Of a stretch of DNA of 39,029 nt, positions 1 to 39,029 are shown one piece after another. Positions within the stretch are counted from its first letter, which is position 1; the number at the start of each line of letters is the position of its first letter. The notes under the pieces are model-generated. The model made no database searches and was not told the origin of the DNA. It saw only the letters and a program-made list of their open reading frames with translations. Source of the stretch: Candidatus Margulisiibacteriota bacterium (lineage in GTDB: Bacteria; Margulisbacteria; Termititenacia; Termititenacales; Termititenacaceae). The translations under genes were made by a program, and so were the position numbers. The DNA lies in NCBI GenBank assembly GCA_031267055.1, contig JAIRZV010000126.1, positions 1 to 39,029 of the forward strand, in the 5' to 3' direction.

Positions 1-1
1 A

Positions 2-97
2 TTAACAACTCTGGGCTGGAAATACAAAATCGATCTGGAAAACGGCTTGCGGCAAACTTATCAGGATTTTTTGAGCAACAAAAATCTCCGCAAATAG
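2..97 (+). CDS. 3' end (31 codons) of an extended-SDR sugar-nucleotide epimerase/reductase, partial
   Basis: Frame 2 is open from the window edge and reads LTTLGWKYKIDLENGLRQTYQDFLSNKNLRK, then TAG at 95-97. The LGW-(5)-LE.GL..TY..F ending is the usual C-terminus of NAD-dependent sugar epimerases / GDP-fucose-synthase-type enzymes. The fragment is too short for a firm family call. Confidence 0.4.
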   Translation, partial: LTTLGWKYKIDLENGLRQTYQDFLSNKNLRK

Positions 98-111
98 TGT
101 AAAATAAACGC

Positions 112-342
112 ATGGAACCTATTGTCAAAACCGTGCCGTTGCCGCCGCGCAAAGGTTTGACCAAAGTACAGCAAAATCTCACCGCCATCGGCAGTGTGCC
201 GACCAATGACAATTGCCCTTGTGTAAATACTTGCAAAGAACTCGGCGTTTACAGACAGGGTGCGTGTTTTTTGGGCACCAATGAAACACAAAAATGTCTG
301 GCCGCGACTAATTTGCTTTTAAGCAAAGCGCTCAAAAAATAA
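112..342 (+). CDS. hypothetical small Cys-rich protein (76 aa), doubtful
   Basis: This is the only sizeable ORF in the 248-nt gap upstream of metX. It has five Cys (NDNCPCVNTCKELGVYRQGAC). It has no recognisable family, and an equally long antisense ORF (61..291) exists. The region could instead be a noncoding leader. Confidence 0.2.
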   Translation: MEPIVKTVPLPPRKGLTKVQQNLTAIGSVPTNDNCPCVNTCKELGVYRQGACFLGTNETQKCLAATNLLLSKALKK

Positions 343-345
343 TTT

Positions 346-1464
346 ATGGATGATGTTAAACGCCTGAATATTCGGCAGGGTCAATTCACTTTTGCGCAGA
401 AAAAAAACTTCCGTTTAGAAAGCGGCCAAAAACTCGGGCCAATCACGCTGGTTTACGAAACCTACGGCCGCTTAAACGCCGCGCGGGACAACGCGATCTT
501 GATCTGCCATACGCTCACCGGCAACGCGCATGTGGCTGGCAAATTGGCCGGCGAAAAAAAATCAACCGGCTGGTGGGATCCGGTGGTCGGTCCGGGCAAG
601 CCTTTTGACACGAGCAAACATTTCATCATCTGCTCCAATATTCTCGGTGGCTGCTCCGGTTCGACCGGTCCCAGTTCGCTCGATCCGCGGACGCAAAAAC
701 CGTACGGTCTGGATTTTCCGCTCATCACAGTCCGTGACATGGTCGACGCGCAGTATCAGCTCGTCACCAAACATTTCGGCCTGCCGAAACTCCAAGCCGT
801 GGCCGGCGGCTCGATCGGCGGTATGCAGACTCTGGAATGGGGCGTACGCTATCCGCGGTTTATGGATCATTTGATCGTGATTTCCACGACGCATAAACTT
901 TCGTCGCAGGCTATCGCTTTCAACAAAATCGGTCGCCACGCGATTACGATAGATCCGAGCTGGAAAAACGGCGCTTATTACGGCGCGCCGGAAAAGATCA
1001 AGGGACTCGGTCTGGCGCGCATGGTCGCGCATATCACTTATTTGTCCGAAGAAGGTATGCAAAATAAATTTGGCCGCGAGCGCGTCAACCGCAAAAATTT
1101 ATTCAGCTTTCAAGAAAAATTTCAGGTGGAAAATTATCTCGATCATCAGGGCGAAAAATTCATGCAAAGATTTGACGCCAACTCGTATATTTATTTGAGC
1201 AAAGCGATGGATCTTTTTGATCTGACGCGTGGTTTCCGCAGCCTCGACGCGGCGGTTCGGCGCATTCAGGCCAAGACGCTTTTTCTTTATTTTTCTTCGG
1301 ACTGGCTTTTTCCCGAATATCAGTCTGCGGAATTAATCGAATCTTTTCAGAAAAACAAAAAATATATTCTCTCTTACAAAATAGAATCCAAAGCCGGTCA
1401 TGACGCTTTTTTGCTGGAGTACGACAAGCTCAATCCGATCATGCAGTCTTTCCTCGATGTCTAA
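346..1464 (+). CDS. metX: homoserine O-acetyltransferase
   Basis: 372-aa alpha/beta hydrolase. It carries ILICHTLTGNAH near the N-terminus, the nucleophile elbow GGSIGGMQ and C-terminal AGHDAFLLE, which is the MetX pattern. Confidence 0.9.
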   Translation: MDDVKRLNIRQGQFTFAQKKNFRLESGQKLGPITLVYETYGRLNAARDNAILICHTLTGNAHVAGKLAGEKKSTGWWDPVVGPGKPFDTSKHFIICSNILGGCSGSTGPSSLDPRTQKPYGLDFPLITVRDMVDAQYQLVTKHFGLPKLQAVAGGSIGGMQTLEWGVRYPRFMDHLIVISTTHKLSSQAIAFNKIGRHAITIDPSWKNGAYYGAPEKIKGLGLARMVAHITYLSEEGMQNKFGRERVNRKNLFSFQEKFQVENYLDHQGEKFMQRFDANSYIYLSKAMDLFDLTRGFRSLDAAVRRIQAKTLFLYFSSDWLFPEYQSAELIESFQKNKKYILSYKIESKAGHDAFLLEYDKLNPIMQSFLDV

Positions 1465-1717
1465 ATTCGCGACCGCAGAAGAAGAATTAGTGGGAGAAAT
1501 CAGCGCGAAATTGCGGCTCACTTATTCCCAGCGGCGGATCAGCCAGACTTACATTTACGAGATCACACGGCGGGAAAACCTTTCCGCGGCAGAAATTCTG
1601 GCGAGAACAACCCAAGCCAATCGCAAAGTTTTCCTGCAGAGTTTGTTTGAACAGCGTTTTCCCGAAGCCAGTCTTTTAATAAAAAATGGAGAATGGCAGC
1701 CGTGCGGCCAGAAATAA
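1457..1717 (+). CDS. hypothetical small protein (86 aa from internal ATG of track ORF 1400..1717)
   Basis: The ATG at 1457 overlaps the metX stop (ATGTCTAA), and the 3' end overlaps the next gene by 25 nt, which suggests translational coupling. The sequence MSKFATAEEELVGEISAKLRLTYSQRRISQTYIYEITRRENLSAAEILART has a helix-turn-helix-like look but no motif I can name. Confidence 0.3.
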   Translation: MSKFATAEEELVGEISAKLRLTYSQRRISQTYIYEITRRENLSAAEILARTTQANRKVFLQSLFEQRFPEASLLIKNGEWQPCGQK

Positions 1718-2769
1718 TTTATATAGAAAAAGAAATCGCCGGGCTGCCGTACACGCAAGCTGTTTTGCAAAAATTCTCCGGCGCGCACGTGGAAATTATC
1801 GAGGATATTCGCGCGCTGATCCGGCAAAATAAAAAAACTACTTTTAGCAAACAAAATCAGCCGCTGGTTTTGGCCAAACAGCGCGGACGTTTTTTGGAAA
1901 AATGCCCCGGGACGAAAGAACATATTTGCTGTAATTATTACACGCTCAATATCGCCGTCGGCTGTCCTTACGACTGCACTTATTGTTTTCTGCAAAGTTA
2001 CAGTAACAATCCTTATTACACAATTTACGTAAATCTTGACGAGATGTTGGCGGAAATACGCGGCCAAGTCCGCGGCAAAATCCGTCTCGGCACCGGCGAA
2101 TTCACCGACAGTCTGGCGCTGGAGACGTATACACAATTTGTATATACATACTCGCCGCAAATTTGCGCGCTCTCGCCGGATATTACATTAGAATTAAAAA
2201 CTAAATCGAACTGGACGCTGAGCGGAGCCGAAGCGTCCGGCTTGGCGCAATTTCGCAAACAACTTGTCTTCGCCTGGTCGGTCAATCCGCAAAATCTCAT
2301 CGACAGCGATGAACGTGGCGCCACACCGCTGCGGGAAAGAATACGCGCCGCCCGGACCGCCGCGGAATGCGGCTACTGCGTGGCCTTGCATTTTGACCCG
2401 ATCATTTACAGTGCGGACTGGGCAGAACAATATCAAACTGTATTGGACCTGATCCGGCAAAATATACCGCCGGAAAAAATCGCCTGGCTGTCTCTGGGCA
2501 CTCTGCGTTTCACACCGACACTAAAGCCGATCATCGAACAAAAATTTCCGGCGTCCACTATTGTGTATGGAGAATTATTTCCCGGGCGTGACAAAAAAAT
2601 GCGCTATCCCGAGCCGCTGCGCGTAAAAATCTATCAGCACATGCTCCGGCAAATCGCGGCTATCTCGCCGTGCCTGCCGGTCTATCTCTGCATGGAATCG
2701 CCGGAAGTCTGGAAAAAGGTATATAATCAACTGCCCGCGCAGGTGGAAAATCTAAATGAATTATTCTGA
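1693..2769 (+). CDS. radical SAM protein, spore-photoproduct-lyase (SplB)-like family
   Basis: 358 aa. CPGTKEHICCNYYTLNIAVGCPYDCTYCFLQSY contains the CxxxCxxC radical-SAM cluster in the sequence context typical of SP-lyase-family DNA repair enzymes. It is not BioB, because the BioB-type cluster context is absent. Confidence 0.75.
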   Translation: MAAVRPEIIYIEKEIAGLPYTQAVLQKFSGAHVEIIEDIRALIRQNKKTTFSKQNQPLVLAKQRGRFLEKCPGTKEHICCNYYTLNIAVGCPYDCTYCFLQSYSNNPYYTIYVNLDEMLAEIRGQVRGKIRLGTGEFTDSLALETYTQFVYTYSPQICALSPDITLELKTKSNWTLSGAEASGLAQFRKQLVFAWSVNPQNLIDSDERGATPLRERIRAARTAAECGYCVALHFDPIIYSADWAEQYQTVLDLIRQNIPPEKIAWLSLGTLRFTPTLKPIIEQKFPASTIVYGELFPGRDKKMRYPEPLRVKIYQHMLRQIAAISPCLPVYLCMESPEVWKKVYNQLPAQVENLNELF

Positions 2770-4198
2770 AAAAGACCAAAAATATATCTGGCATCCTTTT
2801 ACCCAAATGCAGGAATGGGAAAACGACGATATCGTCGTCATTGATCGCGCGCGCGGCAATTACTTGTACGACGTAAATGGCAAAAAATATTTTGATGGCG
2901 TGTCGTCACTCTGGGTTACGCTGCACGGACACTGCCACCCGCATATTAACCGCGCGCTGCGGCGGCAATTAAAAAAACTCGACCACTCCACCCTGCTCGG
3001 CTTGAGCAATACACCGGCTATTGAGCTGGCGGAAAAATTAATCGAGCTGGCACCCAAGGGTCTGACCAGAGTTTTTTACAGCGACGCCGGCTCGACAGCG
3101 ATGGAAATCGCGCTGAAAATCGCCTACCAATACTGGCAGCAGGACAAAAATAAAAAATACAAAACCAAACAAAAATTTTTGACTTTAAGCGAAGCCTATC
3201 ATGGCGACACGATCGGCAGTGTCAGTCTGGGCGGCGTGGCCATGTATCACGCGATCTACAAACCGTTGCTTTTTAAAACAGTTCAAATCCCCACGCCTTA
3301 CCGGCATTATGGCCATGAACCGGATTTGAAGACCGCCGCGGATGCGCTGGAAAAAGCTTTGCGAAAACATCACCAAGAATTGGCGGCGTTTGTTCTGGAG
3401 CCGCTGGTACAGGGCGCGGCCGGGATTTACACCGCGCCAGCCGGCTATCTCGCCGCGGCGCGCCGGCTCTGCACAAAATACAATGTGCTGCTGATCTGCG
3501 ATGAAGTGGCCGTGGGTTTCGGCCGCACCGGCGCTATGTTTGCCTGCGAGCAGGAAAAAGCCACGCCGGATATTTTGGCTATAGCCAAAGGTTTGACTGG
3601 CGGCTATTTGCCACTGGCCGCCACGTTAACCATGGAAAAAATTTACAATAACTTCAAAGGAAAATTTGAGAGTCTGCGAACTTTTTATCACGGACATACT
3701 TACACCGGCAATCCACTGGCCTGCCGCGCCGCACTGGCTTCGCTGGAATTATTCCACAAAGAAAGAACTCTGGAAAAAGTAAATAAGAATATTGCGCTGC
3801 TGAAAGAAGAACTGAAAAAATTCACGACCATACCGCAAGTCAAGCAGACACGGCAATGCGGAATGATCGCCGCGTTGGAATTGCCGGATTACGCGTACAA
3901 AGACAAAATAGGTTACAAAATCTGCGCCGCGGCCAGAAAATACGGATTGTTGATCCGGCCTCTGGGCAACAACATTGTCATCATGCCGCCGCTTTCCACC
4001 ACACCCCGAGAATTGAAATGGCTGCTCGCCACAATTTATAAGTCAATTCAAGAAACTGTAACCCCTCAGACGCGCTACGCGCGCCAGCTCAGTCAGCCGC
4101 CAATGCGGCCGACACGGCTTCGCGCACAGAGAAATCTGCGCTCGCCAGCCTTTCAAAGGGGAGCCAAGCTTCGGACTATCAATAAACAATATTTATGA
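2756..4198 (+). CDS. bioA: adenosylmethionine-8-amino-7-oxononanoate aminotransferase
   Basis: Class-III aminotransferase motifs are present: YIWHPFTQM, SSLWVTLHGHCHP, ICDEVAVGFGRTG and the PLP-lysine context ILAIAKGLTGGYLPL. The last ~45 aa (PQTRYARQLSQPPMRPTRLRAQRNLRSPAFQRGAKLRT...) are an atypical Arg/Pro-rich extension. The stop overlaps the bioD start (ATGA). Confidence 0.9.
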   Translation: MNYSEKDQKYIWHPFTQMQEWENDDIVVIDRARGNYLYDVNGKKYFDGVSSLWVTLHGHCHPHINRALRRQLKKLDHSTLLGLSNTPAIELAEKLIELAPKGLTRVFYSDAGSTAMEIALKIAYQYWQQDKNKKYKTKQKFLTLSEAYHGDTIGSVSLGGVAMYHAIYKPLLFKTVQIPTPYRHYGHEPDLKTAADALEKALRKHHQELAAFVLEPLVQGAAGIYTAPAGYLAAARRLCTKYNVLLICDEVAVGFGRTGAMFACEQEKATPDILAIAKGLTGGYLPLAATLTMEKIYNNFKGKFESLRTFYHGHTYTGNPLACRAALASLELFHKERTLEKVNKNIALLKEELKKFTTIPQVKQTRQCGMIAALELPDYAYKDKIGYKICAAARKYGLLIRPLGNNIVIMPPLSTTPRELKWLLATIYKSIQETVTPQTRYARQLSQPPMRPTRLRAQRNLRSPAFQRGAKLRTINKQYL

Positions 4199-4899
4199 AC
4201 AAACGCTATTTTATTACTGGTACGGACACCGGCGTCGGCAAAACCATCGCCACCGCGGCCTTGGCCAGAATTTTTCCCCACTGCGGAGTTTGCAAACCAA
4301 TACAGACCGGCTATCCGCAGGATCAAGACCTGCTTTTCGTGCAAAAACAGGCCAAATTAAAAACCGCGCAAATCTATAATCCTCTGCACTTCACCAAACC
4401 GCTGGCTCCGCAGCAGGCCGCACTGGAGGATAAACAACCGCCGATCGACACCAAAAAATTGGTCAAAAATGTTCTGGATTTTTGCGCGCAATTCGAGATC
4501 AGTTTTATTGAAGGCGCCGGCGGCTTGTATGTGCCGATAGGCGAAAAATATTTCATGCTCGATTTGTTAAAAGACCTAAAAGCCGCAACGATTTTAGTTT
4601 GCCGCGCCGGTTTGGGGACAATCAATCACACTTTGCTTTCTATTGAAGCTCTGCGCCGCAAACGCGTCAAAATCAAAGGGCTGATCTTTAATCAAACCAC
4701 GCCGCCGGATATTTCCGCGCGGGAAAATCCGCAAATCATTCAAAAGATAAGCGGCCTGCCGATTTTGGGAATTTTTCCGTATCAGAAAAAATTAAATGTA
4801 ATCAAACTATCAAATCTCGTTCGCGACATTCCGAAGTTTTGTAAAAACGAATCTTCGGAAATTGCTCCTGCAGAAATTTCACTTCCCAAGCGCCTTTGA
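4195..4899 (+). CDS. bioD: dethiobiotin synthetase
   Basis: 234 aa, with P-loop FITGTDTGVGKT and IEGAGGLYVP, and positioned directly after bioA. The 3' end overlaps the convergent prfC 3' end by 98 nt. Confidence 0.85.
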   Translation: MNKRYFITGTDTGVGKTIATAALARIFPHCGVCKPIQTGYPQDQDLLFVQKQAKLKTAQIYNPLHFTKPLAPQQAALEDKQPPIDTKKLVKNVLDFCAQFEISFIEGAGGLYVPIGEKYFMLDLLKDLKAATILVCRAGLGTINHTLLSIEALRRKRVKIKGLIFNQTTPPDISARENPQIIQKISGLPILGIFPYQKKLNVIKLSNLVRDIPKFCKNESSEIAPAEISLPKRL

Positions 4900-6397
4900 A
4901 TAAAAAAACCGGCTTGTCGTCGGTATCTAGCATGACACGCAGCGGCTTGTCGGTCTGAAATTCGCGGAGATATTTTTCCTCGTCCGCGGTGATCCAGTAA
5001 GCAAAAGCCGCGTCGTAAGCCTGATAGTCGCATTGCGCGCCGTATTCGTTTTCCAGACGGAAACGCACGACATCAAATTGCAATTCACCGACCGCGCCAA
5101 GCACCAGTTTTTGGTCGAGCAGGCCTTTGAACAACTGCACCGCGCCTTCTTCCGACAATTGCCGCAAGCCTTTTTGCAGCTGTTTAGTTTTCAAAGGATT
5201 GCGATTGATAACCAGACGGAAAATTTCCGGCGCAAAACTGGGAATACCGCTAAAATTGAGCGTCTCGCCTTCGCTGAAAGTATCGCCGATCTTGAGCGCG
5301 CCGGTGTCGTGAATGCCGATAATATCGCCGGCATAGGCCGCTTCGGTGACGGCGCGCGTCTGCGCCATAAAGGTCAGCGGATTGGCAACTTTGAATTCTT
5401 TTTTTTCACGCACTTGATAAACTTTCATGCCGCGCGTAAAAACGCCGGAACAAACGCGCAAAAAAGCGATGCGGTCGCGGTGATTGGGGTCCATATTGGC
5501 GTGAATTTTAAAAACAATGCCGGTCATTTTATTTTCGCCGGGGTCGACAAGGCGCTCGGCAGCCGGTCTGGACTGCGGCGGCGGCGCCAGCCGGATAATC
5601 TCCCGCAATAAATCCAGTATGCCGAAATTATTGATCGCGCTACCGAAAAAAACCGGCGTCATCTCTCCGCGCAAGTATTTCTCTAAACTAAAAGGCTCCA
5701 GCGCGCCGTGTATAGTCGCCGCATCATCAGCCAGTTTGGCTCTCTGATAATCTTCGACCGCCGGAATATTTTCCGGTTCGACATTTTGAATTTCCTCAAA
5801 ATTTTGTTTATTGGAAAAACACAAATAACTTTTCTGGCGGAGATTATACACGCCGCGAAAACTACGCCCCATGCCGATCGGCCAACTCAAAGGCACGGCA
5901 GTAATACCCAGATTATTTTCAATGTCGTCGAGTAACGCAAACGGCTCCAGACCCTCGCGGTCAAGTTTGTTGATAAAAGTGATGACTGGAATTCGGCGCA
6001 TCTGGCAAACATCCATGAGTTTTTTGGTACGCTCCTCCACGCCTTTGACCGAATCGATGACCATCAGCACAGAATCCACGGCTGTCAGTGTGCGGTAAGT
6101 GTCCTCGCTGAAATCCGCGTGGCCTGGCGTGTCCAGCAGATTGAGGACCGCGCCATCATACTCAAAAGACATGACCGAAGTCGCCACAGAGACACCGCGC
6201 TGTTTTTCCAGCTCCATCCAGTCCGAGGTGGTGTGTCTGCCGACTTTTTTGGCTTTGATCGCGCCGGCGGTCTGTATTGCTCCGCCGAAAAGCAAAAGTT
6301 TTTCCGTAATCGTCGTTTTGCCGGCGTCCGGATGGCTGATGATCGCAAAAGTACGGCGGCGTTGTATTTCGGCCAGTTTATCAAGCATACGGGGCAA
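4802..6397 (-). CDS. prfC: peptide chain release factor 3 (GTPase)
   Basis: The GTPase motifs are FAIISHPDAGKTT (G1), DTPGHADF (G3) and NKLDR (G4), and the ~530-aa length fits RF3. The track start at 6395-6397 is TTG. An ATG three codons downstream (6386-6388, MLDKLAEIQRRRTF...) is the more likely start. Confidence 0.9.
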   Translation of the reverse strand: MPRMLDKLAEIQRRRTFAIISHPDAGKTTITEKLLLFGGAIQTAGAIKAKKVGRHTTSDWMELEKQRGVSVATSVMSFEYDGAVLNLLDTPGHADFSEDTYRTLTAVDSVLMVIDSVKGVEERTKKLMDVCQMRRIPVITFINKLDREGLEPFALLDDIENNLGITAVPLSWPIGMGRSFRGVYNLRQKSYLCFSNKQNFEEIQNVEPENIPAVEDYQRAKLADDAATIHGALEPFSLEKYLRGEMTPVFFGSAINNFGILDLLREIIRLAPPPQSRPAAERLVDPGENKMTGIVFKIHANMDPNHRDRIAFLRVCSGVFTRGMKVYQVREKKEFKVANPLTFMAQTRAVTEAAYAGDIIGIHDTGALKIGDTFSEGETLNFSGIPSFAPEIFRLVINRNPLKTKQLQKGLRQLSEEGAVQLFKGLLDQKLVLGAVGELQFDVVRFRLENEYGAQCDYQAYDAAFAYWITADEEKYLREFQTDKPLRVMLDTDDKPVFLFKGAWEVKFLQEQFPKIRFYKTSECRERDLIV

Positions 6398-6408
6398 ATA
6401 TTAACATT
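6392..6408. repeat. 17-nt direct repeat, copy 1 (GGGCAAATATTAACATT)
   Basis: Exact 17-mer also present at 7518..7534 (20 of 21 nt identical when extended). Copy 1 overlaps the first codons / 5' leader of prfC. Together the two copies bracket the fic gene. Confidence 0.8.
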
Positions 6409-6512
6409 TTTTACTAGAAATGACCGTGTTCAAACTATTAAAAGGAATTATTTTAGCCAGATACCGACAAAATTTCCGGCCTAAATCTATTCGTTATAAT
6501 ATATTGAAAACA

Positions 6513-6543
6513 TTATAACGTTATGATATAGTTATAACGTTAT
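6513..6543. promoter_or_regulatory. two TTATAACGTTAT palindromic boxes (candidate operator) upstream of and overlapping the fic start codon
   Basis: TTATAACGTTAT occurs at 6513-6524 and 6532-6543, with core TAACGTTA at 6516-6523 and 6535-6542. The second box overlaps the ATG at 6542. The downstream gene encodes an XRE-type HTH. Confidence 0.5.
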
Positions 6544-7477
6544 GGATAATAGCAAGACCAGAAAATATCTGCAAGAAATCCTGCACAGCTCTGGCTGGTC
6601 GCAGGAATTACTAGCTAATAAGCTAGGGGTTTCTTTTAAGACGCTCAATACCTGGGTAAATGGCCACGCCTCGCCACGCGTAAAAGCTCTGGCGGGAATC
6701 GAGCAGTTTTATTATGACATTGTGGGCCGAGGTTCGGTTGAAGTTGACTTCTTAAATAAAGTAAAAAAACAGGCTCTAAAGCAGAGAATCACTCTAAAAG
6801 AAATACTGGCTAACAGAGAGCTCCTGGATAAAATAACTCTGCATTTGACTTATCATACCAACACCATAGAGGGCTCTACTATGACTTTACAAGATGTGGA
6901 AGATGTTATCTTTGACAATAAAATCCTAACCAACCGCACCACTACCGAACAGATCGAGGCGCGTAATCACAAAGCGGCGTTGTATTTTCTGCTGGACACT
7001 CTGCAAGTCCAAGGGCAGAGATTTCAATGGACAGAAGAATTGCTTTTGGCGGCTCACCTGCGTTTGTTGAACGGCATCATTACCAATGCCGGATATTACC
7101 GTAAACACAGCGTGCGCGTCTTGGGATACCGCGCAGTATTGGCTAATTTTCTGAAAATTCCATTTCTGATAAATAAACTGTTTCAAGAATTAAATAATCC
7201 GACTAAGGATATTATAGGAAGCCTGGCTAAAACTCATGCTGCTTTTGAACAAATACATCCTTTTTCGGACGGCAACGGCAGACTGGGCAGGCTGGTCATG
7301 TTCATTCAAGCTCTAAAATATAGTCTAATGCCTCCGCTAATCGTCAAAGAACGCAAAAAAGCTTATTACAGATATTTAGAAATCGCTCAAATGGAAAACA
7401 AGACGAATTTATTAACTTTATTTATTGCAGAGGCAATCTTATTTACAAATGATTTGCTAAATAATAAAACGTTATAA
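6542..7477 (+). CDS. Fic family protein (AMPylase-type) with N-terminal XRE-type HTH domain
   Basis: 311 aa. It has an HTH (WSQELLANKLGVSFKTLNTWVNG), the auto-inhibitory helix motif TNTIEG ([ST]xxxE[GN]) and the Fic active-site motif HPFSDGNGRLGR (HxFx[DE]GNGRxxR). Confidence 0.9.
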   Translation: MDNSKTRKYLQEILHSSGWSQELLANKLGVSFKTLNTWVNGHASPRVKALAGIEQFYYDIVGRGSVEVDFLNKVKKQALKQRITLKEILANRELLDKITLHLTYHTNTIEGSTMTLQDVEDVIFDNKILTNRTTTEQIEARNHKAALYFLLDTLQVQGQRFQWTEELLLAAHLRLLNGIITNAGYYRKHSVRVLGYRAVLANFLKIPFLINKLFQELNNPTKDIIGSLAKTHAAFEQIHPFSDGNGRLGRLVMFIQALKYSLMPPLIVKERKKAYYRYLEIAQMENKTNLLTLFIAEAILFTNDLLNNKTL

Positions 7478-7501
7478 CGTTTTACTTTTGATATAACGTT
7501 A
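7467..7501. promoter_or_regulatory. second cluster of AACGTT-core palindromes at the fic stop codon
   Basis: ACGTTATAACGT (7469-7480, a perfect 12-nt palindrome spanning the TAA stop) and TAACGTTA (7494-7501). These share the core of the upstream boxes. Confidence 0.4.
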
Positions 7502-7517
7502 CGGAACGGGTTAATAT

Positions 7518-7534
7518 GGGCAAATATTAACATT
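7518..7534. repeat. 17-nt direct repeat, copy 2 (GGGCAAATATTAACATT)
   Basis: Identical to 6392..6408. It lies 41 nt downstream of the fic stop. Confidence 0.8.
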
Positions 7535-7583
7535 CTTTGAAGGACATAGCGCGGCGGAATTGCTGATTGGGGTGTGTTAGATT

Positions 7584-8060
7584 TTAGATGTTTTTTTCAC
7601 CGTTTTCCGTCAAAATCTTATTTAATAACTCCACAGAATAGTAACGTTTATTTTTCAATAATTTTCGAAATAAAGGACGCAAACTACTGATCAGCTTTTC
7701 TTTTTTAGCTTTAATCAGGATCGCCAGTGTGCCAACACAAGAAAGACCCATTGTTTCAGCGATCAGACGCGCTTTTTTATCATCCAACAATAAATAATCA
7801 GCTTTAATTTCGCGACATAAAACAATAGCTTCTGCTTCGCCTTTATCCATAAAAGAAATCGCCGCAGCAGTATTCTTAATATTTTTGACCCGTGTTTTAT
7901 AACGTTTTATTTGAGGAATATTCAAACGGTCAGCATACACGCTGATTTCCTGCCAGACCGCAGACGGGAAATAAAGTTCAGGAAATAATTTATCCAGAAC
8001 AGTAAGTTTATTGATAACAGCTAGAGAAATCAGCGGACTGGTGTCAGCAACAACAAGCAC
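7584..8060 (-). CDS. PIN-like nuclease toxin, DUF3368/COG2405 type
   Basis: 158 aa. The N-terminus MLVVADTSPLISLAVINKL has the conserved acidic residue of PIN-like folds, and later acidic positions (DKGEAEAI, LLLDDKKAR) also fit. It starts 3 nt after the stop of a small upstream partner, which is the typical TA layout. Confidence 0.7.
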   Translation of the reverse strand: MLVVADTSPLISLAVINKLTVLDKLFPELYFPSAVWQEISVYADRLNIPQIKRYKTRVKNIKNTAAAISFMDKGEAEAIVLCREIKADYLLLDDKKARLIAETMGLSCVGTLAILIKAKKEKLISSLRPLFRKLLKNKRYYSVELLNKILTENGEKNI

Positions 8061-8063
8061 AAA

Positions 8064-8354
8064 TTAATTTTCCGTACGCTTAATTCTGGCCATTTTTTTT
8101 AGATCAGCGTCAATATCCGTAAAATTCAAAAAAGAAATCGGAAATTGATTAACCGACAAATAAGTTTCAAATTCGGTTTTATTCAGACCAGCAAATTTGG
8201 CAGCCTGGCCGATAGTCATAGCGGACTGCTGGAAAAATTTTACCGCCAGATATCGTTTGATTTCCTGCTGCAAATCCGTATCGGACTCCGGTAACGAATC
8301 AGCCAAATCTTCCGGCATAGTGATTACAATTTTATGAGCTTCATGAAGGACCAT
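8064..8354 (-). CDS. UPF0175/COG2886-type antitoxin
   Basis: 96 aa. The TIGQAAKFAGLNKTEFETYLSVNQFPI segment resembles the UPF0175 family that normally pairs with DUF3368 PIN proteins. It sits immediately upstream of the PIN gene. Confidence 0.65.
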   Translation of the reverse strand: MVLHEAHKIVITMPEDLADSLPESDTDLQQEIKRYLAVKFFQQSAMTIGQAAKFAGLNKTEFETYLSVNQFPISFLNFTDIDADLKKMARIKRTEN

Positions 8355-8395
8355 AAAAACTCCTATTTATAATTATAGCATGATTTTCAACAAGT

Positions 8396-10060
8396 TTACT
8401 GATACAAATACGGATTTTCGCGCCATTTGGCGAATTTGACGGCGTGGTCGCTGATGCGCTCCAGATTATTGATTATGTCGTTAAAAATCGCGGCAGCGTT
8501 GAGATGACACTCTTTGGATTTCAAACGCTCCAGATGGTTTTTACGAAAATCGTCTTTTTCTTGGTCGATGCGGCCTTCCACTTGAAAAGCGTCACCGGCC
8601 AGACGCATATTGTTTTCGGCAAAAGCTTTCACGCTCAACTCACATTCCTGATCCACATCGCCAGTCATGATGCGGATCTCGTCCAGCGCGCGCGTCGAAT
8701 ATTTCACGTTATTGGTCAGGGAATTGTCCACCAGATAAACAATATTCAGCGCGTAGTCGGCGATTTTTTCCACATCGTTGACCAGATGCAACAGGCAGTT
8801 GTGATGCACGGCCTCGCGGTGCGACAGACCAGAGCTCTCCAGTGAAACCAAAAATTCAATAACCTCGGCTTGCAGCTCATCAGTGACATTTTCCAGAGCC
8901 TGTACTTTGGCGACATCGTGCCCCGTCTTGTCAAAAAGCCCTTGCAACGAGAGCGGCACCATGCTGCGCGCAATGCTCATCATATGCAGAATTTCTTTTT
9001 CGGCCTGACTAAGCGCGATAGACGGAATATTGGCAAAGCGTTTGTCGATAAATTTCGGCTCCGAGCCGATGATCTCCTCGTCTTTACCGGGCACGAGCCA
9101 GCTGACCAACCAGACCAGCACGTTGATCAGCGGCAGGAAAATCAGCACATTGATAATATTGAAAAGCGAATGTGCATTGGCGATATGGCGCGAAATATTG
9201 ACGCCAGCAAAAACATTGCCGGGCGTGATCTTATCAATGAACCAGAGATAAATCGGCACGCCCTCGCAACGCACAAAAAAGAACGCCATGAAAAGCGCCG
9301 TGCCCAGCACGTTGAACATCGTGTGCGACCAGGCCAGTCGGCGGGCGTTGCGCGAAGCGCCGATCGAGGCCAGCTGCGCCGTGATAGTCGTGCCGATATT
9401 TTCGCCAAAAACCAGCGGCACCGCGGCGGTAAAATCGATCGCGCCAACCACAGCCAGAGCCTGCGTGATGCCGATAGTCGCGCTGCTGCTCTGCAGAATA
9501 AAAGTCAATAGACAACCGCCCAGCACTGCCAAAAAAGGATTTTGGCTGAAAAGGACAAACAGACTGTGAAAAAACGGATCAGTTTTGAGAAAAGCAAAAG
9601 CGTCGGTCATGATATTGAGGCCGAGAAACAAAAGGCCAAAACCGAAAGCGGAAAAACCGACGAGCTGCCAGTTTTTGCGCGGGGCGAAAAGATGCAGCAA
9701 ACCGCCGATTGCGATAAAAAGCAACGCGTATTTGGCGATATCAAAAGCGATCAGCTGCGCAGTGACCGTCGTGCCGATATTGGCGCCGAGCACAATACTG
9801 ACACCTTTTTTCAAACTCAAAAGTCCGGCGTTTACAAAACCGACAGTCATAACCGTGACCGCGCTGCTGCTCTGCACGATGCCGGTGATGCCGGCGCCAA
9901 CCGCCACGCCGATCAGGCGGTTTTTGGTCAGAGCGGCTAAAATTTCTTTGAGTTTTTTACCGGCGAGTTTTTGCAGGCCGCTGGACATGGCCTGCATACC
10001 GTAAAGGAACAACGCAAATCCGCCGACAGTCTGAAAAGCAATTTGCAAAGCGGAATTCAT
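8396..10060 (-). CDS. Na+/phosphate cotransporter (NaPi-II family) with C-terminal PhoU-like domain
   Basis: 554 aa and polytopic. It has the duplicated QSSSA signatures (IVQSSSAVTVMTVGF and ILQSSSATIGITQAL), followed by a soluble helical PhoU-like repeat region. Confidence 0.85.
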   Translation of the reverse strand: MNSALQIAFQTVGGFALFLYGMQAMSSGLQKLAGKKLKEILAALTKNRLIGVAVGAGITGIVQSSSAVTVMTVGFVNAGLLSLKKGVSIVLGANIGTTVTAQLIAFDIAKYALLFIAIGGLLHLFAPRKNWQLVGFSAFGFGLLFLGLNIMTDAFAFLKTDPFFHSLFVLFSQNPFLAVLGGCLLTFILQSSSATIGITQALAVVGAIDFTAAVPLVFGENIGTTITAQLASIGASRNARRLAWSHTMFNVLGTALFMAFFFVRCEGVPIYLWFIDKITPGNVFAGVNISRHIANAHSLFNIINVLIFLPLINVLVWLVSWLVPGKDEEIIGSEPKFIDKRFANIPSIALSQAEKEILHMMSIARSMVPLSLQGLFDKTGHDVAKVQALENVTDELQAEVIEFLVSLESSGLSHREAVHHNCLLHLVNDVEKIADYALNIVYLVDNSLTNNVKYSTRALDEIRIMTGDVDQECELSVKAFAENNMRLAGDAFQVEGRIDQEKDDFRKNHLERLKSKECHLNAAAIFNDIINNLERISDHAVKFAKWRENPYLYQ

Positions 10061-10118
10061 CGGGGTGTACTATAGCATTAACCCGCTTTTGGGGCAAAAA
10101 CCGCGGCGGGGTGGTTTA

Positions 10119-13100
10119 TCACCTCGGTATAGTCACAGTCACAGCGGGTGCGGTTTTTATATCCAGTTCCGGCTGCGGAGCTGGAATATCCAGTTGGGGA
10201 GTTGGAGTTAATTCCCGTTCTGGCTCTGGATTTTGGGCTGTCTCTGTGCCAAGTTCTTGGTCATCTTCTCTAACTCCCGCAGGCGTTTCCGCTTCCGGCG
10301 GCGCCACAGATTTGCCTGTCGCCAGAGCTTGCAGTTCTCTATCCGCAACACGATCGACTATTTGCGGTGTGCCCGGATTGGTCAGAACAGTCACATTAAA
10401 TCCTGTCGGCTCGCCGTTGTTAAATGTAATTTCTGCCTTAGTTTTATTGCCCAGTAGTCCTTCTTCAATTATTAAAGCCTTACCATCGCCCGGAGCCGAA
10501 ATATCCATTTTCTTGCCGCCGATCTGCAGAGTATATCCGCCAGCGGGATTCCTGCTTATCGTCCCTGTTTCATTTTCTTCATCACCGTTGATGTCGCCGC
10601 TTACATTCCAACTGCTGACCTCGATACTCTGATTAAAACTTATATTTGCCGCGCGCAGGCCTTGATTAGCCCCGATCCTGCCGTCAACTTTTTTATTTAC
10701 AGCGTCGCCATTCTGCCATTGCCGACTGCTTATGTTGGGCTGGCCATTTTCATCGCGAAGCAGCAATGTATATGTTATGCCGGTTCCATTGGGATCTGCA
10801 ACTGTAAGTTTAGCATCATTAGTTTTCTTGTTTTGCTCTGTAATAAAGCCGATTGCTTTTTGATACATATCTCCACCCGGCGTCCAGTCGTGCGGCGCAT
10901 TGCCTGACCAGTAAAAATCTTTACCCAGTTTTTCGTTGCCGAATGTATACTGAGCGTCTATTTGTAGATGACCGGCGGTCTCACCATCGCCAAACAGGTG
11001 TTTGTTGATATCTTCCTCGGCTCCCTCTCCCAGCGCCTTTCCTAAAGCCTCTTTTAAAACTTCCAGCATGGTGAAAACGCGGCCGTTCATTATGCTTGCC
11101 GGATCGGGTTTATCAGCAAAACTGCCGTCCGTATTGGTCAGATTGACATAAACCGGCATTGTAATATCACCCAAACTGGTTAACGTTGCGGATACATCCG
11201 GTGTGCCATCCGGACGCAGCAGCACTTTAATTCCCGACGTTTCGGCATTGCCTACTATTTTCTGAATGAGTTCCGCTCTTTTTGCAGAATTCAGCTCTGT
11301 GCTGTCCCCGGCAAATGCCGACTCAAAACCAACAACCTTTGGCTGCACGATCTCGGGAGTCAAGCCGCCGCTGTGAATAATAACCGGCGGCTCGCCGCCG
11401 CTGGCCGCGACAAAGAAAATAGTTTTCATAGCGTCATTGATGCCGGCGTTATTGTCGCCTCCTAGAACTTTGCCCAACTCTGTTCTATTGGTGCCGTCCG
11501 CGCCGACTACACCGTTGAACTCCTCGCCAGTATTGGCTATAACGTCGGGTAGCTTCCCGTCAGCGCCACACAATTGTGTTCCGCCGTCCAAGCTGATCGC
11601 CGGATTTTTCTCTCTGAGGAAAACCTTCATAGCATCCTGATAGGCCGCAGCCGCGGGGTCATGTTCTTGTTCATCATCTTGTCTGCGTGATTCAGCCAGG
11701 AGATCGGTAAGTTTCTCCTCGCCTTGAGGCGTGTAACCGTAGCCCATCTTGCGCAGATCCCGCGTGGTCTGGGCTCCCATTTGGTTCAGCTCGTCCAAGG
11801 CCGCCCGCAGCTCGGGACTGAGCGGCTGTCCATTGGTTTCATCCAGTAACACTTCGCGCGTATTAAGTATCACGTTGAGGCAGTCTTTATTTTGCTCAAT
11901 AGTAGCCGTATTTCCCCTCGGCATATTTCTGATATTATCTAGCATCCCGGGTTGTAGCGTTGTGCCGGCGGCGTCTTTAAGGCCGAGAATGTCTGTCTCG
12001 AGAGTCCAAGACGGAGCGGTGTTGTAAAGTTCGATTTTTCCTTCTGTGGATATTTGTCTCCCTAAATCAATGTCTTCTCGTGTGACATCCCTTGTCGGCT
12101 CGCCGGCATTACACAGATTAGTTAAAGCGTTTGTCATATCTCGGCGGTAATCCGTTGACATCTGAGTGACACTGCTTTGGCGCTCAGTCATTGGAATAAT
12201 AACTTCTTTACGGAAAACCTCCGCGCGCATTTGTTCATTGGCTTCCAGAGCGCGGTTGCCAGCCGGCCCGAGCAGACTGCTCCGACCGCGGTTGTATTCA
12301 GTCATAGCATTGTCTATGCGGCGCAAGTTATTTATAGTAGTGGTATCATTTAGCTGAGAGTAAAAATGCGTTCTCAAGGCAGAATGCCAGTTTCGCCGAT
12401 TGGTGTTATCGTCCCGATAATGCTTTCTGGTGTTCTGCGCCGCCAGCATATCTCTGGTCAATTTAGCAAAGTCTTGATAGGCGGAACCTTCTTCGTCTGA
12501 GAAAAGGAGATTCAATTCCGGCGAATCTATGGTAATGTCAGCAATTTCAGCTATATTTTCTCTTATTTTTGCTCTATCCTCTGCTGTTACCGCCATGGCA
12601 TAGGCGCTTACTTGTTCAGTCAGTCGCTTATAAGTTACCGGATCGACAAGACGCAGTGAATTGTTCCGGGCCGCCGCCGGGTCCATCGTGAAGGCCTGAC
12701 CGACCAGACAGCGGGCAAAAAGTTCTTTACTGCGCTCCATGCTCATATCGCCGACATCATTGGCGGAGAAATTCTGCTCTATGGCGGTCTCATGGAAAGA
12801 CAGGATCGGAGGAGTGGTCAGTAATTTTATGGAGCGCACCGTAAAAATGCCGGCTAGCATATCTCTCTGGTCTTGCCCATCAGGAACAAGTCCCTCCGGC
12901 ATCTTGCCGAAAAGTTTCTCATCCCATTTTATCGTACCCTGCAAAATATCTTCGAAAGCCTGCTGCATAGCATCAAAATTTGTGACGTCTTCATCAGACA
13001 GCAGCCCGGCCTCGATCAAAGTGTTTTTGTAATGGCTTGCAGCCGCTCTGACCTGATCTAAATTGCCGCCGGTCACCGCTTTAGACAGATCATTCTGCGC

Positions 13101-16100
13101 CGCGATGATATTGGCGTGAGCAATGCGTCCGACATTGCTATTAGCCAGCGCCTGTTTTAGAACTTGACCGGCCGAAGCCGAAGTGACCTCACGCATATTA
13201 TTGATGCGCTCCGCCAGTTTCTTGTCCTCGCGGCGGTTGGCCAGCAAGGCTCCGACAGCGTCAAAGTCACTGCTCAAAAGCTGCACTCTAGCCATGAAAT
13301 TCAGCTTATTGCCCGTCCCGGCAGCAATATTAATGTGCTGGCTGAAATCGGGGTTGCCCAGTTCCGGAATTTCGTCAATTATTCCCTCCACTGTCTTTTG
13401 AGTTTCTTTAATACGGCTTCTTAAATCTTCTAGTCCTTCAGGCGTAAGATTGAGTTTTTCCATCAAAGCGTCATCCGGCGCATATAGAATAATATCAATA
13501 ATGGCTGAATACATCTTATATTGATCAGTGGATCGCGGGTCAATACCTTCAAGCTGAGCTTTTCTAGTTATTTCTTTTAGCAGAGCAATAAGACCCTCCG
13601 CGGTAAATAAATCCGGATATTTATCTATAAGGTCAAGGTTAACAAAAGCGTTGGTTGTTCTAGCTTGTTCCAGCGATCTGATGTTTGCGTACGCTTCTAA
13701 AAGGGCTTTGCTTTGAGGCGGTTCTTTTTCTATTTTAAATCTATCATCAATATTCTTAGAAACGGCTTCAACGGTGTCATCGTCGAGAATAGATCCTGTT
13801 GAAACTGTATCTGGCAGCCCCAATCCATTCTCCCCACATGATATTTCTCTTTTTACTTCTTCTGGTAAATTTTCCATTGATCGCACCACAAAACCAATCG
13901 CCTCACCGCGATTAGCCGTACTGCTACTGCTACTCCATATATAATGTCCGCAATTGGCTGTGTGTCTTTTTATCGCTTCTTGATATTGAATAGACCCTAG
14001 TTCATATTGTCTCGTCTCATCTGTCAGCAATTGCGCGTCTAGGTTTACAGCGTTTTGAAGAATAGCCTCATTTTCTGAAGAGAACTCCTCTCCCTCCTGC
14101 TGTTTCTGGTAAGAAAATTTGTCTATGGTGATACGTAGAGCGGTGCCTATTTTTCCTGCTGTTTTGGCAAAATTCTTTTTTACGGCTGGATCATCTTCAT
14201 TATCTAAATCCGGCAAACCGCCAGCAACTGCATACATCTCAGAAAGCTTCGTATCGCTTGTGAGCGGCATGCGGAGACCTGTATCGTGTTCTACCTTATC
14301 AATCTCTTTTTCTAAAGATGCCCCTATACCCTGATTGGTAGCATACGCACGCTGCGTTTGCTCCCAAGCAACAGGATCAGATTCAGGATTCATAATCGAG
14401 GTTAGGGAGTTAACGGTCCTATTATAATAAGAATACAATGTCAATTGCCCGTTTACGGTAAGCTGACTACGCTCTGGATCTGCCTCGATATTTTTCGTTA
14501 TTATTTTTAGAGCAGCTTCTGTGGCGTTAGGCCCCGACCCCATCCAGCCAACGTTGAGCGGATCCCCAAACTGCTGAACACGATCTTCTAAAGAATTCAT
14601 TTTTGCCATACTATCACCGACTTCTTGTCTGGCAAGCGCGGCCCAGTCAGGCTGGGTTTCAGCGCTGTTTGCCACTTGCTGATCGGTCTTTGCTTCAACT
14701 GCTTCTGCTTGAACAGCAGTTTCAGCAGAAATGGTGCCTTCGTCCTCTTCTTTTTGGGCTTGTTGTCTGGCTTCGGCGGCGGCTTCGGCCTCTCTTTGAG
14801 CCTCTAGAGTTCTTGACAGCTGTGTATTAGTGGCCTTTATAGCCTCTTCGGCTCTCTCTTTAGCCCTGAGCGCGTCAGTTAGTTCCGCTTGAGCTTGTGC
14901 TTTAGCCCGGATAGCGGCATCCAGATCCTTTTCTAATTGCCTTTTTTTCTCTTGAGCTTCTTCCAGATCAGCTTGAGCCTGTGCCAGATCAGCTTGAGCC
15001 TGCGCCAGATCAGCTTTAGCTGCCTCCAGCTCTATTTCAAGATCTCTAACCTTTTTTTCGAGATCTCTGGCCGTGGCTTCGAGGTCGCTGGCTCTGTCTT
15101 CAAGTCCATCAGCCGCTTCTTCGAGTCCTGTGGCAGTGTTGCTGAGCATTTCAGCTTCTTGGTTAAGATAACCGGCCTTCTCTTCAGCCTCGATAGCATC
15201 TTTTTCAAGCCCCCTAGCTTTTTCTTCGAGTTCCGTAGCTTGTTCTTCGAGTCTCTCAACCTCTTCTTCGAGTTTTTCAGCAATGCCTTTGAGCCTTTTA
15301 GCCTCTGTTTCGAGTTCTTTAGCCTCTGTTTCGAGTCCGTCCGCAATGCCATCAAGCCTGTTGGCTTCCGCTTTGTCAGTTTTAGCAGTGGTTTCGAGCG
15401 TGTCAGCCGTTGCTTCGTCAGTTTTAGCAGTGCCTTCGAGTGTTTCTGCGGTTCCTTGGAGTTCGTCATACTTTTTCTTGGATTCCGTAGCATCTCCTTC
15501 GAGTCCCGCAGCCGCTGTTTCAAGCGCCGCAGCCCCCGGTTCAAGTTCAAGAATTTTATCTTCTAATTCGGTTATGGCTGTATCAATTTCCGTTTTCTCT
15601 GCCTCACTTAATCCTTCTACAAGTCTAGCTTGGAGATCAGTTATTCGTTCTTTTAAACCGTCTATGAATCCCCTTGCATTATTTGCCTCTGTTCTTTTTC
15701 TATCGGCTTTGTCTGCGTCAGTTTCCCATGTTCGTTTTGCGGCAGCAGCGTCTCTTGCGGCAACATCCGCAGCTCTTCTTGATCTGGCGGCAGTTTCCGC
15801 GGCGGTATTTGCCGCTCCTCTTGAGGTAAGGGCTTTGGCTTTGGCAGTATCTGCCATTGTTCTTGCGCCACTGGCTTCAAGTATTTTGGCAGTTGCTTCT
15901 CCGTCTTTTTGATCCGCCGCTCTCCTTGCGGGCGCCGCTTCACCTCTTTTTTCAATTGCCTTGTCTCTTGTTTCACTTGCTTCGTTTCTTGTTTCCGTTG
16001 CATCTTTTCTTATCTGAAGCGCCTCACCGTTTGCTTCAACTGCCGTCTTTCTTGCGCTAACTGCCGCCTTTCTTGCGGCAATTGCCGTATTTCTTGCGGC

Positions 16101-19100
16101 AGTTGCCTCGCTTCTTGCAGTGGCTGCCTCTTGTCTCGCTGTACTTAGCTCTGCGGCTTTTTCCCTGACACGGCCCGCCGCTTCGTCTCTTGCGGTGGTT
16201 GCGGTTTCTATTTTTCCAGATGCAGCGGCTATCTCTCCCTCGGCAGCTTCTATTTGTCCGGGCGCGGCTTCTATTATTCTGTCTGCGTCCGCTATTTTTC
16301 CCCTTGCTACGGTTATATCTCCTTCTGCCTTTTGCAGGTTTTGAGCATGTTCAAGATTACTGTCGGCAGCAAAAACCTGATCAACAGTATCCGTATAATA
16401 TCCGTTTACCAGCCTATCTACTTCTTCATTGTTTCGGCTGGCTTGAGCATTTTTCAGCTCATCGCGTATATCTTTAGCTTCTTTAAGACGGCTCTGCGAA
16501 ACCGGATCGTCTTTTTGCTCCAATTCTTTGATTTCTGCGTCGAGCTGAGCAAGCATATTTTTAGCGGTCGGCTGGTATGCCGCATTCGTTTTGTGATCAT
16601 ACCTGGTTGGTGTTTTTCCGACTCCAGTAGTAATTATACTACGATTGCTGTTACCCGTAGCCGTTAGCAAAGCCGCACCATCTGCATTTACTTTATCAAG
16701 GTCTATACGAGCAAGGCTACAGCCTTCCGAGCCGCCCTGCGGGGTAGTCGCGCTGAGGCCCGGGAGACGCGACAAATCGTCTTGCTTATACAGGCAATAT
16801 CTGTCGCTCACATCTGTGATATTCGCGGGATCGTAATCAACATTGTAAGCTTCCATCACATTGCTGTAAGCCTGAAAATCGCTGAGCGTTTGTAGGCGGC
16901 TTCCCTCTAATTCGCTTCTTGAGAGGTCATGCGCTATCGAGCCGCCCGCATTAAAAGTATACTCGGTCGGGTCAACAGCTCCGGGTTTTTGACAAAGAAT
17001 TTTTACATCTTTTCCGGGATTGTTTTCGATCTCTTGGTCAGCAATGGCCCTTAATTCAGCGTCGCTATATTCTGTATTGTCAGCCTTGGGCGGCAGAAAA
17101 TAATTTCCGTCTTTATCAATAGAATATTTTATTTCTTTCCCGTCAACCTTTACAGAACCAGATTTCAGACCCAGATTTCTGGTCCTGGCATTGCTTCCTA
17201 AATGCCAGTCTGGAGTATAAATACCATTGTAATTTTCTCGAAAAGGCTCGCCAGCGTTAACCGTAAATCTATTTACGCCGCCGTCTTCGTCGGAATTCGC
17301 TACAGTTTTTAGTTTTTTTACTATGGCTTCCGAAAGTTTTGCGTTGGTAGAAACACTCGGGATTTGGCCGTTGATTAGCTGTTCTTTAACCTCCTGTTTA
17401 AGAACAACTGTAATAGTGCCCTGACTATCAATGTTTGCCGTAAACCAATCTTTGGCATTTTGGCGGACTATTTCCGCATCTTCTTTTCCCAGGTCGCCGA
17501 TCATGAAAGTCTCTACATCTTTTTGCATAGCAGTTATTTTCTTCATAACCTGTCTGGCCTCGTCTTCCTGGCCATTACTAATCATAAAAGCGATGGTATC
17601 TTTGGTTTTATCGTCAACAAACGTATTGTTCACATAAAAATCTTGAATTGGCTGGTATTGTTCCTTTTTTTCTTTATTCTTTTTAAGATCATTAGCTTGT
17701 TCCATTTCCTTGAGAAATTTATTGAATCGGGCATTTAATGTGCCGGGACTAGTATGTTTGCCAAGCAAGTCTTGCATAGACTGCACCATCTCGGCGTCAT
17801 TTTGAATACGCCGCGCGCCCTCTCCGGCATAGGCATCGGTCAGGACGGACATCACCTCTCTGGCGTCACGCGGATCCAGAGCGGCTAGCAGATTGCCGAC
17901 ATGCGCGCCGCCGGATAATTTATCCATCTGTGTTTGATAATTTGCCTGCTCTAAAATATTCTTAGCCAGGTCCGCCAGAGCTTTTACGAGAAGATCGGCA
18001 GTAGTCAGATCATTGTCAATTCTTTTCTCCGACTCGTCATCGTCCGGTGCGGCGGTCGACTCCACGCCGGAAAATTCAACTTTGCGGCCGCCCGTAGCGC
18101 CGGAGCCGCTCCTGCCGATTTCCACCATACCGTTCGCGCCGTCCGGCCCTTCCACAGCAATACTTATTTTATTTCCTTCGTCTAACGCTCTTTGTATCTT
18201 ATCGGCCTCTTCCGGCTTGCTGGTCATGGTCACTACTTCGCCGTCTTCGCCTGTTTTTGATATCTGCACCTGACCATCCGCGGTTATTTGCATAGTCACG
18301 CCGTTGCTAAGAGATATTGGCGCGGCTAATTGTTCCTGAGATTCTGCACGATTAACGGCGTTGGCATCGCCTGTCACTCCCTGTCTCCTCGTATTCTCAG
18401 CATCAACAGCATCGTCAATCTGTTTTTGGGTCGCGTTATCTGGAATATTAAGGCCTTTACCCTGTAACTCTTTTATAATATCAGCATTTTTGGCGGCGAT
18501 ATCTCCATTCTTAGCATCTATAGCTTGCCGAATTTTTTCAACAGGTGCGTCCTCAGCTATAGTAACGCCATTCGCTATTAAGTCGGCTATGGCTGCTTTT
18601 TGCGCTTCAAGGTTAGAGGTATCCATTGCAGCCGCGGTATCCCCATTTTTCGCGGCGATCATATCATTAAGCTCTGTTGGAGTTTTGTTCTGCAACCTTG
18701 AGACGTCGTTGATCCCAAGTTGACCAGCCAATGTTTCTAGTTCATCTTGATCAGTTACTACTTCTTGTAAAATGGGTGGGCCGTCTCCATTTTCCTCGAC
18801 TCTATAGGTAACGCCGTCAGCCGTAATAGTGCCGTCATCATTAGCTTGCGCACCTGACCATGTTCCATTATCGTAACTGAGACCGCCTCCATAGTCATAA
18901 GCTCCCGCCATGTTTTCTGTTACTTTCGCAGAACTTTCTGTGCCTTTGTAGCCTTGATAAATTTCACCATCATTATCTCGTATATCACTTGCTACAACAT
19001 TACCCCACCCGGTATCTTGAGCAACAATATTCTTGGCAACATCCTCATTACCTCTTGCTTGATAATCTGTTTCAACTGTAGTCTCTAAGCCGCCCGCAGT

Positions 19101-22100
19101 TGTAAACTTCATATCTTTTTTCATGTTTCCTTCAGTAACATGCAGTGTAGAATTTTTCTTAAGGGTTTCTCTATACGCAGCATAATTGGGATTATCTTTA
19201 CTCACACCCATATCGGCCAATAGTGCATCCAAACGTTGTTCCGCCATCGCTGCTACTCCATTTTCCCCCCAAGCGCCAACTGCCTGTCCACCTCGATGCG
19301 TGTTATTTACATAGATTTGCGCCTGCATTGCGTTAATGACTGCCTTTTGTTGTTCTTCAGTCAGATCATTAAAAGCTACGAGTTTACCATCAAGCTTAAT
19401 CTCAACCTCATTACCGCCTGCCTGATCTCCAACATTTTTAACAGCAGTTTTTACGGACACTTCTAGCTTGTTTGTGACTTGTGTGCCGGTACGAGGATTG
19501 CCGTCCTTAAATCGAGTAGTGATTTGGTCAGGATCTCCCTGTTTCAGCTGGTCTATTACCGTATCGTCGAGTGTAGCGCCTTCCACCGTGGTCGCTTCTG
19601 GTTTCTGCAACTCTCCCTTGGCATCAATAGCGTTGGCGCCGGGGTGTTTGCTGTAGCTTGTGCCCCAGTCCAGGAGGTCTCCGGTAAGCAAAGCGGCCCC
19701 GAGCTTCAGCCAGGCAAAAGCCAGGCCCACAACGGCGCCAGTTAAGCCTTTTAACATGCCGGCTTCTGATTGCAGATAGTTGTCAGCCGCGGCTGCTGTC
19801 GCTTCACCGAACGCTTTCACATCAGGGTCATTCGGATGTTCTTTTACATATTTAGATAAGGCCGCCGGATCGATATTACCTGCGGAATCCACGGCAATAT
19901 TGGGGTCTTTACTTTTTATTTGCGCTTCTAATTCTCCTCGCGACTCGCCTCTGGCTTTGTTAAATGCGCCAAGATCACCGCCGCCACCACCCATGCCCAT
20001 AAAACCGCCTGTGCCGGTGGTATTTAACCCTTTGGTATCCTTATTTTGTCCGCCGACAGCGCTGGTCCCCAAACCAACTACTCCTGAAATAGACTTACCA
20101 GCCTTGCTCTGCCAAAAACTATTCGCGCCATTCTTTCCCTGCATATCTTTACCTGTTTTGAAAAAGTCGCCTATTTCCTGCAAGAGCTGACTGCCTTTTT
20201 GCTTCCAGGCATTGCCGCCGTATTTTTCCAGATTCTTCTCGATACCGTCTTTAAAATCTCCCGCAGCTCGCACAGCTGCGATAGTGGCGCTGGTCAGACC
20301 GGCGGTAGCGGAAATTATTTTGTCTATTTGCGTGTCAATTTTCTTGTCGGTTTCTTCCAGTTTGGACGCCTTGCTGACCAGTTGTTCCAGCATAGCTCCA
20401 GCCACACCGGCCTCGAGGCCGGCGACCATTTCCGCCGCCGAGGGCAGATTGGCGCCGGCCGCGCCGCTGATTTTGGAAGTGATCTTGCCACGCGCTTCAC
20501 CTTTGGCACGGTGCACTTTGCGCAGCGCGGCATTGATGCGCTCCATTTTTTTCATATTGGCCTGCATCAACGAGAGCTGAAACTTCGCCGCGCCGCCATT
20601 GGTCATCAGCCCAAAAAAATCGCTATTCGTGCCTTCCAGCGGATCAGTGTCGCCGGTAGTCTGCTGCACCAAGTCGCCACTGCCCTTGCCGTCAACATCC
20701 TGCCTGGCCTTTTCCCTGGCTTTTTTGGTAATATCTTTCAGCTCTTCCTGCTGTTTGTATTTCAGGATCGCCAGTTTTACCATCGTGACAATAGCCTCAA
20801 AAAAACTGCACACTGCCATTGCCAGACCGGATACGCCGGACATTAAACTAAAACAAGTGCCAAGTTGAGGAATAATGCCTAAAACAATCAATACGACAAT
20901 AGCGACTGCCGCAACGATCGTGCCGATTATGCCAAAAGTTCTTTTGACTTCTTCATTTTTCTGCGCTGACTGCGCGTCATAGATTTTTTGCTTGATACTC
21001 ACTATATCATTGACTGTGCTGGTCAGGTCCTGTGCTTTGGACTGGATGAATTGATTTTCCGCGCCGACCGCTCCGCCGGAATAATTACTCAAACTAAGAT
21101 TACTGACATTGGTCAGGACTTGATGCACCATCGAGCGGGAAGCCGAGCGCGTGTTGTACATAGCCTGCCAAATCGCGTTCAAATAAGAAAGTCCGTAAAT
21201 ATCGGCCTGCGCTTTATTCATATTTTCAAAATTGACGCTGTAACTGGCCACACCGCCAAAAATACCGGCGGGTACTTCGGTCTTTACAATCAAACCGTTT
21301 TCAGATTCGCTGTACAAGACGCTGTCGGTATACACATTCACACCCTTACTGGTTGATTTGATCTCTCCCTGGCTGTTATAGAGACGAGTGCCAGCTTCGT
21401 TCAGTTTCTCGGCATTAGCTTGCCCTATGCCGTTGGTTAAACTATGCAGACTGGTTGCGTCGGGCTGCCCCATATTAGCGTAGGATTTTGCCAATAATTC
21501 ATCGCACTTTGGCCCCACCAGATAGCCAAACGGCCCAGCCATGCTGACCCAGGCCTGCTTCCAGCGCTGCTGCTCGCGCTCGATCATGGCATTGCGCGTC
21601 TGAATGCGCTGCTCCTCACGCTGAGCGTAAGCGGCGATGATCGAAGTGACATACTGGAATTCTGCGGAGAGCGCCTGCTCAGCCAGACCGGATACCTGAT
21701 ACGTGGTGGTGTTAGTCATTTCTTGGTGGACTATGTTGCGCGACTCGAGATTGTAGCGCTGGATCATGAATTGTGCGCGGCGCAAATTGACCGCCTGTGT
21801 AGCCTGATAACGCATCCAGGCGATGCGCGCGCGATAAGTCATTTGATAATTATCTTTGGCCACATCGATGGTTGATTTAGTTAGGCCATCTGCTTCGGAA
21901 ACATCAGCAATATTTTGAGTGTTGCTGTTAACATTGACGCTGCTCTTTACTTGATTTTCAACATTGTTGGTGGGCGCCAATATATTGAGCAGCCAGTCGA
22001 ATATACCGCCGCCGCCGACAATATTTCCGATGAGATTGGCCGGATTGCCCCACAAAGATCCACTTTTATCTATAACATCATATTTGCTTATTTCGCGGTT

Positions 22101-25100
22101 GGTCAGACCGACGTGCACGCCTTTGTTCCATTCGTCCTGTAGTATTTTCAACACGTCCACTTCGCCTGCTATCGCGTAATCGCCCGCGCCGGTCATACTA
22201 CCAAAACTGCCACCGCTGTAGCCGTAGCCGGATTCAGAGCCGTTAACAACGCCTGTCATGTCAAACTCGCGGCGCAGATCATCTCTGTCCCAGACACTTT
22301 CTTTAGCGTTAAACAAAGTTTTTACTATACCAATCGCCGACTGCGGGTCCATAGGCACTTCGATGAATGAGCATAGAAAACCAATGCCAAAGGCCGTGGA
22401 TTCCAACTGGAATAATTTAGTTAGTTTATCCGCATTAGCTGCGGCAGAAAGACTGGCGTTGTACGCGGAAATATATTCCTGACGCAGTTGTTTTATTTCA
22501 TTGAATTTTTCCATGATGACAGACTGCTCCTGCTCGATCAGGCTGCTGACCAGTGTGGAAGTCGTGTAGCCGGATTGCGAGGTCATTTCGGTATGCACGG
22601 CGTTGCGCGACTGTGCTTTGGCCGCATGCAGGCTGCCGAGCGTACGATTTATGATTTGCAAACGGCTGATCTCTCTTTCCAAAACAATGAATTTTTCATC
22701 ATTGTCATAGATCAGCCCGTCGGCGCCTCTTTTGAATTTCACTTTGGCCGCTTCGTCGAGCAGACTGTACTGCATCTGCATATTGGCTGCGATCGCTTGA
22801 GCCGAGCCGCTGTCACTAAAATGTTTTAAAACTTCTGTGTAGGTTTGTGTACGGGAAGACGCTAGGTCCTTAGCGCTACTCTGCGTCTGCGCCAGATTTT
22901 TACCGGCAACTTCGGCTTTGGGTTTGGAAACTTTATCCCATTTTTCCTGCGCGGCTTCCGCTTTGTTCTGGTCTTGCTCCAGAGTGATCGTGCCGGAAAT
23001 AAGCGCTGATAATTTACCGAGAATAGTATTGAGAAAAAATCCGGACAAGGCCAGGCCTGCGCCAATACAAAATGCCACGCCGGCAGCAGCAAGGGGAGCG
23101 GCCGTTCCAAGAGACGCGGCGGTCATTGCAATGCCGGCAGCGCTAGCAATAATAGTTGCAGCTAATACAGGAATAGCGGCGGCAACCGAAGCCGCGGCTA
23201 TAGCCGCCGGTATTTGCAAAGCCATTAAATCTTTTTTGTTGCCTCTACTCCTTCCTACAGCGTCATAAGTGACTTTTGCGACTAACGGTATAGCCACAGC
23301 CATACCTATGCCTAAAACTATGACTCCCGGTATTGCCCACCCCGCCCAAGCGCTGGCTGCCATAGTTGCTCTACCTGTAGCCTGCATAGCGCCAAAAACG
23401 CCTATTCCGGTTACGCCAGCTGCCGCAAAAGCCACAGAAGATACCGCGGCTATCATCGATAAAACTCTGTTCCGGTCTTTTTGGATTTCGTCTATCTCTT
23501 TGCTGATCACGGACTCCATGAGTTGATTGTGCTGATTGACGATGCCGACGGCTTCTTTTTTCAGCTCGTTCACATCCTTGAGCAGCGTGTCCGTTTCGGT
23601 CTGAATGATCTGCGAAGCCTTCATGGATTTGTAAGCTTCTTCGGAGCCGACGCGCTCCAGCTCCGCGCCCACTATATTGTAAGCTTCATTTTGCGCTTCC
23701 ATGACCATGGCCAGAAAAGCGAGAATATTTCTTTGAAACAAAAATTCTACGCGCGCTTTCTCAAACTTGTCGTCTTCGTATCGCCAAAAATCACTGCGGT
23801 CATCAATAAAATTACCGATATTTGTCATTGTAGTTATTTCTGTCTGTGTTTTGCGTTGATTTACACCCCAAACATCTGTACGATTATTCAGAATGCTGTC
23901 AATGCTGTTACCATCATTACCGTTAGACTTGAGTTTTTTTAGAACGCTTTTGACATCTTCCGGCGAAGCGTCTCCGGACCACGCGCCTTTTTCATATATA
24001 GCCGTTGAGCCAAAAATTATATTGTTGGCGTAAAAATCCGAGATCAATTTTGTATCCGGCTGGCTCAATTTCCCGTAAGTGGAGCTTGTGCCTTCGGACA
24101 CATACCCCGCCTTGGGGTTGAATCTCTGGACAGAGCGGGAGTAAAGATTGTTCGAGATACTGTACTCCTGGCCGAAGTCCGCGGAGAGGGAGAGAGCGTT
24201 TACCGGCACATAGCTGTTTATGGACAGCAGATCATCAGCGGTCTTGACCAATCCCAGCTGCAATTGCGGGCTGACTATCTTGTCCGAGAAATCGAACACA
24301 CGGTCAACACCGCTGCTGTCCTGATAGAGCATGACCCATTGTTTTTCGCCGGAAGCCTTGTCCGTGGCCTCGCAAACACGCGCATTTGGCAGAGAGGCGC
24401 CTGTCTTAGCCGCAAGAGCCAGTAAAGAATTGACCGCCAGTAAAGCGAGATTTTGCGAAGCGCCGGCCTTGGTATCAATAACCAAGCTCTGATTCGGAAA
24501 AACATCCTGCAAATCCAGACATTGATACTCTGTCTTGATATAGTTAAAAAGCTTGGCGGTGATCTCGTCCATAGACAGCCCGCTCAGATCCATCGCGCCC
24601 TCAAATTCCGCCAAGAATTTGCTCAACGCCGGATCGGTCGGATCGATATAGGCTTTGGCATTATTCTCGAGAAACTCCAGCTGCGCCGCTGTGCCAAAAA
24701 CTTTGTTATCATTGAAGCGGAAATACACGTCGAAACTTAATTCATTTACCTGTTTCAGATCAGAGAGTTTGGCAATATTGCCCTGCTCGGCAAAGGCGGC
24801 ATCTAATGCGTAAGTCTGTCCGTCATCTGCTAAATACTCCACAAAGACATGGTCTCCATACACGGCATGTTTGCCAGCTACCGCCGACACACGGCTATTG
24901 GCGGTCTGATAATCCATACCCTCATTCATGAGCAGCGCGATCATTGCTGAGGCTAATAAGATCGATAGATCTTCACAATCGCCGCCGCGCTGAAAGATCG
25001 TCTCACCGACAAAATTCCAGTCATCTTTATCCTCCGGCACATAGTTAAAATTGTCGATGATGTAATTATAAAGTTTCGTTAGTTTTTCTTCCGCAGAAAG

Positions 25101-25520
25101 TTTGGGATTATCCAGTTCCGGAATTTGGGTAAGCAGTTTGGAAATTTCGGGATCAAAAGGATCGATATAAGTGTCTACGCTATTGTAACCACTAGACAGA
25201 TCTGAATAGCCAAAAGCCGCGTCGACAAAAGAACTTTCACCGTTGTAAGAGACCAGATAATAAGAGTCATTGTCAGAATTTACCTTGCCGGCCACATCAT
25301 ACTGCTTGATGTTATAAATATATGAGCCGTTGTCTTCCTCGATAGAGAGCTGACCGCGTTGCGTAAAACCACGTGAGAGTGAGGCGCTGTCTGACGCGGT
25401 CGCGTTATAAACGCCGTTCTCCGCGGCGCGGGCAATATAAGCCGGATCGGCCGGTACGGTCGCATTCAGACCTGCTGCTAACATGCCGGCGTCTAATGTC
25501 CCTCGAATATTATCAACCAT
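10119..25520 (-). CDS. giant multidomain membrane-associated protein, 5,133 aa, function unknown
   Basis: Uninterrupted 15,402-nt frame. The ATG at 25518-25520 is preceded by AGGGGG four nt upstream. All ORFs in other frames across this span are short, low-complexity shadows. Recognisable parts are listed as separate sub-features. Confidence 0.9.
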   Translation of the reverse strand: MVDNIRGTLDAGMLAAGLNATVPADPAYIARAAENGVYNATASDSASLSRGFTQRGQLSIEEDNGSYIYNIKQYDVAGKVNSDNDSYYLVSYNGESSFVDAAFGYSDLSSGYNSVDTYIDPFDPEISKLLTQIPELDNPKLSAEEKLTKLYNYIIDNFNYVPEDKDDWNFVGETIFQRGGDCEDLSILLASAMIALLMNEGMDYQTANSRVSAVAGKHAVYGDHVFVEYLADDGQTYALDAAFAEQGNIAKLSDLKQVNELSFDVYFRFNDNKVFGTAAQLEFLENNAKAYIDPTDPALSKFLAEFEGAMDLSGLSMDEITAKLFNYIKTEYQCLDLQDVFPNQSLVIDTKAGASQNLALLAVNSLLALAAKTGASLPNARVCEATDKASGEKQWVMLYQDSSGVDRVFDFSDKIVSPQLQLGLVKTADDLLSINSYVPVNALSLSADFGQEYSISNNLYSRSVQRFNPKAGYVSEGTSSTYGKLSQPDTKLISDFYANNIIFGSTAIYEKGAWSGDASPEDVKSVLKKLKSNGNDGNSIDSILNNRTDVWGVNQRKTQTEITTMTNIGNFIDDRSDFWRYEDDKFEKARVEFLFQRNILAFLAMVMEAQNEAYNIVGAELERVGSEEAYKSMKASQIIQTETDTLLKDVNELKKEAVGIVNQHNQLMESVISKEIDEIQKDRNRVLSMIAAVSSVAFAAAGVTGIGVFGAMQATGRATMAASAWAGWAIPGVIVLGIGMAVAIPLVAKVTYDAVGRSRGNKKDLMALQIPAAIAAASVAAAIPVLAATIIASAAGIAMTAASLGTAAPLAAAGVAFCIGAGLALSGFFLNTILGKLSALISGTITLEQDQNKAEAAQEKWDKVSKPKAEVAGKNLAQTQSSAKDLASSRTQTYTEVLKHFSDSGSAQAIAANMQMQYSLLDEAAKVKFKRGADGLIYDNDEKFIVLEREISRLQIINRTLGSLHAAKAQSRNAVHTEMTSQSGYTTSTLVSSLIEQEQSVIMEKFNEIKQLRQEYISAYNASLSAAANADKLTKLFQLESTAFGIGFLCSFIEVPMDPQSAIGIVKTLFNAKESVWDRDDLRREFDMTGVVNGSESGYGYSGGSFGSMTGAGDYAIAGEVDVLKILQDEWNKGVHVGLTNREISKYDVIDKSGSLWGNPANLIGNIVGGGGIFDWLLNILAPTNNVENQVKSSVNVNSNTQNIADVSEADGLTKSTIDVAKDNYQMTYRARIAWMRYQATQAVNLRRAQFMIQRYNLESRNIVHQEMTNTTTYQVSGLAEQALSAEFQYVTSIIAAYAQREEQRIQTRNAMIEREQQRWKQAWVSMAGPFGYLVGPKCDELLAKSYANMGQPDATSLHSLTNGIGQANAEKLNEAGTRLYNSQGEIKSTSKGVNVYTDSVLYSESENGLIVKTEVPAGIFGGVASYSVNFENMNKAQADIYGLSYLNAIWQAMYNTRSASRSMVHQVLTNVSNLSLSNYSGGAVGAENQFIQSKAQDLTSTVNDIVSIKQKIYDAQSAQKNEEVKRTFGIIGTIVAAVAIVVLIVLGIIPQLGTCFSLMSGVSGLAMAVCSFFEAIVTMVKLAILKYKQQEELKDITKKAREKARQDVDGKGSGDLVQQTTGDTDPLEGTNSDFFGLMTNGGAAKFQLSLMQANMKKMERINAALRKVHRAKGEARGKITSKISGAAGANLPSAAEMVAGLEAGVAGAMLEQLVSKASKLEETDKKIDTQIDKIISATAGLTSATIAAVRAAGDFKDGIEKNLEKYGGNAWKQKGSQLLQEIGDFFKTGKDMQGKNGANSFWQSKAGKSISGVVGLGTSAVGGQNKDTKGLNTTGTGGFMGMGGGGGDLGAFNKARGESRGELEAQIKSKDPNIAVDSAGNIDPAALSKYVKEHPNDPDVKAFGEATAAAADNYLQSEAGMLKGLTGAVVGLAFAWLKLGAALLTGDLLDWGTSYSKHPGANAIDAKGELQKPEATTVEGATLDDTVIDQLKQGDPDQITTRFKDGNPRTGTQVTNKLEVSVKTAVKNVGDQAGGNEVEIKLDGKLVAFNDLTEEQQKAVINAMQAQIYVNNTHRGGQAVGAWGENGVAAMAEQRLDALLADMGVSKDNPNYAAYRETLKKNSTLHVTEGNMKKDMKFTTAGGLETTVETDYQARGNEDVAKNIVAQDTGWGNVVASDIRDNDGEIYQGYKGTESSAKVTENMAGAYDYGGGLSYDNGTWSGAQANDDGTITADGVTYRVEENGDGPPILQEVVTDQDELETLAGQLGINDVSRLQNKTPTELNDMIAAKNGDTAAAMDTSNLEAQKAAIADLIANGVTIAEDAPVEKIRQAIDAKNGDIAAKNADIIKELQGKGLNIPDNATQKQIDDAVDAENTRRQGVTGDANAVNRAESQEQLAAPISLSNGVTMQITADGQVQISKTGEDGEVVTMTSKPEEADKIQRALDEGNKISIAVEGPDGANGMVEIGRSGSGATGGRKVEFSGVESTAAPDDDESEKRIDNDLTTADLLVKALADLAKNILEQANYQTQMDKLSGGAHVGNLLAALDPRDAREVMSVLTDAYAGEGARRIQNDAEMVQSMQDLLGKHTSPGTLNARFNKFLKEMEQANDLKKNKEKKEQYQPIQDFYVNNTFVDDKTKDTIAFMISNGQEDEARQVMKKITAMQKDVETFMIGDLGKEDAEIVRQNAKDWFTANIDSQGTITVVLKQEVKEQLINGQIPSVSTNAKLSEAIVKKLKTVANSDEDGGVNRFTVNAGEPFRENYNGIYTPDWHLGSNARTRNLGLKSGSVKVDGKEIKYSIDKDGNYFLPPKADNTEYSDAELRAIADQEIENNPGKDVKILCQKPGAVDPTEYTFNAGGSIAHDLSRSELEGSRLQTLSDFQAYSNVMEAYNVDYDPANITDVSDRYCLYKQDDLSRLPGLSATTPQGGSEGCSLARIDLDKVNADGAALLTATGNSNRSIITTGVGKTPTRYDHKTNAAYQPTAKNMLAQLDAEIKELEQKDDPVSQSRLKEAKDIRDELKNAQASRNNEEVDRLVNGYYTDTVDQVFAADSNLEHAQNLQKAEGDITVARGKIADADRIIEAAPGQIEAAEGEIAAASGKIETATTARDEAAGRVREKAAELSTARQEAATARSEATAARNTAIAARKAAVSARKTAVEANGEALQIRKDATETRNEASETRDKAIEKRGEAAPARRAADQKDGEATAKILEASGARTMADTAKAKALTSRGAANTAAETAARSRRAADVAARDAAAAKRTWETDADKADRKRTEANNARGFIDGLKERITDLQARLVEGLSEAEKTEIDTAITELEDKILELEPGAAALETAAAGLEGDATESKKKYDELQGTAETLEGTAKTDEATADTLETTAKTDKAEANRLDGIADGLETEAKELETEAKRLKGIAEKLEEEVERLEEQATELEEKARGLEKDAIEAEEKAGYLNQEAEMLSNTATGLEEAADGLEDRASDLEATARDLEKKVRDLEIELEAAKADLAQAQADLAQAQADLEEAQEKKRQLEKDLDAAIRAKAQAQAELTDALRAKERAEEAIKATNTQLSRTLEAQREAEAAAEARQQAQKEEDEGTISAETAVQAEAVEAKTDQQVANSAETQPDWAALARQEVGDSMAKMNSLEDRVQQFGDPLNVGWMGSGPNATEAALKIITKNIEADPERSQLTVNGQLTLYSYYNRTVNSLTSIMNPESDPVAWEQTQRAYATNQGIGASLEKEIDKVEHDTGLRMPLTSDTKLSEMYAVAGGLPDLDNEDDPAVKKNFAKTAGKIGTALRITIDKFSYQKQQEGEEFSSENEAILQNAVNLDAQLLTDETRQYELGSIQYQEAIKRHTANCGHYIWSSSSSTANRGEAIGFVVRSMENLPEEVKREISCGENGLGLPDTVSTGSILDDDTVEAVSKNIDDRFKIEKEPPQSKALLEAYANIRSLEQARTTNAFVNLDLIDKYPDLFTAEGLIALLKEITRKAQLEGIDPRSTDQYKMYSAIIDIILYAPDDALMEKLNLTPEGLEDLRSRIKETQKTVEGIIDEIPELGNPDFSQHINIAAGTGNKLNFMARVQLLSSDFDAVGALLANRREDKKLAERINNMREVTSASAGQVLKQALANSNVGRIAHANIIAAQNDLSKAVTGGNLDQVRAAASHYKNTLIEAGLLSDEDVTNFDAMQQAFEDILQGTIKWDEKLFGKMPEGLVPDGQDQRDMLAGIFTVRSIKLLTTPPILSFHETAIEQNFSANDVGDMSMERSKELFARCLVGQAFTMDPAAARNNSLRLVDPVTYKRLTEQVSAYAMAVTAEDRAKIRENIAEIADITIDSPELNLLFSDEEGSAYQDFAKLTRDMLAAQNTRKHYRDDNTNRRNWHSALRTHFYSQLNDTTTINNLRRIDNAMTEYNRGRSSLLGPAGNRALEANEQMRAEVFRKEVIIPMTERQSSVTQMSTDYRRDMTNALTNLCNAGEPTRDVTREDIDLGRQISTEGKIELYNTAPSWTLETDILGLKDAAGTTLQPGMLDNIRNMPRGNTATIEQNKDCLNVILNTREVLLDETNGQPLSPELRAALDELNQMGAQTTRDLRKMGYGYTPQGEEKLTDLLAESRRQDDEQEHDPAAAAYQDAMKVFLREKNPAISLDGGTQLCGADGKLPDVIANTGEEFNGVVGADGTNRTELGKVLGGDNNAGINDAMKTIFFVAASGGEPPVIIHSGGLTPEIVQPKVVGFESAFAGDSTELNSAKRAELIQKIVGNAETSGIKVLLRPDGTPDVSATLTSLGDITMPVYVNLTNTDGSFADKPDPASIMNGRVFTMLEVLKEALGKALGEGAEEDINKHLFGDGETAGHLQIDAQYTFGNEKLGKDFYWSGNAPHDWTPGGDMYQKAIGFITEQNKKTNDAKLTVADPNGTGITYTLLLRDENGQPNISSRQWQNGDAVNKKVDGRIGANQGLRAANISFNQSIEVSSWNVSGDINGDEENETGTISRNPAGGYTLQIGGKKMDISAPGDGKALIIEEGLLGNKTKAEITFNNGEPTGFNVTVLTNPGTPQIVDRVADRELQALATGKSVAPPEAETPAGVREDDQELGTETAQNPEPERELTPTPQLDIPAPQPELDIKTAPAVTVTIPR
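10122..10330 (-). other. Pro/Glu/Thr-rich C-terminal tail of the giant protein (about aa 5063-5133)
   Basis: The tail reads ATGKSVAPPEAETPAGVREDDQELGTETAQNPEPERELTPTPQLDIPAPQPELDIKTAPAVTVTIPR. It looks like a low-complexity, disordered region and carries no known C-terminal sorting motif. Confidence 0.6.
14748..15503 (-). repeat. in-frame 21-nt (heptad) tandem array B, 36 units, consensus L-E-x-x-A-x-x (aa 3340-3591)
   Basis: The protein reads LEGTAKT DEATADT LETTAKT ... LETEAKE LETEAKR LKGIAEK LEEEVER LEEQATE LEEKARG ... AKADLAQ AQADLAQ AQADLEE. DNA-level near-identical units are present, e.g. 3 x 21 nt at 14963-15025, 2 x 21 nt at 15297-15338 and 2 x 42 nt near 15376-15460. Confidence 0.85.
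15669..16151 (-). repeat. in-frame 21-nt (heptad) tandem array A, 23 units, consensus x-A-x-x-x-R-x (aa 3124-3284)
   Basis: The protein reads ELSTARQ EAATARS EATAARN TAIAARK AAVSARK TAVEANG EALQIRK DATETRN EASETRD KAIEKRG EAAPARR ... The DNA shows a 21-nt periodic ...TTTCTTGC... pattern, e.g. at 16042-16146. Confidence 0.85.
20763..20936 (-). other. hydrophobic hairpin 2 of the giant protein (aa 1529-1586), two predicted TM helices
   Basis: FGIIGTIVAAVAIVVLIVLGIIPQLGTCFSLMSGVSGLAMAVCSFFEAIVTMVKLAIL forms two uncharged ~22-25-aa stretches separated by a short PQLG turn. Charged residues flank it (KRT... / ...KYKQQEE). Confidence 0.7.
22992..23465 (-). other. hydrophobic cluster 1 of the giant protein (aa 686-843), at least four predicted TM helices
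   Basis: The cluster reads VLSMIAAVSSVAFAAAGVTGIGVFGAM / ATMAASAWAGWAIPGVIVLGIGMAVAIPLVAKV / LMALQIPAAIAAASVAAAIPVLAATIIASAAGIAMTAASLG / TAAPLAAAGVAFCIGAGLALSGFFLNTILGKLSALISG. The Ala/Gly/Ile-rich stretches are separated by short polar or basic loops (QATGR, GRSRGNKKD). Confidence 0.7.
24285..24659 (-). other. degenerate (catalytically dead) duplicate of the transglutaminase-like domain (aa 288-412)
   Basis: It parallels the first copy segment by segment: YIDPTDPALSKFL vs YIDPFDPEISKLL; ITAKLFNYIKTEYQ vs LTKLYNYIIDNFNY; KAGASQNLALLAVNSLLAL vs RGGDCEDLSILLASAMIAL (Cys to Ser355); QWVMLY vs DHVFVEY (His to Trp395); VFD vs ALD (Asp retained). Confidence 0.6.
24771..25169 (-). other. transglutaminase-like cysteine protease core (aa 118-250) with intact Cys-His-Asp triad
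   Basis: QRGGDCEDLSILLASAMIALL (Cys182, nt 24975-24977), GDHVFVEY (His224, nt 24849-24851) and TYALD (Asp240, nt 24801-24803). The C-42-H-16-D spacing and the preceding LYNYIIDNFNY helix are typical of the transglutaminase-core superfamily. Confidence 0.7.
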
Positions 25521-25524
25521 TTTT

Positions 25525-25530
25525 CCCCCT
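25525..25530 (-). promoter_or_regulatory. Shine-Dalgarno (AGGGGG) of the giant gene
   Basis: The minus strand reads ...TTGCAGGGGGAAAAATG, so the purine-rich SD ends 4 nt before the ATG. Confidence 0.6.
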
Positions 25531-25690
25531 GCAAGGCAAAGAAATACCTTACGTCAGACGACCGCTTTAGCGGTCTTCAACGTTCGATATTCATTAGGAG
25601 AAAATAGAGAAAGGAGAAATGCTCTCAAAGTGGCATTTACCCTGCTAACGGCTGATGCGCTATATGTAGTGTGTTTGTTTCTAGACCACC

Positions 25691-25725
25691 ATATTAGTGG
25701 GGGGGGGGGGGGGGGTAACTGTTAA
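25691..25725 (-). promoter_or_regulatory. candidate promoter of the giant gene: TTAACA - 23 nt (including C17) - TAATAT
   Basis: The minus strand reads TTAACA gtta CCCCCCCCCCCCCCCCC ac TAATAT. The -35-like hexamer is at 25720-25725 and the -10-like hexamer at 25691-25696. The hexamers were identified by eye only. A 23-nt spacer is 6 nt longer than the 17-nt optimum. Confidence 0.3.
25699..25715. repeat. homopolymeric tract G17 (+) / C17 (-)
   Basis: Counted directly: 17 consecutive G from 25699 to 25715, 179 nt upstream of the giant-gene ATG. It is the only long homopolymer I saw in the window. Confidence 0.95.
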
Positions 25726-25816
25726 TCGATACTAAATTAAAATCTTTATTAAAAACTTTTTTCATATAAAACTCCGCTTTTTTGTTTTTTCACAAAAATC
25801 GTTCAACACTCATTTG

Positions 25817-25926
25817 TCGAGCGAATATCTTTGCCGCCGCGCGTGGTGGCCTCTCACTTAACGTCGGCTACTTTGTAGCCTTGTTAAGTTCGAGCCAGAC
25901 GCGCTTACGGCAAAATATTCGCTCGC
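25817..25926. repeat. extragenic palindromic element, copy A (110 nt)
   Basis: Long imperfect hairpin. The left arm CGAGCGAATATCTTTGCCG...GGCCTCTCACTTAAC pairs with the right arm GTTAAGTTCGAGCC...CGGCAAAATATTCGCTCG. It is near-identical to the reverse complement of 34121..34229 except at the apical loop. Confidence 0.8.
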
Positions 25927-25971
25927 AAAACATTCGCTAAAAAAAACGACCTTTCTTATTTTGTTCTATCT

Positions 25972-26052
25972 AGCGCGGCAAATATTTTGCCCGGAGCGAA
26001 CGTAACCTTCAGTGCTATGCCGTGTTCGCGAGGGCAAAGATATTTGCGCGCT
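25972..26052. repeat. extragenic palindromic element, copy C (81 nt, related shorter variant)
   Basis: AGCGCGGCAAATATTTTGCCC ... GGGCAAAGATATTTGCGCGCT with inner GCGAACG/CGTTCGC-like pairing. It shares the AATAT(C/T)TTTGCC / GGCAAA(A/G)ATATT arm core with copies A and B. Confidence 0.6.
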
Positions 26053-26208
26053 AAAATAACCATTTTTACCGCTTAAAAATCTTCCACTTACAAACTGATA
26101 AAAAAGTAATTACCCACTTATCGGTGAAATATACATCTAAAATGCATCGATTTTTGCCGTTGATTGAGTCGATTTTACAAAATCCGCGCGGCGTTATAAG
26201 ATACATTT

Positions 26209-27162
26209 ATGAGCAATGGAGAACTGCGTGTATTTCCTCTAAGTTCACATCCGGAAATGGCCGATAAAATCTCCGACTTGCTCGGTATCGCGCGCGGGAA
26301 AATCAAACGCTCCAAATTTAGCTGCGGCGAATTGTACACCCGTATTTTGGAAAATATTCGCGGACATGAAGTTTATCTGGTGCAGACTTCTACTGCCGAT
26401 GTAAACAACGATGTCATGGAGCTGCTCATCGCCATCGATTCCTGTAAACGCGCTTCGGCCAGTTCGATCAACGTGATAATTCCGCATTTTCCTTACAGCC
26501 GTCAGGACAAAAAATCCGCGTCGCGCGAGCCGATCACCGGCCGACTCATCGCCAATCTGCTGGAAGCCGCCGGCATTGACCGCATTATCACGATGGATCT
26601 GCACGCCGATCAGATCCAGGGTTTTTTCAATGTGCCAGTCGACCATTTAAATTCTTTGGTCTTGTTTGTCAAATATTTTCGCAATATTATCGGCGAGAAA
26701 AATAAAGACTATGTCGTGGTGTCGCCGGACACCGGCCGCGCCAAAGCTTGTAAAAAACTTTCCGACAAACTGGAGGTCGATCTGGCGATACTGCATAAAT
26801 CCCGTCCCGACCACAATGTTTCTGAGATATTGCATGTCATCGGCAATGTTCAAAATAAAAAATGCATTATTTTCGACGACATTATTGACACGGCCGGCTC
26901 GATCCAGAACGCTTACAATGTTTTGATCAGCCAGGGCGCCCGAGAAGTGTATGTCGCGGCCACGCACGCGGTGTTTTCCGGACCGGCGGCCGAGCGCCTC
27001 AACTCCTGCGCTTTCAAAGAAATCGTGGTGACTAACACCATACCGCTGGACAAAGCCAAGGAGATCAAAAATTTGTCGAGCATTGACATCGCGCCGCTTT
27101 TTGCCGAGACAGTCAAGCGCAATCATCAGCACGCCAGCATCAGCGAACTTTACGATATTTAG
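26209..27162 (+). CDS. prs: ribose-phosphate pyrophosphokinase
   Basis: 317 aa, with DLHADQIQGFF, VVSPDTGRAK and the PRPP-binding loop IIFDDIIDTAGS. Confidence 0.92.
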   Translation: MSNGELRVFPLSSHPEMADKISDLLGIARGKIKRSKFSCGELYTRILENIRGHEVYLVQTSTADVNNDVMELLIAIDSCKRASASSINVIIPHFPYSRQDKKSASREPITGRLIANLLEAAGIDRIITMDLHADQIQGFFNVPVDHLNSLVLFVKYFRNIIGEKNKDYVVVSPDTGRAKACKKLSDKLEVDLAILHKSRPDHNVSEILHVIGNVQNKKCIIFDDIIDTAGSIQNAYNVLISQGAREVYVAATHAVFSGPAAERLNSCAFKEIVVTNTIPLDKAKEIKNLSSIDIAPLFAETVKRNHQHASISELYDI

Positions 27163-27746
27163 TTAATCGCCACGCGTCCTTCGTAAGCACGCGTCAGAGT
27201 TAATTCGTCGGCATAATCAATATTCGCGCCGGTGGAGAGGCCGTAAGCCAGACGCGTCAATTTCACCGCGCAATCTTTGAGCAGCTCGGAAATATACATA
27301 ATCGTCGCCTCGCCTTCCACAGTCGGGTCCAGCGCGAAAAACACTTCCCGAAAAACTCCACCGCGGATTTTCCGCACCAATTCCTCGATGCGCAGAACTT
27401 CCGGCGTAATATTGTCCAGCGGCGAAAGCAATCCGCCGAGAATATGGTACAGGCCTTTGTAGCCGACTTTTTCGATAGCCTGCTGATCGCGCGGCTCGGC
27501 CACCACGCAGAGCAAAGCGCGGTCGCGCGTCTGATCGCGGCAAATCTCGCAGGGGTCTTGCAGCGTGATATTGTGGCATTCCGAACAGTAACGGACATTT
27601 TTTTTGACCGCCTGCAACGCTTCCGTAAAACCATTCACCCAGGCCGGCGACTGGCTCAAAACAAAAAAAGCCAGACGCTGTGCCGATCGTGCGCCAACCG
27701 AAGGCATTTTTTGAAAATATTTAGCGAGTTCGTCCAGCGGCCCCAT
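27159..27746 (-). CDS. recR: recombination protein RecR
   Basis: 195 aa, with the Cys4 zinc finger CSECHNITLQDPCEIC and the Toprim segment LCVVAEPRD. It follows ybaB with a TAATG overlap. Confidence 0.9.
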   Translation of the reverse strand: MGPLDELAKYFQKMPSVGARSAQRLAFFVLSQSPAWVNGFTEALQAVKKNVRYCSECHNITLQDPCEICRDQTRDRALLCVVAEPRDQQAIEKVGYKGLYHILGGLLSPLDNITPEVLRIEELVRKIRGGVFREVFFALDPTVEGEATIMYISELLKDCAVKLTRLAYGLSTGANIDYADELTLTRAYEGRVAIN

Positions 27747-28066
27747 TACAGTAGTCCGGGGATTTTCAATCCGCCGGTCACCGCGGAAAGTTTTTGCTGT
27801 GCGGTCCGGCCGACCTGCTCCAGCGCTTTGTTAAAAACCTCGTAAATAGTTTTCTCGAGCCGGCTGCGGTCATTCGCCGCAAAATCTTTTAGCAACTTCA
27901 CGCTTTTCAATTTCATCTTGCCGGTGATCTCCACCTCGAGCGCGCCGTCCGCCGAAATTTCTTTGATGACCGTGTTTTGCAATTCTTTTTCCGCGGCCGC
28001 CATTTTCGTTTTCATCTCACCGACTTTTTTCAACATATTACCCATATCGCCCAATCCACCAAACAT
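27746..28066 (-). CDS. ybaB: nucleoid-associated protein YbaB/EbfC
   Basis: 106 aa. The N-terminus MFGGLGDMGNMLKKVGEMKTKM and the conserved ybaB-recR gene order support the call. Confidence 0.85.
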   Translation of the reverse strand: MFGGLGDMGNMLKKVGEMKTKMAAAEKELQNTVIKEISADGALEVEITGKMKLKSVKLLKDFAANDRSRLEKTIYEVFNKALEQVGRTAQQKLSAVTGGLKIPGLL

Positions 28067-28084
28067 AAATTTACCTCCTGTTGT

Positions 28085-28531
28085 TTAATTTGCTTCCGGC
28101 GCCAGACATTCCACGCGCAGCGGAAAAGAATTGGCCTCCTGCACGACAAAAACACTTTCTGCATTGCTCTGCGTATAAGTGTCGCGCGTAAAAACTACCC
28201 AGAACAAATATTGGCCCAGCGCCGTGTAATCGTCGGTTTGAATAGTCCAGGCATATTCTTGAAAAGAATTCGGCTCCAGCCGCAGTTCAGTTTTTTGCTT
28301 GAGGCTGTCCAGCATTTGCCGGTAATCATACTGCCGGCCATCGTCCGGACACCGCTCGAGATAATAAGAAACAGTTATTTTCTCCGGCTGCTCCGTGGGA
28401 TTATTCAAGATGACAGAATGTTTGGCGCTGCCGCCGCGCGGCAAACGCACCAATTCCTGCGGTCCTTTGAGGTCCAGAGCCGCGGCCAGAGACAGCAAAA
28501 AACACAGGGCACAAAATTTACGCAAAATCAC
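28085..28531 (-). CDS. hypothetical secreted protein (148 aa)
   Basis: It has an N-terminal signal-like segment MILRKFCALCFLLSLAAALD and a 4-nt overlap with the upstream yqeG-like gene. I recognise no family motif. Confidence 0.5.
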   Translation of the reverse strand: MILRKFCALCFLLSLAAALDLKGPQELVRLPRGGSAKHSVILNNPTEQPEKITVSYYLERCPDDGRQYDYRQMLDSLKQKTELRLEPNSFQEYAWTIQTDDYTALGQYLFWVVFTRDTYTQSNAESVFVVQEANSFPLRVECLAPEAN

Positions 28532-29055
28532 ACCTGCCTTTGGATCAATTTTTCTAAAAATGCCGCGCGGGTCCGCCGCAGCAAACTGACGCGCTGTTCG
28601 ATTATAACAGGCTGATCGCTATCTTTAACCAGCACGGCATAAAAACCTAAAAATCTGGCCGGCAAAACGTCAGACCAAAGTGCGCCGCCAGCCAGAGCAC
28701 ATTCCGCCGGACGCGCGCCGTATTCGGCCAGCACAGCTTTAAATCCGCTTAATAATGGTTTGAGCAAAGCGTAATAAACCGGCGTGTGCAAAACGGCAGA
28801 AAGCCTCGTCAGCCGCGCGCGGTCTAAACTACCGGAGATCAAAACTGTTTGAAAAGGATAAGTTTTTAATTGCTCAAACCAGTAAATCATGCGCAGGGAC
28901 GGCTCGGCGCTGTCCGGCGGCAAGACGGCGTTGTCCGCGTCGATCAACAACAATTTAACGCCACGCGCGGCCAGGCTTTGCAAATTGAGCGCCAGAATAT
29001 CGTCGAGATATTCTTCGGGAGTTAAAAATTCACGCAACGTTTCTTTAATAGCCAT
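28528..29055 (-). CDS. HAD-IIIA family phosphatase, YqeG-like
   Basis: 175 aa. HAD motif I is LLLIDADNAV. The size and overall pattern fit YqeG-type phosphatases. Confidence 0.55.
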   Translation of the reverse strand: MAIKETLREFLTPEEYLDDILALNLQSLAARGVKLLLIDADNAVLPPDSAEPSLRMIYWFEQLKTYPFQTVLISGSLDRARLTRLSAVLHTPVYYALLKPLLSGFKAVLAEYGARPAECALAGGALWSDVLPARFLGFYAVLVKDSDQPVIIEQRVSLLRRTRAAFLEKLIQRQV

Positions 29056-29070
29056 AGGCCTAACGGTCCG

Positions 29071-29937
29071 TTAAGCGGCTTTTCTAAACACAGCATAGAG
29101 CGGCGCCGCCAAAAATACCGATGAATAAGTGCCGGCGGCAAAACCGATAAACATAGTCAGGGCAAAATTTTTGATGCTGGCGCCGCCGAAAATATAAACC
29201 GCCAGCACCGCGAGCATAGTCGTAAACGAAGTCATAATACAACGCCCTAGCACACTGTGCAGAGAAGCGTTGGCCACCGCCGCAAAATCCGGCTGCTGCA
29301 CGGACTGCAGATTTTCGCGCACGCGGTCAAAAATAATAATCGTGGCGTTGATCGAATAACCGACAATAGTCAAAACCGCCGCGATCATCGAGAGATTGAA
29401 ATCCAGCCGCAGAAAAGACACCACGCCCAGCGTGACCAGCACATCATGGAGCAAACACAGCACCGCCGCCAACCCGGTCCAAAACTCAAAGCGGAAAGTG
29501 ATGTAAATCAACATGCCGGATAAAACCAGGACGATCAAAATCAGAGCCTGTCTGGAAAGATCACTGCCTGCTGACGCGCCGATATTCTCAAAACTCAAAA
29601 GTTCATAATGCCCAAAATTTTCCTGCAGGATTCCGCTGAATTGCTCGCGCTGCTCGTCAGACATTTCTATAGTTTTCAGCCGAAAATTTTCTTGAGCGGA
29701 ATTTTGCGCTTGAATAGTGGTAATATCCACTCTCTCGCCGCTCAATTTGGCGCGCAGCTCCGTCAGCGCGACCGGCTGCGCAAAACGGACAACCCACACT
29801 GTGCCGCCAGTAAAGTCAATGCCCAGATTAAAAACCTGGCCGGTAGTCTGCCAATTAAAAATAAAAACAGCCAGACTGGCGGCAATAAACAGGCCGCCCA
29901 GCGCAAACCACAATTTGCTCCACTTCATAAAACTCAT
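29071..29937 (-). CDS. secF: protein translocase subunit SecF
   Basis: 288 aa and polytopic. It has GIDFTGGT near the N-terminus and IVGYSINATIIIFDRVRE. It overlaps the secD stop by 4 nt. Confidence 0.9.
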   Translation of the reverse strand: MSFMKWSKLWFALGGLFIAASLAVFIFNWQTTGQVFNLGIDFTGGTVWVVRFAQPVALTELRAKLSGERVDITTIQAQNSAQENFRLKTIEMSDEQREQFSGILQENFGHYELLSFENIGASAGSDLSRQALILIVLVLSGMLIYITFRFEFWTGLAAVLCLLHDVLVTLGVVSFLRLDFNLSMIAAVLTIVGYSINATIIIFDRVRENLQSVQQPDFAAVANASLHSVLGRCIMTSFTTMLAVLAVYIFGGASIKNFALTMFIGFAAGTYSSVFLAAPLYAVFRKAA

Positions 29938-31292
29938 ACGGCCTCCCTTTGCGTCTTGGGCTGCAAAAATTTCAGCTGATAAAGATTTTGCATGAACAGT
30001 CTGGTCACCACCAGCGCGGTAAACATCGAAAGCAGCGTGCCGACAAACAAGGTCACGGCAAAACTCTGTATCGCTTTGGTGCCCTGCCAGTAGAGAAAAA
30101 CCGCCGCCAGTATTGTCGTGACATTGCCGTCCAAAATCGCCGACAGCGATTTGTTAAAAGCGTTGTCGATAGCGGAGAGCAGCGGCAAACCACCGCGCAA
30201 TTCTTCTTTGAGCCGCTCGTAAATAACCACATTGGCATCTACGGCCATGCCGATAGAGAGGATCAGACCGGCAATGCCGGGCAGGGTCAACGTGGCGTTC
30301 AGCAGGATCAAGACCGCAAAGACCAGTGCGATGTAAACCAACAAAGCCAGATCCGCCAGCAAACCATTGAGCCGGTAAACCAAAAGCATGGCCGCCGCCA
30401 CCAAAAGCAAAGCGACAACTCCGGCAAATTTCGACTGGTCAATGGCGTCTTTGCCGAGCGTGGGGCCGACCACTTCGTTATTCAGCACCTCGATCGGCAC
30501 CGGCAGAGAACCAGCGCGCAACTTGATGACCAAATCCTGCATCTCCGCCACGCTAAACGAGCCGGAGATCTGCGCGCGTCCGCCGGAAATCGGCTCATTG
30601 ACATTGGGCGCGGAAATGATCTTGCCGTCGAGCAGTATAGCCAGCGGCCGGCCTACCGAGCGCAAAGTGGCGGTATAAAATTTACGCGCGCCTTCCGTAT
30701 TGAATTCCAGAGCCACCACCGGCCGGCCAAATTCATCGGTCGAAGGGTTGGCCGCTTTGAGATCATTGCCGGCCATTATCGTGCGACGCAAAATAATTTG
30801 ATCTTCGTGACTAATTTCGCCTCTATTATTGTAGCGCGGCACTGTGGCCAACTCGCCGTCGCCCAAAAAATCCTGCCGCTCTTTTTCCGAAAGCAGCGAG
30901 AGATCGCCGGGCACCCACTCCGCTTCTTTGAATTCCAAAAGCGCGGTGGATTTGATCAGCTCCAAAATCCGCGCGTTTTCCGCGGCGCTGGCGCCGGGGA
31001 TTTCCACCACCACTTGATCGCCGCCGCGCGAATAAACCGCGGTCTCGGCCACACCCAAACCATTAATGCGATTCTCGATCACGCTGATAATGCCATTCAG
31101 TACATCGGCAGTAATTGTTTTGATTTCCGCCGTCGGCTTGGCGCGCAAAACCACGCTTGTGCCGCCCTGTAAATCCAGACCAAGCTTGATTTTCCACTGC
31201 GGCGTCAGGGTCGGCGAGATTATCCACAGCGCCGCCAGAAAAATCACCAGTATCAGGGAAAACAATATTTTGTTTAGAGTTGCCTTGTCCAT
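29934..31292 (-). CDS. secD: protein translocase subunit SecD
   Basis: 452 aa, with LGLDLQGGTSVVL, a periplasmic domain, and the C-terminal six-TM bundle containing IGMAVDANVVIYERLKEE. Confidence 0.9.
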   Translation of the reverse strand: MDKATLNKILFSLILVIFLAALWIISPTLTPQWKIKLGLDLQGGTSVVLRAKPTAEIKTITADVLNGIISVIENRINGLGVAETAVYSRGGDQVVVEIPGASAAENARILELIKSTALLEFKEAEWVPGDLSLLSEKERQDFLGDGELATVPRYNNRGEISHEDQIILRRTIMAGNDLKAANPSTDEFGRPVVALEFNTEGARKFYTATLRSVGRPLAILLDGKIISAPNVNEPISGGRAQISGSFSVAEMQDLVIKLRAGSLPVPIEVLNNEVVGPTLGKDAIDQSKFAGVVALLLVAAAMLLVYRLNGLLADLALLVYIALVFAVLILLNATLTLPGIAGLILSIGMAVDANVVIYERLKEELRGGLPLLSAIDNAFNKSLSAILDGNVTTILAAVFLYWQGTKAIQSFAVTLFVGTLLSMFTALVVTRLFMQNLYQLKFLQPKTQREAV

Positions 31293-31301
31293 CGCGCCCC
31301 C

Positions 31302-32384
31302 TCAAATCTCGTCATTTAAAATTTTTCGCCGCAAATCACGCATTAAGTTTACCAAATAACGAATATTATGAATAGTCATTAGAACGATCGCCAAAATTTC
31401 TTTGGCCTGCGCGAGATGCCGGATATAGGCGCGCGAAAAATTCCGGCAGGCGTAACAGTCACAACTCTCGACCAATGGCGTCAAATCCGCGGCATATTTG
31501 GCGTTGAGAATGTTTTCCGGCCCGTCCGGCGCAAAAAAAGTATTGTGTCTGGCCAGACGAGTCGGCAGCACCGCGTCAAACATGTCGATGCCAAAAGGCA
31601 CACATTGTAATAAATTTTGTGGCAGGCCGACACCCATCAAATAACGCGGTTTGTCCGGCGGCAGCAGAGCGGCTGTGTATTGCGCCACGCGGTACAGGTC
31701 TTCTGCCGGCTCGCCCACCGACACGCCACCGATAGCATAGCCGGCAAAATCCAGAGCGCGTAAATATTCCGCCGACTCCCGCCGCAAATCCTCATGCAGA
31801 CCGCCCTGCACTATGCCAAAGAGCGCTTGAACTTGGTGATTTCGTTCAGCAGAAGTAAAATGATCCAGCGCGCGTTTTTCCCAGTCCAGAGTCAGGCGCA
31901 GATCTGCCGCGATTTTCTTTTTGGCGGCGGTGTGCGACGAACAAACATCGAGCGGCATCATAATATCCGAACCGAGTTGCCGCTGAATGTCCACGACCAG
32001 CTCCGGCGTAAATTTATGTTTGGCGCCGCCGTCAAACGGCGAGCGAAATTCCACGCCGTCCTGAGATATTTGGCGCAGTTTGGCCAGCGAAAAAACCTGA
32101 AAGCCGCCAGAATCAGTCAAAATCGGTTTGTCCCAGTGCATGAATTTATGCAAACCGCCGGCGCGGGCGATCAAGTCCGCGCCCGGACGCAAAAACAAAT
32201 GATAGGTGTTGCTCAAAATTATCTGCGCGCCCTGCTCCGCGACCAGCTCCGGCGTCAGCGCCTTGACCGTGCCAAGCGTGCCCACCGGCATAAAAACCGG
32301 CGTTTCGATGACGCCATGCGCCGTTTCCAGCAAACCGGCGCGGGCTGACGATTTTTTGGATTGTTTCAGGACAGTAAATTTCAT
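31302..32384 (-). CDS. tgt: queuine tRNA-ribosyltransferase
   Basis: 360 aa, with TPVFMPVGTLGTVK, TDSGGFQVFS and the zinc site CDCYACRNFSRAYIRH. Confidence 0.92.
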   Translation of the reverse strand: MKFTVLKQSKKSSARAGLLETAHGVIETPVFMPVGTLGTVKALTPELVAEQGAQIILSNTYHLFLRPGADLIARAGGLHKFMHWDKPILTDSGGFQVFSLAKLRQISQDGVEFRSPFDGGAKHKFTPELVVDIQRQLGSDIMMPLDVCSSHTAAKKKIAADLRLTLDWEKRALDHFTSAERNHQVQALFGIVQGGLHEDLRRESAEYLRALDFAGYAIGGVSVGEPAEDLYRVAQYTAALLPPDKPRYLMGVGLPQNLLQCVPFGIDMFDAVLPTRLARHNTFFAPDGPENILNAKYAADLTPLVESCDCYACRNFSRAYIRHLAQAKEILAIVLMTIHNIRYLVNLMRDLRRKILNDEI

Positions 32385-32584
32385 AAATTAAGCCGGAATT
32401 ATACTAATAAAAGGGCTGTCTTAAAAGCTGTGAAACATTAGTAGACAGATAACGTCTCACCCGGCAGGCAGTGTTCTCACCATAACGGCATTATCATAGC
32501 AATCTAGCCTGTTAAGTTTACAAAAAAATAGCAATACTATAATATAAGCTCGATATATTTAGAGAGGTATAAAAAATAAAACCC

Positions 32585-33550
32585 ATGCGCGTCCTATCAG
32601 GAATACAACCTTCCGGCATTTTGCATATCGGTAATTATCTGGGCATGATGCGGCAAATGGTGGAGTTGCAGGCCGGACACGAGTTGTTTTGTTTTATCGC
32701 CGATCTGCACGCCATGACCTCACTCAACCGTGGCGATGCTCTGCGCACCAATACGCTCAAGGCCGCGCTGGATTTTTTGGCGCTGGGCATTGACCCTGAA
32801 AAAGCGGTTTTTTGGGTGCAGTCCACTGTGCCGGAGATCAATGAATTGACCTGGTATTTGAGCAATGTCACGCCGGTCGGTTTGTTGGAGCGCTGTCATT
32901 CCTACAAAGACAAGCTAGCCAAAGGTTTGCCAGCCAACGCCGGCCTGCTGAATTATCCGGCGCTGATGGCCGCAGACATACTCGCTGTGCAGAGCGACAT
33001 AGTGCCGGTCGGCAAAGATCAAAAACAACATCTGGAGGTCACGCGCGACATCGCCCTAAAATTTAACAATGAATTTGGCGAGACTTTCAAAGTGCCGGAC
33101 GCGCTGATCAAAGAAGAGGTCGCTATCGTGCCCGGCACGGACGGTCAGAAAATGTCCAAATCTTACGGCAACACCATTGAGATTTTCGGCGAGGAAAAAA
33201 TTATCCGCAAACAGGTAATGAGCATTGTTACAGACTCCACGCCGCTGGAACAGCCGAAAAATCCCGAGACTTGCAATGTTTTCAAAATTTACGCGCTCTT
33301 TGCCGCGCCGGAGCAAAAAGCGGAAATGGCGCAAAAATACCGCGCTGGCGGCTTCGGCTACGGCGACGCCAAAAAAGAAACTTTTGCCCTGCTCTGGGAA
33401 TATTTCCGGCCGCACCGCGAGCGGCGCGCCGAGCTGGCTCAAAATCTCGACACGGTAAAAAAAATCTTGCAAAAAGGTACGGACAAAGCCCGCGCGGAAA
33501 TAATGAAAACGCTCAAATTGGTAAGAGAAAAAACAGGCGCGTTTTTATGA
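32585..33550 (+). CDS. trpS: tryptophan--tRNA ligase
   Basis: 321 aa. The class-I signatures are GILHIGNYLG (HIGH-type) and QKMSKSYGN (KMSKS). Confidence 0.92.
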   Translation: MRVLSGIQPSGILHIGNYLGMMRQMVELQAGHELFCFIADLHAMTSLNRGDALRTNTLKAALDFLALGIDPEKAVFWVQSTVPEINELTWYLSNVTPVGLLERCHSYKDKLAKGLPANAGLLNYPALMAADILAVQSDIVPVGKDQKQHLEVTRDIALKFNNEFGETFKVPDALIKEEVAIVPGTDGQKMSKSYGNTIEIFGEEKIIRKQVMSIVTDSTPLEQPKNPETCNVFKIYALFAAPEQKAEMAQKYRAGGFGYGDAKKETFALLWEYFRPHRERRAELAQNLDTVKKILQKGTDKARAEIMKTLKLVREKTGAFL

Positions 33551-34095
33551 ACATAGTCCAGACTGCTTTTTCCGGTTTGTGTATTATCGAGCCAAAAGTT
33601 TTCCCCGATGAGCGCGGTTTTTTTTACGAAAGTTATAATCAAAAAGTTTTGGCCGCGGCGGGTTTAAGCACTGTCTTTGTACAGGACAATCATTCCCGTT
33701 CTGTCAAAGGCGCTTTGCGCGGTTTGCATTTTCAAAAAGGCGATTCAGCCCAAACCAAGCTGGTACGCTGCACGCTGGGCGAGGTTTACGACGTGGTCGT
33801 TGATCTGCGGCGCGGCTCACCGACTTTTAAACAATGGCTGGGTGTCACGCTCTCGGCGGAGAATAAAAAACAATTTTTTATACCCAAAGGTTTTGCTCAC
33901 GGCTTCGTCGTGCTTTCGGACCTTGCGGAGTTCCAGTATAAATGCGACGCGCCTTACGCGCCACAGGCCGAGGCCGGCATTCTCTGGAATGATCCGGACT
34001 TAAAAATCGACTGGCCGATCGCCGCACCAATCATTTCAGCCAAAGACCGGCAAAATCCGCAGCTCAAAGATTTGCCGCCAGATTGTTTTTTCTAA
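33547..34095 (+). CDS. rfbC: dTDP-4-dehydrorhamnose 3,5-epimerase
   Basis: The ATG at 33547 overlaps the trpS stop (ATGA). It is a 182-aa cupin with FPDERGFFYESYN, LRGLHFQ, AQTKLVRC and FIPKGFAHGF. The longer track ORF from 33271 is an out-of-frame overlap with trpS. Confidence 0.88.
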   Translation: MNIVQTAFSGLCIIEPKVFPDERGFFYESYNQKVLAAAGLSTVFVQDNHSRSVKGALRGLHFQKGDSAQTKLVRCTLGEVYDVVVDLRRGSPTFKQWLGVTLSAENKKQFFIPKGFAHGFVVLSDLAEFQYKCDAPYAPQAEAGILWNDPDLKIDWPIAAPIISAKDRQNPQLKDLPPDCFF

Positions 34096-34120
34096 TAAGT
34101 TGAGCGCAGACAAATATTTT

Positions 34121-34229
34121 GAGAGCGAATATTTTGCCGTAAGCGCGTTTTGGCTCGAACTTAACAAGCGGTGCAGCTGCGAAGTTAAGTGAGAGGCCAC
34201 GGCGCGCGGCGGCAAAGATATTCGCTCGA
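34121..34229. repeat. extragenic palindromic element, copy B (109 nt, inverted relative to copy A)
   Basis: The reverse complement matches 25817..25926 almost base for base in both arms. The apical segment differs but is itself self-complementary (GCAGCTGC here vs GGCTA....TAGCC in copy A). It fills the gap between the convergent rfbC and deacetylase genes. Confidence 0.8.
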
Positions 34230-34234
34230 ATCCA

Positions 34235-34999
34235 TTATAGTCGCGAGGGTAGAGATATTTGCCGCAAAAGTTCCTCAGCTAAAGTGTTGTCATGCACTCT
34301 AAACACACGCAAAGTATGCGGCTCGGTGTCAAGCTTGCCCAGGCCGGGGCGCGTCGTCCGCGCGTACAAATAACCGCTGTTCTTGACCAGCCGGCGCACA
34401 TCGGCATTGACCCGTCCGGAAGGATAACAAAAAGAAATTACTTTTTTACCCAATAAATCTTCCAAAAATTTTTTGCTTTCCGCGATCTCCTTTTTGCAAT
34501 TCGTCAGAGACAGTGCGGTCAGATCAGGATGCGAAATACTATGCGAGCCGACTTCCATGCCGCCGCGCGCCATTTCTCGCAGCTGCACAGGGGTCAAATG
34601 CCGACCGTCGCCCAGATAGCGTGTCGTCACAAAAAACACCGCTTTTTGCTTTCGCCGCCGCAGTATCTCGTAAGCTACATAGGCATCCTGATAGCCGTCA
34701 TCTATAGTTAGCATCACCGGCCTGGCCGGAATCTGGCCGCGCGCGATGTCCTCAAACGTAACTGTCTGATAGCCAGCCTGCAAAAAAGCCTCGACATGCC
34801 GCGTAAAAGTTTCCGGCGCGCAGGACAGATCGCGCAGCGTGGCTGAGTCCGATGGCTGCGGCTGGCGAATATGGTGATACATAATGATCGGGATTGGCGG
34901 AGCCGCCACGCCCGCACCCAGTAGCGCCAATAAAAATAAAATTATTTTAACCGAACGCAATTTGTTTCCTTTTGGATTTTTCTGAAGATATTTTAGCAT
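34235..34999 (-). CDS. polysaccharide deacetylase (NodB homology domain), membrane-anchored
   Basis: 254 aa. It has the N-terminal anchor IILFLLALLGAGVAA and the NodB motifs LTIDDGYQDAY and GSHSISHPDL. Confidence 0.8.
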   Translation of the reverse strand: MLKYLQKNPKGNKLRSVKIILFLLALLGAGVAAPPIPIIMYHHIRQPQPSDSATLRDLSCAPETFTRHVEAFLQAGYQTVTFEDIARGQIPARPVMLTIDDGYQDAYVAYEILRRRKQKAVFFVTTRYLGDGRHLTPVQLREMARGGMEVGSHSISHPDLTALSLTNCKKEIAESKKFLEDLLGKKVISFCYPSGRVNADVRRLVKNSGYLYARTTRPGLGKLDTEPHTLRVFRVHDNTLAEELLRQISLPSRL

Positions 35000-35129
35000 T
35001 ATAGATTATAAAAAATTAAACGGCCAAAAAATTTTGCAACACTTACCAAAAAGTTACGATATATTATTAACCAGGAGCTTGTAAAAACAGACATACTGAT
35101 AAAATTTTAAGATATAAGGAATTAAAAAA

Positions 35130-35957
35130 ATGCAAACTAAAATCATCTCAGACGCTCTTTCTAAGCTTAAAAAAAGTGTCGAGTATTGTAGATATATAGA
35201 ACCCGCCCTGTGGAAAAATGAAAAATTTGTCTTTGCTGCGTTTAAACAAATTGGTAGCCATGCGCTTGGTTTTGCCCATGATAGTCTTCGCAAAGATAAA
35301 AAATTTATGCTGAAAGTGGCCAAAATAGACTGGTCCGCGTTTCAATACGCTGATTGGAGTCTGAAAGATAGCAGAGAGTTTATGCTGGAAGTGGTCAAAA
35401 AAACAAACCCGCACGTGTTTGAGTATGCCAGTTATTACCTGCAAAGAAATGAAAAGTTTATATTGGAACTACTAAAAGAATATGATATATGCATACTTAA
35501 ATATGCCGCTGACGAGCTGAAAATGGACTACTATTTTATGTTGAATGCGGTCACGCAAAATTTGCGTGCACTCCAGTTCGCCGATGACAGGCTAAAAAAA
35601 GATAGCAGATTTATGCTGAACGCAATAAAAATAAACTGGCGTGCGCTTAAATATGCCGCTGACAACCTGAAAAAAGACAGCGCGCTTGTTCTAGAAGCGG
35701 CCAAACAAGACGAAAACGCGCTTCAATTCGCTGATGACAGCCTAAAAGAAGATAGAAAATTTATGCTGGATATAGTCAAAATAAACTGGCTCGCACTTGT
35801 GTTCGCCCATGACAATCTAAAAAAAGATATGACGTTTATGTTGGACGCGTCTAGCTTAAATTGGCAGGCGTTTGCGTTTGCGCAGGACAGCCTGATAAAA
35901 AATAAAAAGTTTATGCACATCATCAATGAAATAATAAAACGGCAGGATATACCATAG
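35130..35957 (+). CDS. DUF4116 repeat protein
   Basis: 275 aa, built of about 9.5 tandem ~25-aa units of the form L(K/R)KD..FML.A.K.N..AL.FA.D.L (e.g. LKKDSRFMLNAIKINWRALKYAADN and LKEDRKFMLDIVKINWLALVFAHDN). The repeats are also visible at DNA level. The gene is low in GC. Confidence 0.75.
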   Translation: MQTKIISDALSKLKKSVEYCRYIEPALWKNEKFVFAAFKQIGSHALGFAHDSLRKDKKFMLKVAKIDWSAFQYADWSLKDSREFMLEVVKKTNPHVFEYASYYLQRNEKFILELLKEYDICILKYAADELKMDYYFMLNAVTQNLRALQFADDRLKKDSRFMLNAIKINWRALKYAADNLKKDSALVLEAAKQDENALQFADDSLKEDRKFMLDIVKINWLALVFAHDNLKKDMTFMLDASSLNWQAFAFAQDSLIKNKKFMHIINEIIKRQDIP

Positions 35958-36013
35958 CCAAAAACAAGCAACCACTTATACCCTCATTATCCTTGCCATG
36001 CTAAAATAATCAC

Positions 36014-37087
36014 GTGGGGCGTAAATTTCTCTTTTTTTTCTGTTTATGTCAGTTTGTTTTAGCTGCGGAAATTAGCGGTGGCGGCCAATTCACCGGCTGG
36101 TTAAATCTGCCGGATCAAGAAAAAGCCGAATTTGGCCTGCGTTATATACCGGAATTTTTTTGGTCGGCGCCGGAATACGCGCTGGACCTCGATCTCGCGC
36201 TCAACGGCAGCCTGACTTCCGGCGCGGACAGCAAATTAAAAATCCACCGACTCTGGACGCGCTGGAGCGACGCGCAAGTGGAAGCGCGTTTCGGCCTGCA
36301 AAAAATAAATTTCGGTTCGGCGACTTTGTTCCGGCCTTTGCAATGGTTTGACACGCTGGACCCGCTTGATCCGCTGGGCTTTACGGAAAGCGTCAAGGGT
36401 TTGCTGATCCGCTACTACCTGCCCAACAACGCCAATTTTTGGCTGTGGGGTCTTTACGGCAACGAAGAGTTGAAAGGCTCGGAAATAATCCCGACTAAAA
36501 AACAGGATTTAGAATTCGGCGGACGTTTGCAGTTGCCGGTATTCAACGGCGAGGCCGGACTGACCTATCATCAGCGCCGCCTGGATTTGGGCAGAAGCCA
36601 GACTTTTTCGATACTGTCCGACGAAATAGCGCCGGAGCGACGTGTGGGTCTGGACGGCAAATGGGATCTCGGCATCGGCTTTTGGTTTGAAGCCGCGCAT
36701 ATCGCCGCGGACATTGACAATGACAATAAATTTTTAAACGATTTAAAAAATCAATATCATTCTACGCTCGGCGCGGACTATACTTTTGACCTCGGCAACG
36801 GCCTGCATGTTTTAATCGAGAAATATAATCTCGACACCGATATTTACCGCGCCGACCGCAATCACAACACGCAGGCCACCGGTGTGCTGGCCGATTATCC
36901 GGTCAGTTTGTACGACACGGTCAGTGTTATTCAATATTATGCCGCCAAAAATGACAGCCTGTCGTTGCGCTGGCAGCGGACTTATGACGACTGGGTCTGG
37001 CAGTTTTTGGCTACAGCCGCGCCGGACTACACGGCGGAGAAAAAAACCACCGGCGCGCTGCAAGTTTTGATAAGTTATAATTACTAA
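36014..37087 (+). CDS. predicted outer-membrane beta-barrel protein, family unknown
   Basis: GTG start. The signal peptide is MGRKFLFFFCLCQFVLA/AE. There are many alternating hydrophobic beta-strand-like segments (VEARFGLQKINFG, VGLDGKWDLGIGFWFEAAHI, LGADYTFDLGNGLHVLIE). The C-terminus LQVLISYNY ends in an aromatic residue, as is typical for OMP barrels. Confidence 0.5.
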   Translation: MGRKFLFFFCLCQFVLAAEISGGGQFTGWLNLPDQEKAEFGLRYIPEFFWSAPEYALDLDLALNGSLTSGADSKLKIHRLWTRWSDAQVEARFGLQKINFGSATLFRPLQWFDTLDPLDPLGFTESVKGLLIRYYLPNNANFWLWGLYGNEELKGSEIIPTKKQDLEFGGRLQLPVFNGEAGLTYHQRRLDLGRSQTFSILSDEIAPERRVGLDGKWDLGIGFWFEAAHIAADIDNDNKFLNDLKNQYHSTLGADYTFDLGNGLHVLIEKYNLDTDIYRADRNHNTQATGVLADYPVSLYDTVSVIQYYAAKNDSLSLRWQRTYDDWVWQFLATAAPDYTAEKKTTGALQVLISYNY

Positions 37088-37193
37088 ACTAAAAAGGATA
37101 AACATATAACGAAATTGAATTGCATTTGCTGTTTTCAATATGATATGATACATATAATAGGTATGTTACAATTATTTAACAAAGGGGGGTTCT

Positions 37194-37886
37194 ATGGGGG
37201 AAACTATAATAAAAATCCAAAATCTTATCCGCAGTTATCAAATGGGCGCGACGACGCTCAACGCGCTGAATAACGTCACGCTGGATTTTCGGGCGGGAGA
37301 ATTCACCGGCCTGATCGGACCCAGCGGCTCCGGCAAAACCACGCTGCTCAACATCATCGGCTCGCTGGATCTGCCGACCGGTGGCTCGGCGGAAACGCTG
37401 GGCAAGAAAATCGAAACGCTTTCGCCCAAACAAGCGGCGGCTCTGCGTAATTTTGAGATCGGTTTTATTTTTCAGACTTTTAATCTACTGCCGGTTTACA
37501 CTATTTACGAAAATATTGAATTTCCCCTGCTCCTGCAGCCGCAGCTAAAAACCGCGCAGCGCCGGGAAATGGTCAAGCAGGCGCTGGAATGGGTGGGTCT
37601 GGCTGACCGCGCCGGATCTATGCCGAAACAATTATCCGGCGGACAATGCCAGCGTGTCGCTATCGCCCGCGCTATCGTCAAAAAACCGCGGCTGGTGCTG
37701 GCCGACGAGCCGACCGCCAATCTCGACGCGCAAAATTCCGCGAACATCATGGAGATCATGTTAAAACTCAATCAAGAATTGAACACGACTTTTATTTTTT
37801 CTACGCACGACGAAAAAGTCATCAAACATCTGCGCCGCAAAATCAAGCTGGCCGACGGACAAGTCGTCAGCGACGAGAACATTTAA
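37194..37886 (+). CDS. ABC transporter ATP-binding protein, MacB/LolD/FtsE type
   Basis: 230 aa, with Walker A GPSGSGKTT, signature LSGGQCQRVAIARA and Walker B LVLADEPT. It is preceded by the AAGGGGGG SD. Confidence 0.88.
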   Translation: MGETIIKIQNLIRSYQMGATTLNALNNVTLDFRAGEFTGLIGPSGSGKTTLLNIIGSLDLPTGGSAETLGKKIETLSPKQAAALRNFEIGFIFQTFNLLPVYTIYENIEFPLLLQPQLKTAQRREMVKQALEWVGLADRAGSMPKQLSGGQCQRVAIARAIVKKPRLVLADEPTANLDAQNSANIMEIMLKLNQELNTTFIFSTHDEKVIKHLRRKIKLADGQVVSDENI

Positions 37887-37887
37887 A

Positions 37888-39029
37888 ATGCCGTTGTTCA
37901 AGCTTGCTTTACGTAATCTCCTCGGCGGTGGGCTGCGCACCTGGCTCAACGCGTTTATTTTGTCCGTGTCCTTTGTCATCATCATCGGCTGTCAGGGCTT
38001 GTACAAAGGCATGGCACAGCAAATGGAACGTCTCGCTATTGATAGTTATTACGGCAGTGGACAATACTGGCAGACCAATTATGATCCATTCGACACACTG
38101 ACTCTGGACGACGCGCACGGCCGTCTGCCGGACGCTTTGCAAAAAATGAGCGCCGCCGGCCAGGCTGTGCCGGTGCTCAAAAGGCAAGCCACTCTGTACG
38201 CGCAAAACCGCGTCCTCAATATCACGCTCAACGGCATCAAAACAGAGCAAACGCTTATTGATATTCCGACCGCCAAACTGCGCGATACCGGCCACGCTAT
38301 ACCGGCTATTATCGGCGATGCCATGGCCAAAAGCGCCGGCCTCCGGCAAGGCGACTCCGCGGTACTGCGCTGGCGCAACGCGCACGGCACTTTTGACGCA
38401 AATGAGATTTACATCGCGGCGGTAATGAACACGCATGTGAGCGCCATCGATCAGGGACAGGTCTGGATAGAGCTAGGTACCTTGCAAGAAATAACCGCCC
38501 TGCCCGACGCGGCCACGCTGGTCATCACAGCCAAAGACAGTGTGCCGCCGCGCGACGCGGACGCTGAAAATTGGTCTTTTAAAGATCAGGATTTTCTGCT
38601 GACTGACGAACGCAACATGATGGCTTCGGAATACATAGAAGGCGGCGTTATGTATGCGGTATTTTTATTTCTGGCCATGCTGGGGATTTTTGACACGCAA
38701 ATACTGGCCATTTATCACCGCATCAAAGAAATGGGTACGATGCTGGCGCTCGGCATCACCAAAAATGACCTCATCTGGATTTTTACGCTGGAAGGCGCGC
38801 TGCATTCTGTACTGGCCGCCGGGTTGGCTTTTATTTACGGCACGCCGTTTTTGATCTGGTTCGGCAAAGTCGGTTTCAGCATGGCGGATATGGATCAGCT
38901 TGGCATAGCGATAGGAGATACGATTTATCCGGTTTTCACGCCGGGCATTATTGTCGGCACGGCTATTTTGATTTTCGCGCTGACGGCTCTGGTCAGTTAT
39001 CTGCCCTGCCGCCGCATTGCCAAACTCAC
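37888..39029 (+). CDS. ABC transporter permease, FtsX/MacB-type, 3'-truncated by window end
   Basis: The ATG lies 1 nt after the ATPase stop, and frame 1 appears open to the window edge by my reading; it is absent from the ORF track, presumably because it has no stop in the window. The N-terminal TM is LRTWLNAFILSVSFVIIIG, followed by a large extracytoplasmic loop. The FtsX-domain segment is YHRIKEMGTMLALGITKNDLIWIFTLEGALHSVLAAG. Confidence 0.8.
   Translation, partial: MPLFKLALRNLLGGGLRTWLNAFILSVSFVIIIGCQGLYKGMAQQMERLAIDSYYGSGQYWQTNYDPFDTLTLDDAHGRLPDALQKMSAAGQAVPVLKRQATLYAQNRVLNITLNGIKTEQTLIDIPTAKLRDTGHAIPAIIGDAMAKSAGLRQGDSAVLRWRNAHGTFDANEIYIAAVMNTHVSAIDQGQVWIELGTLQEITALPDAATLVITAKDSVPPRDADAENWSFKDQDFLLTDERNMMASEYIEGGVMYAVFLFLAMLGIFDTQILAIYHRIKEMGTMLALGITKNDLIWIFTLEGALHSVLAAGLAFIYGTPFLIWFGKVGFSMADMDQLGIAIGDTIYPVFTPGIIVGTAILIFALTALVSYLPCRRIAKL

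What the first reader, a model, noticed from the sequence alone, without database searches (positions are those of the whole stretch)
10119..25520. Orphan 5,133-aa giant ORF with no recognisable export signal or partner genes
One uninterrupted 15,402-nt frame occupies 39% of the window and has a good SD and ATG. I recognise only one enzymatic fold in it, an N-terminal transglutaminase-like cysteine-protease core. In order, the rest consists of the following parts. First, a dead duplicate of that core. Second, five divergent helical modules carrying Ala/Gly-rich hydrophobic segments; aa 686-843 and 1529-1586 are strong TM candidates. Third, about 1,100 aa of Asp/Gly/Asn/Thr/Lys-rich sequence with no motif I know. 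Fourth, about 530 aa of exact heptad coiled coil. Fifth, about 1,450 aa of unknown mixed sequence, and finally a Pro/Glu-rich tail. I see no N-terminal Sec/Tat/lipoprotein signal (the N-terminus is MVDNIRGTLDAGMLAAGLNATVPADP...). I also see no LPXTG, PEP-CTERM, RTX nonapeptide array, autotransporter barrel or T9SS-like C-terminal domain. The flanking genes are housekeeping (prs, Na/Pi symporter). Topology, export route and function are therefore all unexplained. A protease-fold head plus internal hydrophobic hairpins plus a long coiled-coil stalk resembles, in form only, membrane-inserting effectors/toxins or cell-cell contact proteins of host-associated or episymbiotic bacteria. That comparison is inference, not homology.
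Basis: partly seen in the sequence, partly recalled or inferred. Interest (0 to 1): 0.88.

Follow-up and report, generated by a model that had tools for sequence, protein, structure and literature searches.

The report
Giant protease-headed membrane protein, Margulisbacteria family
The 5,133-residue gene is real but not an orphan: it belongs to an undescribed family of giant proteins found only in Margulisbacteria, here in a relative of a termite-gut bacterium that lives attached to spirochaetes. The family combines a LapG-like protease head, exactly five helical membrane-inserting modules and a fast-changing tail.

Summary
"Orphan" is wrong. The flanks are 90% identical in DNA to Candidatus Termititenax aidoneus, which carries a giant gene (at least 4,015 aa) at the same locus. 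An exhaustive search of 1.84 billion representative proteins gave 28 relatives. Every taxonomically named one is from Margulisbacteria, and several are 3,600-5,150 aa.

The family core has three parts:
- A conserved N-terminal peptide.
- An optional LapG-like cysteine-protease head. Here it keeps the Cys-His-Asp triad and the D-C-E calcium motif, and is followed by a dead duplicate.
- Exactly five helical-hairpin modules in every complete member, each running into a hydrophobic hairpin.

The 3,400-aa tail diverges to 10-28% identity between genomes whose flanking DNA is 90% identical. It includes a 525-aa heptad coiled coil unique to this protein. A long poly-C tract lies upstream of three Termititenax family genes (17, 21 and 13 C).

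My best reading (confidence about 0.4) is a phase-variable, membrane-anchored contact fibre for the host spirochaete, exported by an unknown route. A cytoplasmic-face scaffold and a toxin-like effector remain live rivals. No function has been tested.

The parts
10119..25520 (-). Complete giant ORF: 5,133 aa, about 555 kDa, net charge -228, 17 Cys
25699..25715 (-). Poly-C tract of 17 (G17 on the plus strand), about 180 nt upstream of the ATG. It is the only G/C homopolymer of 9 or more in the 39-kb window. The orthologous position in Ca. T. aidoneus has C21, and a T. persephonae paralogue has C13 upstream.
25269..25520 (-). aa 1-84: N-terminal region modelled as disordered. It carries the family-wide signature AG.G..P.Y[IL]..E (here AAGLNATVPADPAYIARAAE, aa 15-33). 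Candidate targeting or secretion peptide.
24681..25268 (-). aa 85-280: LapG-like (BTLCP, transglutaminase-fold) cysteine-protease domain with C182, H224 and D240, plus the calcium-motif residues D181 and E183. GGDCEDL is invariant in the family alignments.
24111..24680 (-). aa 281-470: degenerate duplicate of the protease domain (Cys changed to Ser, His changed to Gln). It is well folded in the model, with pLDDT 80-90 over aa 290-420.
23469..23780 (-). aa 581-684: helical-hairpin module 1 (helices 583-621 and 635-699 in the model)
22998..23468 (-). aa 685-841: Ala/Gly-rich hydrophobic cluster, read as two helical hairpins (686-748 and 765-835) separated by a basic loop
22281..22742 (-). aa 927-1080: module 2 (loop motif SRNAVHTEMTSQSGY) plus a weakly hydrophobic, degenerate hairpin
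21486..21875 (-). aa 1216-1345: module 3 (loop motif SRNIVHQEMTN). The hairpin that follows is degenerate.
20760..21272 (-). aa 1417-1587: module 4 (loop motif SRSMVHQVLTN) plus a strong hydrophobic hairpin at aa 1528-1574 with a two-residue turn (PQ)
20211..20576 (-). aa 1649-1770: module 5, the most divergent copy
16386..20210 (-). aa 1771-3045: first part of the variable acidic tail. It has no Pfam, NCBIfam, PHROGs or PDB sequence match, and only 6-31% identity to the syntenic orthologue. aa 2226-2845 are 43% identical to P0014.
17751..18008 (-). aa 2505-2590: short landmark conserved in the Termititenax-type tails (LLAALDPRDAREVMS), shared with L007, P0015, P0016 and P0017
14811..16385 (-). 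aa 3046-3570: heptad coiled coil of about 525 aa. It would be about 78 nm long if continuous (inference from 0.1485 nm per residue). No other available family member has a coiled coil of this length.
10371..14810 (-). aa 3571-5050: second part of the tail, mixed alpha and beta, Gly-rich and beta-like near the end. It is 38% identical to P0014 over aa 3636-5103 and otherwise without homologues.
11382..11654 (-). aa 4623-4713: island almost identical between this protein and P0014, inside a region that is otherwise about 38% identical
10119..10370 (-). aa 5051-5133 plus the stop codon: Pro/Glu/Thr/Ala-rich C-terminal tail (16% Pro)

Best explanation
**What it is.** This is a member of an undescribed family of giant membrane-associated proteins. 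Every taxonomically named member comes from Margulisbacteria. The window comes from a close relative of Ca. Termititenax aidoneus.

**Shown.** The family constant is a short N-terminal signature peptide plus exactly five helical-hairpin modules. Each module is helix A of about 40 aa, a conserved loop (SRNxVHQEMTG) and helix B of about 60 aa. The hydrophobic Ala/Gly-rich hairpins of the family always lie directly after a module's second helix. This subfamily adds a LapG-type cysteine-protease head with an intact Cys-His-Asp triad and the D-C-E calcium motif, followed by an inactive duplicate. A tail of 0-3,400 aa follows the modules. The tail is hypervariable between near-identical genomes. In this protein it contains a 525-aa coiled coil and a beta-like C-terminal region.

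**Inferred.**
- The five-module block is a membrane-embedded base. Every hydrophobic insertion reads as a hairpin, so head and tail lie on the same side of the membrane.
- I infer that side to be outside the cytoplasm, for three reasons. The head keeps the calcium site of periplasmic LapG proteases. Paralogues carry PKD/Ig arrays at the same position. The head of P0008/P0009 contains DxDxDG-type sequences that look calcium-binding.
- The tail then projects as a long acidic fibre that contacts the host spirochaete.
- The protease head processes the protein itself or a partner.
- Expression is switched by slippage of the upstream poly-C tract.
- Export would need a non-classical route, for which the conserved N-terminal peptide is the only candidate signal.
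For: **Family and taxonomy**
- Two word-indexed searches of 5.8 billion protein clusters found 13 related clusters.
- An exhaustive phmmer search of 1.84 billion representatives found 28 proteins at E <= 1e-3.
- Every source name that gives a taxon says Margulisbacteria or Termititenax. Many hits carry no taxon name.

**Orthology**
- The flanks from prs to tgt are 90% identical in DNA to Ca. T. aidoneus.
- A giant ORF of at least 4,015 aa sits at the same locus there.

**Five modules**
- All 26 members that reach module 5 have exactly five copies, over lengths from 1,549 to 5,152 aa.
- Hydrophobic segments of 19-103 aa, mostly 35-80 aa, lie directly after modules and almost nowhere else.

**Head**
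- The top Foldseek hits are LapG (4fgp, 4fgq, 4fgo, 4u65; E 1.4e-5 to 6e-5).
- LapG is the only PDB sequence hit for the head and shares the GGDCED motif.
- In a LapG-family protease, the D and E flanking the catalytic Cys were mutated as the predicted calcium-binding site (D316A/E318A) and the enzyme lost activity (PMC13090378).
- GGDCEDL and H224 are invariant in the family alignments.

**Hints that the head is outside the cytoplasm**
- Paralogues P0003-P0006 carry PKD-type arrays between the head and the modules.
- The P0008/P0009 head contains DxDxDG-like sequences (read by eye).

**Hypervariability**
- Identity to the syntenic orthologue is 83-93% over aa 1-400, 42-73% in the windows that hold module cores, and 6-28% beyond aa 1800.

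**Poly-C tracts**
- C17, C21 and C13 lie upstream of three Termititenax family genes. Each is the only long G/C homopolymer in its locus.

**N-terminal signature**
- It is present in 12 of 18 divergent members, against 0.7% of random 50-aa windows. Members without the protease head also have it.

**Ecology**
- Termititenax is described as attached to ectosymbiotic spirochaetes (title of Utami et al. 2019, cited in PMC7608387).
Against: - I recognised no signal peptide or secretion signal of any known type, and no secretion genes lie next to the gene in the window or consistently in 15 related loci.
- Exporting a protein with a 680-aa N-terminal domain and no signal peptide has no known route.
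- The hairpin flanks are 1.6-fold enriched in Lys/Arg, and the loops inside the hairpins are nearly uncharged. That is what a cytoplasmic-face anchor would show.
- The family also occurs in Margulisbacteria outside termite guts, for example SAG AM-324-J15 and Marinamargulisbacteria MAGs. The core function therefore cannot be specific to spirochaete attachment.
- The model of the module region is poor (mean pLDDT 47) and has no significant structural match.
- The head does not reach the Pfam gathering score, and the Pfam BTLCP model was not reported at all.
- The poly-C length differences are between species, not within a population, and homopolymers are prone to sequencing error.
- Nothing was tested experimentally.
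Confidence: 0.4

Rival explanations
1. **Cytoplasmic-face scaffold.** The protein is never exported. The hydrophobic hairpins insert from the cytoplasm into the cell's own inner membrane, and their very short loops would suit insertion by YidC. The head, modules, coiled coil and tail all stay in the cytoplasm, forming a membrane-tethered cytoskeletal or polar 'attachment-organelle' scaffold. The protease head would act on cytoplasmic substrates.
For: - I saw no signal peptide.
- No secretion partner genes are adjacent.
- All hydrophobic insertions read as hairpins with loops of 2-7 residues that are almost uncharged, and Lys/Arg are enriched 1.6-fold in the flanks.
- The protein has a long coiled coil and is largely helical.
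- The family is present in Margulisbacteria outside termite guts.
Against: - The D-C-E calcium site is that of periplasmic LapG proteases. Free calcium is very low in bacterial cytoplasm (general knowledge).
- PKD/Ig arrays in paralogues at the position of the dead duplicate are typical of extracellular proteins.
- Tail hypervariability and upstream poly-C tracts are typical of surface contingency genes.
- The flanks are only marginally net positive (198 Lys/Arg against 181 Asp/Glu).
Confidence: 0.27
2. **Secreted toxin or effector.** The whole protein is released, for example by lysis, by a holin-like route or by a C-terminal type I signal. It binds the target cell through the variable tail. 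The five hairpin modules insert into the target membrane as a single-chain five-fold helical channel or anchor. The protease head is delivered or activated there, as in large clostridial toxins, MARTX toxins or Tc toxins.
For: - The order of parts matches AB-type toxins: an N-terminal enzyme, then hydrophobic helical hairpins, then a variable C-terminal region.
- The Ala/Gly-rich, moderately hydrophobic segments with tiny uncharged turns could insert without a translocon.
- A copy number fixed at five suggests a closed five-fold assembly.
- The best, though non-significant, structural neighbours of the module model include the TcaA-TcaB toxin subunit, the ClyA pore and the pentameric MRS2 channel of the CorA family.
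- The protein is acidic and low in Cys, like type I secretion substrates.
Against: - The Foldseek matches are not significant (E >= 0.05) and the model is poor (pLDDT 47).
- No immunity gene, secretion gene or lysis cassette is adjacent.
- Some members lack the enzymatic head entirely, so delivery of the head cannot be the core function.
- In this protein the hairpins after modules 2, 3 and 5 are degenerate.
Confidence: 0.2
3. **Artefact.** The ORF is an assembly chimera or a decaying pseudogene, or it is a phage or mobile-element protein such as a tape measure.
For: - The long coiled coil (aa 3046-3570) has no counterpart in any relative.
- The window's own protein was not returned by the protein-database searches.
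- No read data were available.
Against: - The frame is open for 5,133 codons (chance about 1e-107).
- Independent assemblies carry collinear giants: L007 (at least 4,015 aa, syntenic) and P0014 (4,581 aa).
- GC content is like that of the flanks.
- There are no PHROGs matches better than E 0.0016.
- The neighbours are housekeeping genes.
Confidence: 0.04

Closest known systems
LapG / BTLCP proteases (bacterial transglutaminase-like cysteine proteinases; PDB 4FGO, 4FGP, 4FGQ, 4U65; DvhG of Desulfovibrio)
   Same: - Transglutaminase-like fold: LapG is the top Foldseek match (E 1.4e-5).
- Cys-His-Asp triad.
- The GGDCED sequence around the nucleophile, in which D and E correspond to the residues mutated as the predicted calcium-binding site of DvhG.
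- An association with a giant protein.
   Different: - LapG is a soluble periplasmic enzyme secreted by means of an N-terminal signal. It is controlled by LapD and c-di-GMP, and it cleaves a separate type I secreted adhesin at [T/A/P]AAG (PMC13090378).
- Here the domain is fused to the N-terminus of the giant protein itself. It has no signal peptide, no LapD and no type I secretion neighbours.
- It is followed by a dead copy.
- It does not reach Pfam thresholds.
LapA-type giant type I secreted adhesins and MARTX toxins
   Same: - Multi-thousand-residue, acidic, Cys-poor proteins without an N-terminal signal peptide.
- Functionally linked to a transglutaminase-fold or other cysteine protease.
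- A variable, extended passenger region.
   Different: - No RTX nonapeptide array.
- No Ig-like repeat array in this protein.
- No ABC transporter, membrane-fusion protein or TolC genes nearby.
- No homology was detected.
- Internal hydrophobic hairpins and a five-fold helical module have no counterpart in LapA.
Giant proteins of Omnitrophota (West-Roberts et al. 2023, bioRxiv 10.1101/2023.11.21.568195)
   Same: - Giant ORFs in small bacteria described as adopting predatory lifestyles.
- Numerous predicted transmembrane regions.
- A cysteine peptidase (C39) near the N-terminus.
- Mostly unannotated sequence, and proposed roles in attachment.
   Different: - A different phylum and no sequence relationship.
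- No SecA-DEAD domain.
- No adjacent type II/IV-like secretion cluster or PilZ genes.
- 5 thousand rather than 30-85 thousand residues.
- A strictly five-fold module instead of many scattered transmembrane helices.
Alpha-helical pore formers and five-fold channels (TcA of Tc toxins, ClyA, CorA/MRS2); hairpin-anchored effectors such as chlamydial Inc proteins
   Same: Long antiparallel helical hairpins whose ends carry a hydrophobic hairpin. The five copies recall pentameric TcA and CorA. These are the top, non-significant, Foldseek neighbours.
   Different: - E >= 0.05 on a low-confidence model, so this is resemblance in form only.
- The five units sit in one chain.
- A conserved polar loop motif (HQEMTG) lies at the end of the hairpin far from the membrane.
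- No sequence similarity.

Membership tests
BTLCP / LapG-type cysteine protease | Transglutaminase-like (papain-like) fold | tested here: met
   The AlphaFold model has pLDDT 80-94 over aa 85-275. Foldseek hits 1-6 are LapG structures, with E 1.4e-5 to 6.1e-5 and TM-score (normalised to the target) 0.52-0.58.
BTLCP / LapG-type cysteine protease | Cys-His-Asp catalytic triad | tested here: met
   C182, H224 and D240 are present. C182 and H224 are invariant in the 6- and 14-sequence family alignments. The third residue is Asn in P0008/P0009. This rests on sequence position only; the geometry in the model was not measured.
BTLCP / LapG-type cysteine protease | Calcium-binding acidic residues flanking the nucleophile (D-C-E) | tested here: met
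   D181-C182-E183 are invariant. L. pneumophila LapG has the identical GGDCED. DvhG with D316A/E318A, mutations in its predicted calcium-binding site, is inactive (PMC13090378). Calcium binding by this protein was not tested.
BTLCP / LapG-type cysteine protease | Match to the curated family model at its threshold | tested here: not met
   The Pfam scan at E <= 1 reported only Transglut_core (PF01841) at 20.1 bits, below its gathering score of 23. No BTLCP model was reported. NCBIfam gave nothing. The PDB sequence hit to LapG has E 0.036-0.28.
BTLCP / LapG-type cysteine protease | Periplasmic soluble enzyme with an N-terminal secretion signal, partnered with LapD and a type I secreted adhesin bearing a [T/A/P]AAG site | tested here: not met
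   I saw no signal peptide. There are no LapD-like or type I secretion genes in the window. The N-terminus has LAAG at aa 14-17, with TAAG or AAAG in two relatives, but members without the protease head carry the same N-terminal signature, so it is unlikely to be the cleavage site.
RTX / MARTX type I secretion substrates | Array of GGxGxD nonapeptide repeats and adjacent type I secretion genes | tested here: not met
   There is one isolated GG.G.D match, at aa 1844. No HlyB/HlyD/TolC-type genes are in the window.
Phage tape-measure or virion proteins | Match to phage protein families and a phage gene context | tested here: not met
   The best PHROGs E-value is 0.0016, to a coiled-coil family of unknown function. 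The neighbours are housekeeping genes.
New Margulisbacteria five-module family (defined here) | Exactly five helical-hairpin modules with the loop motif SRNxVHQEMTG, hydrophobic hairpins directly after modules, and the N-terminal signature AG.G..P.Y[IL] | tested here: met
   Five modules in the window protein and in all 26 members that reach module 5. Hairpins after modules 1 and 4 and a weaker segment after module 5. N-terminal signature at aa 15-33.

The most novel reading that the evidence does not exclude
The five-module block is a single-chain, pseudo-pentameric helical assembly: ten long helices with hydrophobic hairpin feet. Together with the conserved N-terminal peptide it would form a self-contained membrane-insertion or export device peculiar to Margulisbacteria. 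That would be a new way to place very large cargo on or across a membrane (protease heads, PKD arrays, 3,000-residue fibres) without Sec, type I secretion or autotransporter machinery. In Termititenax it would be used as a phase-variable contact organelle for the host spirochaete.
Probability: 0.2. Interest if true: 0.88.

Novelty: new variant of a known kind. Interest (0 to 1): 0.62.

Why it matters
Termititenax lives attached to spirochaetes that are themselves attached to termite-gut protists, and I know of no described molecule that mediates this attachment. This gene family is a concrete candidate. It is giant, multi-copy and hypervariable between near-identical genomes, and it is preceded by slippage-prone poly-C tracts.

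More generally, the family defines a strictly five-fold helical and hydrophobic module and an N-terminal signature. Neither has any counterpart in Pfam, NCBIfam, PHROGs or the PDB. It also shows a LapG-type protease fused to a giant protein, rather than acting on one in trans. If the head and tail are outside the cell, an unknown export route must exist in this sister lineage of the Cyanobacteria. Either outcome can be tested with a small set of localisation and protease assays.

Tried and rejected
**Searches that failed or found nothing**
- The tail aa 3600-5133 against 5.8 billion protein clusters gave no hit.
- PDB sequence searches of aa 1901-3050 and aa 3600-5133 gave nothing meaningful.
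- NCBIfam and PHROGs gave only coiled-coil noise.
- Pfam on short-headed relatives gave nothing informative.
- Foldseek of the module model gave no significant match.
- Two metagenome scans were empty: an exact search for the poly-C flank, and a related-loci search with the head.
- The genomic context of P0014 is not on record.
- The Utami et al. 2019 and Chatterjee et al. 2012 papers are not held.

**Ideas considered and dropped**
- *T9SS sorting domain.* The CHU_C Pfam hit listed for P0003 is one of many overlapping Ig-type hits and is not at the C-terminus.
- *Syntaxin/SNARE relationship.* The hits have E 0.007-0.57 and fall in helical, coiled-coil-like stretches.
- *N-terminal LAAG as a LapG-type self-cleavage site.* The same signature occurs in members that lack the protease, and [TAP]AAG is not enriched (3 observed against 1.3 expected).
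- *Internal sequence repeats in the tail.* Self-BLAST found none.
- *A conserved partner gene.* Only a 97-107-aa (about 100-aa) charged helical ORF recurs upstream of some paralogues, and it is absent from the window.
- *Positive-inside topology call.* Inconclusive.


Full report
**1. Observation**

The window holds one uninterrupted minus-strand ORF at 10119..25520, starting with ATG and encoding 5,133 aa. A GGGGG run sits just upstream of the start. At the window's base composition, the chance of 5,133 codons without a stop is about 1e-107. GC content (0.43-0.52) is like that of the flanks. The product is about 555 kDa, strongly acidic (net -228) and Cys-poor (17 Cys).

The neighbours are ordinary. 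On the upstream side are prs (divergent), recR, ybaB, secF, secD, tgt and a class I (Trp/Tyr-type) tRNA synthetase. On the downstream side are a Na/Pi cotransporter with a PhoU domain (58 nt away, same strand), a UPF0175/DUF3368 pair, a Fic-HTH gene and prfC. The window has no tRNA gene.

**2. The listed parts are real**

- *First protease core.* Pfam gives only a sub-threshold Transglut_core hit at aa 139-193 (20.1 bits against a gathering score of 23). An AlphaFold model built on 14 family sequences folds aa 85-275 with pLDDT 80-94.
- *Dead duplicate.* The model folds aa 290-420 with pLDDT 80-90. The second domain aligns to the first at E 9e-10. GGDCED is replaced by AGASQN, and the His-bearing DHV by KQW, so it is catalytically dead.
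- *Five modules.* An HMM seeded on three internal copies finds five helical modules in the protein.
- *Hydrophobic segments.* Uncharged Ala/Gly-rich stretches lie at aa 686-748, 765-835 and 1528-1574.
- *Coiled coil.* Heptad phasing is very strong from aa about 3046 to 3570. The score reaches 0.94, against a 99th-percentile shuffle value of 0.36, and the DNA shows 21-nt periodicity.
- *C-terminus.* The last 83 residues are 16% Pro.
- *Absences.* I saw no Sec or Tat signal. There is no LPXTG and no RTX array.

**3. It is not an orphan**

A search with aa 1-1600 returned only proteins whose taxonomic names, where given, are Candidatus Termititenax or Margulisbacteria. A profile search raised this to 13 clusters.

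A scan of one genome per GTDB species found 44 loci. The full-length relatives that carry a taxon name are all Margulisbacteria (several are labelled only 'uncultured bacterium'). The remaining loci share only the transglutaminase-fold core.

Window 26104-32345 aligns to Ca. T. aidoneus contig BGZN01000001.1 at 90% nucleotide identity. The giant gene sits at the same place there (locus L007). It is open for at least 4,015 aa and runs off the fetched stretch. The window therefore comes from a close relative of T. aidoneus, and an independent assembly confirms a giant gene at this locus.

An exhaustive phmmer search with aa 900-1780 against 1.84 billion representative proteins found just 28 proteins at E <= 1e-3. 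They include giants of 4,581, 4,991, 4,855, 3,606, 5,152 and 4,110 aa. Sources name them 'hypothetical protein' or 'transglutaminase-like putative cysteine protease'. Three of the six giants carry Margulisbacteria or Termititenax names and the others carry no taxon.

P0014 (MAG LBK68) is collinear with the window protein:

| Window protein (aa) | Identity to P0014 |
|---|---|
| 1-739 | 82% |
| 823-1747 | 62% |
| 2226-2845 | 43% |
| 3636-5103 | 38% |

P0014 lacks the coiled coil. I found no paper describing this family.

**4. Family anatomy**

*Five modules.* Every member that reaches module 5 has exactly five modules. That is 26 proteins of 1,549-5,152 aa, with pairwise identity down to about 20%. 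The module consensus is EVDEERLAKLRAKLERLQNLKRALAMLQEAKAESRNLVHQEMTGISGREKSSLAEQAIEAESQLALKKFNELVSLLQERVQAHNKKVEAEKEI.

In the models, each module is a roughly 40-aa helix, the conserved loop, and a roughly 60-aa helix that continues into hydrophobic sequence. In module 1 the second helix spans aa 635-699 and runs into the hydrophobic cluster, which starts at 685.

*Hydrophobic segments.* Segments of 19-103 aa, mostly 35-80 aa, which I read as two-helix hairpins, occur directly after modules and almost nowhere else in any member. Which modules carry them varies. In this protein they follow module 1 (expanded to two hairpins) and module 4, with a weaker segment after module 5.

*N-terminal signature.* The signature AG.G..P.Y[IL]..E lies at residues about 11-40 in 12 of 18 divergent members, against 0.7% of random 50-aa windows. 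The pattern was defined after looking at the alignment. It is present even in members that lack the protease head.

*Variable region between signature and modules.* It can be absent or short, a protease plus dead duplicate (as here), or a protease plus six or seven PKD-type domains (P0003-P0006).

*Tail.* It ranges from about 100 to 3,400 aa.

**5. The head is LapG-like**

Foldseek of the head model against the PDB ranks six LapG structures first (E 1.4e-5 to 6.1e-5). They are followed by a Cytophaga putative cysteine protease, the CPR-C4 protease and the vasohibins, all transglutaminase-fold cysteine proteases.

LapG is also the only PDB sequence hit for the head. It shares the string GGDCED around the nucleophile. 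In the LapG-family protease DvhG, a double mutant of the Asp and Glu flanking the catalytic Cys (its predicted calcium-binding site) is inactive, as is a mutant of the Cys itself (PMC13090378). In this family G180-D181-C182-E183-D184-L185 and H224 are invariant.

The head is therefore best described as a LapG-type, probably calcium-dependent, cysteine protease. It fails the curated sequence thresholds, and it lacks LapG's signal peptide and its LapD and type I secretion partners. I treat it as a new variant rather than a member.

**6. Evolution and regulation**

Identity to the syntenic T. aidoneus orthologue varies along the protein (100-aa windows):

| Region of the window protein | Identity |
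|---|---|
| aa 1-400 (head) | 83-93% |
| windows holding module cores | 42-73% |
| windows holding the hairpins and linkers between modules | 23-32% |
| beyond aa 1800 (tail) | 6-28% |

The flanking DNA is 90% identical, yet no nucleotide match to the orthologue was found beyond roughly aa 1490. Divergence this strong is more than vertical drift since the two genomes split would be expected to give. This is inference. It points to recombination with divergent alleles or paralogues, and each Termititenax genome has at least two paralogues plus PKD-type relatives.

A roughly 90-aa island (aa 4623-4713) is almost identical to P0014, inside a region that is otherwise 38% identical. The 525-aa heptad coiled coil is unique to this protein among available relatives.

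A poly-C tract lies about 180 nt upstream of the start, with conserved flanks. It is C17 here and C21 in T. aidoneus, and a T. persephonae paralogue has C13. In each locus it is the only long G/C homopolymer. This is the classic form of a slipped-strand contingency switch (established knowledge from Neisseria, Campylobacter and Treponema), but I could not test length variation within a population.

**7. Mechanism**

*Shown:* the domain order, the fixed five-fold module, the placement of the hairpins, the LapG-like head and the hypervariable tail.

*Inferred:*
- The hydrophobic insertions read as hairpins, so the head, the modules and the tail should lie on one side of the membrane.
- Three features point to the extracytoplasmic side: the calcium site of a periplasmic protease family, PKD arrays in paralogues at the same position, and DxDxDG-like sequences in the P0008/P0009 head (read by eye).
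- The hypervariable tail and the poly-C tracts fit a surface contingency gene. The host organism is described as living attached to spirochaetes (title of Utami et al. 2019, cited in PMC7608387).
- My best model is a membrane-anchored, phase-variable contact fibre with a self- or partner-processing protease head. The coiled coil alone would span about 78 nm.

The weak point is export. No known signal or machinery is present, and the conserved N-terminal peptide is only a candidate signal.

**8. Rivals**

- *Cytoplasmic-face scaffold (0.27).* This is the simplest reading of 'no signal peptide plus short-loop hairpins'. It is consistent with the modest Lys/Arg enrichment of the hairpin flanks (16.5% against 10.2% overall).
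- *Secreted toxin or effector (0.20).* Its five hairpins would insert into the target membrane. This fits the order of parts (enzyme, hairpins, variable tail) and the five-fold count. The structural neighbours that suggest it (TcaA-TcaB, ClyA, MRS2) are not significant (E >= 0.05) and come from a model with pLDDT 47.
- *Artefact or mobile-element origin (0.04).* This is unlikely, given the collinear giants in independent assemblies and the negative PHROGs result.

**9. Comparison and novelty**

The head is a new, fused variant of LapG/BTLCP proteases. The overall form resembles giant adhesins, MARTX-type toxins and the giant transmembrane proteins of Omnitrophota, but without homology, RTX repeats, SecA domains or secretion-gene neighbours.

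The five-module core and the N-terminal signature match nothing in Pfam, NCBIfam, PHROGs, PDB sequences or PDB folds. Family members sit in public databases as hypothetical proteins. I file it as a new variant of a known kind, namely giant protease-associated membrane or contact proteins of attached bacteria. I give a 0.2 chance that the core is a new membrane-insertion or export device.

**10. Verdict**

Interest is 0.62: a coherent, lineage-restricted, uncharacterised family with several unusual and testable features, but no functional data.

Noticed in passing
window 25699-25715; L007 9787-9807; L010 10003-10015: A long poly-C tract (C17, C21, C13) lies upstream of three Termititenax family genes. 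In each locus it is the only G/C homopolymer of 9 or more. The flanks are conserved between the window and T. aidoneus. It may be a slipped-strand phase-variation switch, or it may reflect homopolymer sequencing error.
   Followed up: partly
window 25813-26055: About 400 bp in the intergenic region between prs and the giant gene (roughly 25720-26104) have no counterpart in T. aidoneus. Within this stretch, 25813-26055 carries about five copies of a roughly 14-bp palindrome (GGCAAA[T/G]AT.TTTGCC) in both orientations. It could be an operator array or a small inserted repeat element.
   Followed up: partly
L002 4875-5165; L010 9312-9632; L011 about 3881-4153; L012 2877-3191: A conserved 97-107-aa (about 100-aa), highly charged, probably helical ORF lies immediately upstream of (and in L002 overlapping) the family gene in several paralogue loci. 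It is absent upstream of the window's gene and of L007, L009 and L001. It could be a chaperone or partner.
   Followed up: partly
window 11382-11654 (aa 4623-4713): A roughly 90-aa block is nearly identical to P0014, while the surrounding tail is only about 38% identical. This suggests recent gene conversion or an unusually constrained element (sequence AAAYQDAMKVFLREKNPAISLDGGTQLCGADGKLPDVIANTGEEFNGVVGADG...).
   Followed up: no
window 6542-8354: A low-GC stretch (0.37 at 7001-8000) holds a Fic/DOC protein with an HTH domain and a UPF0175/DUF3368 pair (read as a toxin-antitoxin-like pair), between prfC and the Na/Pi cotransporter. It is probably a small mobile or addiction-module island.
   Followed up: no
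window 35130-35957: A 275-aa protein made of five DUF4116 repeats lies in a low-GC segment (0.37 at 35001-36000) among housekeeping genes. It may have been acquired horizontally.
   Followed up: no
window 8396-10060: A Na/Pi cotransporter with PhoU domains starts 58 nt after the giant gene's stop codon on the same strand, with no terminator-like site between them. In Pseudomonas the LapG system responds to phosphate, so the adjacency to a LapG-like head is curious, but it is probably coincidence.
   Followed up: no
P0008/P0009 (L005, L017-L019), head region aa about 400-700: The head of this sub-clade carries repeated DxDxDG-type sequences (for example NDLDGDGLPG, FLDTDGDHIRD, LDNDGDGIDDT). 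They resemble extracellular calcium-binding loops of the thrombospondin type 3, dockerin or FG-GAP kind. No Pfam model matched them.
   Followed up: no

Follow-up and report, generated by a model that had tools for sequence, protein, structure and literature searches.

A poly-C tract in the predicted mRNA leader of a giant gene as a candidate contingency locus in the termite-gut symbiont Candidatus Termititenax

To our knowledge, homopolymer contingency loci have been described almost entirely from cultured, host-adapted pathogens. In intragenic phase variation (e.g., Neisseria pilC and lgt, the poly-G loci of Campylobacter jejuni, and the poly-C tract of Helicobacter fucT), a long G:C homopolymer lies near the 5' end of an open reading frame (ORF), and one-base changes open or close that frame. 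In a second group, comprising the Neisseria meningitidis porA poly-G, the N. meningitidis opc poly-C, and the Bordetella fim poly-C tracts, the homopolymer is instead located upstream of the gene, in the spacer between a -35 and a -10 hexamer, where the functional spacing is 16–18 nt. The tract of the Moraxella catarrhalis uspA1 gene is found downstream of the transcription start site, approximately 170 nt before the ATG. It represents a homopolymer well upstream of the start of a gene for a large surface protein and outside the frame of that gene (PMC7302503). Expression of a downstream gene can also be decided by a short leader ORF, as in tnaC-tnaA and mgtP/mgtL-mgtCBR, which respond to a metabolite or to translational state and involve an alternative RNA structure that includes the downstream ribosome-binding site (RBS). 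Further leader-ORF control systems are secM-secA and ermCL. Downstream control that depends on the upstream ORF (uORF) is established for tnaC and mgtCBR (PMC12360218).

The locus described here lies in a 39,029-nt stretch of DNA (hereafter, the window) that makes up a complete contig of a Candidatus Termititenax (Margulisbacteria). Its central feature is a run of 17 G on the plus strand at positions 25,699–25,715, that is, C17 on the coding strand. Downstream, at a distance of 179 nt, is the ATG (25520) of an ORF of 5133 aa (the giant gene). The sequence bears out the initial annotation on each of these points. The tract is part of a 688-nt intergenic region bordered by the giant gene on one side and, on the other, by the divergent prs gene (26209-27162), which is followed by recR and ybaB. 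As in pilC, lgt, C. jejuni, and fucT, a long G:C homopolymer is thus present near the 5' end of an ORF. Unlike in those systems, the ORF is a separate leader ORF 179 nt upstream of the gene, and any influence on the giant gene would have to be indirect. The giant ORF is intact whatever the tract length, and a change of frame leaves the regulated protein untouched; hence, the window tract does not belong to the classical intragenic class. The host also differs, being an uncultured termite-gut symbiont rather than a host-adapted pathogen, and the tracts of 17–21 nt found at this site in two Termititenax genomes exceed the lengths that are usual in pathogens with intragenic systems of this type.

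Resemblance to the other described systems is likewise partial. As for porA, opc, and fim, the tract is upstream of a gene for a large, possibly envelope-associated protein and is flanked by -35-like and -10-like hexamers. Unlike in those systems, the implied spacers are long (21 to at least 26 nt instead of 16–18 nt), the -10 is not conserved, the tract falls within an ORF, and a conserved promoter-like motif is located upstream of the tract. In position, the tract resembles that of uspA1, and the distance of 179 nt to the ATG is very close to the distance in that gene. Control in uspA1 is graded and transcriptional and operates without a leader ORF, whereas a leader ORF, a dependence on tract length with a period of three, and a structure sequestering the RBS are predicted here. 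Like tnaC-tnaA and mgtP/mgtL-mgtCBR, the locus has a short leader ORF that is predicted to decide downstream expression, together with a predicted alternative RNA structure involving the downstream RBS, and, as in mgtP/mgtL, the leader ORF contains consecutive proline codons. Unlike in tnaC and mgtCBR, the proposed input is a heritable and stochastic change in DNA length rather than a metabolite or the state of translation, and, in a further difference from leader-ORF systems, a terminator scan found no terminator-like element.

The reading that we favor, to which we assign a probability of roughly 0.4, is that the run acts as a contingency tract in the mRNA leader of the 5133-aa gene, which it controls via frame-dependent translational coupling (feature coordinates in Table 1). 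Transcription would start at the promoter-like motif approximately 400 nt upstream of the tract, and the leader would carry the short ORF, with the tract as its codons 17–23. The CU-rich segment and the hairpin would pair with the Shine-Dalgarno (SD) sequence and AUG of the giant gene and hide both. At tract lengths that are a multiple of three (3k), the leader ORF would stay open for about 70 codons, and ribosomes would cross the CU-rich segment and the hairpin and halt 33 nt before the giant-gene AUG, thereby unmasking the RBS and/or shielding the transcript from polarity. At all other lengths, the leader ORF would break off at the tract or shortly beyond it, leaving the giant gene silent. 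The window (C17) would accordingly be OFF and one base short of ON, Candidatus T. aidoneus (C21) would be ON, and a Candidatus T. persephonae paralogue with C13 within the gene itself would be OFF by one base, although these states are provisional because assembly consensus lengths may be off by a base. The fuller proposal, in which a poly-C DNA switch is wired into a leader ORF that unmasks the RBS at 3k lengths only, and in which the paralogue of the sister species represents a second, in-gene design, is possible but rather doubtful.

Table 1. Positions of the tract, leader, and giant-gene features in the window.
Feature	Position	Strand	Remarks
Giant gene, 5133 aa	10119..25520	-	Start codon agrees with homologues
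Giant-gene SD GGGGG (25526-25530) and start codon (25518-25520)	25513..25530	-	GGGGGAAAAAUGGUUGA; target of anti-SD pairing
Leader hairpin	25544..25590	-	Conserved; uORF stop codon in 3' arm; RNAalifold
Leader-ORF continuation	25554..25693	-	Read only at tract length 3k; C15/C18/C21 give 69-71 aa
CU-rich anti-SD segment TCTCTATTTTCTCCT	25596..25610	-	Predicted pairing with giant-gene SD and AUG; RNAalifold
-10-like TAATAT	25691..25696	-	Present in the window; AGATTTTCC instead in L007; TAATAG in L010
Upstream ORF as assembled, MKKVFNKDFNLVSINSYPPPPPH*	25694..25765	-	23 aa; GGAG 6 nt before ATG
Poly-C tract	25699..25715	-	C17 on gene strand, G17 on plus strand; codons 17-23 of upstream ORF, encoding poly-Pro
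24-nt 5' flank AATTTAGTATCGATTAACAGTTA	25716..25739	-	Conserved; contains -35-like TTAACA (25720-25725)
Promoter-like motif TCGATGCA-N19-CGATA	26119..26150	-	Probably the promoter, or a regulatory site, for the transcript of leader and giant gene (predicted)
Divergent prs promoter-like site TTTACA-17-TAAGAT	26174..26202	+	Sigma-70 scan; homologous place in L007

Close relatives of the giant protein were found only in Candidatus Termititenax (Margulisbacteria), a group of uncultured termite-gut bacteria. In Candidatus T. aidoneus (locus L007, BGZN01000001), the N-terminal region of the giant protein is 76% identical to that of the window, and the arrangement of prs and the giant gene is retained, with synteny on both sides of the tract (DNA identity of 90% over prs-recR-ybaB-secFD and 82% in the 5'-most 1.5 kb of the giant gene). 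At the homologous site, L007 carries a C21 tract (5787-5807), 194 nt before the giant-gene ATG. The 24 nt preceding the tract are identical at 23 of 24 positions between the window and L007 (5763-5786). This flank encodes NLVSINS(Y) in the frame of the upstream ORF, where the single difference (TCG/TCA) is synonymous. The two genomes therefore differ in tract length at a homologous site, with C17 in the window (an assembly consensus that is possibly off by a base or two) versus C21 in Candidatus T. aidoneus, which is the kind of length polymorphism between orthologous loci that the initial annotation had suggested looking for. An exact look-up of prs gave one other short contig (L001), which ends 114 nt before prs and so short of the tract, and the sequence cluster of the giant protein has one member. 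A prs contig with 100% identity is present in SRR14710922. A search of the Escherichia coli genome with the tract region gave no match, and neither of two metagenome scans turned up a relative of the N-terminal part of the giant protein.

A further tract, C13, is present in the Candidatus T. persephonae paralogue L010 (5982-5994), inside the coding region of the giant gene at approximately codon 48. The frame is broken at C13, and C14 or C11 would read into the conserved N-terminal domain. This paralogue is a member of the classical intragenic class, in which one-base changes open and close the frame, and its tract indicates that Termititenax uses poly-C tracts in the reading frames of the giant-gene family. 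A comparison of homologous loci found no tract in the paralogues L008 and L009, nor in more distant homologues.

Long G or C runs are otherwise absent from this DNA. The longest other run in the 39-kb window is 6 nt, and just three runs of more than 6 nt (13, 17, and 21 nt) occur in 79,174 nt of Termititenax DNA, all of them poly-C on the sense strand and at the 5' ends of giant genes. Runs of at least 17 nt have an expected count of 7e-6 in these 79,174 nt, placing the tract far above the expectation from composition, and the initial annotation was thus right to consider its length very unlikely to arise by chance. The ceiling of 6 nt on all other G/C runs in the 79 kb indicates selection against longer ones. 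On sequence grounds, this run of 17 C is very likely to be a slippage-prone on/off switch. Its length varies from genome to genome and it is confined to the giant-gene family, a combination that is the signature of a slipped-strand contingency locus and supports that assignment. Tract length presumably also varies within populations, although length differences between species are no proof of switching inside one population.

The best-surviving alternative treats the tract as neutral: a homopolymer that sustains itself by mutation, persists in this intergenic region by happenstance, and has no regulatory effect on the giant gene. Such a tract would sit comfortably with a leader ORF that is statistically not compelling and has no homologues, with the frame-breaking state of two of the three tracts, and with the paralogues (L008 and L009) that have no tract at all. 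It is harder to reconcile with the selection against G/C runs longer than 6 nt, with the confinement of three long tracts to the 5' ends of one gene family on the same strand, and with the conservation of both the flank and the downstream structure. Moreover, one of the tracts (L010) lies within a coding region, where its length necessarily sets expression. We therefore regard neutrality as improbable.

For the favored reading, in which the tract acts from the leader, the position of the promoter matters. Upstream of the tract is a promoter-like motif with the consensus TC[AG]ATGCA-N19-CGATA (TCRATGCA) and a fixed spacing of 19 nt. One exact copy each, placed upstream of the giant gene and sharing its orientation, occurs in the window and at L002, L003, L007, L009, L010, and L015, and variants with one or two mismatches but unchanged spacing were found at L008 and L011-L013. 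No further exact copy was detected on either strand of 178 kb. The motif is kept between loci whose proteins share only approximately 30% identity, and its CGATA box resembles what we take to be the -10 of sigma-28-type promoters. We infer from this pattern that the motif is a promoter. It precedes the tract by approximately 400 nt in the window and approximately 100 nt in L007, and because it is upstream of the tract in both, the tract is most probably transcribed and, judged from the sequence, would be located in the leader of the giant-gene mRNA. In the window, the conserved motif and the leader ORF are set apart by a 364-nt insertion carrying a MITE-like repeat, so a transcript starting at the motif may be interrupted. 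An Rfam scan of the whole window found no family.

From its ATG at 25765, the leader ORF reads MKKVFNKDFNLVSINSY-PPPPP-H-stop (23 aa). At tract lengths other than 3k, it stops 0–5 codons after the tract, and the long frame ends at a TGA (25554-25556) 33 nt before the giant-gene ATG. The leader ORF of Candidatus T. aidoneus (L007 5758-5967) is downstream of the conserved motif and intact at C21, with 69 aa, and it ends at the same 33-nt distance; the long frame requires a tract length of 3k in both species. It also has its own ATG and GGAG, even though the DNA upstream of the flank is non-homologous to that of the window. The openness of the leader ORF is by itself not significant (P = 0.06 and 0.11 for a given frame), the middle section is not conserved, and the peptides had no homologue among 5.8 billion proteins. 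Third-position changes in the C-terminal part are explained equally well by compensation in the hairpin. The leader ORF is presumably translated, and as a translated unit it is weakly supported by these data.

Several other interpretations of this ORF were considered and rejected. Derivation from a decayed giant-gene N-terminus was suggested by a weak blastx hit (E = 0.04) that failed a shuffle test (p = 0.015-0.88 over eight comparisons), and no similarity was found to a conserved small gene of 94-101 aa upstream of distant homologues. Recoding of the in-frame TGA that separates the two ORFs, leader and giant, was discarded given that TGA terminates 9 of the 23 genes in the window. Four consecutive third-position changes were likewise dropped as evidence of coding, as the same changes are compensatory in the hairpin.

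The giant gene is preceded by a conserved block of 68 nt (window 25552-25619) that is 81% identical to L007, and this conservation appears to be better explained by RNA. RNAalifold, applied to the two leaders, predicted that TCTCTATTTTCTCCT pairs with GGGGGAAAAAUGGUUGA and encloses the hairpin. Within the hairpin, two pairs are changed on both sides (AU to GC and GC to AU) and others are compatibly changed on one side, in a comparison of two sequences only. The predicted fold of each 121-nt leader outperforms every one of 200 dinucleotide shuffles (z = -2.8 and -3.5), and the minimum free energy folds of both species pair the SD with the CU-rich segment. The fold of the tract-less paralogue L009 showed no sequestration of the SD. 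As the stop codon of the uORF falls within the hairpin's 3' arm, a ribosome in the long frame would open the anti-SD helix as well as the hairpin immediately ahead of the giant-gene start. Based on these models, the leader structure may form in vivo.

A different picture emerges from folds that include the tract, in which RNAfold pairs the SD with the poly-C instead in both species. This pairing is one of several routes by which a tract in the 5' leader could tune expression regardless of frame, as transcript-level volume control of the kind known from Moraxella uspA1; RNA polymerase slippage or pausing and a poly-C Rho-loading site are others. The location of the tract downstream of the conserved motif agrees with such control, as does the predicted pairing of part of the poly-C with the GGGGG of the SD in both species. 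Poly(C) is, in addition, the strongest Rho ligand. Rho-dependent attenuation is common in leaders (PMC12360218), and the G(n) tract of uspA1 alters transcription in a graded way (PMC7302503). Nonetheless, frame-independent tuning offers no reason for a single-base change within the C17-C21 range to switch anything, and it leaves unexplained the ATG and SD that precede the tract in both species, the conserved position of the stop codon, and the in-frame state of Candidatus T. aidoneus. The whole-leader folds on which it draws are also weak (z = -1.5 and -2.1). We consider tuning of this type unlikely, if only a little more so than neutrality.

Frame-dependent coupling also differs from the mechanism proposed in the initial annotation, in which the tract forms the spacer between a -35 (TTAACA) and a -10 (TAATAT) and its length shifts that spacer relative to 17 nt, as in porA, opc, and fim. 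The hexamers are present as described: the minus strand from 25725 to 25691 reads TTAACA-GTTA-C17-AC-TAATAT, giving a 23-nt spacer. Chance alone would place a -35-like hexamer with 5/6 matches 4 nt upstream of the tract and a -10-like hexamer 2 nt downstream in only approximately 0.6-4% of cases, TTAACA falls in the conserved flank, and the Candidatus T. persephonae tract is similarly preceded by a -35-like TCGACA (5/6 matches) and followed by AC-TAATAG. In Candidatus T. aidoneus, however, the tract is followed by no hexamer that matches at 4/6 positions or more, and the arrangement in Candidatus T. persephonae sits within a coding region. The implied spacers of 23 nt in the window, at least 26 nt in L007, and 21 nt in L010 compare with a functional range of 16–18 nt, such that all three genomes are 4–9 nt beyond this range and would be deeply OFF, with C9-C12 being required for function.

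Other evidence from the intergenic region points the same way. The conserved promoter-like motif lies upstream of the tract, approximately 400 nt away in the window, and the tract itself falls inside a short ORF with its own SD and ATG. A sigma-70 scan recovered the conserved prs promoter and nothing conserved at the tract; the prs site, found in both species, acts as an internal control for the conservation of sigma-70-type sites in this region. The promoter-spacer model is accordingly disfavored on sequence comparison, and we judge it to be quite unlikely. The tract would thus appear to lack the features of the promoter-spacer class while behaving like a simple-sequence contingency locus. 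Of the phase-variation switch that the initial annotation had suggested, one part holds, namely a genuine, lineage-conserved tract, unequal in length from one genome to another and tied to the 5' ends of giant genes, whereas its placement in a promoter spacer finds no support, given the non-conserved -10, the excessive spacers, and the conserved motif upstream.

Long G runs can result from two-colour chemistry, and length calls for a 17-mer homopolymer are error-prone, but it is extremely improbable that the run is an artefact of poly-G sequencing or of assembly, or that it marks a chimeric junction, because the independent assembly of the sister species has a homologous tract with a conserved flank, synteny with the L007 genome extends to both sides, and the tract is internal to a 39-kb contig, which together rule out chance and, in practice, artefact.

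Candidatus Termititenax is reported in published work to attach to spirochetes on termite-gut protists. The window tract would provide a clear candidate contingency locus in an ectosymbiont from a candidate phylum, tied to a family of giant, putatively membrane-anchored proteins, and the giant genes of Termititenax symbionts are probably expressed heterogeneously. The robust part of this result, namely that giant genes of a symbiont from a candidate phylum carry a conserved and variable poly-C tract, extends known biology modestly. If the leader-ORF model is true, a DNA length switch would operate via translational coupling rather than through a promoter or the gene's own frame, and this as yet unproven mechanism would be more notable than the tract itself. 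The comparison also supplies three concrete elements, comprising the conserved promoter-like motif, the tract, and the anti-SD structure.

No Pfam match above threshold was obtained for the giant protein. Residues 139-193 scored just below the Transglut_core cut-off (22.6 versus 23 bits), and this near-threshold region contains an invariant GGDCEDL motif. The AlphaFold model is of moderate quality (mean pLDDT of 60, rising to 70-90 over residues 120-270 and 290-420), and in a Foldseek search it matched LapG-type transglutaminase-like cysteine proteases (E = 1e-5, target TM-score of approximately 0.5). The N-terminus is thus predicted to adopt a transglutaminase-like (LapG-like) cysteine-protease fold. 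The protein has no obvious signal peptide. Hydrophobic clusters are located at residues 685-841, 1525-1587, and 1926-1947, which suggests that the protein may be anchored in a membrane, and these clusters are followed by a long coiled coil. Based on the match to a LapG-like fold, the hydrophobic clusters, and the coiled coil, a putative surface- or contact-related role of the giant protein is plausible.

A single copy of the promoter-like motif TC[AG]ATGCA-N19-CGATA was found 5' of each giant-gene (or small-gene plus giant-gene) locus compared. The 19-nt spacing within the motif was invariant across loci, and the motif was kept even between loci whose proteins are only ~30% identical. We take the CGATA box to resemble a sigma-28-type -10. 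The motif is also arranged back to back with the conserved promoter-like site of prs, the divergent neighbour of the giant gene.

Several kinds of element lie 5' of the giant gene. In distant homologues, a conserved small gene (94-101 aa, motif KKRGR.F.KEDY...EI..RL) lies directly 5' of the giant gene. No such gene was found in the window or in the homologous Ca. T. aidoneus locus (L007), and the short leader ORF holding the poly-C tract takes that place in both. A Ca. T. aidoneus paralogue without the tract (L009), 90% identical to the window protein, carries a tandem array of 58-nt units with one hairpin in each, which may be a variable element of another type at the same place. In L006, a distant Margulisbacteria homologue, the small gene is separated from the giant gene by a short spacer (380-447) with C6 and C8 runs and, after them, GAGGGGAG; the C runs are shorter than the tract and comparable in position.

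Coordinates of features at the giant-gene loci
Feature	Locus	Positions	Strand	Remark
TC[AG]ATGCA-N19-CGATA	window	26119-26150	-	
TC[AG]ATGCA-N19-CGATA	L002	148-179		
TC[AG]ATGCA-N19-CGATA	L003	4568-4599		
TC[AG]ATGCA-N19-CGATA	L007	5654-5685		
TC[AG]ATGCA-N19-CGATA	L009	5717-5748		
TC[AG]ATGCA-N19-CGATA	L010	5684-5715		
TC[AG]ATGCA-N19-CGATA	L015	3780-3811		
Small gene	L002	235-519		
Small gene	L003	4711-5004		stop overlaps giant-gene start
Small gene	L006	75-380		
Small gene	L015	3875-4159		
Small gene	L010	about 5390-5614		
Tandem repeat, 58-nt unit	L009	5775-5956		3.1 copies, 97% matches; leader, between conserved motif and start codon
Stretch with C13 in coding region	L010 (BGZO01000006)	5843-6200		~codon 48
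Repeat copy 1	window	25813-25930		within extra DNA
Repeat copy 2	window	34113-34229		
Fic/DOC-HTH gene	window	6542-7477		
UPF0175/DUF3368 pair	window	8064-8354 and 7584-8060		

A C13 tract was also present in a giant-gene paralogue of Ca. T. persephonae (L010), where the giant-gene frame is broken at the assembled length and open with C14 or C11. The immediate flanks, TTA-Cn-ACTAATA, are common to the window (25691-25719) and L010 (5979-6001), although the settings differ, the window tract lying in the leader and that of L010 in the coding region. The 3' flank in T. aidoneus differs from this ACTAATA. One possible source of the flanks common to the window and L010 is recombination at the tract between paralogues.

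The long frame of the leader ORF and the giant ORF are in the same reading frame in both species (window 25518-25556; L007 5965-6003), separated in each by one TGA and 11 sense codons. This shared frame is probably a coincidence, because TGA is a normal stop in the window contig, where it ends 9 of 23 genes.

The distance from the motif to the leader ORF is 364 nt in the window (25740-26103), whereas it is 62 nt in T. aidoneus. Inside the extra DNA is a hairpin-forming repeat of ~118 nt with 32-nt inverted arms. The second copy in the window is 87.5% identical, with differences mainly confined to the apical loop, and the element accordingly resembles a MITE. The only other contig of the window species (L001) has its end at 26095, the boundary of the extra DNA.

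No Pfam domains scored above threshold in the 5133-aa protein (window 10119-25520). Its N-terminus is predicted to fold as a LapG-like transglutaminase or cysteine protease, with a possible duplication of this fold, and the protein contains three hydrophobic clusters and a ~600-residue coiled coil. Very few homologues turned up; those identifiable belong to Margulisbacteria, and uncultured MAGs or metagenome contigs account for the remainder. Downstream of the giant gene and a Na/Pi cotransporter, the Fic/DOC-HTH gene and the UPF0175/DUF3368 pair, which looks like a toxin-antitoxin module, occupy a low-GC stretch (window 6542-8354, 37%).
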